A DNA stretch of 64,000 nt, taken from the NCBI GenBank assembly GCA_963665325.3, contig OZ224045.1, positions 928,001 through 992,000 on the forward strand, given 5' to 3'. The position numbers and the translations under genes are program-made. The notes under the pieces were generated by a model. That model saw nothing but the letters and a program-made list of their open reading frames with translations, ran no database searches and was not told where the DNA came from. The DNA is from Alphaproteobacteria bacterium. Lineage in GTDB: Bacteria > Pseudomonadota > Alphaproteobacteria > Bin95. The stretch's first letter is position 1. Each line of letters opens with the position of its first letter. Positions 1 through 64,000 of this stretch are shown piece after piece.

Positions 1-2
1 TC

Positions 3-374
3 CTGCCGGTTCTGGCGCCGCCCTGGAACCGGATCGACCCGGTGCTGGCAGAACGACTGCCGGCGGCGGGCTGGCAGGGCCTCTCCGTCTTTCGCCCCCG
101 CCTCAGGGCCTTCGAGTCCAACGCCCATGTCGATCCGATCGCCTGGCGTACGCACCGTCGCTTTCGCGGCGAGGCCGAGGTGCTTGGCGACATCGCCGCC
201 CATCTCCGCGCCCGGCGCACGGGAACGGCAGACCGGAGCGAGCCGACCGGCATCCTCTCTCATCACCTGGTCGCCGACGAAGCCGGTTTCGCCTTCTTCC
301 GCCGGCTCGTCCGCTTCACCGACGCGCACCCCCGCGCCCGCTGGCGAGACCCTGCAACCCTGTGGCCGAAGTGA
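3..374 (+). CDS. Polysaccharide deacetylase-like protein, C-terminal part (truncated by window edge)
   Basis: Frame open from window start: LAPPWNRID...NAHVDPIAW...GILSHHL, motifs typical of this family. Confidence 0.6.
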   Translation: MPVLAPPWNRIDPVLAERLPAAGWQGLSVFRPRLRAFESNAHVDPIAWRTHRRFRGEAEVLGDIAAHLRARRTGTADRSEPTGILSHHLVADEAGFAFFRRLVRFTDAHPRARWRDPATLWPK

Positions 375-512
375 ACGAAGCGGGGCCCCAAGCATCCTCG
401 ACAAGTTGCAGTAGCATGCCGAACCGCTATATCTCTCGTCCTGTGCGTCGTCCTGCGGATAGATTGTCATTTGTCGGTCGGAACCGACGCCAAACCCGGT
501 GAGGCGATCCCT

Positions 513-965
513 ATGCAGTTGACGCGATACAGCGACTATTCCCTGAGGGCCCTCATCTATCTGGGCCTCAACCGGCACCGGCGCTGCACCATCCGGGAAA
601 TCGCCGCCGCCTACGGCATTTCGGAAAACCATTTGATGAAACTGGTCCACGATCTGGGCCGGCGAGGTTTCATTGCGACCATTCGAGGGAAAAACGGCGG
701 CCTTGAGCTCGCAAGGCCGGCGAGCGAAATCAATCTGGGCGAAGTATTCCGGGCGACCGAAGGGAATTTCCATCTTGTCGAGTGCTTTGCGGACACGAAT
801 TCCTGTCCGATAGCAGGGCCCTGTGTGCTGAGCCGGGTTCTGGACGAGGCCCTGCAGGCCTTTATGGAGGTCCTCGACCGGCACACCCTCGATGACCTCC
901 TAACGCCGACGGACGCCCTGAACCGCATATTCGCGACCGGGCAAACGGACGCGATTCGAGTGTGA
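513..965 (+). CDS. nsrR: Rrf2-family NO-responsive repressor NsrR
   Basis: MQLTRYSDYSLRALIYL, wHTH with RGKNGG, three Cys in LVECF..NSC..GPC; adjacent to nirK. Confidence 0.88.
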   Translation: MQLTRYSDYSLRALIYLGLNRHRRCTIREIAAAYGISENHLMKLVHDLGRRGFIATIRGKNGGLELARPASEINLGEVFRATEGNFHLVECFADTNSCPIAGPCVLSRVLDEALQAFMEVLDRHTLDDLLTPTDALNRIFATGQTDAIRV

Positions 966-980
966 GGGACCGTCCGGGCG

Positions 981-1787
981 CTACAGGTCCCGGACGACCC
1001 GAAAACCGAAATTACCGGGCATGGGCTTGATCGAGCAGCCGCCGCTTCCGATGTCGCGCACGAAGGTCGGCATGTAGCTCCTGTGCTCGCCCTGCAGGAT
1101 CCGGGTGCCGCAATTCCGTCGGGAAATCCGGCCGTCCCGTGATTCGTAGGTCCGCTGCCAGCAACTGTCGGTCCACTCCCACACATTGCCTTCCGTGCCG
1201 AACACGCCGAATGCATTGGCCTTGCCGGAATCGACCGGCTTCGTCTTCTTCGTCTTCCTCGCCTCAAGCAGATAGGTCGCCGCCCAGGCCAGCCTCGGGT
1301 CGGTGAACAGCGGCGGCGGGCCGACCCGTTCGCCGGCGCCCGCCCGGGCCGCATACTCCCATTCGTCTTCGCTCGGCAGGCGGTAACGGCGGCCCGTCGC
1401 CTCCGAAAGCCAGTCGAGATATCGGGCGACATCGTCCCAGCTCACGTCGATGACGGGCCGGTTCGCGCGGCCCCACCCCCTGTCGTTGGGGCGGTGCGTA
1501 CATCCCCCGGCCCGGTGGCAGCGGTCCCACTGCTCGAACGTGACCTCGAACCTTCCGATCAGGAAGGGGTGCTCGAAGACGACATGGCGCGGCTCTCCGG
1601 TGCCATCGGGCCGGGCGACCGCTATCTCGCCGGCGGGGACGAGAACGAGCTCGGGCAGGTATTCGTCCGGAACCGCAGGTGCGAAGGATGCGCGGAGAGC
1701 CGGGCCGCTGAAGAACAGCAGCAGGGCCGCGAGCCCTGCCACGAACCCGGTCAGCACAGCAAGCCGGCCCGTCGATAGTCCGGACAT
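981..1787 (-). CDS. nirV: NirV-like formylglycine-generating enzyme (SUMF1) family protein with N-terminal anchor
   Basis: FEVTFEQW, RLPSEDEWEYAARAG, GNVWEW, GFRVVR motifs; directly downstream of nirK. Confidence 0.8.
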   Translation of the reverse strand: MSGLSTGRLAVLTGFVAGLAALLLFFSGPALRASFAPAVPDEYLPELVLVPAGEIAVARPDGTGEPRHVVFEHPFLIGRFEVTFEQWDRCHRAGGCTHRPNDRGWGRANRPVIDVSWDDVARYLDWLSEATGRRYRLPSEDEWEYAARAGAGERVGPPPLFTDPRLAWAATYLLEARKTKKTKPVDSGKANAFGVFGTEGNVWEWTDSCWQRTYESRDGRISRRNCGTRILQGEHRSYMPTFVRDIGSGGCSIKPMPGNFGFRVVRDL

Positions 1788-1859
1788 CGGGCACTCCTGT
1801 CTGCTGCATCGCCCCGCCCGGTCCGGCCGGACCGGGAGCGGCCCGGATGCCTGTCGGGT

Positions 1860-2981
1860 CTAGGCCGGAATTGGGCCCGGCGCCTGGACCTGCGCCATCA
1901 GGTCGTCGTCCCAATCGCCGTCAACCACGACATGGGCAAGCGCGCCCAGCTGCACGGCCTCGATCAGGTTGTGGGAGAGGTACACATACACGCCCGACTG
2001 CCGGAAGGTGTAGAGCGCCGCACCCGCGGAGCCGCCCCGGATGAACCAGGTCTCGAGGCCTTCCATCGGCGGATCGACGAAGGAGCCCTGCTCCCAGACA
2101 TAGTCGCCGTGGCCGCCGATGAGATGCGGCCTCGAATCCCGGTTGGCCTGGGAGTGGACGAACAGCACGGACTCGCCGACCTTGGAGGTCAGGGCGTTGT
2201 CGCCGGTAAGCGCGCCGACCTTGCCGTTCATCACGACATGCGTGGGCGTGAGCGTGCGCATCAGGTCGAGCGTGTCGGCCATCGCGTCGCTGTGCGACTC
2301 GTATTCCATGTAGTCGCCATCGGCATTGCGCGGGACGTAGAAGTCCTGCTCGCCGACATAATAGACCTTGTCGTAGCTGAGCCGGTTGCCCTGGCGGTCC
2401 TTCAGCCCATCCCTCGGCAGCACCATGACCGCGCCGTTCATTCCGGAAACGACATGGTAAGGAATCATGATTCCCCCGGGCGCGCAGTGGTAGATGAAGG
2501 TGCCCGGCTTGGTCGCCTTCCAGCGGAGCACGACCTGTTCGCCCGGCTGGACGAGCGTAAGCCCGCCGCCGCCGAGAGCGCCCGTGGACGCATGGAAGTC
2601 GATATTGTGCTCCATGACGTTGGTTTCGGGGTTCTTCAGCGTGAGCTCGATATAGTCGCCCTCGTGGCAGACCATCAGCGGGCCGGGAATCGAGCCGTTG
2701 AACGACAGGGCGTTGATGACGGTCCCGTCATCGTCGATCTCGCGCTTCTCCTCGTGGACGGTCAGCTCCACCTCGACAATCTTCGGACCGCCCGTCGCGA
2801 CCTGCTCGTGTTCCGGCGCGAATGGCGGAGCAACGAGCTCCTGCTTGACACGCGGCAGGTTGGCGAGGTCGGCCTTGACCGCGGCGTTGCCCGTCGAGGC
2901 CTTCACGATGGGGCTCAAAGCCGAAATGGCGCCCAAGGTGCCGCCGGCCCCAAGAAGCTGGCGTCTGTTCAACTGAAGCAT
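1860..2981 (-). CDS. nirK: Copper-containing nitrite reductase
   Basis: Tat signal NRRQLL; [29 protein letters not shown] and YLSHNL copper-ligand motifs. Confidence 0.97.
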
Positions 2982-3086
2982 GACTCGCGTCTCCTGTCTG
3001 CTTTTGCCTCACGGCCTGGGTCGATGCACCCAAACGCGGACCGTCGGTGCAACCGGCACATTCGCCGGTCCGAATATGGGGACTAG

Positions 3087-3109
3087 AAGATGTATCCTGA
3101 ATGAATGTT
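3087..3109. promoter_or_regulatory. NsrR operator upstream of nirK
   Basis: AAGATGTAT-CCTGA-ATGAATGTT matches AAnATGyAT-N5-ATrCATnTT with one mismatch; minus-strand TTGACA at 3121-3116 just upstream. Confidence 0.78.
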
Positions 3110-3252
3110 ATAGACTGTCAAGCAGGAACGGCCGCTTCGGTAGGCAGCGGAATTGCGGCGGCCAGCGGAATCGCGCACACTCGAACCGGTCCGGGTCAAA
3201 AGGGGGCCGCGCGATCTCGACGACGGCGGAATCGGCCGCACCCGGAGGGGGC

Positions 3253-3747
3253 GTGGCGCTGGGTTATCCGGCCAGGACGCTGTGGCCGGACTATGTGCGC
3301 GCGGGCATCGGGCTTTCCATCGCGCTCCTGCCGATGCCGTGGGTGCCACCCGGCAGTTTCGGCAATTGGCTGCTTGCTTTGCTTGCCCTGCTGTTCGGCG
3401 GGTTCGCCGCCATGACCTGGGTGAAACAGCGCTCCACGGTACGGATGAACCCGGACGGCATCCGCATCCATGGGCCGGTGGGGAAAGCCATTGCCTGGGA
3501 TACGCTCGACCGGCTTGCGCTGCGGTTCTATTCCACGCGCAGGGAACGCGGCCATGGCTGGATGCAAATGAAACTTGCCGGCGGCGGCACGACGATCACC
3601 GTCGATTCCAACCTTGATCGGTTCAACCTCGTGGCCGCGCGGGCGGCTCGGGCGGCGGCCGAAAACGCGCTCGCGCTTGACCCGACCACGCTTGCGAATC
3701 TGGAGTCGCTCGGTGTGTGGCCGGTCGATATGGAGGCCGCGCGTTGA
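3253..3747 (+). CDS. Hypothetical membrane protein (2 TM helices plus possible bacterial PH-like domain)
   Basis: GGAGG RBS before GTG at 3253; two hydrophobic segments followed by a beta-rich region. Confidence 0.6.
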   Translation: MALGYPARTLWPDYVRAGIGLSIALLPMPWVPPGSFGNWLLALLALLFGGFAAMTWVKQRSTVRMNPDGIRIHGPVGKAIAWDTLDRLALRFYSTRRERGHGWMQMKLAGGGTTITVDSNLDRFNLVAARAARAAAENALALDPTTLANLESLGVWPVDMEAAR

Positions 3748-3772
3748 GCGCGCGTGTGGAGAGGTCCGCGCG

Positions 3773-5656
3773 TTGAGCGCGCTGTTGGAAATCGACAATC
3801 TTGCGGTGGACTTCAACACGCCGGGAGGCGCGATCAGGGCCGTGGACGGGGTGTCCTTCTCGATCCCGCACGGTCGGACGGTCGCCCTGGTCGGGGAATC
3901 GGGCTCCGGCAAGTCAGTGACCGCGCAGGCCATCTTGGGCATCCTGCCGCGCGCCGCCGCCATTCGCTCGGGAGCTATCCGGCTGCGGCAGGAAGGGCGG
4001 CCCGAAGTGGACATCGCCGCTCTCGACCCGGACAGCCGACGGATGCGCCGCCTGCGCGGCGGCGCCGTCTCGATCATCTTCCAGGAGCCGATGACTTCGC
4101 TCTCGCCCTTGCACACCGTGGGCGACCAGGTCTCGGAAGCGCTGCGCCTGCACAGCGGCGCGGGGTCGGACCGCTTGCGCGCCGAAACCGCCGAAATGCT
4201 GCGCCTGGTCGGCTTCCCGGACCCAGAGCGCGCGCTCGACACCTATCCCTTCGAACTGTCGGGCGGCTTGCGCCAGCGGGCGATGATCGCCATGGCGCTG
4301 ATCTGCCGGCCGGCACTGCTGATCGCCGACGAGCCGACCACGGCCCTCGATGTGACCGTGCAGGCGCAGATCCTGAAGCTGGTCAAGGACCTCCAGCAAG
4401 AGCTCGGCATGGCGGTGCTGATGATTACCCACGACCTCGGCGTCGTCGCAAACATGGCCGACGATCTGGTGGTGATGTATCACGGTCGCATCGTCGAGGC
4501 GGGCAGCGCCGAGGATGTGTTCCGGCGTGCACAGCATCCGTACCTGAAGGCACTGCTTCGCGCCGTGCCGCGCTTCCATATGGCCGAAGGCGAGCGCCTG
4601 ACGCCGATTCGCGAGGTGCGGCCGGAAACCGGGCGGCTGCTCTCGGGGGATAACCGGGCGGCGCCTGACGTGCCTGCCGACCGTCCCTTGCTGGACGTCC
4701 GCGGCCTTACCAAGCGCTATGGCAGCCGCAAGGCCGGGATTCTCGGTGGCGGCGCCGACGAAGGCGTGCTCGCGGTGGACGATGTAAGCTTCAGCATCGA
4801 ACGCGGCGAATGCCTGGGCCTGGTCGGGGAGAGCGGTTGCGGCAAGAGCACGACGGCCAAGATCGTCATGCGCGCGCTGACGCCGGACCGGGGCGAGGTG
4901 CTGTTCGACGACAATGGCACATCGGTGGACCTGTTGCGGCTTCCGCAGAAGAGCCTGCTGCCTTACCGCCGGCGCATCCAGTACATGTTCCAGGACCCGT
5001 TCAGCGCGCTCAACCCGCGCATGACCGCATTCGACATCGTGTCGGAGCCGCTGGTGGTGCATCGGATGGCAGGGCCTGACGAACGGCGCGAGATCGTGCG
5101 CGAACTGATGCATCTGGTCGGCCTCGACGAGCGCCACCTCAGCCGCTATCCGCACAGTTTCTCGGGCGGCCAGCGCCAGCGGCTGGGCATTGCGCGTGCG
5201 CTGGCGCTCAAGCCGGAACTGCTGCTTTGCGACGAGCCCGTCTCGGCGCTCGATGTTTCGGTCCAGGCGCAGGTGCTGAACCTGCTGAAGGACCTGCAGA
5301 AGGCGCTCGGCCTCACCTACCTGTTCGTGTCGCATAACCTGGCGGTGGTCGATTACATGGCCGACCGCATCGCCGTGATGTGCGCTGGAAGGCTCGTGGA
5401 AGTGGCGCCGCGCGAGACCCTGTTCCGCGATCCGCGCCATCCCTACACAAAGGCTCTGCTCACAGCGGTGCCGGAACCCGATCTCGACTATCCGCTGGAC
5501 TTTCGCGCGCTCGCCGACGAGCGGGCCTCGGAGCCGGAGCTCTGGCCAGGCCCCTTCCGGCTGGGCGATGGCGCGAAAGGGCAACTCGCGGAAGTCGAGG
5601 AAGGGCATTTCGTCCGCGTGCGGGACGGCGCGGGTCCCGGCGAGATCGCGGCGTGA
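3773..5656 (+). CDS. Peptide/nickel ABC transporter ATP-binding protein with two fused ATPase domains
   Basis: Walker A GESGSGKS and [17 protein letters not shown] signatures, HPY motifs; TTG start after GGAGAGG. Confidence 0.93.
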
Positions 5657-7527
5657 GACTGCCGGCGATCCTGCTTGCGTTGTTTGCCCTCGTTCCGGGG
5701 GCATCGCTCGCGGCGACGGTCGAAACGCCCTCGTTGCTGGAACGGGTCCGCGCCGGGGCGCTGCCGCCGGTCGAACGGCGCCTGCCGGCCGTCCCCTATG
5801 TCGATCCGGAGGCCGGCCCCGGCCGGCATGGCGGCGACTTGCGCCTGCTGATGGCCAAGTCCAAGGACACGCGCCAGATGGTCGTGTACGGCTATGCGCG
5901 CCTCATGTGCTACACGCCGGACCTCGTGCTGGAGCCGGACATTCTGGAGCGTGTTGAAGCCGAGGAAGGCCGCGTCTTCACCCTGCATCTCCGGCCCGGT
6001 CACAAATGGTCCGACGGGCATCCCTTCACCGCCGAGGACTTCCGCTACTGGTGGGAGGATGTCGCCAACAATGCCGAGCTCTCGCCGACCGGACCGCCGG
6101 CAGCGATGCTCGTGGACGGCAAGCCGCCGGTCTTCGAGGTGCTGGACGAAAGGACACTCCGTTATAGCTGGGAGGCGCCGAATGCCGGCTTCCTGCCTGC
6201 GTTGGCAGGCGCGCGGCCGCTCTATATCTACCGCCCGGCGCACTATCTCAGGCATTTCCATGCCGCGCATGCTGCGCCCGAGGCCCTGGCTGAAGCCGTG
6301 GAGAAGGCGCGCCGGCGTTCCTGGGCAGCGCTGCACAACAAGCTGGACAGCCAATACAAGAACGACAATCCGGACCTGCCGACCCTGCAGCCATGGGCAC
6401 CGACCGTCCGGCCGCCCTCGGACCGCTTCGTCTTCACCCGTAATCCCTACTACCACCGGGTGGACGTCGGGGGCCGCCAGCTTCCCTATATCGACCGCGT
6501 GGTGATGAACATCGCCGCGAGCGGGCTCATCCCGGCAAAGACAGCCTCCGGCGCGAGCGATCTCCAGGCCCGCTACCTGCGGTTCGATAATGTGACGTTC
6601 CTGAAACGCGGCGAGGAACCGGGCGATTACAAGGTCCGCCTCTGGCGCACCGGCAAGGGCGCGCATGTGGCGCTCTACCCCAACCTCAATGCGAGCGACC
6701 CCGTCTGGAGGGCACTGTTCCGGGACCGCCGAGTGCGCCGGGCGCTGTCACTCGGCCTCTACCGCGAAGAGGTCAACGAGGTCATCTATTTCGGCCTCGC
6801 GCTCACCGGAAACAACAGCCTTCTGCCGGGAAGCCCGCTTTACGACGAAGCACTGAGGCAGCGTTGGGCGGCCTTCGACCCCGACGCAGCCAACGTCCTG
6901 CTCGACGAGGTGGGGCTTGCATGGGGCGAAGACGGGCTCCGCCTGCTACCCGACGGCCGCCCCGCGGAACTCATCGTCGAGACCGCCGGCGAGAGCACAG
7001 AAGAGACAGACATCCTGCATCTGGTCCACGACAGCTGGCTAAAGCTCGGAATCAAACTCCACGCCAAGCCGCTGCAACGGGAATTGCTGCGCAACCGCAT
7101 CTTCTCCGGGCAGGCATTGATGTCTGTCTGGTCCGGCTGGGAAAACGGCCTTGCCTCGGCGGCGATGTCCCCCGCAGAACTCGCCCCCACCAGCCAGCAA
7201 CAATTGCAATGGCCGAAATGGGGCCAGTATCACGAGACCCGGGGCGCTGCCGGCGAGCCGGCTGACATGGACGCGCCGCAGCGGCTCTACGCGCTGAACG
7301 ACGCCTGGCGCCATGCGGGCGGCCCGGAGGAACGCCGGCGTATCTGGCGCGAGATGCTGGAAATCCATGCCGAGGAGGTGTTCGTGCTCGGCATTGTCGG
7401 CGGCATCCGCCAGCCCGTGGTCGTGTCCGAGCGCCTCCGGGGTGTGCCGGAGGAGGGGTATTACAATTGGGAGCCGGGGGCGCATTTCGGCATATTCCGC
7501 CCCGACCGGTTCTGGCTGGCTGAATAG
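5653..7527 (+). CDS. ABC transporter substrate-binding protein, family 5
   Basis: GTGA overlap with ATPase; signal peptide; LPPVERRLP, KWSDGHPFTAED, RNPYYHRVD motifs. Confidence 0.92.
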   Translation: MRLPAILLALFALVPGASLAATVETPSLLERVRAGALPPVERRLPAVPYVDPEAGPGRHGGDLRLLMAKSKDTRQMVVYGYARLMCYTPDLVLEPDILERVEAEEGRVFTLHLRPGHKWSDGHPFTAEDFRYWWEDVANNAELSPTGPPAAMLVDGKPPVFEVLDERTLRYSWEAPNAGFLPALAGARPLYIYRPAHYLRHFHAAHAAPEALAEAVEKARRRSWAALHNKLDSQYKNDNPDLPTLQPWAPTVRPPSDRFVFTRNPYYHRVDVGGRQLPYIDRVVMNIAASGLIPAKTASGASDLQARYLRFDNVTFLKRGEEPGDYKVRLWRTGKGAHVALYPNLNASDPVWRALFRDRRVRRALSLGLYREEVNEVIYFGLALTGNNSLLPGSPLYDEALRQRWAAFDPDAANVLLDEVGLAWGEDGLRLLPDGRPAELIVETAGESTEETDILHLVHDSWLKLGIKLHAKPLQRELLRNRIFSGQALMSVWSGWENGLASAAMSPAELAPTSQQQLQWPKWGQYHETRGAAGEPADMDAPQRLYALNDAWRHAGGPEERRRIWREMLEIHAEEVFVLGIVGGIRQPVVVSERLRGVPEEGYYNWEPGAHFGIFRPDRFWLAE

Positions 7528-7547
7528 CGGCGGGAAGGAGGCGAGCG

Positions 7548-8546
7548 ATGCTCACCTATATCGTCCGGCGCCTGTTCATCGCGGTCCCGACGCTCGCGGT
7601 CGTGAGCGCCATCATCTTCGTCATCATCCAGCTTCCGCCGGGCGACTACCTCACCACCTATATCGCCGAGCTACAGTCCCAGGGCGAAGCTGCGGACAGC
7701 GGCAAGATCGAGTTCCTCCGCCGGCAATACGGCCTCGACCAGCCGCTCTGGAAGCAATATGTCTTCTGGGTGGTCGGCATGCTCCAGGGCGATTTCGGCT
7801 ATTCCTTCGAATACGATCTGCCGGTGTCCGACGTCGTCGGCGACCGGATCTGGCTTTCGCTGCTGCTCAATTTCTCGACCGTCATCTTCATCTGGATCGT
7901 GGCCTTTCCGATCGGCTTCTACTCCGCCACGCATCAATATTCCTGGGGCGACCACGGGCTTACCTTCCTGGGTTTCCTCGGCCTCGCCACGCCTAATTTC
8001 CTGCTGGCCCTGGTGCTGATGTATTTCCTGCGGATCGAGTTCGGCGTTTCCATCGGTGGGCTCATGGATCCGCAATATGTCGAACAGTCCATGTCCTGGT
8101 CGAAGGTGGTCTCGATAGCCGAACACCTGATCGTGCCGGTCGTGGTGATCGGCACTGCCGGCACTGCCGGCATGATCCGCCGGCTGCGCGCCAACCTGCT
8201 CGATGAGTTGCAGAAACAATATGTCGTAACAGGCCGCGCCAAGGGTCTGCCCAATCTGCGCCTGCTGCTGAAATATCCCGTGCGGATGTCGCTCAATCCG
8301 TTCGTTGCGGATATCGGCAACATGCTGCCGCAGATCGTGTCCGGCTCCGCCGTAGTCTCCATGGTGATGAGCCTGCCGACCACGGGGCCGATGCTGATCG
8401 AGGCGCTGCGCAGCCAGGACATGTATCTCGCCGGCTCCTTCCTGATGTTCCTGTCCGTCCTCACCATCGTCGGGATGCTGCTGTCCGATCTGGCGCTTGC
8501 CCTGCTCGACCCGCGCATCCGGCTCGGGGGCCGCGCCCAGCGATGA
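7548..8546 (+). CDS. ABC transporter permease (OppB/DppB-like)
   Basis: YGLDQP, GDFGYS, EAA-like YVVTGRAKG, LLDPRIR. Confidence 0.94.
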   Translation: MLTYIVRRLFIAVPTLAVVSAIIFVIIQLPPGDYLTTYIAELQSQGEAADSGKIEFLRRQYGLDQPLWKQYVFWVVGMLQGDFGYSFEYDLPVSDVVGDRIWLSLLLNFSTVIFIWIVAFPIGFYSATHQYSWGDHGLTFLGFLGLATPNFLLALVLMYFLRIEFGVSIGGLMDPQYVEQSMSWSKVVSIAEHLIVPVVVIGTAGTAGMIRRLRANLLDELQKQYVVTGRAKGLPNLRLLLKYPVRMSLNPFVADIGNMLPQIVSGSAVVSMVMSLPTTGPMLIEALRSQDMYLAGSFLMFLSVLTIVGMLLSDLALALLDPRIRLGGRAQR

Positions 8547-9703
8547 ACGACCGGCCCGAACATTTCGTCGATACCGCCCCCTGGGACCCGCATACCGTCG
8601 AAGCGCTGACGCCGGAACAGGAGCGCTACTACCTCGCGACGCAGTGGCAGTTGATGTGGTGGAAGCTGAAGCGCCACAAGCTCGCCGTCGCCTCCGGCAT
8701 CGTGCTTCTCCTGCTCTACGCCTCGGTCCTGATCTCCGAATTCCTGGCGCCCTACAACCTGCACAGCCGCAATATCCACCATATCCACGCGCCGCCGCAG
8801 ACGATCCACCTCTTCCATGAGGGCGGGTTCATCGGGCCGTTCGTCTATGGTTATTCCCGTTCGCTCGATCTCGCTCAATTGAAGCGGGTCTATGTCGAGG
8901 ATCCGGAAAAGGTCTATCCGCTGCGTTTCTTCTGCACCGGCGACGATTATCGCTTCTGGGGCCTGTTCGAGGCGGACCTGCACCTCGTTTGTGCGGCGGA
9001 TCGGGACGGAGCAACGCTCTTCCTGCTTGGCACGGACCGGCTCGGGCGCGATGTGCTCTCGCGGATTATCTACGGCGCGCGCATCTCGCTGACCGTGGGG
9101 CTGATCGGCATCCTGATCTCCTTCACGCTCGGCATCGTCATCGGCGGCCTTGCCGGATATTACGGCGGCTGGGTGGACAGCCTCTCGCAGCGGACCATCG
9201 AGATCGTGCGCTCCTTCCCGGAGCTGCCGCTCTGGATGGCGCTTTCGGCCGCCTTGCCGGTCACCTGGTCGCCGGTGCTGGTCTTCTTCGGCATTACGAT
9301 CATCCTGGGCCTGCTCGACTGGACGGGGCTTGCGCGCGCCGTGCGCTCCAAGCTGCTGGCGCTTCGGGAGGAAGATTTCTGCACAGCGGCGCAACTCATG
9401 GGCGCGAGCCCGGGGCGCATTATCGGGCGCCACCTGCTGCCGGGATTCGCGAGCCACCTGATCGCCTCGGCCACGCTCTCGATCCCGAGCATGATCCTCG
9501 GCGAGACGGCGCTCAGCTATCTGGGGCTCGGCCTCCGGCCGCCGGTCACGAGCTGGGGCGTGCTGCTGACGGAAGCGCAGAACATGAATGTCGTGGTGCT
9601 CTATCCCTGGCTGATGCTGCCGGTCGTGCCCGTCGTGGTGACGGTGCTGGCCTTCAATTTCCTGGGCGACGGGTTGCGCGACGCCGCCGATCCTTACAAG
9701 TAG
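8543..9703 (+). CDS. ABC transporter permease (OppC/DppC-like)
   Basis: LLGTDRLGRD, EAA loop, FNFLGDGLRDAADP; ATGA overlap. Confidence 0.94.
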   Translation: MNDRPEHFVDTAPWDPHTVEALTPEQERYYLATQWQLMWWKLKRHKLAVASGIVLLLLYASVLISEFLAPYNLHSRNIHHIHAPPQTIHLFHEGGFIGPFVYGYSRSLDLAQLKRVYVEDPEKVYPLRFFCTGDDYRFWGLFEADLHLVCAADRDGATLFLLGTDRLGRDVLSRIIYGARISLTVGLIGILISFTLGIVIGGLAGYYGGWVDSLSQRTIEIVRSFPELPLWMALSAALPVTWSPVLVFFGITIILGLLDWTGLARAVRSKLLALREEDFCTAAQLMGASPGRIIGRHLLPGFASHLIASATLSIPSMILGETALSYLGLGLRPPVTSWGVLLTEAQNMNVVVLYPWLMLPVVPVVVTVLAFNFLGDGLRDAADPYK

Positions 9704-9742
9704 AGGCGACGACAAGACGGGGCGGAACGACGGGAGGGACCC

Positions 9743-10540
9743 TTGGCGGAGATGGATGGAAAGGTCGTGCTGGTCGCGGGCGCCGGCGCGATGGACCCGG
9801 ACGGCATCGGCAACGGTCGTGCGGCGGCGATCCTGATGGCGGAGGCCGGCGCGCGCATCATGTGCGTGGACCGGGACTTGGCGCTCGCCGAGCGCACGGT
9901 CGAGATGATCGCCGAGCGAGGCGGCGAGGCGGTCGCCTGTGCTGCCGACATCACCGTGAACGAGGATTGCGCCGCCATGGTGGCCGCTACGCTGGAGCGG
10001 TTCGGGCGGCTTGACGGGCTTGACAACAATGTCGGTATTTCCTCGCGCGGCTCCGTGGTCGAGGAGACCGAGGAGGCTTGGGAGCGCGTCATGGAGGTGA
10101 ATGTGAAGGGCATGTTCCTCGCCGCCAAACACGCCATTCCGGCGATGGTTTCGACGGCGGGCGGCGGAGCGGTGGTCAATGTGTCCTCGATCTCGGCGCT
10201 CCGCCCGCGCGGCCTCACCGTCTATTCCGCGTCGAAGGGCGCCGTCATCGCGCTCACCCGCGCCATGGCGGTGGATCATGGCGGCCAGGGGGTGCGGGTC
10301 AACTGCGTGGCGCCCGGGCCGGTCTATACGCCGATGGTCTATGGGCGCGGGCCGGGGATGAGCGAGACCGCGCGGCGGGCGCGCGCCGACGCGTCGCTGC
10401 TGAAGACCGAGGGCACCGGATGGGACATCGGCGAGGCAGTGCGCTTCCTGCTCTCCGACCGCTCCAGCTGGATCACCGGGCACACGCTCGTAGTGGACGG
10501 CGGCGCCTCCGTGCGCGGCCCGGAAAGGGATACCGTCTGA
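9743..10540 (+). CDS. Short-chain dehydrogenase/reductase
   Basis: GAG..GIGNG, NNVG, YSASK catalytic motif, NCVAPG. Confidence 0.93.
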   Translation: MAEMDGKVVLVAGAGAMDPDGIGNGRAAAILMAEAGARIMCVDRDLALAERTVEMIAERGGEAVACAADITVNEDCAAMVAATLERFGRLDGLDNNVGISSRGSVVEETEEAWERVMEVNVKGMFLAAKHAIPAMVSTAGGGAVVNVSSISALRPRGLTVYSASKGAVIALTRAMAVDHGGQGVRVNCVAPGPVYTPMVYGRGPGMSETARRARADASLLKTEGTGWDIGEAVRFLLSDRSSWITGHTLVVDGGASVRGPERDTV

Positions 10541-11085
10541 TGGCCCGCATTCCCCTGCTCGAAGAAACCGACCTCGCGCCGGAAGACCGCGACCTGCTCG
10601 CGCGGCCGATCAACCTCCACAAGGCGCTCGCCCACAGCCCAGAGGGGGCGCGGGCGTTCGGGGGACTTGGAAGCTGGATCCGCTGGCAGTGCAAGCTCGA
10701 CCCGCGCCTGCGAGAACTCGCCATCCTGCAGGTCGGCTGCCTTGCTAAGTCCGCATATGAGTACAGCCACCACATCAAGATCGGCAAGGATTTCGGCCTC
10801 AGCGACGACGACATCTGCGCCGTCCAGGCCGAGACCCGGGGCGAGCCCGGTGGCCTCGGGCCCGTCGAGACGGCGGTGCTGAAAGGCGCGCGGGAAATGA
10901 CCCGCGGCCCCGCCATGTCCGGGGAGACCTTCGCCTTCCTGGAGCACGAGCTCGGCACGGCCCGCACCGTCGATCTGGTCCTTGTGGTCGCGTTCTATTG
11001 CGGCGTGGTGCGGCTGCTGGAGACGCTGGAAGTGGATGTCGAGCCCGACTACCAGCCCTGGCTGGACACTTTCCCGCTCGACTGA
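10540..11085 (+). CDS. Carboxymuconolactone decarboxylase (AhpD-like) family protein
   Basis: TGATG overlap; LDPRLRELAIL..YEYSHH motif. Confidence 0.85.
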   Translation: MARIPLLEETDLAPEDRDLLARPINLHKALAHSPEGARAFGGLGSWIRWQCKLDPRLRELAILQVGCLAKSAYEYSHHIKIGKDFGLSDDDICAVQAETRGEPGGLGPVETAVLKGAREMTRGPAMSGETFAFLEHELGTARTVDLVLVVAFYCGVVRLLETLEVDVEPDYQPWLDTFPLD

Positions 11086-11102
11086 GCGATCGTTGATCGC
11101 CG

Positions 11103-12539
11103 TCAGGCAACCACCTTGCCGGGGTTCATGAGGCTCTCCGGGTCGAGGGCGCGCTTGACTGCCTGCATCATCTCGATCTCGGGGGCGGGCTTGTAGTGGG
11201 TGATCTCCTCCACCTTGAGCCGCCCGACGCCGTGCTCCGCCGAAACCGAGCCGTCGAGCGCATGGACGATGTCGTGGACGGCGGCGTTCAGCTCCTCCCA
11301 GCGCGCGAGATAGGCCTGCCTGTCGGCGCCGACGGGCTGCGAGACGTTGTAATGGATATTGCCGTCGCCGACATGGCCGAAGGGGCAGGGACGTGCGCCG
11401 GGAATGGTGCGTTCGACCGTCTTGTCCGCCGCCTCAATGAAATCTGCGACCCGGCTTACCGGGACCGAGACATCGTGCTTTATCGAGCCGCCTTCCGGAA
11501 TCTGCGCCTCAACCACAGCCTCGCGGATACGCCAAAGGGCGTTAGCCTGAGCACTGCTGTCAGCGAGGGTAGCATCCAGCACCAGACCATCCTCGAAGGC
11601 CCGGCCGAGCGCATCCTCGACGATCTCGCGCAAGCCCGAGCCCTCGCGGCCGGCATCGGCGCGCAAGAGCGCATAGTGGGTGTAGGCGCGGTCGAACGGG
11701 TCGCGCACGCCCGGCACATGCTTCAAGGCCAGGTCGATGCCGAAGCGCCCGATATATTCGAAGGCGGAAACCTGGTCGCCGGAGGCGGTGCGCAGGCGCG
11801 AGAGCAGTTCGATCACATGCGGGATAGACGGCAGCGCGGCGAAGGCTGTTACCTCCTCGCGGGGCCGGGGGAAGAGCTTGACGCAGGCCGCGGTCACGAT
11901 GCCGAGCGTGCCTTCGCCGCCGATGAAGAGTTGCTTCAGGTCGTAACCGGTATTGTCCTTACGCAGGCGCCTGAGGCCGTTCCAGACGCGCCCGTCCGGC
12001 AGCACGGCTTCCAGCCCCAGCACGAGTTCGCGCATGTTGCCGTAGCGCAGCGTGTTGATGCCGCCGGCATTGGTCGAGATATTGCCGCCGACGGTGCAGC
12101 TCCCCTCCGCGCCAAGGCTGAGCGGGAACAGGCGGTCGGCGTCGGCCGCCGCCGCTTGGACATTCTGGAGGATGCAGCCGGCCTCGACCGTCATGGTGTA
12201 GTTGAGCGCGTCGAGTTCGCGGATGCGGTTCATGCGGCCGAGGCTCACGAGGAGCTGGCTGCCGTCCTCGGCGGGTATGGCGCCGCCGCAAAGCCCCGTA
12301 TTGCCGCCCTGCGGCACGATGGCCACGCCGGCCTCGCGGCAAAGCCCGACGACGGCTGCCACCTGCTCGGTGGTCTCCGGCCGGGCGACGAATGGCGTGC
12401 TGCCGTGATAGAGGCCGCGCGGCTCGACCAGCAGGGGCGCCAGCTCGTCCGGGTCGGCAGAAAGTCCGCGCTCGCCCAGAAGCTCCCTGAGCGGCTCCGC
12501 CAGCGCCTCGGCCAGTGCCGTCCCCCGATTTCCCCTCAC
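11103..12539 (-). CDS. FAD-binding oxidoreductase (D-2-hydroxyglutarate/D-lactate dehydrogenase-like)
   Basis: PQGGNTG, KDNTGYDL, GHVGDGNIH, SAEHGVG, MNPGK; GTG start overlaps upstream stop. Confidence 0.9.
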   Translation of the reverse strand: MRGNRGTALAEALAEPLRELLGERGLSADPDELAPLLVEPRGLYHGSTPFVARPETTEQVAAVVGLCREAGVAIVPQGGNTGLCGGAIPAEDGSQLLVSLGRMNRIRELDALNYTMTVEAGCILQNVQAAAADADRLFPLSLGAEGSCTVGGNISTNAGGINTLRYGNMRELVLGLEAVLPDGRVWNGLRRLRKDNTGYDLKQLFIGGEGTLGIVTAACVKLFPRPREEVTAFAALPSIPHVIELLSRLRTASGDQVSAFEYIGRFGIDLALKHVPGVRDPFDRAYTHYALLRADAGREGSGLREIVEDALGRAFEDGLVLDATLADSSAQANALWRIREAVVEAQIPEGGSIKHDVSVPVSRVADFIEAADKTVERTIPGARPCPFGHVGDGNIHYNVSQPVGADRQAYLARWEELNAAVHDIVHALDGSVSAEHGVGRLKVEEITHYKPAPEIEMMQAVKRALDPESLMNPGKVVA

Positions 12540-13594
12540 CCCGAAGCCTCCGCCAACTCCCAGGCGCGTTCGGCCATGAGCAGGCCGAGGCGCCCAACCT
12601 CCTCGGCATTGTCGGAGGCCGCATTGCCGGCGAGGCCGCGGGCGCGCACGCCGTCCAGGATCGAGGCGAAACGGAACATGGCGTGGACGTTGTGGACTGG
12701 CGTCAGCCCGTCGGGGCGGTCGGCTGCGAGGCGGTAAGTCTCCACGAATTCGTCCTGCTCGGGGATGCCGAGCGCGCGCCGGTCGAGGTCCCGCACGCCC
12801 CAATATTCGCCCGAGGTGGTGTTGAACAGGATGCAGAGATAGGCGACGTCGGAGAGCGGGTGTCCGAGCGTCGCAAGCTCCCAGTCGAACACGGCGACGA
12901 CCCGCGGCTCCGAGGCATGGAACATGATGTTGCCGACCCGGAAATCCCCGTGCGCCACTCGTGTCTCGTCGCCGTCCGGCATGCGCGGCGGCAGCCAGTC
13001 CATGAGCCGGTACATCTCCGGAATCTCGCGTGTGCGCGTCTCGCGGTAATTGCGCGCCCAGCGGTTGAACTGGCGCTCGAAATAATTGCCGGGACGCCCG
13101 AAATCGCCGAGGCCGACCGCTTCCGGATCGACGGTGTGCAGCGCTGCCAGCACCTCGGCGAGTGCGCGATACATCTGCCTACGTTCCTCCGGATCGACGC
13201 CCGGCATGGCGCTGTCGGTATAGACGCGGCCCTCCATCCGCTCCATGACATAGAAGGGCGTGCCGATGACGCTCTCGTCGTCGCAGTAGAGATATTGCTT
13301 CGCCACCGGCACGGGCGTGTCGGCCAGCGCCTTCTGCACCCGGTATTCCCGGTCCACCGCATGGGCCGAAGGGAGCAGTTCGCCGGGCGGCTTCTTGCGC
13401 AGCACATACTCGGCGTTGGGCCATGCGAGCACGAAAGTCGGGTTCGACTGGCCGTAGCCGAACTGGCGCACCTGCAGCCGACCCTCCGTGTCCGGCAGAC
13501 GGTCTTTCAGCCAGGCGTCCAGCGCCGCCTCGTCGAAGCGGTGCGCCTCGCGCACATCGGCAAGCCGCGTGCCTTCCCCCGGATCGATCACCAT
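12536..13594 (-). CDS. Phosphotransferase (APH) family protein, ACAD10/11 N-terminal-like
   Basis: GQSNPT, SAHAVDREY, HGDFRVGN, DWELATLG. Confidence 0.9.
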   Translation of the reverse strand: MVIDPGEGTRLADVREAHRFDEAALDAWLKDRLPDTEGRLQVRQFGYGQSNPTFVLAWPNAEYVLRKKPPGELLPSAHAVDREYRVQKALADTPVPVAKQYLYCDDESVIGTPFYVMERMEGRVYTDSAMPGVDPEERRQMYRALAEVLAALHTVDPEAVGLGDFGRPGNYFERQFNRWARNYRETRTREIPEMYRLMDWLPPRMPDGDETRVAHGDFRVGNIMFHASEPRVVAVFDWELATLGHPLSDVAYLCILFNTTSGEYWGVRDLDRRALGIPEQDEFVETYRLAADRPDGLTPVHNVHAMFRFASILDGVRARGLAGNAASDNAEEVGRLGLLMAERAWELAEASG

Positions 13595-13725
13595 GGCCGC
13601 CCGCTCCGTCCTTCCCCTGCGGGGCACGATAAGGGCCGCCGTCCCCGCCCGCAACGCCCGCCAGGACGGTCGCGCGGGCCGCGCAGATGGGGCATGATGG
13701 TAGCCCGGGCAGGGAGATTGGACCG

Positions 13726-14664
13726 ATGAAGATAGCAGTGGCGCGCGACTATTACGAACGGGTGCATGAGGCGGCGGAGGCCATTTGCCCCGATATCGAA
13801 TGGGCGCTCTCGGATGCGAGCGGCGCATGGACGGTGCCGCCCGAAGGCTCGGATATCATTGTCTATGCGGGCACCGCCTATACGGACAGCTTCGTGGACG
13901 ACATGCTCTCGATCACGCCGCCGAAATGGGCGCATACGGAAGACGCGGGCATAGACGGGCGCTTCTATGACGGCATGCGCGCAAATGGCGTTCCCGTAAC
14001 CCACAGCCCCGGCGCCAATGCGCCGGAAGTGGCCGAGCTCGCCTTCGCCGGCCTCATGTGGGGCGCCAAGCGCCTTCGCGAACTCCGCGACCAGCAGCTG
14101 GCGCACAAATGGGGCAAGCTCATGCTGCCGGGCCTCAGCGCCACGACCGTGCTCATCGTCGGCCTCGGCAACATCGGCGGTCTCGTCGCACAGTATGCCA
14201 AGGCGTTCGGCATGACGGTCCACGGCATCAGGCGGTCGCCCGAGCCGGTGCCGAACGTGGACCGGCAGGGGACAATGGCCGACCTCGCGACGTTCCTGCC
14301 GGAGGCGGATTTCGTCGTGCTCGCGCTCCCGATTGCGGACGACACGGCCGGCATGATCGACCGCGCGGCGCTTGCCGCCATGAAGGATACGGCCGTGCTG
14401 GTCAATGTCGGGCGCGGCGCGCTCGTGGATATCGACGCGCTGCGCGATGCGCTCGGCTCGGGTGCCATCGCATCGGCCTTCCTGGACGTGCTGCCGGTCG
14501 AGCCCTGGCCCGCCGACAGCGACCTCTGGGATGTGCCGAACCTGTTCATCACGCCGCATAACGGCTCGCTCAGCCCGCTCTACGCCGTTCGCGTCGCGGA
14601 AATCTGGCTGGAGAACCTGAAGCGCTTCACCGCGGGCGAGCCGCTGCTCCACCGGGCGTTCTGA
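13726..14664 (+). CDS. D-2-hydroxyacid dehydrogenase
   Basis: GLGNIG, VNVGRG, LDVLPVEP, ITPH. Confidence 0.9.
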   Translation: MKIAVARDYYERVHEAAEAICPDIEWALSDASGAWTVPPEGSDIIVYAGTAYTDSFVDDMLSITPPKWAHTEDAGIDGRFYDGMRANGVPVTHSPGANAPEVAELAFAGLMWGAKRLRELRDQQLAHKWGKLMLPGLSATTVLIVGLGNIGGLVAQYAKAFGMTVHGIRRSPEPVPNVDRQGTMADLATFLPEADFVVLALPIADDTAGMIDRAALAAMKDTAVLVNVGRGALVDIDALRDALGSGAIASAFLDVLPVEPWPADSDLWDVPNLFITPHNGSLSPLYAVRVAEIWLENLKRFTAGEPLLHRAF

Positions 14665-14674
14665 GGGCCCGCGC

Positions 14675-15079
14675 CTACCAGAAGGGCGTTTCGCTGACCG
14701 TGGAGACATGCGCGGCCACGACCTTCCAGCCGAGGTCCGGAAAGCGCGCCCAGGTCTGGCTCTGCCGACCGATCAGGTCCCGGCCGCGGACCTTGAATTC
14801 CAGGTTGACCACGGCCCAGTCGCGCCCGAGGGTCAGGATTTCCAGCCGCCGGCGCTCCTCCTTGATGCCCGGTCCCGGCGGGCGGGCGACGCGGTGCGCG
14901 TGGATCTCGGCAAAGCCGTAGCCGTTCTCGTGGAGCGCGTAGCGGATCGTGTGCGGGCTCTCCCAGAAGGTCGCGTCGAGGGTCTCGACATCCTTCGTCT
15001 CCAGCGCCGCCTCATAGGCTTCGAAGCGGTCGCGGACCTCCGCCACCACTTCCGGGATATTGGGCGTCATGTCGGTCAT
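14675..15079 (-). CDS. AtzH/HpxZ-like protein (DUF3225)
   Basis: F..YE.AL...D...L...FW.SP.TIRY, GRQSQTW, VAAHVS. Confidence 0.85.
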   Translation of the reverse strand: MTDMTPNIPEVVAEVRDRFEAYEAALETKDVETLDATFWESPHTIRYALHENGYGFAEIHAHRVARPPGPGIKEERRRLEILTLGRDWAVVNLEFKVRGRDLIGRQSQTWARFPDLGWKVVAAHVSTVSETPFW

Positions 15080-16245
15080 CCTTCCCTCTCCATAGCCCGC
15101 GCCAGCGCCACGAGGCCAGCGTCGGTTCCGTGGCCGCCGAGTATGGAAAGCCCGACCGGCAGGCCGTCCACCGCCGCGCCCGGCAGGCTGACCTGCGGCA
15201 CGCCGGTGAGGCCGCCATGGCTCGCGAGCACCGAGATGCGGGTCCGCAGCGCCTCCTGTTCCGAGATGGACAGGCCCTTCGGCGGAGCGGGAAAGGGCGT
15301 TGTCGGCAGGCAGAGCACCGTGCCCGGCGGCAGCAGGTGCACGAGCCGGGCCCGCGCCTCCGTCCGCAGCATCGACGCCCAGAGCCGGTCGCCCTCGGAG
15401 ATGTCCGCACCCCGGACGAGATTGCGCGCGACCGAATACGCCATGCGCGGATTGCGCCGGTCGAGCCAGTCGCGGAAGGTGAGCCAGGCTTCCCAGGGCT
15501 GCAGCGTGCGCTGCGCCCTCGCCCAGGCGGACAGGCCCGGCGGCGCCATCGTCACTTCCTCCGATGCGCCGACGATCCGGCCGAGCCGCTCCACCATCGG
15601 CCGGAGCGCCTGCGCAACTTCCCCGTTAGCGAAGCCGAAGGCATCCACGGCGACCAGAAGGCGGCCCGGCAACGCCTCAGGGACCGCCTCCTGCAGCAGC
15701 ACGGCGGAGATGCGGGCGAAGGTTTCGGCGTCGCGGGCGAACCAGCCCGTCGTGTCCGAGCTCGGCGCCTGGGACATCATGCCCCGAAGATCGAGCCGGC
15801 CCCAGGTCGGGCGAATGCCGTAAAGCCCGCAGAAGCTGGACGGCACGCGCACCGAGCCGCCGGTGTCGGTGCCGAGCGCCGTGTCGCAGAGGCCGGAGGC
15901 GACGGCCGAGGCCGAGCCCGAGGAGGAGCCGCCCGGCACCCGGTCCGGCGCGGCGGGATTGACGGGCGTGCCGTAGAAGGCGCTCTCGCCGAGAATGCCG
16001 AGCGAGACCTCGTCGGTGACCGTCTTGCCGATGAAAGCCGCGCCCGCTTCCAGCAGCGCCTCGACCGCCCAGGCGTGGCGTTCGGCCGGGGCGTCGGCTC
16101 CCGGCCAGTCGGGATTGCCGCCGCCGGTCGGCAGGCCGGCCACGTCGAACAGGTCCTTCGCCGCGAAGGTCAGTCCGTCGAGCGGCCCGCCGGCGCGGCC
16201 CTCGATCCGGCGCTCCGTGCCCGGAACGAAGGCGCCGCCCGCCAT
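15076..16245 (-). CDS. Amidase-signature family enzyme
   Basis: GPLDGLTFAAKD, GGSSSGS, GTDTGGSVRVP. Confidence 0.92.
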   Translation of the reverse strand: MAGGAFVPGTERRIEGRAGGPLDGLTFAAKDLFDVAGLPTGGGNPDWPGADAPAERHAWAVEALLEAGAAFIGKTVTDEVSLGILGESAFYGTPVNPAAPDRVPGGSSSGSASAVASGLCDTALGTDTGGSVRVPSSFCGLYGIRPTWGRLDLRGMMSQAPSSDTTGWFARDAETFARISAVLLQEAVPEALPGRLLVAVDAFGFANGEVAQALRPMVERLGRIVGASEEVTMAPPGLSAWARAQRTLQPWEAWLTFRDWLDRRNPRMAYSVARNLVRGADISEGDRLWASMLRTEARARLVHLLPPGTVLCLPTTPFPAPPKGLSISEQEALRTRISVLASHGGLTGVPQVSLPGAAVDGLPVGLSILGGHGTDAGLVALARAMEREG

Positions 16246-16629
16246 TTATTCCCTCTCGATGAGCTGGTAGAGCACGCCGTGGCCGTCGGCCGGATGGACG
16301 AAGACCATGCCGGTGGCCTCGATCAGCCGCGCGCCGTTCGCCGCCATCTGCGTCTTCGCGGCCTCGAGGTCGTCGACGGCGAGCGCCACGAGATGCAACC
16401 CTTCGCCGTTCTTTTCGAGGCTGCGCGCGATCGCGCCGTCGCCGAGCGGCTCGGCCAGTTCGATGAAGCGCCCGGAATCGCCGAGCGGCAGGATCGCACG
16501 CCGGAGCCCAAGGTCCGGCTCGTCCTTCGGCGGCGCCTCCGCTTTCAGCCCCAGCTTGCCTTCATAGTCTTCGAGGCTCCGGTTCAGGTCCTTCACCCGA
16601 ACGACGATATGGTCGATCCACTTGTGCAT
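16246..16629 (-). CDS. VOC-family protein (methylmalonyl-CoA epimerase-like)
   Basis: IDHIVVRV, FIELAEP, GEGLHLVAL, FVHP..HGVLYQL. Confidence 0.85.
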   Translation of the reverse strand: MHKWIDHIVVRVKDLNRSLEDYEGKLGLKAEAPPKDEPDLGLRRAILPLGDSGRFIELAEPLGDGAIARSLEKNGEGLHLVALAVDDLEAAKTQMAANGARLIEATGMVFVHPADGHGVLYQLIERE

Positions 16630-16692
16630 GGCTCTTGGCCTTCCTTGCTTTGCGTTCGCCGTCTTCCACCGACGGGATGCAGGAGATATCCC

Positions 16693-17120
16693 GAAATGTC
16701 ACGATTTGTCATGAGGCCCGCCATCGATCCCGTCCCGTATCGCGACCCCGGCGCCGGGAGACCCCCCTGGCGAAATGTCGTGAGATGTCATGTTTTGTCA
16801 TGTTTCCCATACCGTCACCGACGCTCCACCGTCCGGTTCCTGCATATCTTGCCTCCATCGCGCTCCGCTCCGTTGCGCCGCCGCCGGGTCCCTTTGTCGC
16901 GCGTATCGCGGGCGGGCGGGGGCGCCCGTTGGCGCCGGCGCGGTTCGCACGCCTGATTGCGCCCGCGCGCAAGGCAGCCGCAGGGCGCACTTCTCCTGTC
17001 CGTTCCCGCCGGGGTTTTTTTCAGCCCCAGCCGCCGTTCTGCGCAGAAAAGGAAAAGGCGGCCCCCGCAAGCCGCCTCTCCCTGCACCCATCATACCACA
17101 TTTTCTCACAGGTCAAGCCA
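16693..17120. other. Non-coding structured element with 10-bp-phased TGTCA repeats and a minus-strand promoter-like end
   Basis: TGTC(A/G) at 16697, 16707, 16776, 16786, 16796; minus strand TTGACC-15 bp-TATGAT (17116-17090) followed by a GGCGGC/GCCGCC hairpin plus U-tract. Confidence 0.45.
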
Positions 17121-17284
17121 TAATAGAGAAATATTTCAAAAGAATTGTGAACAAACTGCTGTCTTCCGATGGAAGCGCTGAAATGCGCCGTGATGCCCCC
17201 CGCGGCCGCCCGTCAGTCCCGGTAATCCGAAACCGCCTTCGGGTCGAGCCGGTCGGCCGGGACGAGGCGGTAGTGCCGCTCTTC

Positions 17285-17378
17285 CACGACCTTCATCTCG
17301 ACCGCGACTCGCTTCAGAGTGCCAGAGACAAGCGTAGCTGATGACGAGGCCCGGTTCGGGCTCAGGAACCGGCGCCAT
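17285..17378 (-). pseudogene. Truncated PemK-like toxin remnant
   Basis: MAPVPEPEPGLVISYACLW..GRDEGR resembles the N-terminus of an alphaproteobacterial PemK-like family; similarity stops after ~30 codons. Confidence 0.55.
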
Positions 17379-17650
17379 GCCCGCCGGTCAGTTCTTGATC
17401 GTACCGGGCGGCGTCGGGTGGCGGTTCCGCCTGCGCGATCGCTTCGACCTCGGCATCGGATAGCTCCTGGACGGCAAGAGCCTGACGGTCCCGCCGCTTG
17501 AGGCGGTCATATTCCTCGACCGACAAAATCACCAACCGGTCCCTGCCATTGCGGGTAATCGACAAGGAAGCCTTGAGCGCCTCGTCCTGAAAGCGGCCCA
17601 AATATGCATGGAAAATTCGAGCACGACGATATGCGGGACGAATAGTTCAT
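17362..17650 (-). pseudogene. Phd/YefM antitoxin, frameshifted near 5' end
   Basis: GRFQDEAL..ITRNGRDRLVILSVEEYDRLKRRD; the upstream ATG (17650) is in another frame. Confidence 0.7.
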
Positions 17651-17666
17651 GCTCGTAATGCGTTCA

Positions 17667-17836
17667 GGGAAGCGCCGCCGCCCCCGCTTGCTGCAGCGCA
17701 ATCGCCGCCTAATTCCTCTTCCTCCCGCAGCCCTCCCGGAAACCCTGGGCCGCCTTCTTCCTGCCCGTGCTTGCCATGCTGGCGGCGTTCGGGCCGCTTT
17801 CCATCGACATGTACCTGCCGATCCTGCCTGCAACGG
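17667..17836 (+). repeat. Copy 1 of MFS gene upstream region and 5' end
   Basis: Near-identical to 23331-23508, e.g. ccgccttcttcctgcccgtgcttgccatgctggcggcgttcgggccgctttccatcgacatgtacctgccg. Confidence 0.95.
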
Positions 17837-17929
17837 CGTCCCGTCGGTCGCCGCGATATCCCCATTGTCGCTGGGTGAGCCGGCGGAGCGCGCGGGATCG
17901 GTTTCCGCGGCTCACCGGATTCCCCGCGG

Positions 17930-20900
17930 TCACCATCGCGCGGAAAGCGTAAGACCGATGCCGTGCTCCGGCCCGGTATTGTCGTTTGCGTGCTCGCGCC
18001 GGGTGGTCTGGACTTGCAGCGCGAAGGCTGTCGGTCCGTTCCTGACGAGATCCAACCGCGCGCCAAGACTGAAATCCTGCCGGTTGCTCGCGAAGCCCAG
18101 CCTGAGTTCCGGCGTCAGGGTGCAGCAGCCCTCCGCTACTCCGAATCCATAGGTCAACCGGAGCCCGAAAGTGCCATTCGAAAAGTCCTCGCGACCGCCT
18201 TGCGTCGTCAGTCCCGCCAGGGTTTCCCGCCGAAGCAGCGCGTCCATGCCGCCGGTGGCCGAGGCCCCCACGGTCCGGTCGAGCGCGAGCGAAGGCCCGC
18301 GGTCCGAGTCCGGCGCCGGGTCCCAGGCGAGCGAGGCGGAGAGGCCGCGGTCGCGGAAACCGCGCGAGTCGCCGGTCAGCAATCCGCGTCCCTTTACCTC
18401 CGCCGAGAGTCCGCTCTCCGGGTGCGACCAGGCGAGGCCGCCGCCGAGGTCGAGCCCGAGACCCGTCTCGGCGTCGCCGCCGTCATGGCGAACGCCAATC
18501 TCCAGCGTCGGTACCGGGTCGCCGGCGCGCGCGCCGCGCCATGACCCTTCCAGCCCCAGTCGCAGGCGTGTCGCATCCGCCTCCGCTGCCGCAAGCCTGC
18601 CGCCTGGCCCGCGCCCGGCGCCAGTGCTCGTGCGCACCGCCATGGCGTCGGTCGTCATTGCAAGCTCCGGGCCCCCCTCTTCGGGCGCCGCGACGACCGT
18701 GCCGCGCAATCCGAGAGCGCCCATCGCAAGGTCCATGTCCGCTCCGATGGGTGCGGCGGCCTTCGGGGTCAGCGTCAGGCGGCCCGAACCGTAGCCTGCG
18801 ATGCCCCAGACGCTCAGGCGTTCGCTCAACTCATAGCTTCCATAGGGGTAAACGCCGGTCAGCACGGACGAGACCTCCCCGTCGCCATCGGGCGCGCGGT
18901 AATCGCCCTTCCCGCGGGAATGCGCGACGGCAATCCCCGCCAACGCCTGTCCGAACGTCCAGTCCGCGCCGAGAAAGCCTGTCGCTACTTCGCCGTCGAG
19001 ATGGAGATCGCCCTCCCGTCCGCGGATGCGCGACACCGCCCCCTGGCCCCATAACGCGCCCGCGCCGCCGTCCGCGCCGCCGCCAGTAACGGCGAAGGAC
19101 AGACCGGTCAGGAAGGTGCGCTCCGTAAGGGCGCGCGAGGAATGCCGGCTCGCATCCTTGTCGTGAGCGCTAGCGCCTATCCGGTCTGTCCGAGGCCCGA
19201 GGCCGGCTTCCCTCGGGGCTGCGCTGATAAGGCGCTGGCCCGCGACGGTCGCCCGGACACCGGGCAGGCGGGACGCGCGCAGGCGCCCTTCCACCGCATC
19301 GATCGCCTGGTCGGCGACCGTGCGCCCGAAGCGGGAGAGCCAGGCCTGCGGCATGAGGTCGGTGTTCCGGATCGCGCCCGTCGCCTCGCCGTCCTCGATC
19401 CGGGTGCCCGGCGACGGGTTGGAGAGAGTCAGCGTTAGCGTCTCGAACTTCTCGTCGTGGCTGTCGTTCAGCACCGGGACGGCAACCGTCATCTCAGTCG
19501 CGCCTGCAGCGAAGGTGAGCGTGTCGGAGACGTGCGTGTAGTCGGCTCCGGCCGTCGCCGTACCGTCGCTCGTCGCATAGTCGACCGTGACGTCCCGGTC
19601 GAGCGTGCGGGAAAGGGTAACCTTGAAGTCGAGTGTCGCGCCCGTGGCTTCGCGAACTTCCGCATCGGCGACCGAGAAAGAGGCGGGTCCCGGCACGATC
19701 CTGGCGATCCCGTAGGAGAGAGGCGTTCCGCCCGCCGTACAGACCGCGCCGGCCGCTCTGCAATTGGTCCTCCGGGGCAACACCAGCGTCACCGGTTCGT
19801 GCGAAGAAGGCGCCACCCTGACGCTCCAGAGATCCCGGCGACCCTTCACCCGCCAAGCCTTTCTGACGGTTCCACCGGTCACTTGGATGGCCCTGTTCCG
19901 GAGCGCAACGTAACTGGTTGCGATCGGCTCGGTGAAGCGCAGCCTTACGGTGAATGTGCCCTTGCCGGTGTGCGCCTCGGGGACAGACTCCCAGGCGGCC
20001 ATCAGGCCGCCTCTCAGGGACCGCAGGCCGTCGCCGGCCGGGGCTTTGGAGGGTTGCACCACGAGGTTCGAGGCGGTGTTGTCCCGGGTGTAATTGTTGC
20101 CGCCCTCGTCGGTCAGGCCTTCGCCTACGCCCTTCACCGTGTTGGCGCGGAGCCGGATCGTCACCGGCATGCCCAGCGTGGCCGGCGTCGCGCGCACCTT
20201 GTAGGTTCCGCCATTCCAGACTTCGACGGCCGTCACGGTCCCGTTGGTGACATCGAAATCCGTTGGATCGAGGTCCTGCACCGCCTCCGTGGCGACTGCC
20301 CTCACATTCGGGTCGGTGAAATAGAGTTCCATCGCGAACGGACCCGTCACCTCTTCGATGGCGTGCCAGTCTTCCTCGTGGACAGCCTTCGACAGCGTGG
20401 CTTCCAGAACGCTCGAATTCCCGTTTGGCGCCTGCGCCTTCAGTTGCGGCGATACCGCCACCACCGCGTTGCCGAGGCGCATGCGCATCTCGGCCGTGAA
20501 GGCGGTTCCCCTGAACAGTCCGCCCTTGGTGAACTGGATGCAGGCGGTGCCGCCGGTGCATGACGTGTAGCTGTCCCCGCGCCCGACCTCCTTCCAGGGG
20601 CTGAACCGTTCGTCGGACGAGTCCCAGGAATATCTGGCGCGCTCTTCGATCACGACACTGTCTGCCGGAACCTCCACCGGGCGTTCCCAGCAGATATCGA
20701 GCGCCACCTCCCGCCTGTTGCGATCCAGCGATCCAAGCCGGGCCCCGCATTGTCTGATCGTCCCGGTCGGCCCCGGCCCGGATTCGCCGTCATATCCGCG
20801 CGCCGTGAACTTGACCGCGAGTTGGGAGGCGGCCGTGTTGGCTCCTTCCCCGTCCCATATCGCCTCGTTGTCGCTGAGGTGAGTGATCGTTTCGATGCTC

Positions 20901-21496
20901 CAACCGGTCTGACCGCTGCCGTCTTCACTATCGGAATATGTGCCTCGGAGCACGAACGCCTCGTCCGCCGTCGTCGCCGTGCTCTTTACGACGACGGAGT
21001 AGTCGGCATCCGGTTGCAGCACTACCGGGGTCTCTGCTTTGAAGGTCAGCGTACCCGTTCCCCGTGTCGGGTTGGCCAGGGTTGCGAGCGACGTCATGGG
21101 AATGCCCCGGAAATCCGCTTCGTAGATGTAGACGGTCGGAACGATTCCTGCCGGCCATTGTTCGATGCCCAGATCGACCTCGGTCAACAGCCAGGCGGCG
21201 TCGGACGGGCCCGTCACGAAGGAAATGGCAAGTACATAACTCTCCTGAGCCGTGAGTGCGTCCCTGTTTAGCGGCGCGTCGGTCGTCTGCGCCGTGTTGG
21301 ACACGAGCACGATCGGTGTCTGCGCCCACGCAGGCAGTGCTGTGAGGCATGCCCAAAGCACGGCTGCCGCAATTACCGGGAACCGGAGCAGATGGAAGAC
21401 AGCGCCCTGGCCTGCATCGATTGAGGCAACGAAGCCGGCGGTTCTGCCCGTGTTCCGGTCTATGCGGCGAGCGCATCGATGGCGGCGCGCTTGCAT
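17930..21496 (-). CDS. Autotransporter-like outer-membrane adhesin with Calx-beta domain
   Basis: Signal ending PAWAQ; VTVDYATSDGTATAGADY Calx-beta; WLSRFGRTVA linker; beta-barrel ending in LSARW; start codon uncertain. Confidence 0.82.
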   Translation of the reverse strand: MQARRHRCARRIDRNTGRTAGFVASIDAGQGAVFHLLRFPVIAAAVLWACLTALPAWAQTPIVLVSNTAQTTDAPLNRDALTAQESYVLAISFVTGPSDAAWLLTEVDLGIEQWPAGIVPTVYIYEADFRGIPMTSLATLANPTRGTGTLTFKAETPVVLQPDADYSVVVKSTATTADEAFVLRGTYSDSEDGSGQTGWSIETITHLSDNEAIWDGEGANTAASQLAVKFTARGYDGESGPGPTGTIRQCGARLGSLDRNRREVALDICWERPVEVPADSVVIEERARYSWDSSDERFSPWKEVGRGDSYTSCTGGTACIQFTKGGLFRGTAFTAEMRMRLGNAVVAVSPQLKAQAPNGNSSVLEATLSKAVHEEDWHAIEEVTGPFAMELYFTDPNVRAVATEAVQDLDPTDFDVTNGTVTAVEVWNGGTYKVRATPATLGMPVTIRLRANTVKGVGEGLTDEGGNNYTRDNTASNLVVQPSKAPAGDGLRSLRGGLMAAWESVPEAHTGKGTFTVRLRFTEPIATSYVALRNRAIQVTGGTVRKAWRVKGRRDLWSVRVAPSSHEPVTLVLPRRTNCRAAGAVCTAGGTPLSYGIARIVPGPASFSVADAEVREATGATLDFKVTLSRTLDRDVTVDYATSDGTATAGADYTHVSDTLTFAAGATEMTVAVPVLNDSHDEKFETLTLTLSNPSPGTRIEDGEATGAIRNTDLMPQAWLSRFGRTVADQAIDAVEGRLRASRLPGVRATVAGQRLISAAPREAGLGPRTDRIGASAHDKDASRHSSRALTERTFLTGLSFAVTGGGADGGAGALWGQGAVSRIRGREGDLHLDGEVATGFLGADWTFGQALAGIAVAHSRGKGDYRAPDGDGEVSSVLTGVYPYGSYELSERLSVWGIAGYGSGRLTLTPKAAAPIGADMDLAMGALGLRGTVVAAPEEGGPELAMTTDAMAVRTSTGAGRGPGGRLAAAEADATRLRLGLEGSWRGARAGDPVPTLEIGVRHDGGDAETGLGLDLGGGLAWSHPESGLSAEVKGRGLLTGDSRGFRDRGLSASLAWDPAPDSDRGPSLALDRTVGASATGGMDALLRRETLAGLTTQGGREDFSNGTFGLRLTYGFGVAEGCCTLTPELRLGFASNRQDFSLGARLDLVRNGPTAFALQVQTTRREHANDNTGPEHGIGLTLSARW

Positions 21497-21654
21497 GGCT
21501 CGCACTCTCCCCTTGCAAGGGAGCGAACATCCGGCAGGGGGGACCGGACGGCATCGCACGATCTTGCTGTCCCACCGCCCTTTCCTGCTGATTCAGGGCC
21601 GGAGCGCCAGCCGGCGCCGTTCCCACGGGATCGGAGAAATTGCCCGGGTGCCAA

Positions 21655-21895
21655 GCCGGTAGTTCAGTCGCCCAGAGGAATGAATTCGACGCAGGACAAA
21701 CGTGACCGCTCGGCACGCCGGGACGATCGAGCACCGGGTGTCTGAAGCCTGTTATGCCATCGATGCATGCTCTCAATACTGGAAAGCATTATCGCTCCGG
21801 GCGCCTGGCCGGTAGTTCAGTCAGCAGGGGGAATCGATTCGACGCAGGACAATCGTGGCCGCTCGGCACACCGGGACGATCGGGCACCGGGTGTC
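21655..21895. repeat. Two ~88-bp imperfect direct repeats (21655-21742, 21808-21895)
   Basis: gccggtagttcagtc...ttcgacgcaggacaa.cgtg.ccgctcggcac.ccgggacgatcg.gcaccgggtgtc occurs twice with a 153-bp period. Confidence 0.9.
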
Positions 21896-21927
21896 CGGCG
21901 GCGGTACCGCCAGGGACGAGAGGAATC

Positions 21928-22824
21928 ATGGACCGCCTGGGGGAGCATGGGCGCGCGAAATACACGACCGGCACCCGGCTCGGGACCAGCGAGAGCCGGG
22001 GCTGGAAAGGTTTGCTGGCGGAACGCTGGCGCCATTCCGAGGGGGATCTCGGCGAGGTTCGGATCCGGGACACCGAAGTAATCGTGCTTCTGCGGGGCTC
22101 CCTGCATGTCAGGCGTCGGGGCGACGGCCGGCTCCAGCGCTGCGATGCAATTCCCGGCACGGTCTGGCTATGCCCGAGGGGCGTTCACGAAGACATGGTC
22201 CGTCTTTACGGTGAGGTCGAGGAGAGCATCCATCTCTTCCTTCCCGCTGCCCCCCTGTCGCAAACCGTGCTTCGGGAGTTCGACGTCGACCCCGCCAAGG
22301 CCGTGCTGCAGTACAAAGGGGGATTCCACGATCCGCTGATCGAGCGGATCGGGCGCGCCATCCGCAGCGAGCTGGTGGACCCTGCGCCGGGCGGATCGAT
22401 GCTGGCGGAAACCCTGGCCCTGGCGCTCGGCGTCCACATTCTGGGGCGCTATTCCGGTTTGCGGCCGGCATCCCTGCCGCTGCCGGTGGCCCGCGGCGGC
22501 CTCGATCCCCTTCGCCTCAAGCGGGTCGTGGAATTCATCGACGCCCATCTCGGCGAAGGCCTGACCGTCGAGGCGCTCGCGAACGAGGCCTGCCTCAGCC
22601 CGTTTCACTTCGCCCGCGCCTTCAAGGCGGCGACGGGGACGAGCCCGCACCGATATCTCACGGACCGCCGGGTGGACACAGCGAAGTCCCTGATTGCTGA
22701 GGGCCGGCTCCCTCTCGCCGAGATCGCCAATTTGTGCGGGTTTTCCTCCCAGTCCCACTTCACCCGCTGCTTCAAGCGGATCGTCGGCGCCACGCCGGGG
22801 ACCTATCGGGAAAGCTGCCTCTGA
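21928..22824 (+). CDS. AraC-family transcriptional regulator
   Basis: LSPFHFARAFK..TG.SP, CGFSSQSHFTRCFKRIVGATPG. Confidence 0.93.
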   Translation: MDRLGEHGRAKYTTGTRLGTSESRGWKGLLAERWRHSEGDLGEVRIRDTEVIVLLRGSLHVRRRGDGRLQRCDAIPGTVWLCPRGVHEDMVRLYGEVEESIHLFLPAAPLSQTVLREFDVDPAKAVLQYKGGFHDPLIERIGRAIRSELVDPAPGGSMLAETLALALGVHILGRYSGLRPASLPLPVARGGLDPLRLKRVVEFIDAHLGEGLTVEALANEACLSPFHFARAFKAATGTSPHRYLTDRRVDTAKSLIAEGRLPLAEIANLCGFSSQSHFTRCFKRIVGATPGTYRESCL

Positions 22825-22883
22825 CCGGACAGGTCCCCGCGAGAAACTGTCCCGGCCCCACCTTGCTTCCCGCCGACAGCTGG

Positions 22884-23015
22884 CTAATTTCCCTTCCTCC
22901 CGCAGCCCTCTCCGGAAATCCTTGGCCGCCTTCTTCCTGCCCGTGCTTGCCATGCTGGCGGCGTTCGGGCCGCTTTTCATCGACATGTACCTGCCAAGCC
23001 TGCCGGCCATCGGGC
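22884..23015 (+). repeat. Copy 2 of MFS gene 5' end
   Basis: ctaatttccc...ctgccggccatcgggc is nearly identical to 23378-23509. Confidence 0.95.
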
Positions 23016-23048
23016 CCTCATTTCCGCAAACAGCCAACGGAGTTAACC

Positions 23049-23327
23049 ATGGCCGACGCAATTCATCCGGGAGAGCATCTGGCGGAGATTCTCGATGAAC
23101 TCGGAATCAGCCAGTATCGCCTCGCCAAGGCCATCGGCGTCCCGCCGAGGCGCATCAATGAGATTGTGCATGCCCGCAGGGCGGTGACGGCCGATACCGC
23201 CTTGCGTATGGGCAAGGCTCTGGGAATGACGCCCGACTTCTGGCTCAACCTGCAGGCCATGTACGATCTGGACCGCGCCAGAAGCACGCTCAGCGTGGAG
23301 ACAATCGAGACCCTGGTCGCGGCCTGA
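23049..23327 (+). CDS. higA: HigA-family antitoxin (no adjacent toxin)
   Basis: IHPGEHL, RINEIV..RAVTADTALR, FWLNLQAMYDL. Confidence 0.9.
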   Translation: MADAIHPGEHLAEILDELGISQYRLAKAIGVPPRRINEIVHARRAVTADTALRMGKALGMTPDFWLNLQAMYDLDRARSTLSVETIETLVAA

Positions 23328-23415
23328 GCCGGGAAAGCAGTTCGCCGCCGCCAGCCTTGCCGCCGCGCAATCGCCGCCTAATTTCCGTTCCTCCCGCAGC
23401 CCTCTCCGGAAATCC

Positions 23416-24594
23416 TTGGCCGCCTTCTTCCTGCCCGTGCTTGCCATGCTGGCGGCGTTCGGGCCGCTTTCCATCGACATGTACCTGCCGAGCCTGCCGG
23501 CCATCGGGCGCGAGTTCGGGGCCTCGGCCGGCGACGTGCAGCTCACGCTTTCCGCTTTCTTCGTCGGCTTCGGCATCGGGCAGCTTCTCTACGGCCCGCT
23601 CTCGGACCGCTACGGGCGCCGGCCGATGCTGCTGTTCGGCGTGTCGGTCTATCTCGTGGCGAGCGCCGGGGCGGTTTTCGCGCCGGATATCGGGGCGCTG
23701 ACCGCGGCGCGCTTCTTCCAGGCGCTCGGCGGCGGGGCGGCCACGGTGATCGCGCGGGCCTCGGTGCGCGACCGCCATTCGGGCGCGGAGGCCGCACGGA
23801 TGCTCTCCACGCTCATGCTCATCATGGGCGCGGCGCCGCTGCTGGCGCCCTCGCTCGGCGCGCAGGTGCTGCAGTTCGCGGACTGGCGCGCGATCTTCAT
23901 GCTGCTGGCGGGCTGGGGCGGGCTGGCGCTGCTGGCGGTCGTCTTTCTGCTGCCGGAGACGCGCCCGCCGGAGATGCGTTCCCGCGCCGGCCTCGGCTCG
24001 ATCTTCCTCAATTACGGCCGCCTCGTCTCGGAACGGCAGACGCTCGGCTGCGCGCTGGCGAGCGGCGGTGCGTTTGCCGGCATGTTCGCCTATATCTCCG
24101 GCACACCCTTCGTGTTCATGGAGGTGTTCGGCGTCTCGCCCGAGACCTACGGGCTGCTGTTCGCCGTTCATATCGTGGCGATCATGGCCGGCGCCTTCAC
24201 CAATCGCCGGCTGGTCGGGCGCTTCGGGCCCGCCGGCATGATGGCGCGCGGCACCGCCCTGCTGCTGGCGGCGGGCCTCGCCCTCATTCTCGCCGTGCTG
24301 CTGCTGCCGGGAAGCCTCGTCGCCATCGTCGCAGCGCTGCTCTGCTTCATGTTCGCGCTCAACCTCATTGCCGCCAACACCATCGTCATCGCCACGGCCG
24401 ACAAGCCGGAGCTTGCCGGCACCGTCATCGCGCTCATCGGCGCGGGCCATTTCGCGCTCGGCACGATTTCGGGCCTGGCAGTCGGCCAGTTCCACGACGG
24501 CACCGCGCTGCCGCTGGCGCTGACGGTTGCCGCCTGCGGGCTGGTTTCCTTCTCCGCCCATCGCTGGCTCGTGCGGGCGCCGGACGCCGATTGA
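23416..24594 (+). CDS. Bcr/CflA-family multidrug efflux MFS transporter
   Basis: IDMYLPSLP, GPLSDRYGRRP, LPET; about 12 hydrophobic segments. Confidence 0.92.
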   Translation: MAAFFLPVLAMLAAFGPLSIDMYLPSLPAIGREFGASAGDVQLTLSAFFVGFGIGQLLYGPLSDRYGRRPMLLFGVSVYLVASAGAVFAPDIGALTAARFFQALGGGAATVIARASVRDRHSGAEAARMLSTLMLIMGAAPLLAPSLGAQVLQFADWRAIFMLLAGWGGLALLAVVFLLPETRPPEMRSRAGLGSIFLNYGRLVSERQTLGCALASGGAFAGMFAYISGTPFVFMEVFGVSPETYGLLFAVHIVAIMAGAFTNRRLVGRFGPAGMMARGTALLLAAGLALILAVLLLPGSLVAIVAALLCFMFALNLIAANTIVIATADKPELAGTVIALIGAGHFALGTISGLAVGQFHDGTALPLALTVAACGLVSFSAHRWLVRAPDAD

Positions 24595-24671
24595 CACCGG
24601 ACGCCCGGCCCCGGAAGATTCCGGAGTTCGGCCCGGAGCCGGCGCAGCGATGACAAAAGGATACGCCCCCG

Positions 24672-25772
24672 ATGGAGATCGGCTTTTTCAGCATGCCTTC
24701 GCACCCGCCTGAGCGCGACCTGCGCGAGGGCCACGAATGGGACCTCCAGCATATGCGCTGGGCGGACGAACTCGGCTTTACCGAAGGCTGGATCGGCGAG
24801 CATCACACCGCGCCCTGGGAGCCGCATCCCGCGCCCGATTTCCTGGTCATCGAAGGCCTCCGGCAGACGGAGAACATCCGGCTCGGCCCCGGCGGCTTCC
24901 TGCTGCCCTACCACCACCCTGCGGAACTCGCCAACCGGATCGCGATGATGGACCGGCTGAGCCAGGGGCGGCTCAATTTCGGCGTGGCCGCAAGCGGGCT
25001 GCCGAGCGACTGGCAGATGTTCAATGTCGATGGCATGTCCGGCGAGAACCGCGACATGACGCGCGAGGCGCTCGACATCATCCTGCGACTCTGGTCGGAC
25101 GAGCCCGAGTTCGACTACAAGGGCAAGTTCTGGCATGTGACCAAGGGCGCGGAGATGTTCGGCTTCCTGCGCCCGCACCTGTTTCCCCTCCAGAAGCCGC
25201 ACCCGCCCATCGGCGTGGCCGGCCTCTCCAAGAACTCCGACACGCTCAAGCTGGCGGGCGAGCGCGGCTTCCTGCCGATGAGCCTGAACCTGAACCCGGC
25301 CTATGTCGGCAGCCACTGGGATGCGGTCGAGGAAGGCGCGCGCAAGTCCGGGCGCACGCCCAGCCGCAGGGAGTGGCGCATGGTGCGCGAGGTCTTCGTC
25401 GCCGAGACGGACGAGGAAGCCTGGCGGCTCTCGGTCGGCGACATGATGGGCCGGATGATGGGGGACTATTTCCTGCCGCTGCTCGGCAATTTCGGCTTCC
25501 TGGAGTTCCTGAAGCACGACCAGGACGTGCCGGACAGCGACGTGACGCCGGAATATTGCGCGAAGCACAACTGGCTCGTCGGCTCGCCGGCGACCGTCGC
25601 CGAGAAGCTGGAGGCGGTCTATGACGATGTCGGCGGCTTCGGGCAGCTGCTGCTGTTCTGTTTCGACTATGCCGACAAGCCGGAAGCCTGGCACACCTCG
25701 ATGGGGCTGCTGATGAACGAGGTGCTGCCGAAGGTGAGCCACCTCACCCCCGAGGCCGCCGTGGCGGCGTAA
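24672..25772 (+). CDS. LLM-class (luciferase-like) flavin-dependent monooxygenase
   Basis: WIGEHH, LPYHHPAELA, GRLNFG, VGSPATV. Confidence 0.92.
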   Translation: MEIGFFSMPSHPPERDLREGHEWDLQHMRWADELGFTEGWIGEHHTAPWEPHPAPDFLVIEGLRQTENIRLGPGGFLLPYHHPAELANRIAMMDRLSQGRLNFGVAASGLPSDWQMFNVDGMSGENRDMTREALDIILRLWSDEPEFDYKGKFWHVTKGAEMFGFLRPHLFPLQKPHPPIGVAGLSKNSDTLKLAGERGFLPMSLNLNPAYVGSHWDAVEEGARKSGRTPSRREWRMVREVFVAETDEEAWRLSVGDMMGRMMGDYFLPLLGNFGFLEFLKHDQDVPDSDVTPEYCAKHNWLVGSPATVAEKLEAVYDDVGGFGQLLLFCFDYADKPEAWHTSMGLLMNEVLPKVSHLTPEAAVAA

Positions 25773-25872
25773 ACGGCGGTCCTGCCGTCCGGGGCCGGAA
25801 GGGCGGGGCCCCGCCCCGGTTGTCCTGCGCCGCCGGGCGGTCGCCCGGCTCGGTGCGCCAATTTGTCTCGAT

Positions 25873-25941
25873 AATGCGAACCATTCGCATATTGTGCGCT
25901 GTTGTGCTAGCCTCATGCATGCGAATGACTATTAGTCGCAT
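25873..25941. promoter_or_regulatory. Fur-like iron boxes upstream of the Fe3+-binding protein gene
   Basis: Palindrome ATGCGAA-CCA-TTCGCAT (25874-25890) and ATGCGA-N11-TCGCAT (25919-25941). Confidence 0.65.
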
Positions 25942-25961
25942 CGTGACGGGGAGTGGAACCC

Positions 25962-26969
25962 ATGCGAAATCGGCTCCTGGGACTCGCAGCGGCCGCGGGA
26001 ATTGCCGTCACCCCGGCCATGTCGGCAGAGGCAGCGGAAGTGAATGTCTATTCCTACCGCCAGCCGTTTCTCGTCAAACCGCTCTTCAAGGCGTTCACCG
26101 ACAAGACCGGCATCGAGGTCAATGTCATTTTCGCCAAGAAGGGACTGATCGAGCGCCTGAAAAACGAAGGTGCGGCCAGCCCGGCGGACCTGGTCTTCAC
26201 CGTGGATATCGGCCGGCTGCACGATGCGATGAGGGCCGACGTCGTCGAGCCCGTCAGGACCGACACGCTGGCCGCCAACGTCCCCGCCTCGCTCCGGGAT
26301 CCGGACGGCCATTGGTACGGTCTGACGACCCGCGCGCGCGTCCTCTTCATATCCCGCGACCGCGTTCCGGAGGGCGGCATCGAGACCTATGAGCAGCTCG
26401 CCGAACCCGAATGGAAGGGGCGCATCTGCACGCGCAGCGGCAAGCATGTGTACAGCATCGCGCTGACCGCCTCGATGATCGCCCATCACGGCAAGGAAAA
26501 GGCCGAGGAATGGCTGACCGGCCTGAAGGCGAACCTCGCCCGCCGGCCGCAGGGCAATGACCGCGCCCAGGTGAAGGCGATCCACGCCGGCCAGTGTGAT
26601 GTCTCCATCGGCAACCACTATTATTTCCGGAAGATGCTCGACGACCCGAAGCAGAAGCCCTGGGCCGATTCCGTGCGCGTCGTCTTCCCGAACCAGGCCG
26701 GCCGCGGCACGCATGTCAACATCTCCGGCGCCTCGCTGGTGAAGGGCGCGCCCAACCGGGCTAATGCCATAGCCCTGCTGGAGTTCCTGTCCAGCAGGGA
26801 AGGCCAGGGCATCTATGCCCACGTGAACGGCGAATATCCGGTGAGCGCCGATGTTGCGGGGCCCGAGAAGCTAGCCGCCTTCAAGGCCGACGCCCTGTCG
26901 CTTTCGCGCGTGGCGGAGCTGCGCGAGGAAGCCGGCCGGATGGCGGACCGCGTCGATTACGACGGCTGA
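25962..26969 (+). CDS. Fe(3+) ABC transporter substrate-binding protein (FbpA/FutA-like)
   Basis: Signal peptide; EVNVYSYRQ, SPADL..TVD, GNHYY, GTHVNISG. Confidence 0.9.
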   Translation: MRNRLLGLAAAAGIAVTPAMSAEAAEVNVYSYRQPFLVKPLFKAFTDKTGIEVNVIFAKKGLIERLKNEGAASPADLVFTVDIGRLHDAMRADVVEPVRTDTLAANVPASLRDPDGHWYGLTTRARVLFISRDRVPEGGIETYEQLAEPEWKGRICTRSGKHVYSIALTASMIAHHGKEKAEEWLTGLKANLARRPQGNDRAQVKAIHAGQCDVSIGNHYYFRKMLDDPKQKPWADSVRVVFPNQAGRGTHVNISGASLVKGAPNRANAIALLEFLSSREGQGIYAHVNGEYPVSADVAGPEKLAAFKADALSLSRVAELREEAGRMADRVDYDG

Positions 26970-27031
26970 GCCGACCGGGAGACCGAGTTCAGGTAACGGC
27001 GGGAAGGACCTCCTCCGTCCCTCCTTGCCGC

Positions 27032-27078
27032 TGCATGGGCGGCGCAACCGCGCAGCGCCGCCCATGCACTCCTTTTCC
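27032..27078 (+). terminator. Hairpin after the Fe-binding protein gene
   Basis: Perfect 14-bp stem TGCATGGGCGGCGC/GCGCCGCCCATGCA followed by CTCCTTTT. Confidence 0.5.
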
Positions 27079-27239
27079 GCCCGCAGTTTTCCGCTCTGGC
27101 GGCCCGGAATCGACCTGGTGTAACATTCGCGGCTGTATCGCAGCCCGCCGGGGGCGTCGGTCGGGGCTCCGGGGGGCCTTGCCGACGGGCTCCGGATACA
27201 GCCCCGCCAATGGAAATGCTCCGAACCGAGGCTCCGGCC

Positions 27240-28160
27240 TCAGCTGTCCAGCCGGTAAAACCGGGCGGCGGTGTCGTGGAAGAGCGCGCGCCGGTCCGGT
27301 TCGGTCAGGTCCCGGACCATGCGCTTGTAGGCGCTCATCATGTCGCCATAGCCGATCCTGAGTCCGTCCACGGGGAAGTTGCTGGCGAACATGCAGCGGT
27401 CCGCGCCGAACAGGCGGACGGTTTCGCCGACGAGCGGGCCGTTCTCCTCCTCGCGCCAGGGCCCGTCCGGCAGGCAGAGGCAGGAGAGCTTGACGGAGAC
27501 ATTGGGGCAGGCGGCGAGCGCCGCCATGCCGCGCCGCCAGAGGTCGAGCCCTTCCGGCGAGCGGTCCCACGGAAAGCCGGTGTGGTTCAGCACGATGGCA
27601 ACGCCGGGGAAGGCGCGGGCCACCTCCGCCGCCTCCTCCAGGTGCCAGGCCGGCACGCGCAGGTCCCAGGAAAGGCCGTAGCGCTCCAGGAGCGCGAAGC
27701 CGGCAAGCCAGTTCCCGTCCTGCATCGAGCCCGGCTGGCCGCGCACCGAGAGGCCGGGCCGCGCGGCCGTCACCGGTTTCGAGCGCACGCCCCGGAAGCG
27801 GCGGGAGGCTGCAACGTGGCGCTCCAGCACCTCGGCGCAGTCCTCCCGGTGGAACCAAGCATGGCCGACGATGGCGGCCGGCATGCCGTGCTCTTCGGCG
27901 ATGCGGTCCACCCAGATCGTCTCCTCGACCTGGAGGCTCCGGTCGCACTCCGCCTCGACATGGACGGTCGCGACGACATTGTGGTCGGCGGCGTCGCGGC
28001 GATAGTCGGCGGGCAGGTAGTTCCGCTTGAGCGGGGCGAGGTCGCCGAGGAAGAATTCGTGCGGCTCCGGGTCGGAAAGCCAGGGATAGCGAAGCGCCTC
28101 CAGGTCCCAAAGATGGTGGTGGGCATCGACAATCGGCAGGTCGGCATCGTCGGCGGACAT
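27240..28160 (-). CDS. Amidohydrolase family 2 (lactonase-like)
   Basis: IVDAHHHLWD, TVHVEA, LNHTG, FASNFPVD. Confidence 0.9.
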   Translation of the reverse strand: MSADDADLPIVDAHHHLWDLEALRYPWLSDPEPHEFFLGDLAPLKRNYLPADYRRDAADHNVVATVHVEAECDRSLQVEETIWVDRIAEEHGMPAAIVGHAWFHREDCAEVLERHVAASRRFRGVRSKPVTAARPGLSVRGQPGSMQDGNWLAGFALLERYGLSWDLRVPAWHLEEAAEVARAFPGVAIVLNHTGFPWDRSPEGLDLWRRGMAALAACPNVSVKLSCLCLPDGPWREEENGPLVGETVRLFGADRCMFASNFPVDGLRIGYGDMMSAYKRMVRDLTEPDRRALFHDTAARFYRLDS

Positions 28161-28231
28161 CGGGGTCTCCCGGCTGCGGGCGGCACTCATCCTGCCCCGG
28201 CCGCAAGCTGCGCGGAAGGCGGGAGGCGCAT

Positions 28232-29011
28232 GTGACGCTCGCCGCCGGAGACCCGCCGCCCTTCGCATCGAGGCCTGGCCGGGCGGAGTCGCCGGTCGTA
28301 TTCGTCTGCGACCATGCGAGCCATGCCCTTCCGGCCCGCCTGGGCGACCTCGGGATTTCCGAGGCCAAGCTGCGCGACCATATCGGCTGGGACCCGGGCG
28401 CAGCCGACGTCTTCGAATTGCTGGCGGCGCGCTTCGATGCCCCGGCGGTCCGGTCCGGCTATTCGCGCCTCGTCATCGACTGCAACCGCGACCCGGAAGA
28501 CCCGACCTCGATCCTGGAAGAGAGCGACGGCGTGGCGGTGCCCGGTAACCGGGGCCTCGATGCGGCCGCGCGCGCCTGGCGGCGGGATGTGCTGTTCGAG
28601 CCCTACCACGCCGCGATAGAGGACATGCTGGACGGCTGCCTTGCGCCCCGTGCGTTCGTCTCCGTCCACAGCTTCACGCCGCGGCTGGCGGGCGGCGAGC
28701 CGAGGCCCTGGCATGTGGGCACCTTCTGGAACGAAAGCGAAGGACTTGCCCGGCCCTTCATGGCGGTGCTGGCGGCGGAGGACGGCGTCCTCGTCGGCGA
28801 CAATCTTCCCTATTCCGGCCGGTCCCGGCGCGGCTACACGACCCGGCGCCATGCCGAGCCGCGCGGCATCCCGCATATCGGCCTGGAGATCCGCAACGAC
28901 CTCATCCGCGACGAGGCCGGCGCCGCCCTCTGGGCCCGGCGCATCGGCGACGCGCTGGAGGCGGCGCTCGGGCTAGGCCGCCATGCCGAGCGCAATGGCG
29001 GCGAGCACTAG
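28232..29011 (+). CDS. N-formylglutamate amidohydrolase family
   Basis: CDHAS, HIGWDPGA, YSRLVIDCNR, SVHSFTP, LEIRNDLI. Confidence 0.9.
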   Translation: MTLAAGDPPPFASRPGRAESPVVFVCDHASHALPARLGDLGISEAKLRDHIGWDPGAADVFELLAARFDAPAVRSGYSRLVIDCNRDPEDPTSILEESDGVAVPGNRGLDAAARAWRRDVLFEPYHAAIEDMLDGCLAPRAFVSVHSFTPRLAGGEPRPWHVGTFWNESEGLARPFMAVLAAEDGVLVGDNLPYSGRSRRGYTTRRHAEPRGIPHIGLEIRNDLIRDEAGAALWARRIGDALEAALGLGRHAERNGGEH

Positions 29012-29917
29012 CAGGCCGGCCAGGCGGTTGGACTTGAAGATGGCGAGGCAGCGGTCCGGATCGTCGATGTCGAGGCTGCAGACCTGCCAGGCGAACTGCG
29101 CGGCCACGACGGCCATGGCCGCGAAGAATGGCCAGGCGAGCCCGGCCAGCCAGCCCGCAAGCGCCAGCAGGACGAGCGCGGCGGCGTAGAATCCGGAGAC
29201 CCAGAACGGGGTCCGTGCGCCGAACAACAGCGCCGTCGATTTGACGCCCGCCAGCGCGTCGTCCTCCTTGTCCTGATGGGCATAGACCGTGTCGTAGCCG
29301 AGCGTCCAGGCGATGCCGGCGGCATAGAGCGCGTAGGCCGGTCCCGAGACCTCGCCCGCGACCGCCGCCCAGCCGACCAGCGCGCCCCAGTTGAAGGTGA
29401 GTCCGAGCCAGGCCTGCGGCCAGTGGTTCAACCGCTTCATGAACGGATAGGCCAGCACCAGGGGGATCGAGCCCAGGCCCACCAGGATGGCGCCCGGCTC
29501 CAGCGCCAGCAGTACAGCAAGCCCAACGGTGCCTTGCAGGACGATGAACGCCCAGGCGCGGAAGACGGTCGTATGCCCCGCCGGCAGCGGGCGGATCGCG
29601 GTGCGCGAGACGCGGGCGTCATAGTCCCGGTCCACGATGTCGTTATAGGTGCAGCCCGCGCCCCGCATTGCCAGGGCGCCGACCGCGAACAGCGCGACAA
29701 GCATGAGCGTGTCGAGCGCGGAGAAGCCGGGCGCGGCCGCTGCCGCCAGCGCCGTGCCCCACCAGCAGGGCAGCAGCAGCAGCCAGGCCCCGATCGGCCG
29801 GTCCCAGCGCGCGAGGCGCGAATAGGGCACGAGCCGAAGCGGGATCGCCCGCTCCCAGGCGCCCCGGATACGGATATCGGTTGCGGCAAGGGGGTCGCGC
29901 ACGGTCATGCCCGACAT
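28973..29917 (-). CDS. ubiA: 4-hydroxybenzoate polyprenyltransferase
   Basis: RWDRPIG, GCTYNDIVDRDYD..V.RT..RPL, YDTVYAHQDKEDD. Confidence 0.93.
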   Translation of the reverse strand: MSGMTVRDPLAATDIRIRGAWERAIPLRLVPYSRLARWDRPIGAWLLLLPCWWGTALAAAAAPGFSALDTLMLVALFAVGALAMRGAGCTYNDIVDRDYDARVSRTAIRPLPAGHTTVFRAWAFIVLQGTVGLAVLLALEPGAILVGLGSIPLVLAYPFMKRLNHWPQAWLGLTFNWGALVGWAAVAGEVSGPAYALYAAGIAWTLGYDTVYAHQDKEDDALAGVKSTALLFGARTPFWVSGFYAAALVLLALAGWLAGLAWPFFAAMAVVAAQFAWQVCSLDIDDPDRCLAIFKSNRLAGLLVLAAIALGMAA

Positions 29918-29990
29918 TTTCGCCCCCTCCCACCGGGGAGGCAAGGGCGGTCGTGCGGCCGGGCCGCCGTCCGGGCTATGATCCGGCCCC

Positions 29991-31436
29991 ATGAGCGATT
30001 CTTTCGATGTTGTGGTCGTCGGGTCGGGCATTGCCGGCCTCTCGGCAGCTGTTTCTGCGCTCGAGGCGGGCGCACAGGTGGCGGTGCTGGAGCGCGCGGC
30101 GCGCGAGGAGCGGGGCGGCAACACCCGCTACACGGAAAGCTTCTGGCGGATGCGGGACCATGACACGGTCTCGGAGGATTTCGACGAGAGGCTGGCGGGC
30201 AATGCCGGTGGGCATTTCGACCCGGAATTCGTGAAGGACGCGGGACGTCCGTACGAGGACTGGCCGCGCCCGCTCCGGGCCTTCGGCTTCACCGACCCGG
30301 AACTGATCCGCGTCTGGGGCGACGATGCTGGCCCGGCGCTCCGCTGGCTGGAGGGGTTCGGCGTGCGCTGGGACTTCCTGCCCACATATTTCCCCTACCA
30401 GTCCACGACCCGGATCGCACCGGTGGGCGGCGGCCTGGCGCTGGTGGAGGCGCTGGCGGCGGAAGCCGAGCGGCTGTCCGCCTCTATCTTCTACGAGACC
30501 GCCGCGCGGGGCCTGGTCCGCGACGACGAGGGAGAGATCGTCGGCGTGGAGGCCGTGCAGCGGGGCCGGCCCTGCCGCTTCATGGGCCGGGTCGTTCTGG
30601 CCTCGGGCGGCTTCGAGGGCAATCCGGAAATGCTCGCGCGCTATCTGGGGCCGAAGGCGCAATGGACGCGGCCGGTCGCGAAGGGCGGCTACTACAATCG
30701 CGGCGAGGGCGTGGCGATGGGCCTCGCAGCCGGCGCTGCGCCGGCCGGCGAGTTCGGCGCCTTCCACGCGCAACCGGTCGATCCGCGCTCGGGCGCCATC
30801 GAGCCGGTGGTGCTGCATTACGGCTACGGCGTGCTGGTGAATCGCGAGGGCGAGCGCTTCACGGACGAGGCGGCCGGGCCGGTGGATGCGGGCTATGAAC
30901 GGGTGGCGCGCGCCGTGCTGGAGCAGCCGCAGGGCCTCGCCTGGGCGGTGTTCGATGCCGGGCTCGACGCGGCACCCCACTGGCGGGTGACGGTGCGCAG
31001 CGACCGCGAGCCGCTGGAAGCGCAGAGTGTGGAGGCGCTTGCGGAGGCCGCCGGCCTCGACCCGGCGGCGCTCTCGGCGACGCTCGCCGCCTACAACGCC
31101 GCCTGCGCAGAGGACATATCGGCCTTCCGGCCGGACGGGCCGGACAGCCTCGCCACGCGGGGCCTGGCGCCGCCGAAGAGCAACTGGGCGCGGCCGCTGC
31201 TGAGGCCGCCCTTCCGCGCCTGGCCGGTGATCTGCGCCAATTGCTTCACCTTCGGCGGCCTGCGCATCGACATCCACGGGCGCGTGATAGACCTCGACGG
31301 CGACCCGATCCCCGGCCTCTACGCCGCCGGCGAGACCGCAGGGCTCTTCTACGGCGACTATACGGGCGCCACCTCCGTCATGCGCGGCGCAGTATTCGGC
31401 CGCCGCGCCGGCCGCCATGCGGCAGGGGCGCAGTAG
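29991..31436 (+). CDS. FAD-dependent oxidoreductase, tricarballylate dehydrogenase TcuA-like
   Basis: GSGIAG, RGGNT, LASGGFEGN, FTFGGL, PGLYAAGE. Confidence 0.82.
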   Translation: MSDSFDVVVVGSGIAGLSAAVSALEAGAQVAVLERAAREERGGNTRYTESFWRMRDHDTVSEDFDERLAGNAGGHFDPEFVKDAGRPYEDWPRPLRAFGFTDPELIRVWGDDAGPALRWLEGFGVRWDFLPTYFPYQSTTRIAPVGGGLALVEALAAEAERLSASIFYETAARGLVRDDEGEIVGVEAVQRGRPCRFMGRVVLASGGFEGNPEMLARYLGPKAQWTRPVAKGGYYNRGEGVAMGLAAGAAPAGEFGAFHAQPVDPRSGAIEPVVLHYGYGVLVNREGERFTDEAAGPVDAGYERVARAVLEQPQGLAWAVFDAGLDAAPHWRVTVRSDREPLEAQSVEALAEAAGLDPAALSATLAAYNAACAEDISAFRPDGPDSLATRGLAPPKSNWARPLLRPPFRAWPVICANCFTFGGLRIDIHGRVIDLDGDPIPGLYAAGETAGLFYGDYTGATSVMRGAVFGRRAGRHAAGAQ

Positions 31437-31454
31437 CGGGTCACCATGAGGAGG

Positions 31455-31480
31455 GCCGCCTTCCCGGCGGCTTTTGCTTT
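31455..31480 (+). terminator. Rho-independent terminator
   Basis: GCCGCC-TTCCC-GGCGGC-TTTTGCTTT. Confidence 0.6.
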
Positions 31481-32315
31481 CAGGCAATATCTGGCGTTTT
31501 GCCGCGAAGCCGGTCCAGCCCGGCCTGCCAGTAGCGCCCCAGCCCCGCTTCGTAATGGGGATCGTCGATACCTGCGCGGTAGGCATGGTCCAGGAAATGC
31601 GACCAGGGGGTGGCAGCGGGAATTTCGCCGCCGTACCAGGCGAGCGCCATCAGGTCGATGCGCTCTTCGTAGGACAGATCGCCGATGAGCTTCACCAGGC
31701 GCCGAAATGCGGGCGTCTTGAGATAGGCGTCCCGGTGTTCCGGGGCCGGGATTACGGGACCGCCGGGGCGGTGGGGTACTTGGTCGACGACATGATCCAC
31801 GGTGTCGCTGAAAATCGAGTGGGCGGCGATCAGGTCGTGGACAGTTGTTTCCCGAATGACGAGACCGGTAGCGGCGCTTGCTATACGCCTGCCCGTTTCG
31901 GAATCGGAGATAAGCCAGACTTCCGGGTCCGCCCGGTTCCGGGCGGCGTCGCGCAGCGCAGCCGGCGGTCGGCTGTGACCAGCGGCGCTTCCTCGACCTC
32001 CGCACAGGCGAGATAGAGGCAGTCGTAAACCGGATGGTCGATCCGGAGGGCGATGGCGGTGGCGTGGATAACAAGCTCCGCGGCCGGGGCCAACGAGACG
32101 AGATCGCCCAGGCGGGCGAGTTCGTGAAGGTAGGGTTGTGCGTCTGCTACTTCCCGGCGCCGGGCCTTCTTCCAGATCACGTTGGCGGCCTCGGTCAGTA
32201 TGAAATCCGGAGCGTGCAGCACAATCCGGTGGGCCAGAAGCTGCCGCGCCTCGACAGTTCCGTCTTCGGTGAACAACCATTTGACCGCAACGCTGGCGTC
32301 GACGACCGCCTTCAC
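31480..32315 (-). pseudogene. vapC: VapC/PIN toxin with a C-terminal extension, frameshifted by a 5-bp duplication
   Basis: VVDASVAVKW, VYDCLYLA, LVTADRRL; GCGCA duplicated at 31951-31960; removing one copy fuses the PIN frame to the ORF ending at 31480. Confidence 0.72.
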
Positions 32316-32548
32316 CGATCGCGGTCCTCACGCAGGAGGAGGACGCTGTCTGTCTGGGGGCGCTCGGCGGTGAGCGCCGCGAGGCGTGCGGTGCGTTCGC
32401 GGAAGTCTTCGAGGCGGGCGTGGCGCAGCACCTGCTGGGCGAGAAGATGGCGTATCTCCCCTTCCAGCGAGCGCTGGTTCGTTTTCGCCTGGGCCTTCAG
32501 AGCGGCAACCAGCTTGTCATCGACATTACGCACGGTGATGGTGGCCAT
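32312..32548 (-). CDS. FitA-like ribbon-helix-helix antitoxin
   Basis: MATITVRNVDD..LKAQA..NQRSLEGEIR..LREDR; overlaps the vapC start. Confidence 0.88.
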   Translation of the reverse strand: MATITVRNVDDKLVAALKAQAKTNQRSLEGEIRHLLAQQVLRHARLEDFRERTARLAALTAERPQTDSVLLLREDRDR

Positions 32549-32704
32549 GAAATGCGTTCCCGCCCGATAGCAGCGCTTTGCTAGCATATTGCTTGCGTTT
32601 ATTCAAGATGAGACCGGATCGACGGAAGTTCCGAATGCGCGTCGGCGCGCGGAATGAGTTTTCCGATGGCTACCGGCCCCGGTTCTGACCGGTGATCGTT
32701 GGTA

Positions 32705-33610
32705 TCAGGTGCAGCCGGCCGCCCGCCGGAGAGCGGAGAAGTCCGTCTGGGCTTCCAGCCCGATGCAGATGAGGCCGGCGGAGGCGTTGGGGGGTGCTTC
32801 GGAGACGGACCAGCGGTTGCCGACGGTCTGGATTGCGGCCATGCCGCCGCCGGGGCGGCGCATGAAGCCCTTTGCGCGGAGCAGGCCGTGAGCGGGGTCG
32901 GCGAGGATGCGGGCGAGCGCTTCCGGCTCGGCTCCGTCGGGCGGGTCGAACGCGGCCGTCGCATAGCCGTGCGTGTGGTCGAACGGCCCGCCGCCTGCCG
33001 GCAGGGCGGCGCGGCCGGTCCAGGCGCCCAGCACGATGTCGATGGGCGCGTCGGACTGCACCGTGCGCACAACCCGCGCTTCCGGGGCCGCTTCGCCCAG
33101 CCAGGCTTCCGCAGTGTCCGCATCGCCGGCGAGGTCGCATTTGTTCAGCAGGATGAGGTCGGCCTCGGCCAACTGCCGCCGGACGGTGCTGCCGAGATAG
33201 CGGTCCCCGGCCCGGCCGCGCACGGTCTCGGCATCGGCCAGCACGACCGCCCCGTCGAGCGCGAAGCCCTGGAGCAGGCCGACCGTGCCGGCGATGGCGC
33301 CCGGAAAGGCGACGCCGCTCGCCTCCAGCAGCACATGGTCGGGCCTCGGCTCCAGCGCCCGGAGCATGACGAGCGAGGACACCAGGTCCTCGCCATAGCT
33401 GCAGCACACGCAGCCGCCGACAAGGCTGACGATGCGGTCGTCCGCCGCCTCGACCAGGCTTGCGTCGATGGGCAGCGCGCCGAATTCGTTGACCATGACG
33501 GCGAGCCGCCTGCCGTTCGCCTGCCGGAGCATGCTGTTGACCAGGGTCGTCTTGCCGGCGCCCAGATAGCCGCCGACCACGGTGACGGGCAGCGGGCCGG
33601 CGGCGATCAT
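32705..33610 (-). CDS. COG0523/CobW-family metallochaperone GTPase
   Basis: GYLGAGKTT, NEFG, GCVCC, EASG, NKCD, LLRAKG. Confidence 0.92.
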   Translation of the reverse strand: MIAAGPLPVTVVGGYLGAGKTTLVNSMLRQANGRRLAVMVNEFGALPIDASLVEAADDRIVSLVGGCVCCSYGEDLVSSLVMLRALEPRPDHVLLEASGVAFPGAIAGTVGLLQGFALDGAVVLADAETVRGRAGDRYLGSTVRRQLAEADLILLNKCDLAGDADTAEAWLGEAAPEARVVRTVQSDAPIDIVLGAWTGRAALPAGGGPFDHTHGYATAAFDPPDGAEPEALARILADPAHGLLRAKGFMRRPGGGMAAIQTVGNRWSVSEAPPNASAGLICIGLEAQTDFSALRRAAGCT

Positions 33611-33696
33611 GACGGGCGCCGTCCCCGGCAGGAGCGAACCGGGGACATGAGGTTGCCGATACCACCGCCTCGGCCTCCGCCTGTCCCCACTCTTTT

Positions 33697-33836
33697 CATC
33701 ACCCCGGCCTCGAGCCGGGGTCCATCCATGGCTCGCAATATCGCCGCAGCCGGTGGAAAGAGGGCGGAACTACCGAGGCTGCAGCGAAAGCCAGGGCTGG
33801 ACCCCGGATCTCCGCTTCGCTCCGTCCGGGGTGACG
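33697..33836. repeat. REP/RPE-like palindromic element
   Basis: TCACCCCGGCCTCGAGCCGGGGTCCA ... TGGACCCCGGA..TCCGGGGTGA: inverted arms, each with an internal hairpin. Confidence 0.7.
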
Positions 33837-33902
33837 GATGGGGACCGGGGCCGGGCCGGCGGTTGTGCCTCGTATGGCGGCGCAACGCGGCGGTTGTCAC
33901 AG

Positions 33903-35543
33903 CTAGAGATCGGTCGCGGGGAAGATGCGGCCGCCCTGCACGGTGCCCCAGACGCGCACATCCTTCAGCCGTTCGCCTCCGACGGTCTCCGGGTCGTCCT
34001 GCAGCACGGCGAAATCGGCGCGCTTGCCGGTCTCGATGGAACCCACCTCGCCGTCGAGGCCGAGCGTGTAGGCAGCGCCCAGGGTGATCGTGCGGAGCGC
34101 GTCGGCGACGCCGATCCGCTCCTGCCCGCCAAGGGTGCGGCCCGACGCGGTTTGCCGGTTGACGGCGCACCAGGCGGTGAAGAGCGGGCCGAGCGGCGTG
34201 ACCGGCGCATCGGAGTGGATCGCGAGCGGCACGCCCTCGCGCAGCGCGGTCGCGCAGGCGTTCATCCGCTCGGCGCGCTCCGGACCCACCGTCACAGCGT
34301 AATGCTGGTCGCCCCAGTAATAGTGGTGGTTCGGGAACAGGTTGACGCACATGCCGAGCGCCCGGATGCGCCGGAACTGCGCCGCGTCGGCAAGCTGGCA
34401 GTGCTGGAGGGTGAAGCGGTGGTCCGGCGCTGGGTGCTTGCGGAGCGCGGATTCCATACAGTCCAGCGCCAGGTCCGTCGCCTCGTCGCCATTGGTGTGG
34501 GTGTGGACCCGAAGGCCGGCGGCGAGCGCGCGCTCGTAGATCTCCAGCAGGTGCTCCGGCGGGATGTACCAGAGGCCCTCCGGCGCGCCGTTATAGTAGC
34601 CGGGCCAGCGCAGCCGGGCCGAGAAGCCCTGGATCGAGCCGTCTGCCACCACCTTGATAGTGCCGAGGCGGAGCCTGTCGCGGCTGCGGCCCCTGAGTTC
34701 CAGCGCCCGGTCGATCAGCTCTTCCGGCGTGAGGCCGTAGAAGCGGCGCAGAGAGACGATGCGCGCCGGGTAGTCCGCCTCGCCTGTCACCCGCAGCATC
34801 ATCTCCACCGCGTCTTCCGGCAGCAGGTTGGCGAGGTCGGCGGCCGTGGTGACGCCGGTGCGCACGCAGAGCTTGGCGAAGCGCCTGAGGCCCGGCTCGT
34901 CGCAGGCCAGCAGGTCGCGGTCGAAGCCGGTGTGGACGCCGAGCGGGGCCATGGCGTCCGGCCCCTTCATCTCGCCGGTCGGCAGACCGTCCGCGCCGAG
35001 CGGGATGCCGGGATGGTTGACGCCCGTCCGCAGCATGCCGGCGAGTTCCAGCGCCTTGGTGTTGACATTGAGGATATGGCCGGAGGCGTTGAGCACGCCC
35101 ACCGCGCGCTCGGTAGAGACCTTGTCGAGGTCGTGCCGGTTCACCCGCCGGCCGCCATAGTAGATCGCATCCAGCGACCAGCCGGCGAGCGGCGCAGCCG
35201 GGTCTTCCAGCGCGTCCGCTGCCTCGCTGAGCCGTTCCACCACGGCGTCGATGGATTTCATGCCGGGCCATACCGTGCCTTCGGGGTCCATGCGGTCGAA
35301 GAAGCCGCAATAGACATAGGCCCAGAGCGAGCCCTCCATGACATGGCTGTGGCCTTCGACCAGGCCCGGCATCAGCACCTTGTCCGCGAAGCGCTCGTCG
35401 AGGCGGTAGTCGCCCCAGCCTGCCAGTTCCTCCAGCGTGCCGGCGCCGAGGATGCGCCCCTCCCGCACCGCCACATGGGTGGCGTGCGGCCGGGCCGGGT
35501 TCATGGTGACGATCTTGCGAGCAGGATAGATGGTGGCGGTCAC
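33903..35543 (-). CDS. Amidohydrolase family 3 (YtcJ-like)
   Basis: PGLVEGHSH, KVVADGS, HTNGD, LQHCQ, HSDAPV, GSIETGKRADF. Confidence 0.92.
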   Translation of the reverse strand: MTATIYPARKIVTMNPARPHATHVAVREGRILGAGTLEELAGWGDYRLDERFADKVLMPGLVEGHSHVMEGSLWAYVYCGFFDRMDPEGTVWPGMKSIDAVVERLSEAADALEDPAAPLAGWSLDAIYYGGRRVNRHDLDKVSTERAVGVLNASGHILNVNTKALELAGMLRTGVNHPGIPLGADGLPTGEMKGPDAMAPLGVHTGFDRDLLACDEPGLRRFAKLCVRTGVTTAADLANLLPEDAVEMMLRVTGEADYPARIVSLRRFYGLTPEELIDRALELRGRSRDRLRLGTIKVVADGSIQGFSARLRWPGYYNGAPEGLWYIPPEHLLEIYERALAAGLRVHTHTNGDEATDLALDCMESALRKHPAPDHRFTLQHCQLADAAQFRRIRALGMCVNLFPNHHYYWGDQHYAVTVGPERAERMNACATALREGVPLAIHSDAPVTPLGPLFTAWCAVNRQTASGRTLGGQERIGVADALRTITLGAAYTLGLDGEVGSIETGKRADFAVLQDDPETVGGERLKDVRVWGTVQGGRIFPATDL

Positions 35544-35580
35544 ACCGCAGGCTCCCTTCGGGCGGGGATTGCCGGGCCGG

Positions 35581-36105
35581 TCAGGCGGCCGCGGTCAGGA
35601 TCGGCAGGGCCTGCTCATAGGCGGCGGCGGCCAGCACCTCGATCTCGTCCGGCCGGCGGCTGCCGATCGGGTGTTCGACCATCACGAAGGGATAGTCGGG
35701 AAGGCCCAGCGTCCGGGCGATGTTCCGCGCCGTCACCTCGAAGGGTTCGGTGCAGATGACGATCGCGCGTTTCCCGAGCTGCTCGAAGCTGATGCCGTCA
35801 TGCAAACTGCACGTCGAACAGGAGCCTCAGTCGCCCAGTCCCGTTATGAGGAAATCGACCTTCTGCGCCGCGGCCTTCAGCGTCTCTTCCGGCGCGGGCG
35901 CGCTGGCGTTGGACTTCGAATAGACCGGCACCACCGTGCAGCCATGCCGGGCCTCGAAGACGGCGGCGGTCTCGCGCAGCATGGAGACGGCGTTGAGCTT
36001 GCCGTTCTCCAGCAGGCCGATGGTCCGGCCCTCCAGCCCGGCGAGCGCCGCTGCCCGACTGTTGTTCCGTTCCGGCCCCGGAACCGTGGGGTCGCAAAGA
36101 AGCAT
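35581..36105 (-). CDS. UGSC-family selenoprotein (174 aa, Sec93)
   Basis: ORFs 36105-35827 and 35805-35581 are in frame and joined by a single TGA in GLGD-U-GSCSTCSLHD. Confidence 0.88.
35795..35817 (-). promoter_or_regulatory. Candidate bacterial SECIS element
   Basis: UCGA-CGUGCA-GUU-UGCAUG-ACGG hairpin with apical G 20 nt after the UGA. Confidence 0.55.
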
Positions 36106-36138
36106 GCCTATCGTCTCCCGTCCGTTGTCAGTTTCAGT

Positions 36139-36171
36139 CTACTCGCAATCGATGCACACGCCGATGGGCTT
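36139..36171. repeat. 33-bp perfect direct repeat of the 3' end of gene 36990-38069
   Basis: ctactcgcaatcgatgcacacgccgatgggctt at both 36139-36171 and 36990-37022. Confidence 0.97.
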
Positions 36172-36189
36172 TCACGGTCTGCCCGATAG

Positions 36190-36621
36190 TCAGCCGCTGC
36201 CGCTCGCATAGTCGGCGAGCGTCATGACCGCCCCGCCGTGAGCGGTCGGTGCAACTGCATTCGCGAAGCGGCGGTCGGCCGTCACGACAGTCGCGCCGAT
36301 ACGATGGGCCAGCGCAAGATACATGAAGTCGTAAACCGGCCTGTCGAGCGCCAGCGCAATCCGGATTGCATCTGCACCGACCGTTTCGTCGGCGTGCCAC
36401 TGCACCGGCATCCGGGGAACCGAAGCCATCATTGCGCCTGCTTCGTCATGCTCGATCTGGCCCCGGCGCGCTTTGCTCCAGAGCGCATTGGCCAGTTCGG
36501 CCGCCATCAGGCGCGGCGCATGCAGGTCATGCCGGCCTGTCGCCAATTCACGCGCGGCTTCGAAATCTTCCTCGGCTACCAGCCATTTGACCGCTACGCT
36601 GGCGTCAACGACCAGCCGCAT
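36190..36621 (-). CDS. vapC: VapC/PIN toxin
   Basis: VVDASVAVKW, ELANAL, VYDFMYLALA, VVTADRRF. Confidence 0.92.
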   Translation of the reverse strand: MRLVVDASVAVKWLVAEEDFEAARELATGRHDLHAPRLMAAELANALWSKARRGQIEHDEAGAMMASVPRMPVQWHADETVGADAIRIALALDRPVYDFMYLALAHRIGATVVTADRRFANAVAPTAHGGAVMTLADYASGSG

Positions 36622-36890
36622 CAGAAGCCGAGATGGGGGCGATGGCCGCGGTCGCGGTCTTCGCGGATCAACTCCTCGGCAGGCGTATGTTCGCGCCCTT
36701 CCGTCAGGCTCCGCAGCCGGTCGGCGATGGCCAGGAAGTCGGCGCGTTTGGCCTCCATGTCGTCGTCCTCGACCGCACATTCCAGGATATGGCGCACCTC
36801 GCCCTCCAGGGACCGGTTGTTGCCCGAAGCGCGATGCTTGAGACGCCGGACCACATCGTCATCGAGCTGCCGCACGTTTATCGTCGCCAT
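36621..36890 (-). CDS. FitA-like ribbon-helix-helix antitoxin
   Basis: MATINVRQLDD..LKHRA..NNRSLEGEVR..IREDRD; TGATG coupling to vapC. Confidence 0.9.
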   Translation of the reverse strand: MATINVRQLDDDVVRRLKHRASGNNRSLEGEVRHILECAVEDDDMEAKRADFLAIADRLRSLTEGREHTPAEELIREDRDRGHRPHLGF

Positions 36891-36909
36891 CTTTCGATCC
36901 TCGACCGAT

Positions 36910-36928
36910 TGCTATCGAATTGATAGCA
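36910..36928. promoter_or_regulatory. FitAB-type autoregulatory operator
   Basis: Inverted repeat TGCTATC-GAATT-GATAGCA just upstream of the antitoxin. Confidence 0.7.
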
Positions 36929-36989
36929 TAACCGGGCGGAAAGAGACAGTCTCCATCGTCCGGTCGGGCAGCCGGCTCGCGCTCCCCGC

Positions 36990-38069
36990 CTACTCGCAAT
37001 CGATGCACACGCCGATGGGCTTCGATTGCATGAGGGAGGCGCGGCCGCGGCTCCAGGAGGGGATGAAGCTGGAATGGCCGCCGGCGTCGCCGCCGCCCAT
37101 GAGGATCATGATGTCGTCCGGGCCGAGGCCGCGGTGGAACTTCCCGTCACCCGCCAGCGGGCGCACGCCCTCCTCCGCATGCTGCTTGCCGTATTCGACA
37201 TCGCGGTGCTTGCCGACAGACTTCATGCCCTCGACGCTGCGCCACGCATGGGCGAACAGGTATTCCTGCGCCTGTCTCCGCGTCCATCCGGCGCCGGAGA
37301 GGATGCGCATATGCTCCGGGGCCATCACCACCACGGACTGGCCGAGCGTGATGCAGCCATAGTTCGCCATCGCGTCGGCGAAGGTGCCCAATATGTGCTC
37401 CGGCGTGTTGCCGCCATGGTTCTCGATGTTGCAGAAGCCGCCGCCGGCGAAGACGGTGACGCTGCTCACGCCTTCCGGATAGCCCTGTTCCTCGCAGAGC
37501 AGCGGCCAGGGATTGCCCCGGCTGCGCTCCGCAATGCAGAAGCCGAATTTGGCCGGCTGGCCCTGGGTCGATTTGTCGGAGATGCCGGGGATCATCCGGA
37601 AGACGTTCATCAGGATGAGGCGCACGGCGCGGCCGATAGTGGCGTTGGCGCGGTTGCCGGGGCCGAACAGGTTCACGTCTGAGTTCATCTGAATGTCGTC
37701 GGTGACGGGGCCGCTGACGACCAGCAACGGCGCCGAGCCGCCGGTGGACGCGGTCGAGCCGTGGAAGTTGAAGCCGGGCTCGTTCATGGCCTCGAAGGCC
37801 GCGACCAGCACCGGGAAATATTCGGGCCGGCAGCCGGCCATGACGGCGTTCACCGCCGCGGCGTGGACGGTGCATTCGAGGCCCGTCGCGGGATGGCGGG
37901 CGATGGGGGTCTCGGGCGGCCGGCCCTCATAGCCGAGCATCTCTTCCACCCGCCCGGGCGCCGGCGGCACGACCGGCAGGCCGTCGGTCCAGCCCTGCTC
38001 GAAGCAATAGTCGATGGCGGCGAGCGGGTCGTCGGCGACCTCGTGCAGGCGTTCGGCATCGTAGGGCAT
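36990..38069 (-). CDS. Conserved partner of UGSC proteins with C-terminal CxxC
   Basis: GWTDGLPVVPP, AVNAVMAGCRPEY, GNRANATIGRA motifs; ends in CIDCE. Confidence 0.75.
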   Translation of the reverse strand: MPYDAERLHEVADDPLAAIDYCFEQGWTDGLPVVPPAPGRVEEMLGYEGRPPETPIARHPATGLECTVHAAAVNAVMAGCRPEYFPVLVAAFEAMNEPGFNFHGSTASTGGSAPLLVVSGPVTDDIQMNSDVNLFGPGNRANATIGRAVRLILMNVFRMIPGISDKSTQGQPAKFGFCIAERSRGNPWPLLCEEQGYPEGVSSVTVFAGGGFCNIENHGGNTPEHILGTFADAMANYGCITLGQSVVVMAPEHMRILSGAGWTRRQAQEYLFAHAWRSVEGMKSVGKHRDVEYGKQHAEEGVRPLAGDGKFHRGLGPDDIMILMGGGDAGGHSSFIPSWSRGRASLMQSKPIGVCIDCE

Positions 38070-38168
38070 GGGCGCGGGCTCCGTTCGCCTCCGGTTGCCT
38101 CCCTATAGCGCATGGTGAATTATCCCGGCAACAAGACCGCCGGACGCGCAAGAGGGGGAATCGGGCCC

Positions 38169-39260
38169 GTGGCGAAAATCGACAAGCTGGAAATCGACCT
38201 GTTCCGCCTGCCGCTGCCGGTGGCGATGGAAGCCTCGGCCGCGGGCGTGATGACCGCCTTCGACATGGTAACGGCGCGGATTACCGACAGCGACGGCGTC
38301 TCGGGTGTGGGCTACACCGTGATGCATGAGGGGCAGGGCGGCCCGATCGCGGCGATGTGCGACGGCTCCTTCCGCTCCAGCATCGAGGGGTGGGATCCGG
38401 ACCTGATCGAGGCGATCTGGCGCGATATCTACAAGCGCCACCACTATGCCGGCCGGGGCGGGGCCACCGGCTTCGCGATGGCGGCGGTGGATGTCGCGCT
38501 CTGGGACCTGAAGGGCAACAGACTCGGCTCCCCGCTCTGGCGGCTGCTCGGCGGGGCCAACCCCTCCGTGCGGGCCTATGCCGGCAATATCGACCTCAAC
38601 TTCCCGGTGGACAGGCTGCTGGAAGGCGGCATGGTGAGCGTCGAGGCGGGTTTCCGGTCGGTCAAGATGCGGCTCGGCCGCCCGACCATCGCCGAGGACA
38701 TCGCGCGCGTCGAGGCGATGCGCAGCCATCTGCCCGACGAGATCGAGCTGATGGCGGATGCGAACGAGGCCTGGCGGGTGGAGCAGGCGATGCGCGCCAT
38801 GACCCTGCTGCAACCCTTCGACCTGGTCTGGCTGGAGGAGCCGATCGCGCCCGACAACACGGCCGGATATGCGCATCTGCGCTCACTCGGCAAGGTGCCG
38901 CTGGCGGCGGGCGAGAACCACCACACGCTGGCCGAGTTCGCGGCGCTGATCGGCGCCGGCGGGGTCGATTTCCCGGAGCCCGACCTCACCACATGCGGCG
39001 GCGTCACGCCGTTCATGAAGGTGGCCCGCCTGGCCGAGGCGCACGGCCTGCCGGTGATGAGCCACGGCGCGCACGACCTGCATATCCACTTGCTCGCCGC
39101 CGCGCCGAACGCGGCCTACCTGGAATGGCACGCCTTCGGCCTCGACAAGTTCATGGCGGACCCGCTGACGGTCGAGCACGGCTACGCCCGCGCCCCCGAC
39201 CGCCCCGGCCACGGTATCGCGTTCGACTGGGAGGCGCTTGCGTCGCACCGGCCGGGTTAG
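38169..39260 (+). CDS. Mandelate racemase/muconate lactonizing enzyme family
   Basis: DVALWDL, KMR, DAN, WLEEP, AAGE, PGHG. Confidence 0.92.
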   Translation: MAKIDKLEIDLFRLPLPVAMEASAAGVMTAFDMVTARITDSDGVSGVGYTVMHEGQGGPIAAMCDGSFRSSIEGWDPDLIEAIWRDIYKRHHYAGRGGATGFAMAAVDVALWDLKGNRLGSPLWRLLGGANPSVRAYAGNIDLNFPVDRLLEGGMVSVEAGFRSVKMRLGRPTIAEDIARVEAMRSHLPDEIELMADANEAWRVEQAMRAMTLLQPFDLVWLEEPIAPDNTAGYAHLRSLGKVPLAAGENHHTLAEFAALIGAGGVDFPEPDLTTCGGVTPFMKVARLAEAHGLPVMSHGAHDLHIHLLAAAPNAAYLEWHAFGLDKFMADPLTVEHGYARAPDRPGHGIAFDWEALASHRPG

Positions 39261-39279
39261 GGGGTGCGGCTTCCGCCCC

Positions 39280-40194
39280 TCAAAGCCCCCACCGCAGCGC
39301 CAGCAGGTCCAGCGGCCGCGCCAGTTCCAGCAGGCCGGCCAGCACTTCCGGCTCCAAGGGCGTGAGCGGGGCGCGGACGTGGTCGGAGCGGATGACGCCG
39401 CCGGCTTTCATCGCGGCCTTCGAGGCGCGGAGGCCGCACTGGCGGTTTTCGTAGTTGATGAGCGGCAGCACGCGGGCATAGGCGGCGGCGGCTTCCTCGC
39501 GGCGGCCTTCGCGGTGGGCGTCCACGACGGGCTTCAGAAGGTCCGGCAGGAGGGCGCTCGGCATGGTGCCGGTGGCGCCGGCGTCGAGGTCTGCCATCAG
39601 CGTGATCGCCTCCTCGCCGTCGAACGGCCCCTGTATCGCCTCGCCGCCCGCCCGGATCAGCGAGCGCAGTTTCCCGGCGGCCTGCGGCGTCTCGATCTTG
39701 AAATATGCGACACCGGCGATCTCGCGCGCGAGCCGGGCGAGGAACGTGACGCTGAGTTCCACGCCGGAGAGCGGCGCGTCCTGCACCATGATCGGCAGGC
39801 CCCCCTCCGCTGCCCGCGCGAATTGCTCGTATGTCTGCGCTTCGGTGCCCCTGAGCCCCGCGCCGTGATAGGGCGGCATCAGCATGACCATCGCGGCGCC
39901 CAGTTCCGCCGCCCGCCGGCAGCGCCCGACGACGATCCGGGTGGAGAAGTGCGAGGCGGCGACGATGACCGGCAGGCGGCCCGCAACATGCTCCAGGCAG
40001 ATCCGGGCGAGGGTCTCGCGCTCCTCGTCGGAAATCAGGAACTGCTCGGAATAATTGGCGAGGATGCAGAGCCCGTCCGAGCCCTGGGCCACCATGCAAT
40101 CGAGCACCCGCCTCTGGCCTTCCAGGTCGAGGTCTCCGGTTTCGGTGAAGACGGTGGGGACGACCGGCCACACGCCGCGCCAGGGTCTCGCCAT
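39280..40194 (-). CDS. DHDPS-family enzyme (2-keto-3-deoxy-L-arabinonate dehydratase-like)
   Basis: ILANYSEQF, MPPYHG, VQDAP, FKIE, DGEEAITL. Confidence 0.85.
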   Translation of the reverse strand: MARPWRGVWPVVPTVFTETGDLDLEGQRRVLDCMVAQGSDGLCILANYSEQFLISDEERETLARICLEHVAGRLPVIVAASHFSTRIVVGRCRRAAELGAAMVMLMPPYHGAGLRGTEAQTYEQFARAAEGGLPIMVQDAPLSGVELSVTFLARLAREIAGVAYFKIETPQAAGKLRSLIRAGGEAIQGPFDGEEAITLMADLDAGATGTMPSALLPDLLKPVVDAHREGRREEAAAAYARVLPLINYENRQCGLRASKAAMKAGGVIRSDHVRAPLTPLEPEVLAGLLELARPLDLLALRWGL

Positions 40195-40308
40195 GCTGCT
40201 CTCTCCCGATCCGCGAAGGCTCGTCCGCGCCAGCTTACGCGAATTTCGTCGAACCCGGTTCCGGCCTTATCCTCGCGGGAGCCGCCGCGACATCCGGGGA
40301 ACGGGGAC

Positions 40309-41082
40309 ATGAAGCGCGACCTGCATCCGTTTCTCCGCCATCCCGGTCATCCTCTGCCGGCCGCGATTGCGCACCGCGGTTACTCCGCCCGGCACCCCGA
40401 GAACACGATGATCGCCTTCGCCGCCGCGGTCGAACTCGGCTACCGGATTGTCGAGACCGACGTTCACGCCACCGCCGACAATGTCCTTGTCGTGTTTCAT
40501 GACAGCCGCCTGGACCGCCTCACGGATATGCGCGGCGCCATCTCGGAGAGGAGCTGGCCGGACCTTCGCCGCGCCCGCGTCGGCGGACGGGAACGGATCC
40601 CCCGTCTCGAGGAGCTGCTGACGACATGGGACACGCTGCGGGTCAACATCGACCCGAAGCAGGACAGCGCCGTCGGACCTCTGCTCGAAGTGCTTCGGGA
40701 CACCGATGCGTGGGACCGGGTTTGCGTGGGTTCGTCATCCAGTCCGCGTCTTCGCCGCATCAGGGCTGCGGCCGGCGACCGGCTTTGCACCTCGATGGGA
40801 ACGGCCGAAGTCGTTCGTCTCTGGCTGGCCGGCCATGTCCTGCCGCTCGGCGGATTTGCGGCCGATTGCGCGCAGGTCCCGACGCACCGGTACGGACTTC
40901 CGGTCATCGACCGCGCGTTCATGGCGGCCGCGCACGCCCGCGGCCTGCCGGTGCATGCATGGACCATCAACGAGGAGGCGGAAATGAACCGCCTGCTCGA
41001 TCTCGGCGTCGACGGGCTCATGACCGACGAGGCGGAGCTCCTGAAGCGGGTGTTTCAGGCCCGGAAGATCTGGACCGTGTAA
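40309..41082 (+). CDS. Glycerophosphodiester phosphodiesterase family
   Basis: IAHRG, PENT, ETDV, FHD, WTIN, GVDGLMTD. Confidence 0.92.
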   Translation: MKRDLHPFLRHPGHPLPAAIAHRGYSARHPENTMIAFAAAVELGYRIVETDVHATADNVLVVFHDSRLDRLTDMRGAISERSWPDLRRARVGGRERIPRLEELLTTWDTLRVNIDPKQDSAVGPLLEVLRDTDAWDRVCVGSSSSPRLRRIRAAAGDRLCTSMGTAEVVRLWLAGHVLPLGGFAADCAQVPTHRYGLPVIDRAFMAAAHARGLPVHAWTINEEAEMNRLLDLGVDGLMTDEAELLKRVFQARKIWTV

Positions 41083-41120
41083 ACGTCCGCTAAGATTCCC
41101 GTAACCCGAGGAGCCTGCCC

Positions 41121-41984
41121 ATGCCGGACCGACCGCTCGTGCTCGTCACCGAGAAAGACCGCGCCGCCGTCCTGACGCTCAACCGGCCGGAGAAGAAGAA
41201 CGCGATGAACGACGCGCTGCTGGCGGCGTTCATCGCCGCGGTCCGCAGCGCCAATGCGGATGACGGGGTGCGCGCCATCGTCGTCAGGGGCGCAGGCGAC
41301 TGCTTTACCTCGGGGCGCGATGCTTCCGAGTTCGAGCAGGCGGCCGTTCTGCAGGACATGTCGGTGGATGCGGCGGTGGACATCTTCCTGGAGGCGCTCT
41401 CGCTGCTGATCGAATCGCCGAAACCGACGATCGCCGCCGTGCATGGCATGGCGCTCGGCGGCGGGCAGGCGATGTCGCTTGCCTGCGATTTCGTCGTGGC
41501 GGAGCGGGACGCGCGGTTCGGCAATGTGGAGATGGCCTACGGCTTCCCGGCAGCCATGAACATCGCGCTGTTGACCCGCCAGATCGGCCGGCGCCGGGGG
41601 CTGGAGATCGCCATGACGGGCGACCTCTACACCGCCGAGCAGTATCGGGAGTTCGGCCTGGTCAACCGGCTGGCGGAGCCCGGCGGGCTGGACGAGGCGG
41701 TGGCGGCCTTCGTCGGCACGCTGACCGACCTAGCGCCCTGGGCGGTCCGGCGCACCAAGACGACCTATCGCCTCGCCGAGGACATGGCGCTGCACGGCGC
41801 GCTCAACTTCGGCAACCAGCTGAACCAGCTCTTGCGCCTGAACGGCCAGCTCGCGCCGATCCACAGCCGCAGCGAGGGGGTGAAACGGGCGCTCAAGACG
41901 GATATCGCGGACAGGGAGGCGGCGGAGGGGGGTAAGCCGCCGCAGGAAAGAGGCCGCCCGGCGCCGGGCCCGTTCAGGCGATGA
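41121..41984 (+). CDS. Enoyl-CoA hydratase/isomerase family
   Basis: [31 protein letters not shown]. Confidence 0.9.
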   Translation: MPDRPLVLVTEKDRAAVLTLNRPEKKNAMNDALLAAFIAAVRSANADDGVRAIVVRGAGDCFTSGRDASEFEQAAVLQDMSVDAAVDIFLEALSLLIESPKPTIAAVHGMALGGGQAMSLACDFVVAERDARFGNVEMAYGFPAAMNIALLTRQIGRRRGLEIAMTGDLYTAEQYREFGLVNRLAEPGGLDEAVAAFVGTLTDLAPWAVRRTKTTYRLAEDMALHGALNFGNQLNQLLRLNGQLAPIHSRSEGVKRALKTDIADREAAEGGKPPQERGRPAPGPFRR

Positions 41985-42375
41985 CGGCTACACCTTCGGC
42001 GGAGGCCGCGCGGGCAAGGGCGCGGTCGAGCGTCGCAAGGCTGTCGCCCCGGCGCAGCGCCGTCTCCAGATAGGCAGCGTCGTAGGCGGACAGGCGGCGA
42101 TTGCACGCGAGCGCGAAGACCGTGTCCTCGTCATGAGAATCGTCCTGCGCCAGTTGCAGGTTCCGCAAACGTGTCAGGAACCGCGCGCTTTGGGTGCGGT
42201 CGATACGGCCGCGGCGTTCGTTCACAATCAGGATATTGCGGATTTCATGCCGGAAGAGTCCGGGAACGACGCCTCCGGTTTGCGGCAGGATATCCAGAAC
42301 GTGCTCGGCCGCCTGCGCCTGCTCATCGGGAAAGCACCACGCCGCCGCGATGGAGGCGTCGATAACGACAGCCAT
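41974..42375 (-). CDS. vapC: VapC/PIN toxin
   Basis: VIDASIAAAW, EIRN, LSAYDAAYLE, LATLD. Confidence 0.9.
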   Translation of the reverse strand: MAVVIDASIAAAWCFPDEQAQAAEHVLDILPQTGGVVPGLFRHEIRNILIVNERRGRIDRTQSARFLTRLRNLQLAQDDSHDEDTVFALACNRRLSAYDAAYLETALRRGDSLATLDRALARAASAEGVAVIA

Positions 42376-42608
42376 CAGGCGCGGCCCTCGTCCCTGGCGG
42401 CGCGAATCTCCGCGGCAGAGACGGAGGGGCGTTCCTTTCGCTCCTGCCTCAAGAGTTCGACGGTGCGGGCGACCGGTTCCCGTATCGGCACGATGCGGGC
42501 GGCCGGCACGCCGTTGCGCGCGATGACGACATCCCGGCCTTCCTCGGCCTGGGCGATCAGATGCGACAACCGCGTCTTGGCATCGCCGATATTGAAGGTG
42601 GGAGGCAT
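42375..42608 (-). CDS. Phd/YefM antitoxin
   Basis: IGDAKTRLSHLI..AEEG.DVVIARNGVPAARIVP. Confidence 0.9.
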   Translation of the reverse strand: MPPTFNIGDAKTRLSHLIAQAEEGRDVVIARNGVPAARIVPIREPVARTVELLRQERKERPSVSAAEIRAARDEGRA

Positions 42609-42664
42609 GGACCCGGTTCCTGTCTGCGTGTCCGTATCCGCCCACAGATATCCACCGTTACAGA

Positions 42665-42685
42665 CTTGGTCAAGGCTTGGTCAAG
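42665..42685. promoter_or_regulatory. Tandem near-palindromic operator upstream of phd
   Basis: CTTGGTCAAG-G-CTTGGTCAAG. Confidence 0.55.
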
Positions 42686-42689
42686 CGGG

Positions 42690-42824
42690 TTGGCGGAGCC
42701 CATGGCGGTGCATGGCGCGCTCAACTTGGGCAACCGTCTGAACCGGCTTCTGCGTCCGAACGGCCCGCATGCGCCCATCCACAGCCGCAGCGACGGGGTC
42801 AGGCAGGCACTCAGGACGGATATG
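42690..42824 (+). repeat. Diverged copy of the enoyl-CoA hydratase 3' region (41772-41906)
   Basis: LAEPMAVHGALNLGNRLNRLLRPNGPHAPIHSRSDGVRQALRTDM vs LAEDMALHGALNFGNQLNQLLRLNGQLAPIHSRSEGVKRALKTDI. Confidence 0.92.
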
Positions 42825-42955
42825 GAGGAAGGGGAACCCGGCCAGCCGGATCGGAGAGCCGCCGCCCCGGGGTCGGGGCGGCGGCAGTCGAAAGGAGCTC
42901 TCAGGGAGCCTTGTGCGGCCCGCGGAGGCGAGCCTTTTCCGCTATCCGGGCGGGG

Positions 42956-43210
42956 TCAATGCCCGTGCGAAAGTGCGTCGCTGCCGATGTTGGCGCAGTT
43001 GTCATTCCCTGCGTTCCGGCACTGCGCGAGCGCTCCGGCCCTTGCAGTGCCGGCGTCGTCCGCCAACGCCGTGTAAACCTTGCCCGGGAGCGGCTGCATG
43101 AAGGTCCTGGCGTCGGCGGCCGCCATCGCGTAGTGGAACTGGTGGGCGCGTGCTGCGGACGCTGCGAAAAACGCGGCGACCATCGGAATTCCGGCAATCT
43201 TCCTCGGCAT
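42956..43210 (-). CDS. Small secreted protein with two Cys (DUF4189-like)
   Basis: GGAGG RBS; signal peptide ending ARA; ALAQC..NC. Confidence 0.5.
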   Translation of the reverse strand: MPRKIAGIPMVAAFFAASAARAHQFHYAMAAADARTFMQPLPGKVYTALADDAGTARAGALAQCRNAGNDNCANIGSDALSHGH

Positions 43211-43404
43211 CCTCGCCTCCTGTTTCGTTGATACGGAGGTGGGAAGCCGGGTACTGCCGTTCAATAAAGAATGCCGGTATCCCGGCGATTATTCTGCCGT
43301 AGTTCCCTATGCTTTTTTCAAATGAATCCTATAAGTTTGCCAAGAACCTGGCAGTAATGCATGGCTCACCCTAGCAGCGCCTTCGGGCAATGCGGGGCAA
43401 CAGC

Positions 43405-45024
43405 CTACCCGGCGGTGCGGAAGCCCTCGTAGCCGTTGGCGGCTACCGCGTCGCAACGCTGCTTGTAGCGGTCCACCCCGCCGACATAGGGCATGAAGAT
43501 GCGTGGCTTGCCGGGGATGTTGGCGCCGACATACCAGGAGTTCGCGAGCGGGTAGAGCGTCGAGTCCGCGACTTCGTTATTGTGCTGCACCCAGGCCTGC
43601 TCGGCGGCCTCCTCCGGCTCGATAACGCCGAGGCCCTCCGCACGCAGATGCTCCAGGCAGTTCGCGATCCAGTCCACATGCTGCTCGCAGGAGAGGATCA
43701 TCTGGCTCTTCACGCCGGGGCTCTGCGGGCCGGTCACCATGAAGAGGTTGGGGAAGCCCGCTATCGTGATGCCGAGATAGGTTAGCGGCCCGTCCGCCCA
43801 TTTCTCGCCGATAGCCGCGCCCCGGTCGGTGCGTATGTCGATTTCCTTCATCGCGCCGGTCATCGCATCGAAGCCGGTGGCGAACACAATGGCGTCGAGC
43901 TCGTAATCCGCCTCGTCGGTCCTGAGCCCGCTGGGCAGGATTTCCCGGATCGGCGCGCTGCGGGCGTCCACGAGCGTCACATTGTCGCGATTGTAGGTCT
44001 CGTAATAGCCGGTATCGAGGATCAGCCGCTTGGTGCCGATGGGGTGGTCGTTGGGACAGAGCAGCTCGGCCGTCTTCGGGTCCTTCACCGTCTGGCGGAT
44101 CTTGTTGCGCACGAACTCGCAGGCGGTCTCGTTCGCCTCCTTGTTCACCAGCAAATCGTTGAAGGAATAGAGGAAGCTGATACTGCCGCCTTCCTGCCAC
44201 TTGGCTTCGTAGATGCGGTTGCGCTCCTCCTCGGGAACGTCGAGCGCCGATCTGTCGGGCGGCGGGTAGCCGGCGATGCCGAACGGCGTCGTGTAGGCGG
44301 CGCGGCGCCGTTCCGGATATTCGGATTTGTGGCGGTTTTCCTTTTCCTCGCGCATCGGCTCGTTGCGGGCCGGCAAGCTGAAATTGGCGGTGCGCTGGAA
44401 GACATGCAGGTGCCTGGCGTGGCGCGCGATAAGCGGGATCGACTGCACGCCGGAGGAGCCCGTGCCGATGATCCCTACCCTGAGACCGGTGAAGTCCACG
44501 CCTTCATGCGGCCAGAGGCCGGTGTGGTACCAGCGGCCGCGGAAGCTCTCCAGGCCCGGATAACCGGGCGTGCGCGGTGTCGACAGATTGCCGGTCGCCA
44601 TGATGCAGTGGGACGCACGCACCGAACGGACGGCGCCCGTTTCGGTGTTCTCGGCCTCCAGCGTCCAGAGGCCCGTGCCGCTGTCGAAATGCGCGGAGCG
44701 GATGCGCGTGTTCAGCTCGATGTCGCGGCGAAGGTCGAACCGGTCGGCGACATGGTTCACATAGGACAGGATCGCCGGCTGGGTTCCGTAGCGCTCGGGC
44801 CAGCGCCATTCCTGCTGCAGGTCGTTCGAGAAGGAATAGGAATATTCCAGGCTCTCGACATCGCAGCGGCAGCCGGGATAGCGGTTCCAGTACCAGGTGC
44901 CGCCGATTCCGTCCGCAGCCTCGAAGGCGCGTACCCGGAAGCCAGACTTCCGCAGCCGGTGGATCGCATACAGGCCGCCGACGCCCGCACCGACGATCGC
45001 GACATCCAGGTCTTTACCGCTCAT
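43405..45024 (-). CDS. Baeyer-Villiger monooxygenase (cyclohexanone monooxygenase family)
   Basis: GAGVGG, GGTWYWNRYPG, FRGRWYHTGLWP fingerprint, GTGSSG, ATGFDA. Confidence 0.95.
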   Translation of the reverse strand: MSGKDLDVAIVGAGVGGLYAIHRLRKSGFRVRAFEAADGIGGTWYWNRYPGCRCDVESLEYSYSFSNDLQQEWRWPERYGTQPAILSYVNHVADRFDLRRDIELNTRIRSAHFDSGTGLWTLEAENTETGAVRSVRASHCIMATGNLSTPRTPGYPGLESFRGRWYHTGLWPHEGVDFTGLRVGIIGTGSSGVQSIPLIARHARHLHVFQRTANFSLPARNEPMREEKENRHKSEYPERRRAAYTTPFGIAGYPPPDRSALDVPEEERNRIYEAKWQEGGSISFLYSFNDLLVNKEANETACEFVRNKIRQTVKDPKTAELLCPNDHPIGTKRLILDTGYYETYNRDNVTLVDARSAPIREILPSGLRTDEADYELDAIVFATGFDAMTGAMKEIDIRTDRGAAIGEKWADGPLTYLGITIAGFPNLFMVTGPQSPGVKSQMILSCEQHVDWIANCLEHLRAEGLGVIEPEEAAEQAWVQHNNEVADSTLYPLANSWYVGANIPGKPRIFMPYVGGVDRYKQRCDAVAANGYEGFRTAG

Positions 45025-45103
45025 TCCGCCTCGCTTCGCCCGCCCGGAAAGCGGCCGGGTGCAGATGCGCAGCGGGCGGGTCCCCTGGCAGGAAAGTGGA
45101 AAC

Positions 45104-45180
45104 TGGCGCGCCCGGGAAGACTCGAACTCCCAACCTCCTGATCCGTAGTCAGACGCTCTATCCAATTGAGCTACGGGCGC
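45104..45180 (-). tRNA. tRNA-Arg (ACG)
   Basis: GCGCCCGTAGCTCAATTGGATAGAGCGTCTGACT-ACG-GATCAG...GTTCGAGTC...GGGCGCGCCA. Confidence 0.97.
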
Positions 45181-45336
45181 CGATAGAAGGGGCGGACATT
45201 AACGCCGGTCCGCCGGGGATGCAACTCTCTCCGGAACGCGCCCCGGCTTGGGGATAACCCGTTGTCAGGAGCCGCGATAACGCGCTACTGTCCTGCAATG
45301 GGCGGACATTCGGTGGCGTTTCAGGGCGGAACAATT

Positions 45337-46380
45337 ATGCGTAAACGGATAACCGCGAGCGCCCTCCTTCTCGGCGGGCTTTTGGCTGTTGCAGGGTGCG
45401 TGAAACCGGAAACCGGCCTGCCTCCCGGTTCGACCCGCGTGGAGGCCCCGGCGACGCCGGCAGCAGCTGCGGTCCGGGAAGCGCCGGCGCCGGCCGCCGC
45501 GCAGGCAGCTGCCGCGCCCGCGCCGCAGGGCGGGGAGAGCTTCGTCGTACGCAAGGTCCGCCAGCTCGCCGGCGAGGCGGATGCGCTGGCGGGCGTGCTG
45601 GAAGGCCTGGAGAAGGCGCATGCGGACCTGAGGGACGGGGCCCGGCAGCGCGCCGAAGGCTATCACGGGCGTGTCGCCGCCATTGAAGCGCGGCTCAAGA
45701 TCGGGACGACGCGGGCCAATCCAAGGCTGCGGGCGGAGTGGAATGTCGCCCAGTCGATGCTGGCGGCGCTCGACCGCGATGTCGGGTCCTGGGATGTGTT
45801 GCGGACGCGCGCCGCGGAAGCCGATTCCAGGGCTGCGTTCCTCAACGACTCGGTGCTGAACGCATTCGAGCTTTCCGGCGCGGTCGAGGAAGACCACCGC
45901 GCGCTGCACGCCATTGGCGACCGGGCGGCGCACATGACAGTGACCGTGACCCGCCTTCTGGACGAGGTCGCCGCTTCCTCGGAGCGGCAAAGCCGGCTGG
46001 TGACGGCCGAACGGCGCGAACTGGCGCTGCTGGCCGAGGCGATCGACGCCGGCAGCCTCGACGACGGCGTGGCGAGCGGGCCTTATTCCGCACGGGCCGC
46101 CGAGGAGCGGCCGCTTGCGGTCGTCCGCTTCGACGATCCGAACGTCGCCTATGAGGAAGCCTTGTCGGCAGCGGTGCAGCAGGTGATCGAGCGCCGGCCG
46201 GGATCGACCTTCGAGGTCGTCGGCATCTCGCCGGGCGGAAGCATGGCTGCGGCTGCGGACTATGCCGACAGGATCCACAGGAGCCTGCGCCGCATGGGCG
46301 TCGCGGCGTCCAGGCTCAGGATTGCGACACGCGCGGACAGCGACGTGAGCGTGGAGGAAGTCCGCCTCTACGTCCGCTAG
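45337..46380 (+). CDS. Hypothetical lipoprotein with coiled-coil region
   Basis: Lipobox AVAG-C, Ala/Pro linker, helical core, alpha/beta C-terminus. Confidence 0.7.
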   Translation: MRKRITASALLLGGLLAVAGCVKPETGLPPGSTRVEAPATPAAAAVREAPAPAAAQAAAAPAPQGGESFVVRKVRQLAGEADALAGVLEGLEKAHADLRDGARQRAEGYHGRVAAIEARLKIGTTRANPRLRAEWNVAQSMLAALDRDVGSWDVLRTRAAEADSRAAFLNDSVLNAFELSGAVEEDHRALHAIGDRAAHMTVTVTRLLDEVAASSERQSRLVTAERRELALLAEAIDAGSLDDGVASGPYSARAAEERPLAVVRFDDPNVAYEEALSAAVQQVIERRPGSTFEVVGISPGGSMAAAADYADRIHRSLRRMGVAASRLRIATRADSDVSVEEVRLYVR

Positions 46381-46392
46381 CCGGCCGCGGGC

Positions 46393-47508
46393 TTACACCC
46401 CGCCCCAGATTTCCTCGGCAAGCGTCACCGCCAGTTCGAGCTTCCGCCGCTGGTCGTCATAGCCGATCCTGTTGCCGTGTTCGGTCGAGGCGAAGCCGCA
46501 TTGCGGCGCGATACCGAGCTGGTCGAGATCGGCGTATCTGGATGCCTCGTCGAACTTCCGCTTGAGGTCGTCGACGCTCTCGAGCTCCGGCGTCTTGGTA
46601 GTGATGAAGCCCGGCAGGACGCGCTGATGGCCCTTGGCAAGCAGACCGAGCGGCTCCAGCCCGCCGGCGCGCTCAGTGTCGTATTCCATAAAGAAGATAT
46701 CGACCCCGGTCCTGTTGAACACCGCATCGGCTGCGGGATCGTAGGCGCCTTCCGCCGCATGGCTGGACTGGAAATTGCCGCGGCAAAGATGCATCGCAAC
46801 GGTCAAGTCGTCCGGACGGTCCTTGATCGCCTCGTTCATCATCCAGGCGTAGCGGTCGATCAGCCGGTCCGGGTCGTAGCCTTGCTGCTGCTTCTCCGCG
46901 CGGTGCTTCGGGTCGCAGAGATAGGCGAAGAAGATGTCGTCGAGCTGGATATAGCGGCAGCCGGCGGCGTAGAACGCCGCGACGGCCTTCCGGTAGGTCG
47001 CCGCGATGTCTGCGAACAGCAGGTCGATATCCCTGTATTCCGGCACGTGAATGTCTTCCGGCCCGAGCCGGAAATGGCAGCAGCTCGGGCCGGGAATCGA
47101 GATCTTCGGCGCTACGGTCGTGTTGGCGGCCACAAATCTGAAATGTTCGAGCATCGGGTGGTCGTCGGGGAAGTCGAGCCTGGCCGTGATCGTCGGGTAG
47201 AGCGGCGGCAGGCGCACGCCGGCGAACTGCACGCCCAGCTCGCGCATCTCGAACTCGAACCCGGTCAGCATCTCCATGAAGTCGTAATGCCAGAACAGGC
47301 GGCGGTACTCGCCGTCGGTAACCGCCTTGAGCCCGATATCCTCCTGCATGCGGATGGCATCGGCGATCGCCTCGTCCTCGATCGCGCGCAGCGCCTCGGC
47401 CGGCATGGTCTTCTCGTCGAGGCACTTGCGGCGCGCCTCAAGGACCTTGGCCGGGCGCAGCAGGCTGCCGACATGGTCGGCGCGATAGGGCGGTCGCCGG
47501 CTGCTCAT
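46393..47508 (-). CDS. Cobalamin-independent methionine synthase II family, catalytic domain only
   Basis: RADHVGSLLRP, TDGEYRR, HLCRGN, MEYD, PQCGFAS zinc ligands. Confidence 0.9.
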   Translation of the reverse strand: MSSRRPPYRADHVGSLLRPAKVLEARRKCLDEKTMPAEALRAIEDEAIADAIRMQEDIGLKAVTDGEYRRLFWHYDFMEMLTGFEFEMRELGVQFAGVRLPPLYPTITARLDFPDDHPMLEHFRFVAANTTVAPKISIPGPSCCHFRLGPEDIHVPEYRDIDLLFADIAATYRKAVAAFYAAGCRYIQLDDIFFAYLCDPKHRAEKQQQGYDPDRLIDRYAWMMNEAIKDRPDDLTVAMHLCRGNFQSSHAAEGAYDPAADAVFNRTGVDIFFMEYDTERAGGLEPLGLLAKGHQRVLPGFITTKTPELESVDDLKRKFDEASRYADLDQLGIAPQCGFASTEHGNRIGYDDQRRKLELAVTLAEEIWGGV

Positions 47509-48719
47509 GGCGTCTCTCCGCGTGCGCCGGTTCCGGACCCGGCGAGCAGACGCTGGAGCAGGTCCTCGTCCAGGCCCGCTTCGCGCAGCACTTCCTCGCT
47601 GTGCTGCCCCGGAAGGGGCGGCGGCCGGTCGATGGCGCCGGAACCGTGCGCCAGCCGAAACCCGGACCCGACCAGCTGCATAGGCCCCCACGGCCCTTCG
47701 ACTTCCTGAAGAACATCGCGATGGGCGATCTGGCGGTGGGCGACCGCTTCGGCAATGCTGCGAATGCGCGCCGAGGGCGCGCCGGCTTCCTCCAGACGGT
47801 CTTCCCAGACTTCCGCGCCGCCGTCCGAAAAGGCCGCCTCGATGATTTCGCGCAACTCATCGGCATGGGCCGTGCGCGCGTCCCAGTCGGCGAAACGCGG
47901 GTCTTCCAGCAGGTCTTCGCGTCCGAGGGCCGCGCAGAGCGCCCGGAACTGCTTCTCGTTGTTGACCGCGAGGAGGAGATGGCCGCCGCCTGCGTTGAAC
48001 AGGTTGGCGGTCGGCTTGCGGCTTACCGCCTGGTTGCCGTACTGGCCCTGCAAATGGCCGGCGACCAGATATTCCACCACGGCGGGTGACATGAAAGAGA
48101 GCGCGGCGTCGAGCATGGCGACATCGACCATCTGCCCCTTGCCGGTATGGCTGCGCTGGAAGAGCGCGCTCGCCACGGCGAAGGCGGCGGTCATGCCGCC
48201 GATCGCATCGCACACCGCAAAACCCGCCCTGACCGGCCCGCTTTCCGCATGTCCGGTCACGGACATGATGCCGGAGGTGGCCTGGATTCTGCCGTCATAG
48301 GCCGCCGTTTCGCGGTCGGGCCCGTTCTGCCCGAAGCCGGAAACGGCGCAATAGATGAGCCGGGGATTGATCTCCGAAAGCGCCTCATAGCCGAGGCCGA
48401 GCCGGTCCATGACGCCCGGCCGGAAGTTCTCCATCACCACATCGGCGCTCTTCGCCATGTGCCGGAGCGCGGCGACGGCGTCGGGGTCCTTCAGGTCGAG
48501 CGCGAGATTGCGCTTGTTGGCATTGGCGGAGGCCCACATCGGCGCCATCGCCCGGTCTGCCCACAGCTTCGAGGGCGGGGAGAAGCGCATGTCCTCGCCG
48601 CCCGGGCGCTCGATCTTGACGACGTCCGCGCCGAGCAGCGCCAACTGGTAGCTGCCGAAGGGCCCGGCGAACACCTGGGTGAAGTCCAGGACGCGGATAC
48701 CGGAAAACGGCCTTATCAT
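47505..48719 (-). CDS. Family III CoA transferase (CaiB/BaiF)
   Basis: LLGADVVKIE, ENFRPG, SGFGQ.GP, AYD. Confidence 0.92.
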   Translation of the reverse strand: MIRPFSGIRVLDFTQVFAGPFGSYQLALLGADVVKIERPGGEDMRFSPPSKLWADRAMAPMWASANANKRNLALDLKDPDAVAALRHMAKSADVVMENFRPGVMDRLGLGYEALSEINPRLIYCAVSGFGQNGPDRETAAYDGRIQATSGIMSVTGHAESGPVRAGFAVCDAIGGMTAAFAVASALFQRSHTGKGQMVDVAMLDAALSFMSPAVVEYLVAGHLQGQYGNQAVSRKPTANLFNAGGGHLLLAVNNEKQFRALCAALGREDLLEDPRFADWDARTAHADELREIIEAAFSDGGAEVWEDRLEEAGAPSARIRSIAEAVAHRQIAHRDVLQEVEGPWGPMQLVGSGFRLAHGSGAIDRPPPLPGQHSEEVLREAGLDEDLLQRLLAGSGTGARGETP

Positions 48720-48784
48720 GTTGCGGGTCCTTCCTCGCGCGCTATGCTCGCGCCACCATAAAGCCGAAAGGGGACGATAACGCC

Positions 48785-49930
48785 ATGGGCGCGCTCGACG
48801 GGGTCAGGATCGTGGAATTCGCCGGCATCGGGCCGGGTCCGTTTTGCAGCATGCTGCTTGCGGATATGGGCGCGGACGTGCTGCGCGTGGACCGGGCTGC
48901 GAATGTCGGCAAGGAAGCCGAGCACCCCAAATTCAACACGCTGCTCCGGGGCCGCAAGAACGTCGCCATCGACCTCAAGCATGCGGAAGGGCGGGAAACG
49001 GCGCTCAGGCTCTGCGACAGCGCGGACGCCATCGTGGAAGGCTTCCGGCCCGGCGTCCTGGAACGGCTCGGCCTCGCGCCCGACACGCTGCTCGAGCGCA
49101 ATCCGAGACTGGTGGTCGGACGCATGACCGGCTGGGGCCAGACCGGCCCCATCGCGCACACGGCCGGGCACGACATCAACTACATCTCGCTCTCGGGCGC
49201 GCTCTATTCCATCGGCGAGGAAGGCGGGCCGCCGGTGCCGCCGCTCAACCTGGTCGGCGATTTCGGCGGCGGCGCGCTCTACATGGCAGTGGGCATGCTG
49301 GCCGGCATCATCGGCGCGCGCGCCACCGGCCGGGGCCAGGTGGTGGACTGCTCGATGGTCGAGGGCTCGGCCTCGCTGATGACCCCCATGTACGGGGCGC
49401 TGGCCGCCGGCTCCTGGGTCGAGGAGCGGGGAAAGAACCGCCTCGACAAGGGCGCACACTATTACAACGTCTATGAGACCGCCGACGGCAAGCATGTCTC
49501 TGTCGGCTCAATCGAGCCGCAATTCTACGCCCTCCTTCTGAAGCATACCGGGCTCACCGACGTCGACCTGCCGGATCAGCTCGACCGGCCCCGCTGGCCC
49601 GAAACGCGCGAGCGCCTGCGCGAGATTTTCAAGACCAAGACCCGTGACGAATGGACCGCGATCATGGAGCAGACCGATATCTGCTTCGGCCCGGTGCTCT
49701 CCATGTCCGAGGCCATGGAACATCATCACAATGTCTCGCGGGGCAGCTTCATCGACGTGGACGGCGTGCGCCAGCCGGGGCCGGCCCCGGTGTTCGAGGG
49801 CACGCCGAGCGGGGTGTCGAGAGGCTCGGCCCATGCGGGCGAGCATACCGACGAGGCGCTTGGAGAATGGGGCTTTGCGGCTGCGGAGATCGCGCGCCTC
49901 AACGCCGTCGGGGCTGTGAAGCAGCGCTAG
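48785..49930 (+). CDS. CaiB/BaiF family protein, alpha-methylacyl-CoA racemase-like
   Basis: AGIGPGP, EGFRPGV, AGHDINY, NLVGDFGGG. Confidence 0.92.
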   Translation: MGALDGVRIVEFAGIGPGPFCSMLLADMGADVLRVDRAANVGKEAEHPKFNTLLRGRKNVAIDLKHAEGRETALRLCDSADAIVEGFRPGVLERLGLAPDTLLERNPRLVVGRMTGWGQTGPIAHTAGHDINYISLSGALYSIGEEGGPPVPPLNLVGDFGGGALYMAVGMLAGIIGARATGRGQVVDCSMVEGSASLMTPMYGALAAGSWVEERGKNRLDKGAHYYNVYETADGKHVSVGSIEPQFYALLLKHTGLTDVDLPDQLDRPRWPETRERLREIFKTKTRDEWTAIMEQTDICFGPVLSMSEAMEHHHNVSRGSFIDVDGVRQPGPAPVFEGTPSGVSRGSAHAGEHTDEALGEWGFAAAEIARLNAVGAVKQR

Positions 49931-49949
49931 CGCGGCCCCGTCCAGCCTC

Positions 49950-52112
49950 ATGATGCCCGCGCCGGCGCCGGTCCGCACCGATATCCTGCTGGTCGGCGGC
50001 GGACACGCCCATGTCGAGGTGCTGCGCCGCTTCGGCATGGCCCCGGTCCCCGGTGTGAGGCTGACCCTGGCGACACGCGACCTCGCCACGCCCTATTCCG
50101 GGATGCTGCCGGGCTTGGTGGCCGGCCACTACAGCCATGACGAGGCGCATGTCGATCTGGCGCCGCTGGCTGTATTCGCCGGCGCCAGGCTCATTCACGG
50201 GGCTGTGACGGGCCTCGACCTCGACCGGAACGAGGCGCTGATCGACGGCCGGCCTCCGCTGGCCTTCGACATCGTGTCGCTGGACATCGGTTCGACGCCT
50301 TCCGCAGCGGGCATCCGGGGTGCGGAGCACGCCCTGCCGGTCAAGCCCGTGGACCGGTTCCTCGAACGCTGGGCGGAGTTGGAAGAACGGGCGGCCGGGG
50401 CCGGGGGCGCTTTCCGCCTTGTCACCGTGGGCGCAGGCGCAGGCGGCGTCGAGCTCACGATGGCGCTGCAACGCAGGCTGGCTGAGCACGGCATGGCAGC
50501 GGACAGGCTGCAATTCACCGTCGTCTCGGATATGGACGAGGTCCTGCCTGCGTACGGCTATGCGGCGCGCCGGCAGGTAGCGGCCGCGCTTCGCCGTTCC
50601 GGGATCGGGCAGCGGACGGGTGTGCGGGTGGCGGCGGTCGAGCCGGATGGCGCGGTCATGGAAACGGGCGAGACGCTGGCGGCCGACGCGGTCGTCCTGG
50701 CCACGCCCGCGGCGCCGGCCGGCTGGGTCGCGGCATCGGGGCTTGCGGCGGACGAAAGGGGCTTCGTCGAGGTCGGCGCAGACTTGCGCTCCCGCAGCCA
50801 CGAGCAGGTGTTCGCTGCGGGCGACATCGCTGCGTTCGGCGCGCGCGCCCTGCCGAAGTCCGGGGTGTTCGCAGTCCGCCAGGGTCCGGTCCTCGCCGAG
50901 AACCTGCGCCGGCTGGCGGCTGGTGGCGGGCCCTTGCTCCACTACCGGCCGCAGAAACGGACGCTGGCCCTGGTTTCGACCGGGCGCGGCCAGGCCGTTG
51001 CGTCCTGGGGGCCGTTCGCTGCCGCAGGCGGCTGGGCGTGGCGCTGGAAGGACCGTATCGACCGGCGCTGGATGGACCGCTACCGCGACCTACCGGCAAT
51101 GGGCGAGGCGGAAGAGATGCGCTGCGGCGGCTGCGGCGCGAAGCTCGCGGCGGTTCTGCTGGAGCGCGTTCTGGCAAGACTGGAAGTGAAGGCGCACGCG
51201 GATGTTGTCGTAGGTCTGGGCGACGATGCGGCGGTGATCCGCCCGCCGCCCGGCCGGGTGGCCGTACGCACCGCGGACCAGTTCCGCGCGTTCATCGACG
51301 ACCCCTACCTCTTCGGGCGAATTGCTGCGAACCACGCACTCGGCGACCTCTATGCAATGGGCGCCGAGCCCCAGACTGCGCTCGCGCTGGCGACCTTGCC
51401 GCTCGCGCCCGAGGAGAAACTGGAGCGGGACCTCGAAAGCCTGATGCGCGGTGCGTTGGAGGTGTTGAATGCGGCCGGCTGCGCACTGGTCGGCGGCCAT
51501 ACTGCGGAGGGAGCGGAGCTATCGCTCGGGTTCGCGCTGGACGGCCACGGGCAGGCGGAACTGCTGACCGGGAAGGGCGGACTGCAAGAAGGCGACCGGC
51601 TCGTGCTCGTCAAGCCGCTCGGAACCGGCGCGATCCTGGCTGCGCATATGGCCGGACTCTGCCGCGGCGATTGGTTGGAAGCGGCGCTCGCCGCGATGCA
51701 GCAGTCGAATTGCGAGGCAGGCGAGGTGTTGCGCGCACATGGCGCCGTCGCCGTCACCGACGTGACCGGATTCGGCCTTGCCGGCCATCTGGCGGAGATG
51801 CTGCGCGCCTCCGACCGGGCGGCGGTCCTGGCGCCCGGGGATGTGCCGGTCCTGCCGGGCGCCCGCGAGCTGATCGCCCGTGGCGTGCGCAGCACGCTCC
51901 ATCCGGCCAATGAGGCAGCGGCCGAGGCGTTCGATCCCGAAGCCTGCCCGGTGCTCTTCGACCCGCAAACGGCCGGCGGGCTGCTCGCGGGCGTGCCGGG
52001 CGACCGGACGGACGCCTGCCTCGCCGCGCTGGCCGCCGCCGGCTATGCGCAGGCGGCGGTCGTCGGCGAGGTGACTTCCGGCCCGCCTGGCGAGCTCACG
52101 CTCGGGAGTTAG
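49950..52112 (+). CDS. selD: Selenide,water dikinase SelD fused to an N-terminal pyridine nucleotide-disulfide oxidoreductase
   Basis: GGGHAH, GAGAGG, FAAGD; then MRCGGCGAK, DDAA, GGHT, TDVTGFGL.GHL, DPQTAGGLL. Confidence 0.92.
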   Translation: MMPAPAPVRTDILLVGGGHAHVEVLRRFGMAPVPGVRLTLATRDLATPYSGMLPGLVAGHYSHDEAHVDLAPLAVFAGARLIHGAVTGLDLDRNEALIDGRPPLAFDIVSLDIGSTPSAAGIRGAEHALPVKPVDRFLERWAELEERAAGAGGAFRLVTVGAGAGGVELTMALQRRLAEHGMAADRLQFTVVSDMDEVLPAYGYAARRQVAAALRRSGIGQRTGVRVAAVEPDGAVMETGETLAADAVVLATPAAPAGWVAASGLAADERGFVEVGADLRSRSHEQVFAAGDIAAFGARALPKSGVFAVRQGPVLAENLRRLAAGGGPLLHYRPQKRTLALVSTGRGQAVASWGPFAAAGGWAWRWKDRIDRRWMDRYRDLPAMGEAEEMRCGGCGAKLAAVLLERVLARLEVKAHADVVVGLGDDAAVIRPPPGRVAVRTADQFRAFIDDPYLFGRIAANHALGDLYAMGAEPQTALALATLPLAPEEKLERDLESLMRGALEVLNAAGCALVGGHTAEGAELSLGFALDGHGQAELLTGKGGLQEGDRLVLVKPLGTGAILAAHMAGLCRGDWLEAALAAMQQSNCEAGEVLRAHGAVAVTDVTGFGLAGHLAEMLRASDRAAVLAPGDVPVLPGARELIARGVRSTLHPANEAAAEAFDPEACPVLFDPQTAGGLLAGVPGDRTDACLAALAAAGYAQAAVVGEVTSGPPGELTLGS

Positions 52113-52744
52113 CGCCCGGGTTGCGGGACGACGCGCAGATAGGGCTTCTGCTCGTCCCAGCCGTCGGGGAACAGCTCCTTCGCCTGCTCGTTGGTGAGCG
52201 CCGGCAGGATTATCACAGCGTCGCCCTGCTGCCAGTTCACCGGAGTCGCCACCTTGTGCTTGGCGGTAAGCTGGAGCGAATCCAGCGTGCGCAGGATCTC
52301 GTCGAAGTTCCGACCCGTGGAAGGCGGATAGGTGATCGTCGCCTTCACCTTCCTGTCCGGTCCGATGAAGAACACGGACCGCACCGTCACGGTCTCGGCG
52401 GCATTGGGGTGGATCATGTCATAGAGCGTGGACACGTTCCGGTCGTGATCGGCGACGATCGGGAAATTGACCGCCTGGCCCTGGGTCTCCTCGATGTCGC
52501 TCGCCCATTCCCGGTGGCTGCCGAGCGGATCGACCGAGAGGCCCATAATGCGGCAATTCCGCTTCTCGAACTCGCCCTTCAGGCGCGCCGCCGCGGCCAG
52601 CTCGGTCGTGCAGACGGGGGTGAAGTCGGCGGGATGAGAGAACAGGATGCCCCAGCCGTCCCCGAGATAGTCGTGGAAGGAGACTTCGCCGTCGGTGGTT
52701 TCCGCCGTGAAGTCCGGGGCATCGTCGCCAAGACGCAGAGACAT
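52109..52744 (-). CDS. 1-Cys peroxiredoxin (Prx6)
   Basis: FSHPADFTPVCTTE, YPPSTGRNFDE. Confidence 0.95.
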   Translation of the reverse strand: MSLRLGDDAPDFTAETTDGEVSFHDYLGDGWGILFSHPADFTPVCTTELAAAARLKGEFEKRNCRIMGLSVDPLGSHREWASDIEETQGQAVNFPIVADHDRNVSTLYDMIHPNAAETVTVRSVFFIGPDRKVKATITYPPSTGRNFDEILRTLDSLQLTAKHKVATPVNWQQGDAVIILPALTNEQAKELFPDGWDEQKPYLRVVPQPGR

Positions 52745-52815
52745 GGTGTTTCCCGTTTCGATTGTGGTTGGCCCAGCATTGCCGCGGCAGCGCTCCTGCA
52801 CCGTTTGCGAAGGTT

Positions 52816-53592
52816 TCAGGACACGTTGGCGGCTGCGCCGGACATGTAAGTCTGCCGATGCGCTTCGTAAAGAGCGATGCTTGCCGCAACGGCGACATTG
52901 AGGCTGTCTGCGCCGCTGCTCATGGGTATTGCAGCTTCGAAATCGCAGGCGCGCCGGACGAGGCGGCGGATGCCGGCGCCCTCGGCACCCAGGACGAGGC
53001 CGATCCGTCCTGTGAGGTCGAGGTGTCCGAGCGGCAGGTCCGCCTTCCCGTCCAGCGCAGCAAACCAGTATCCCGCTGCCTTGAGGCGCTCGAGCGTGCG
53101 GGCGAGATTGACGACGCGGGCCAGCGGCACGCGCTCCAGCGACCCTGCCGCGGCCTTGGCCAGCGCAGCGGTTTCCGCCGGCGCGCCCACGGCCGGCAGG
53201 ATGACGGCGCGTGCGCCGAAGGCCTCGGCCGAGCGGAGCACCGCGCCGACATTGCGCGGATCGCTGACCCGGTCGAGCAGCAGCAGGCGGGCCGGGCCCG
53301 GCGGCTCGGCGATGACCTCGAGGTCGGGCGGGGAGAGCGGGTCGCAGTGCAACGCGATGCCCTGATGGACGGCGCCGGTGCCGAAACGCCTGTCCAGCAG
53401 CCGGCGCTCGACGGTTTCCACGGGAATGCCGCGCCGGCGGGCGGCGGCCGCCGCCTCTCCGTCTTCGGTCTGGAAGAGCCGGTGGACGGTGCGGGTGCGA
53501 TTGGCAAGAGCCGCTGCCACAGCATGACGGCCATGAAGCCAGAGCTCACCGGCAACCGGCGGCCTGCCGCTATTTTGCTTCCGATTGGGCAT
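52816..53592 (-). CDS. rlmB: 23S rRNA (Gm2251) methyltransferase, SpoU family
   Basis: HQGI, DPRNVGAVLRSA, LGAEGAG, SLNVAVA; conserved position before tRNA-Tyr. Confidence 0.88.
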   Translation of the reverse strand: MPNRKQNSGRPPVAGELWLHGRHAVAAALANRTRTVHRLFQTEDGEAAAAARRRGIPVETVERRLLDRRFGTGAVHQGIALHCDPLSPPDLEVIAEPPGPARLLLLDRVSDPRNVGAVLRSAEAFGARAVILPAVGAPAETAALAKAAAGSLERVPLARVVNLARTLERLKAAGYWFAALDGKADLPLGHLDLTGRIGLVLGAEGAGIRRLVRRACDFEAAIPMSSGADSLNVAVAASIALYEAHRQTYMSGAAANVS

Positions 53593-53644
53593 TGACATTG
53601 CCGCATGAGCATATCATTTTCGCCCGCCGTTTCGGGCACGGAAC

Positions 53645-53729
53645 GGAGGGGTGCCCGAGTGGCTAAAGGGGACGGGCTGTAAACCCGTTGGCATTGCCTA
53701 CGTTGGTTCGAATCCAACCCCCTCCACCA
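53645..53729 (+). tRNA. tRNA-Tyr (GTA)
   Basis: GGAGGGG/CCCCTCC acceptor stem, CT-GTA-AA loop, long variable arm, CCA. Confidence 0.97.
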
Positions 53730-53811
53730 TTCGGACGGTCCGGACCACGGTCGAACGGCGGGGTATGAGCGCAGCGCAGGACTGCACGGACGAAGCTAAG
53801 GCGGCGCGCCT

Positions 53812-53885
53812 GCGGGTGTAGCTCAATGGTAGAGCCCCAGCCTTCCAAGCTGGTGGTGCGGGTTCGATCCCCGTCACCCGCTCCA
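53812..53885 (+). tRNA. tRNA-Gly (TCC)
   Basis: GCGGGTG/CACCCGC acceptor stem, CT-TCC-AA loop, CCA. Confidence 0.97.
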
Positions 53886-53949
53886 GCTTCGGCCGGGACG
53901 AACGGAACCGACTAGAAACCACCAAGTATCGCAGCGAGACGAGATTTCG

Positions 53950-55140
53950 ATGGGCAAGGCTCGGTTTGAGCGGACGAAGCCGCACTGCAACATAGGCACG
54001 ATCGGCCATGTTGATCATGGCAAGACGACGCTTACGGCAGCGATCACGAAGATCCTTGCGGAGGCTGGCGGGGCAGAGTTCACGGCCTACGACCAGATTG
54101 ACAAGGCGCCTGAGGAGAAGGCGCGGGGGATCACGATTTCGACGGCGCATGTTGAGTATGAGACGGGTGCGCGTCACTATGCGCATGTGGATTGCCCGGG
54201 TCATGCGGACTATGTGAAGAACATGATCACGGGCGCTGCGCAGATGGACGGCGCGGTCCTGGTGGTGAGCGCAGCGGACGGCCCGATGCCGCAGACGCGC
54301 GAGCACATACTTCTGGCGCGCCAGGTTGGCGTTCCGGCCTTGGTTGTTTACCTGAACAAGGTCGATCAGGTTGATGACGAGGAGCTTCTGGAGCTTGTGG
54401 AGCTTGAGGTTCGGGAGCTTTTGTCGAGCTACGACTTCCCTGGCGACGACATTCCTGTGGTCAAGGGCTCGGCTTTGGCGGCGCTGGAGGACGGGGACGC
54501 GACGCAGGGTCGCCAGTCGGTTCTGGATCTGATGGAAGCGGTTGACGATTATGTTCCGCAGCCGGACCGCCCGAAGGACCGCCCGTTTCTGATGCCGATC
54601 GAGGATGTGTTTTCGATTTCGGGTCGCGGTACGGTTGTGACGGGCCGTGTCGAGCAGGGGATCGTGAAGGTCGGCGACGATGTTGAGATAGTGGGGCTGA
54701 AGGAGACTTCGAAGACGGTCTGCACGGGCGTCGAGATGTTCCGGAAGCTTCTGGACCAGGGGGAGGCTGGCGACAATGTTGGGGTTCTGCTTCGCGGCAC
54801 GAAGCGCGACGAGGTAGAGCGGGGCCAGGTATTGGCGCGTCCGGGCTCGATCCGCCCGCACACGAAGTTCCAGTGCGAGTGCTATGTTCTGACGAAGGAC
54901 GAGGGCGGTCGTCACACGCCGTTTTTCTCGAACTACCGTCCGCAGTTTTACTTCCGCACGACGGATGTGACGGGGACGGTTGAGTTGCCGGAGGGTGTGG
55001 AGATGGTTCTTCCCGGTGACAACATCTCGATGGGAGTGAACCTTATCGCGCCGATAGCGATGGACGAGGGCCTACGATTTGCGATCCGCGAGGGCGGGCG
55101 CACTGTCGGCGCCGGCGTCGTCGCTTCGATCGACGACTGA
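53950..55140 (+). CDS. tuf: Elongation factor Tu
   Basis: [29 protein letters not shown]. Confidence 0.99.
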
Positions 55141-55205
55141 GGCGTTGGCGCCTCGAATGACGACCGAACGCCACGGAGGGCCGAAAGAAAGCCATGAATC
55201 TCAGT

Positions 55206-55281
55206 AGGAGCATAGCTCAATTGGTAGAGCACCGGTCTCCAAAACCGGGGGTTGCGGGTTCGAGTCCTGCTGCTCCTGCCA
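55206..55281 (+). tRNA. tRNA-Trp (CCA)
   Basis: AGGAGCA/TGCTCCT acceptor stem, CT-CCA-AA loop. Confidence 0.97.
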
Positions 55282-55293
55282 TCTGAGGCGGCC

Positions 55294-55491
55294 ATGGCGC
55301 GAACCAGCCCCGGCGCTTTCATCCGCCAGGTCCGCCAGGAGGCGGCCAAGGTCACCTGGCCGAGCCGCAAGGAAACCGGCGTCTCCACGGCCATGGTGTT
55401 CGTCATGGTGACGCTGGCGGCGTTGTTCTTCTTCGTCGTGGACCAGGCTCTGGCTTGGATCGTGCGCGTCGTTCTCGGGCTCGGGGGTTAG
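55294..55491 (+). CDS. secE: Preprotein translocase subunit SecE
   Basis: FIRQVRQEAAKVTWPSRKE plus one TM helix. Confidence 0.95.
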   Translation: MARTSPGAFIRQVRQEAAKVTWPSRKETGVSTAMVFVMVTLAALFFFVVDQALAWIVRVVLGLGG

Positions 55492-55495
55492 CGCC

Positions 55496-56071
55496 GTGAC
55501 TGCGCGCTGGTACGTCATCCATGTCCACTCGGGCTCCGAGCAGAAAGTCGCTACGGCGATCCGCGAACAGGCGGACCGGCAGGGCGTGGGCACGCTGATC
55601 GAGGAAATCAGCGTGCCGATGGAAAAGGTCGCCGAGATACGGCGCGGAAGGCGCATGACCGGGGAGCGCAAATTCTTTCCCGGCTATGTGCTGATCAAGA
55701 TGGAAACGCAGCAAAACCCCGATCTGCCGGAGCGCGGCGGCAGCCGTCCGGACGACCGTGTCTGGCACCTGGTCAAGAACACGCCGAAGGTCACAGGTTT
55801 TCTCGGCGGCGGCGGCAACCGGCCGATCCCGATCTCCGAATCCGAAGCCAACCGCATTCTCTACCAGGTGACCGAAGGGGTCGAACGGCCGCGTCCGTCG
55901 GTGCTCTACGATATCGGCGAGCAGGTCCGGGTTTCGGATGGCCCGTTCACCTCCTTCACCGGCGTGGTGGAAGACGTCGATGAGGAACGCGCGCGGCTCA
56001 AGGTTTCGGTGTCGATTTTCGGGCGTGCGACGCCCGTCGATCTCGAATATTCGCAGGTGGAAAAAACCTGA
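55496..56071 (+). CDS. nusG: Transcription termination/antitermination factor NusG
   Basis: WYVIHVHSG, FFPGYVL, KOW DGPF, SIFGRATP. Confidence 0.97.
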   Translation: MTARWYVIHVHSGSEQKVATAIREQADRQGVGTLIEEISVPMEKVAEIRRGRRMTGERKFFPGYVLIKMETQQNPDLPERGGSRPDDRVWHLVKNTPKVTGFLGGGGNRPIPISESEANRILYQVTEGVERPRPSVLYDIGEQVRVSDGPFTSFTGVVEDVDEERARLKVSVSIFGRATPVDLEYSQVEKT

Positions 56072-56092
56072 CCGCACGCAGCAACGAGGAAC

Positions 56093-56123
56093 AGGCGGGA
56101 GGCCGACCCCGGCCGTGACCGCC
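56093..56123 (+). promoter_or_regulatory. Putative L1-binding leader of rplK-rplA
   Basis: GGCGGGAGGCCG..CGGCCGTGACCGCC hairpin containing GGGAG, upstream of rplK. Confidence 0.45.
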
Positions 56124-56158
56124 GGCGGCCGCAGCGCCGCCTTATCTGGGGAGCCGAA

Positions 56159-56590
56159 ATGGCAAAGAAAATCAGCGGCTACATCAAGCTGCAGGTTCCG
56201 GCGGGCCAGGCCACGCCGCAGCCGCCCATCGGTCCGGTGCTGGGACAGCGCGGACTGAACATCATGGAGTTCTGCAAGGCGTTCAACGCCGCAACGCAGG
56301 CCCAGGAGCAGGGGGTGCCGATTCCGACGGTCATCACCGTCTATGCCGACAAGTCCTTCAGCTTCTCGATGAAGACGCCGCCGGCAAGCTTCCTCTTGCG
56401 GCGCGCGGCAGGTCTGGACAAGGGAAGCCAGACGCCGGGCCGGGAAACCGCAGGCCAGGTCACGCGGGCGCAGCTGCGGGAGATCGCAGAGACGAAGATG
56501 GAGGACCTGAACGCCAACGACGTCGAGGCTGCGGTCGTCATGCTCGCGGGATCGGCCCGGTCCATGGGCCTCGAAGTGACGGAGGGCTGA
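56159..56590 (+). CDS. rplK: 50S ribosomal protein L11
   Basis: [22 protein letters not shown]. Confidence 0.98.
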
Positions 56591-56594
56591 GGCG

Positions 56595-57299
56595 ATGGCG
56601 AGCCGCAAGGGCAAGCGGATGCGGGCCGGCTGGGACGGCGTCGACCGCGTCGTCGAGCACGACCTTACCGAAGCGGTGCGTCTGGTCCGGGATCGGGCCC
56701 GCGCCAAATTCGACGAAACGGTCGATATCGCGATCAATCTCGGTGTCGATCCGCGCCATGCGGACCAGATGGTGCGCGGGGTTTGCGATCTGCCGCACGG
56801 TACCGGCAAGCCGGTGCGGGTGGCGGTGTTTGCGCGCGGCGCGAAGGCCGACGAGGCCCGCGAGGCGGGTGCCGATGTGGTGGGCGCGGAAGACCTCGCC
56901 GAAACGATAGGCGGCGGCGAGATCGCGTTCGACCGCGCTATCGCCACGCCGGACACCATGCCGGTCGTGGGCCGGCTCGGTCGCATTCTGGGCCCCCGCG
57001 GCCTGATGCCGAACCCGCGGCTCGGCACCGTGACGATGGATGTCGGGGAAGCGGTCCGCGCCGCCAAGGGCGGACAGGTGCAGTTCCGGGTCGAGCGGGC
57101 CGGAATCGTGCATGCCGGCATCGGCAAAGCGAGCTTCGAGCAGGAGGCGCTGGAAGGCAACGCCCGCGCTTTCTTCGATGCCATTGTGCGCGCCAAGCCG
57201 TCCGGCGCCAAGGGAACCTATATCAGGCGCGTCACGCTCAGCTCCACAATGGGGCCCGGCGTGCGCGTGGATGCAAGCGCTCTCGGCGGAGCGGGCTGA
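56595..57299 (+). CDS. rplA: 50S ribosomal protein L1
   Basis: [25 protein letters not shown]. Confidence 0.98.
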
Positions 57300-57323
57300 G
57301 CCGCCCGGTCCGCCGAAAGAATG

Positions 57324-57398
57324 CCTGTCCGAGACCGTCGGCGTCCGCGCCTGCTTGCAGGTCGGACTTAAAGCGCAAGCGCCGGCGCTAGACGGGAG
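57324..57398 (+). promoter_or_regulatory. L10 ribosomal protein leader
   Basis: CTGTCCGAGAC...TTAAA...TAGACGGG pattern in the rplA-rplJ spacer. Confidence 0.6.
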
Positions 57399-57503
57399 GA
57401 AGACGCCGGGCGACCGGCGTCCGCTTCCGGGACAGGGTCCGATACAGCCCGTGAGGGCGGTCAACACGAACCGGGGCGCAAGCCCCACCCAGGAGAGGAC
57501 CCC

Positions 57504-58013
57504 TTGCTGAAGAAGCAGAAAGAGGAATTGGTTCGGAACATGACCGAGAGCTTCGGCAACGCCGAACTCATGGTCGTCACCCGACATTCCGGACTCACGG
57601 TGGCCGAGATGACCGACCTGCGCAGGCGCATGCGTGCGGCGGGGGTGAATTTTCGGGTCACCAAGAACCGGCTGGTAAAGCGCGCGCTGGAAAAGACCTC
57701 CTTCGCCGATATCCAGCCCCTGTTCTCAGGTCCGACGGCAGTGGCCTTCTCGGCCGATCCGGTGGCGGCGGCCAAGGTGGCCGTCGACTATGCCGGCGAG
57801 AACGGCAAGCTCTCCGTGTTGGGCGGCATGCTCGGCGCCGAGACGCTGGACCAAGCGGGGGTGGATGCGCTCGCGAAACTTCCGTCGCTCGATGAGTTGC
57901 GCGGAAAGATCGTGGGACTGTTGCAGGCGCCGGGAAGCAAGATTGCGCGCCTGCTCGGGGAGCCCGGCGCGCAGCTTGCGCGCGTCTTCTCCGCCCACGG
58001 CGATTCGGGCTGA
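57504..58013 (+). CDS. rplJ: 50S ribosomal protein L10
   Basis: GLTVAEMTDLR, VTKNRL, LPSLDELRGK; TTG start. Confidence 0.97.
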   Translation: MLKKQKEELVRNMTESFGNAELMVVTRHSGLTVAEMTDLRRRMRAAGVNFRVTKNRLVKRALEKTSFADIQPLFSGPTAVAFSADPVAAAKVAVDYAGENGKLSVLGGMLGAETLDQAGVDALAKLPSLDELRGKIVGLLQAPGSKIARLLGEPGAQLARVFSAHGDSG

Positions 58014-58071
58014 CCGCCCGCAGCCGGCCGACCAAAGCACGAACCGGAAAGCGAACCAGGAGTAACAACAG

Positions 58072-58446
58072 ATGGCCGATCTACAGAAGCTCGTAGACGA
58101 ACTCTCCGAACTGACCGTCATCCAGGCGGCGGAACTGTCGAAAATGCTCGAAGAGAAGTGGGGCGTATCCGCCGCCGCACCGGTCGCAGTGGCCGCGGCG
58201 CCGAACGGCGAAGCCGCTGCCGCCGTCGAGGAGCAGACCGAATTCGATGTCATCCTGGCATCCTTCGGCGAAAAGAAGATCAATGTGATCAAGGAAATCC
58301 GGGCCATTACCGGCCTCGGCCTGAAGGAGGCCAAGGACCTGGTCGAGTCCGCGCCGAAATCCGTCAAGGAAGGCGTGAGCAAGGATGAGGGCGAGGAGTT
58401 GAAGGCGAAACTCGAAGGCGCCGGCGCGACGGTAGAATTGAAGTAG
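58072..58446 (+). CDS. rplL: 50S ribosomal protein L7/L12
   Basis: [20 protein letters not shown]. Confidence 0.98.
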
Positions 58447-58630
58447 CCGGATTGACCGGCCGAATGGACGCCGGCCCGGGTTCCGGGCCGGACATGACGA
58501 GCAGGCGCGGCTGCGGGCCCGGAAGACGGGCGCGCGGCTTCGCTGCCGTTTGCCATTTTCGTGCCGCAACCCAGTTTAACAATGGTCTTGTCGCCGGCTG
58601 ACCGTCGGCGCGGAACAGGGTGGATCGGAC

Positions 58631-64000
<5,370 letters not shown>

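Follow-up and report, generated by a model that had tools for sequence, protein, structure and literature searches.

Integrase-free gene cassettes between duplicated ends of host genes in an alphaproteobacterial genome

Introduction

How do gene cassettes that lack any mobility gene come to lie between two copies of the end of a host gene, while the host gene itself stays intact? The question is raised by a stretch of 64,000 nt (the window) from Alphaproteobacteria bacterium (Bacteria; Pseudomonadota; Alphaproteobacteria; Bin95), comprising positions 928,001 to 992,000 of the forward strand of contig OZ224045.1 (assembly GCA_963665325.3), in which such structures span 17136..42830. Integrase-mediated islands, and integrase-less derivatives of them that are mobilisable in cis, accrete in tandem at a single att site. 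For restriction-modification gene units, insertion with long target duplication is said to go back to Nobusato et al. 2000 (Gene 259:99). Insertions of this class are described for restriction-modification units by Furuta, Abe & Kobayashi 2010 (PMC2853133) and Mruk & Kobayashi 2014 (PMC3874152), with a direct-repeat threshold of > 30 bp and repeats of 45 to about 420 bp, and these authors suggest DNA breakage by the restriction enzyme itself as the driver. At Rhs, CDI and T6SS effector-immunity loci, Kirchberger et al. 2017 (PMC5361080) describe C-terminal displacement and orphan arrays, for which the proposed origin is homology-facilitated illegitimate recombination, with one homologous anchor and one illegitimate join.

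Materials and methods

The 5.58-Mb genome that contains the window (G000) was compared with 16 relatives, giving 17 genus genomes together. Repeats in the window were sought by BLASTN of the window against itself and by a direct-repeat search, and domains were called by Pfam profile search of window ORFs (sets of 42, 7 and 32 ORFs). Genome-wide, we classed as inserts those short-range, genome-unique direct-repeat pairs that surround integrase-less inserts at gene termini; 600 random genome positions, scored for any flanking direct repeat of >= 40 bits, served as a control, and 16 junction pairs were compared by eye.

Results

The three sets of repeats named in the original prediction, at the 5' end of an MFS gene (three copies), the 3' end of the "UGSC partner" gene (33 bp) and the 3' end of an enoyl-CoA hydratase (ECH) gene, were all located where it had placed them (self-BLASTN E-values 2e-9 to 8e-59), and the three host genes are indeed intact. 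The UGSC partner gene (36990-38069, minus strand) encodes 359 aa and is conserved across the genus; its true 3' end is a gene-attached 33-mer (36990-37022, minus strand) that starts exactly at the TAG stop codon, and an identical displaced copy of these last 33 nt, stop included, lies at 36139-36171 (minus strand), 33 nt upstream of the UGSC gene. The 818 bp between the 33-mers (36172..36989, minus strand) hold a VapBC cassette, with a vapB antitoxin of the RHH (FitA-like) type (36621-36890, minus strand) and a vapC PIN toxin (36190-36621, minus strand) called by Pfam, and upstream of the two genes a palindromic sequence that resembles an operator. The site is empty in six of the 16 relatives, where the flank matches overlap on a single 33-mer, and the 33-mer-flanked insertion is present in G000 and six other species; in the five occupied relatives that were read, the 33-mer differs from that of G000 at 2-5 positions. 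The cassette is 97% identical to that of G009 (flanks, 88-93%), and the junction, the only one read closely, has a microhomology of 2 nt.

At the ECH gene (ECH_1 profile positions 6-221 of 251), the gene-attached 3' end, copy A (41775..41984, plus strand), aligns over 41775-41917 with the displaced copy B (42693..42900, plus strand; alignable part 42693-42835), at 80.4% identity over 143 nt (self-BLASTN). The cargo (41985..42692, minus strand; 775 bp between the repeats, a conserved 42-nt spacer included) is a Phd-VapC cassette, in which Pfam called a PhdYeFM antitoxin (42375-42608, minus strand) and a PIN toxin (about 41974-42378, minus strand) that overlaps the ECH stop. The site is empty in G010, G004 and G016; the order repeat-cassette-repeat recurs in G011, G015, G008 and G007, and G013 has the cassette without copy B. 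Cassette identity to G011, G015, G008 and G013 is 98.0, 94.4, 94.8 and 93.5%, against 93.7, 89.0, 91.1 and 88.8% for the gene body. Every occupied genome has the same gene-cassette junction, and the gene-attached copies all have one tail, while the displaced copies retain lineage-specific native tails and terminators. Copies A and B of G000 are of different allele types at their 3' extremity: the tail of copy A is of the G010/G004 type, and copy B, the 5' part of which is shorter than in G007, G008 and G015, shares a clustered 5-nt variant and its tail with the empty G016 allele and aligns collinearly with that genome across the native tail, the terminator hairpin and the DNA beyond. Such an allele pattern fits a gene end imported with the cassette better than self-duplication.

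The MFS gene (23416-24594, plus strand; MFS_1 profile positions 2-345 of 347) has three copies of its 5' end, of which c1 (17673-17831, plus strand) keeps the ancestral upstream context, c2 (22884-23015, plus strand) lies between two cargos, and c3 (23343-23509, plus strand) takes in the first 31 codons of the intact gene together with its upstream region. Identities by self-BLASTN are 97.7% for c2 and c3 over 132 nt, 91.9% for c1 and c3 over 160 and 92.7% for c1 and c2 over 124, and the two nested events have differing boundaries inside the same 167 bp. The first cargo (17832..22883, 5052 bp between c1 and c2) carries a Calx-beta adhesin (17930-21559, minus strand) and an AraC regulator (21754-22824, plus strand), both called by Pfam; among the 17 genus genomes searched this block is confined to G000, in which the sole other copy of the AraC gene is an 80% paralogue. 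The second cargo (23016..23342, plus strand; 362 bp between c2 and c3) is an orphan HigA/Xre antitoxin gene (ORF 23043-23327, plus strand; HTH_3, E 9e-11) without a partner toxin gene. G013 and G016 have about 365 bp extra between the upstream MFS copy and the xre gene, and in G016 a HigB-like toxin is found there (L043:7045-7359, E 3e-17); the toxin of this cargo has been lost in G000. The MFS end is single copy and without the xre cassette in G007, G012 and G005, and likewise in G008 except for a 49-nt remnant. Upstream and gene-attached copies of one genome have species-specific variants in common, and this points to gene conversion. The cargo had been predicted to consist of TA modules or the adhesin-AraC block, and Pfam bears this out within the brackets; a further pair, a Phd-family antitoxin (17362-17601, minus strand; PhdYeFM_antitox, E 1.2e-8) and its 80-aa partner ORF without a Pfam match (17136-17378, minus strand), was rejected as bracketed cargo, since the pair 17136-17601 lies directly upstream of the single-copy MFS 5' end in G007 and is an ancestral neighbour of the gene. 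Nor can the divergence of the repeats be read as the age of the events, as had been suggested, given that the perfect 33-mer flanks an insertion present in G000 and six other species, and given the probable conversion at MFS and the different allele types of the ECH tails.

Across the whole genome, self-BLAST for direct repeats at gene ends led to 17 inserts being classed as of this kind, 0.36-5.05 kb in length, with duplications of 33-345 bp that measure 33-38 bp at four loci. The repeats are unique in the genome, each overlapped only by itself and its partner copies (2-3 matches in the genome self-BLAST), and the four tRNA genes of the window all lie away from the repeats. Cargo is mixed, with TA modules, nuclease- or ATPase-type genes and adhesins, and its G+C content ranges from 0.43 to 0.69 against 0.671 for the genome, with six inserts at <= 0.58. 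We found no terminal sequence shared among the cargos, and no common breakpoint motif, for which a search had been proposed, was visible in the 16 junction pairs inspected by eye. Clean empty sites in relatives, with a single repeat copy, mark the structures as true insertions and not assembly artefacts. At an aldehyde-dehydrogenase gene, an insert of G+C 0.50 with a 96-bp duplication is present only in G000; the site is single copy in seven relatives and the cargo occurs in 0/16 relatives. In alignments with the single target of five relatives, 86-90 of 95-96 positions agree for the displaced copy and 88-91 of 94-95 for the gene-attached one, and both copies look native-like in sequence. An asparaginase site is empty in G011 (neighbouring gene 98.75% identical) and occupied, with repeat remnants, in G005 (gene 95% identical). 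At C1:2385027, an ATPase cassette stands without duplication in six species and with it only in G000, which means that a first insertion does not have to create the duplication; the G000 allele equals an ATPase-only allele plus a ParDE-only allele (G012, G016), joined via a 345-bp gene-end copy. Tandem accretion is thus seen at both the MFS 5' end and C1:2385027, and these two loci and the aldehyde-dehydrogenase junction each took at least two independent insertions within the same few hundred bases, which random breaks do not predict.

A recurrent, integrase-free pattern, as originally described, is borne out by the 17 inserts, the empty sites and the tandem arrays, and the specific tie to TA modules is not. 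Loci with PIN/ParE (VapC/ParE) toxins are bracketed in 3/26 cases versus 21/600 random positions with a flanking direct repeat (p = 0.07), none of nine paralogous TA loci is bracketed, and the cargo is mixed; the association is one-sided, in that TA modules are frequent in cargo and TA loci are seldom bracketed. Adjacent small genes with predicted toxin and antitoxin domains, the arrangement of type II TA modules, occur at 36190-36890 (PIN with FitA-like RHH) and 41974-42608 (PIN with PhdYeFM), and the HTH_3 gene of the MFS locus stands alone in G000, the HigB-like toxin being present in G016. Elsewhere in the window, no repeat flanks a further VapBC pair (31881-32587).

As predicted, the window ORFs scanned (42 + 7 + 32) gave no match to an integrase, transposase or resolvase family, Phage_integrase, Resolvase and rve included, and no integrase, transposase or other mobility family was matched in the cargo ORFs of the 17 inserts. 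With regard to integron gene cassettes, the scanned window ORFs yielded no integrase, and the cassettes have no ends in common. The duplications of 33-345 bp and the lack of shared ends differ from the terminal inverted repeats and short, fixed-length target duplication of a classical DDE transposon.

Discussion

That the cassettes were inserted is proven because relatives hold single-copy empty sites, and the cargo is mixed, shares no ends or motifs and has mosaic identities. On balance we consider it probable that the scars arose by recombinase-independent insertion at gene termini, of the class known from restriction-modification genes under the name "insertion with long target duplication" (PMC2853133); the scar type is thus not new, its mechanism is little understood, and the cargo differs here. 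As described for those units, an insert without mobility genes (here < 20 kb) lies between long, variable direct repeats of > 30 bp (33, 132, 124 and 143 nt in the window, 33-345 nt in the genome), both repeats correspond to a single copy where a relative has the site empty (UGSC, ECH, MFS and aldehyde-dehydrogenase sites), the repeats often overlap a gene 3' end, their sequence is unique in the genome (neither IS nor tRNA att) and different at each site, and the genes carried are of an addictive or defence type; the aldehyde-dehydrogenase insert has the signature listed in Table 2 of Furuta 2010 (PMC2853133). Unlike those units, the cargo comprises no R and M genes but VapBC, Phd-VapC, HigA, adhesin-AraC and others, with TA modules, single nuclease- or ATPase-type genes and adhesins in all, and this genus has tandem cassette arrays split by gene-end copies and exchange of cassettes between species. 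We therefore regard the structures as scars of this published kind that carry different cargo, and breakage by a restriction enzyme cannot be the general driver, since the cargo does not consist of R and M genes.

Under such insertion, a foreign segment of about 0.4-5 kb would be joined illegitimately into a resident gene end, in a break-repair or template-switch event that also duplicates 33 to about 345 bp of target, so that one copy keeps the gene whole and the other is displaced beyond the insert, attached to native downstream sequence. No signature of breakage or repair is readable from the sequence. The direct repeats and conserved flanks could later serve as substrates of ordinary, RecA-type homologous recombination, which would homogenise or erode the copies, delete the insert precisely, carry a cassette from one species to the corresponding locus of a related one, and stack a second cassette beside the first, yielding arrays split by gene-end copies. 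Secondary recombination is visible in the ECH cassette (more alike than the gene body), the UGSC cassette (more alike than the flanks) and the shared variants at MFS; cassettes appear to pass between species by homologous recombination, and repeat copies to homogenise or decay. TA, nuclease/ATPase and adhesin cargo would then be the foreign DNA that survived selection, and not cargo that encodes its own mobility. Low cargo G+C fits distant donors, unable to have carried the host's own gene end. In 4/10 3'-end events the cargo begins <= 1 nt from the stop codon, which we count against this explanation, as we do the differing ECH tails, the ATPase cassette that stands without duplication in six species at C1:2385027, and the repeated insertions at three loci.

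The best-surviving alternative, possible though doubtful, is that homology-anchored additive integration is the sole source of the duplications: DNA of a related strain would already carry gene end plus cassette, and would integrate either, if linear, through homology-facilitated illegitimate recombination or, once circularised, through one Campbell-type crossover, with the resident end pushed downstream. The constant ECH junction with native tails and terminators on displaced copies, the G016-like copy B beside a G010/G004-like copy A, the composite allele at C1:2385027, and cassettes more alike between species than their flanks all agree with it, and the allele patterns at ECH and C1:2385027 would be compatible with homology-facilitated illegitimate recombination. 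The same reasoning has been put forward for the orphan arrays of Rhs and T6SS loci (PMC5361080), in which, as here, modules are added beside a conserved gene, its former 3' part is shifted downstream and arrays form without an integrase; unlike here, functionally different toxin tips and immunity genes are displaced as described there, while the piece displaced in this genome merely repeats the end of the same gene and is non-functional, and the cargo is unrelated to the host gene. However, an import of this kind sits poorly with the aldehyde-dehydrogenase insert, which has low G+C, no counterpart in relatives and two native-like 96-bp copies, with five further inserts of G+C 0.43-0.58, and with duplications of 33-38 bp, very short for a Campbell crossover; it also leaves the first placement of a cassette beside a gene unexplained.

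It is improbable that a site-specific recombinase encoded elsewhere acts in trans on integrase-less derivatives with att sites over gene ends, in the manner of cis-mobilisable elements or tRNA-type islands. Gene-end duplication on both sides of the cargo with an intact host gene, and tandem accretion, are classic for integrase-mediated elements, and G000 has an island in which perfect 45-bp repeats (C1:2162098/2168659) flank an integrase, as well as one HigBA insert 0.5 kb from an integrase gene. Yet the 17 sites have 17 different repeat sequences of variable length, with no visible att core, nested MFS boundaries that differ, no recombinase match in the window ORFs scanned and no common cargo ends; the lack of a shared motif or cassette end argues against a dedicated recombinase. 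Of the three mechanisms originally offered, it is thus this one that is disfavoured, and the recombination-based routes remain.

More improbable still is an unrecognised transposase with unusually long, variable target-site duplications, as known for a few IS elements and mentioned for a Mycoplasma IS in Furuta 2010 (PMC2853133): active transposons abound in the genome, among them a 4.4-kb element (TGAG..CTCA ends) present in 24 near-identical copies, but this element apparently makes duplications of about 4-5 bp, and the inserts contain neither a transposase nor terminal inverted repeats or shared ends. Assembly artefact or chance similarity can practically be dismissed, for although short-read contigs of related public runs break at repeats, the same structures recur in independent assemblies (UGSC in six other species, MFS-xre in G013 and G016, ECH in four relatives) and the BLAST E-values are low.

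A MITE-like dispersed repeat (about 16783-17135) abuts the Phd-family pair, outside the duplications and in the same islet; it has many matches across the genus, and 73 further matches to window positions 16700-17200 were found in G000.

Duplicated gene ends around small inserts in core operons

The inserts described here are of a known, mechanistically unsolved kind, insertion with long target duplication, and bring to it new cargo and arrays. BLASTN of the window, positions 928001-992000 of C1, against itself, together with a repeat search, recovered all of the repeats named in the original prediction. Three copies of the 5' end of an MFS gene lie at 17673-17831 (c1), 22884-23015 (c2) and 23343-23509 (c3), with self-BLASTN identities of 97.7% for c2/c3 (132 nt), 91.9% for c1/c3 (160 nt) and 92.7% for c1/c2 (124 nt). 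At the UGSC locus, self-comparison finds a perfect 33-mer at 36139-36171 and again at 36990-37022, where it forms the last 33 nt of a 359-aa partner gene, and the two 3'-end copies at the enoyl-CoA hydratase (ECH) locus (41775-41917 and 42693-42835) are 80.4% identical over 143 nt. Gene calls were made from ORFs with a third-position G+C filter, and the cargo, named by Pfam, comprises an Xre/HigA gene between the MFS repeats (23043-23327), a 1209-aa Calx-beta adhesin (17930-21559, minus strand) paired with an AraC regulator (21754-22824, plus strand), a VapC (PIN) toxin with an RHH antitoxin at the UGSC locus (36190-36890), and a VapC (PIN) toxin with Phd at the ECH locus (~41974-42608). The MFS, 359-aa partner and ECH genes all stay whole, as predicted. 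The claim that the window is free of integrases stands for the ORFs scanned (42 + 7 + 32), in which no integrase, transposase or resolvase family match was seen. The rest of the window consists of core genes, including tuf, secE, nusG, rplKAJ and rpoB.

The divergent adhesin-AraC intergenic region also holds a 99-nt direct repeat (21644-21742 and 21797-21895; 86% identical, 153 nt apart). A second VapC/RHH pair (31881-32587, minus strand) sits between convergent genes without a flanking repeat, and resembles the UGSC-locus cassette only in two 45-47-nt patches (72-84% identity).

Occupied and empty sites across the genus

Among 16 other species of the genus, one genome per species, each of the three window loci has relatives in a single-copy or cassette-less state, which makes the cassettes true insertions. 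The structures recur in independent assemblies, so that an assembly artefact is ruled out. In four public runs, available as contigs and compared with 17100-37099, the contigs break at the repeats, the adhesin block is present in all four, and joints are off the repeat boundaries.

At the UGSC site the flanks join on one 33-mer in six of the 16 relatives (G012, G015, G005, G003, G001 and G014), and the cassette with both copies is present in six (G011, G009, G006, G013, G002 and G010); altered or eroded forms occur in G016, G007 and G008, and weak matches only in G004. The flank matches overlap with no cassette in at least one further genus of the same family (G023) as well, so that the empty state seems to be ancestral. 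Compared with the source genome (G000), the 33-mers of five occupied relatives differ at two to five positions in the non-coding copy and at one or two in the coding copy, which means that the perfect match in G000 is no sign of youth. The window insertions are old.

The ECH site lacks the cassette in G010, G004 and G016, carries it with both copies in G011, G015 and G008, and has an eroded cassette with both copies in G007; in G013 the cassette is present and the displaced copy (copy B) was not found. Left ends of copy B at ~225, 170 and 143 nt were considered as independent events and rejected, as alignment gave one junction with later internal deletions. In G011, the closest relative of G000, the right half of the ECH cassette is repeated at 87% identity on another replicon (G011:C1:661630-662578), and the repeated part takes in the spacer, displaced ECH end and downstream DNA.

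At the MFS locus, G007 shows a Phd pair, a spacer and then a single-copy MFS 5' end, from which the TA pair at 17136-17601 is an old neighbor of the MFS gene and not cargo. The 5' end is also single-copy in G012 and G005, and G008 adds 49 nt left over from a second copy. In G013 and G016 an upstream copy is followed by ~365 bp, the xre gene and the MFS copy, and because the ~365-bp stretch of G016 codes for a HigB-like toxin (E 3e-17), the MFS cassette was a higBA module whose toxin has since been lost in G000. The adhesin-AraC block, nested in the older upstream MFS copy, was seen in G000 only among the genus genomes searched; no donor was found for it, the one match being an AraC paralogue of 80% identity.

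Genome-wide inventory of bracketed inserts

The predicted recurrence held beyond the window. Whole-genome self-BLAST of the source genome (5.58 Mb, five contigs, 67% G+C) gave 115 short-range direct-repeat matches, 41 of them with a repeat sequence confined to that pair or triple, and 25 loci outside the window were annotated by ORF filter and Pfam, leaving out pairs that resembled tandem paralogues. Seventeen inserts, four of them in the window, were classed as integrase-less with a gene terminus duplicated over 33-345 bp. Their cargo includes TA modules (VapBC, Phd-VapC, an orphan HigA, a second HigBA and MazEF), two AAA_14-DUF4143 ATPases, two Calx-beta adhesins, single proteins of the HATPase_c_3/HSDR_N, PIN_12, GIY-YIG and endonuclease/exonuclease/phosphatase types, and a SIS gene paired with a D-Ala-D-Ala-ligase-like gene; three of the 17 inserts had no Pfam family match. 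Cargo G+C ranges from 0.43 to 0.69 (genome, 0.671). The other annotated loci were one classical integrase island between perfect 45-bp repeats, IS-related, integrase-fragment and resolvase-paralogue loci, one transporter cluster, and some that were left unclassified.

A possible third accretion array lies next to an M24 peptidase gene (C1:2539814-2544969), where 43- and 99-nt repeat pairs share their middle copy and bracket a 2458-bp stretch with MazEF and further ORFs as well as an insert of 918 bp with 43% G+C. The genome also carries 24 full-length copies of a 4384-bp transposon (e.g. C1:1628090-1632473) with TGAG..CTCA ends and apparent target duplications of ~4-5 bp, whose genes code for a 491-aa transposase of the rve type, a 670-aa AAA_25 ATPase that also has a wHTH domain, and a small HTH protein; eight inspected copies are 99.98-100% identical, which suggests very recent activity. 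At the aldehyde-dehydrogenase junction, G011 has an insert of 4.4 kb that is distinct from this transposon and lacks a long duplication.

Toxin-antitoxin genes and the bracketing repeats

The original prediction had centered on TA modules being scattered through core operons, and this part did not survive genome-wide comparison. A flanking repeat of at least 40 bits was present at three of 26 TA loci (24 PIN and two ParE), namely the two window cases and one resolvase-paralogue pair, versus 21 of 600 random positions (Fisher p = 0.07, rising to 0.25 once the resolvase case is left out). Nine TA loci paralogous to the two window cassettes, from G000 and five relatives, were all unbracketed, scoring below 32 bits and within background. 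The association is weak and one-sided: bracketed inserts are rich in TA and defense-type genes, and most TA loci are unbracketed.

Junctions

A breakpoint motif shared among events, as the prediction had envisaged, was not seen by eye in 16 junction pairs, and BLAST of cargo against cargo and against the genome matched coding parts only, giving no common cassette ends. Repeat length varies tenfold among inserts, and the two nested MFS events have different boundaries. On these sequence features there is no indication of a dedicated recombinase. Several sites were struck repeatedly, by different inserts. Among ten 3'-end events, the cargo starts within 1 nt of the stop codon in four and within 20 nt in nine.

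The individual distances past the host stop were 0, 0, 1, 1, 5, 8, 16, 17, 20 and 122 nt, much closer than a random intergenic position, with examples at window position 36990 and at C1:1175158, 2386089 and 1591653.

Origin of the second copy and traces of homologous recombination

Evidence on where the second copy comes from is divided and pulls in different directions. At an aldehyde-dehydrogenase/hydrolase junction outside the window, cargo of 0.50 G+C is present in none of the 16 relatives, seven of which have a clean single copy. Aligned with the single copy of five relatives, 86-90 of 95-96 positions agree for the displaced copy and 88-91 of 94-95 for the attached one, in both cases about as well as for the flanking genes; two native-looking copies around this cargo favor a duplication made by the recipient. 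At the ECH locus, the gene-attached copies have one C-terminal tail throughout, and this tail is the native type of the empty alleles in G010 and G004. The displaced copies retain lineage-specific tails, terminators and downstream DNA, and the displaced copy of G000 is collinear with the empty G016 allele, with a clustered variant in common. This tail pattern, together with an apparent joining of alleles at C1:2385027, favors a gene end that arrived with the cassette.

The C1:2385027-2388900 site is a four-state hot spot of the genus at the 3' end of one gene: empty in G015 and G009, occupied by an AAA_14-DUF4143 ATPase alone, without duplication, in six species, by ParDE alone in G012 and G016, and in G000 by the ATPase, a gene-end copy of 345 bp that carries an internal deletion, and then ParDE. 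By sequence, the G000 arrangement reads as an ATPase-only allele joined to a ParDE-only allele via the 345-bp copy. In G011 the intact gene and a displaced copy are on different replicons.

Because the evidence is divided, we adopted a two-step view, in which an illegitimate first insertion could duplicate its target and ordinary homologous recombination would follow; this mechanism is inferred. Homologous recombination is visible in four respects. Between species, TA identity at the ECH locus is 93.5-98.0% versus 88.8-93.7% for the ECH gene body, and the UGSC TA module is 97% identical to that of G009 versus 88-93% for the flanks. Gene-end copies inside one genome have species-specific variants in common. 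ECH copy B is 75-91% identical between species, and the gene-attached copy A and copy B are 82-93% identical within a genome, so displaced copies decay fast and independently. Lastly, presence and absence at the asparaginase site are out of step with relatedness. The use of repeat divergence as a clock for events of different ages does not hold, given the old UGSC insertion with its perfect 33-mer, the sharing of variants within genomes, and the ECH copy comparison.

Relation to insertion with long target duplication

Insertion with long target duplication is said to have been defined by Nobusato and colleagues in 2000, and has since been an unexplained route of gene gain tied to RM genes and DNA cutting. 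In Furuta et al. 2010 (PMC2853133), the kind is extended to RM units without mobility genes between unique, variable direct repeats (threshold >30 bp; 45 to ~420 bp reported) that align to one copy in the empty-site genome and sometimes overlap a gene 3' end, with a property common to RM systems, e.g. DNA breakage, as the suspected cause. A later review (PMC3874152) gives the same account for RM systems only, and a TA review also cites RM only. Among the papers listed for 'long target duplication' none has a title that names TA, a report in journals outside that search being possible; a ParDE-like module of Microcystis between identical 152-bp direct repeats has been published without this reading. 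The inserts of this genus agree with the published kind in four of five features and depart from it in the fifth: the published kind carries RM genes, whereas here TA modules, single nuclease- or ATPase-type genes, and adhesins are carried. The same scar with non-RM cargo means that the mechanism cannot depend on a restriction enzyme encoded by the cargo. The original observation was correct, and the case is well resolved.

A wider reading, which we regard as rather unlikely, is that the duplicated gene end is the mobility device of a recombinase-free cassette, with addiction biasing toward additive integration. If so, a cassette with a gene terminus on each side would be a mobile unit on host recombination alone, able to loop out between its repeats, to re-enter the same gene in any related genome via only 30-350 bp, and to stack into integron-like arrays. 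Replacing a resident TA allele would kill the recombinant, so that only additive, gene-end-duplicating integrations would survive, which would explain arrays beside TA modules (HigBA at MFS, ParDE at C1:2385027), and also cassettes more alike between species than the surrounding genes. Across the 17 related genomes the sites can be seen empty, occupied, eroded or stacked, and one insert found only in G000 has two native-looking copies, so it is testable whether the duplicate is recipient-made or cassette-borne, and whether host recombination spreads, stacks and deletes cassettes. In genome annotation, repeats of this kind offer an inexpensive flag for small defense and addiction islets in core operons that lack an integrase.

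Additional features

A MITE-like dispersed repeat lies at ~16783-17135 (core ~16882-17004), with 73 further matches in G000 and numerous ones in each species of the genus, and another MITE-like repeat copy adjoins the asparaginase islet (C1:860357-860485). The UGSC-family gene (35581-36105, minus strand) is split by translation table 11 into two ORFs at an in-frame TGA (35827-35829); with this codon read as a putative selenocysteine, the two ORFs become a single protein of 174 aa, in which D-U-G-S-C occurs at residue 93. At 49950-52112, 14 kb away, is a gene that fuses Pyr_redox_2 with AIRS (selenophosphate-synthetase-like).
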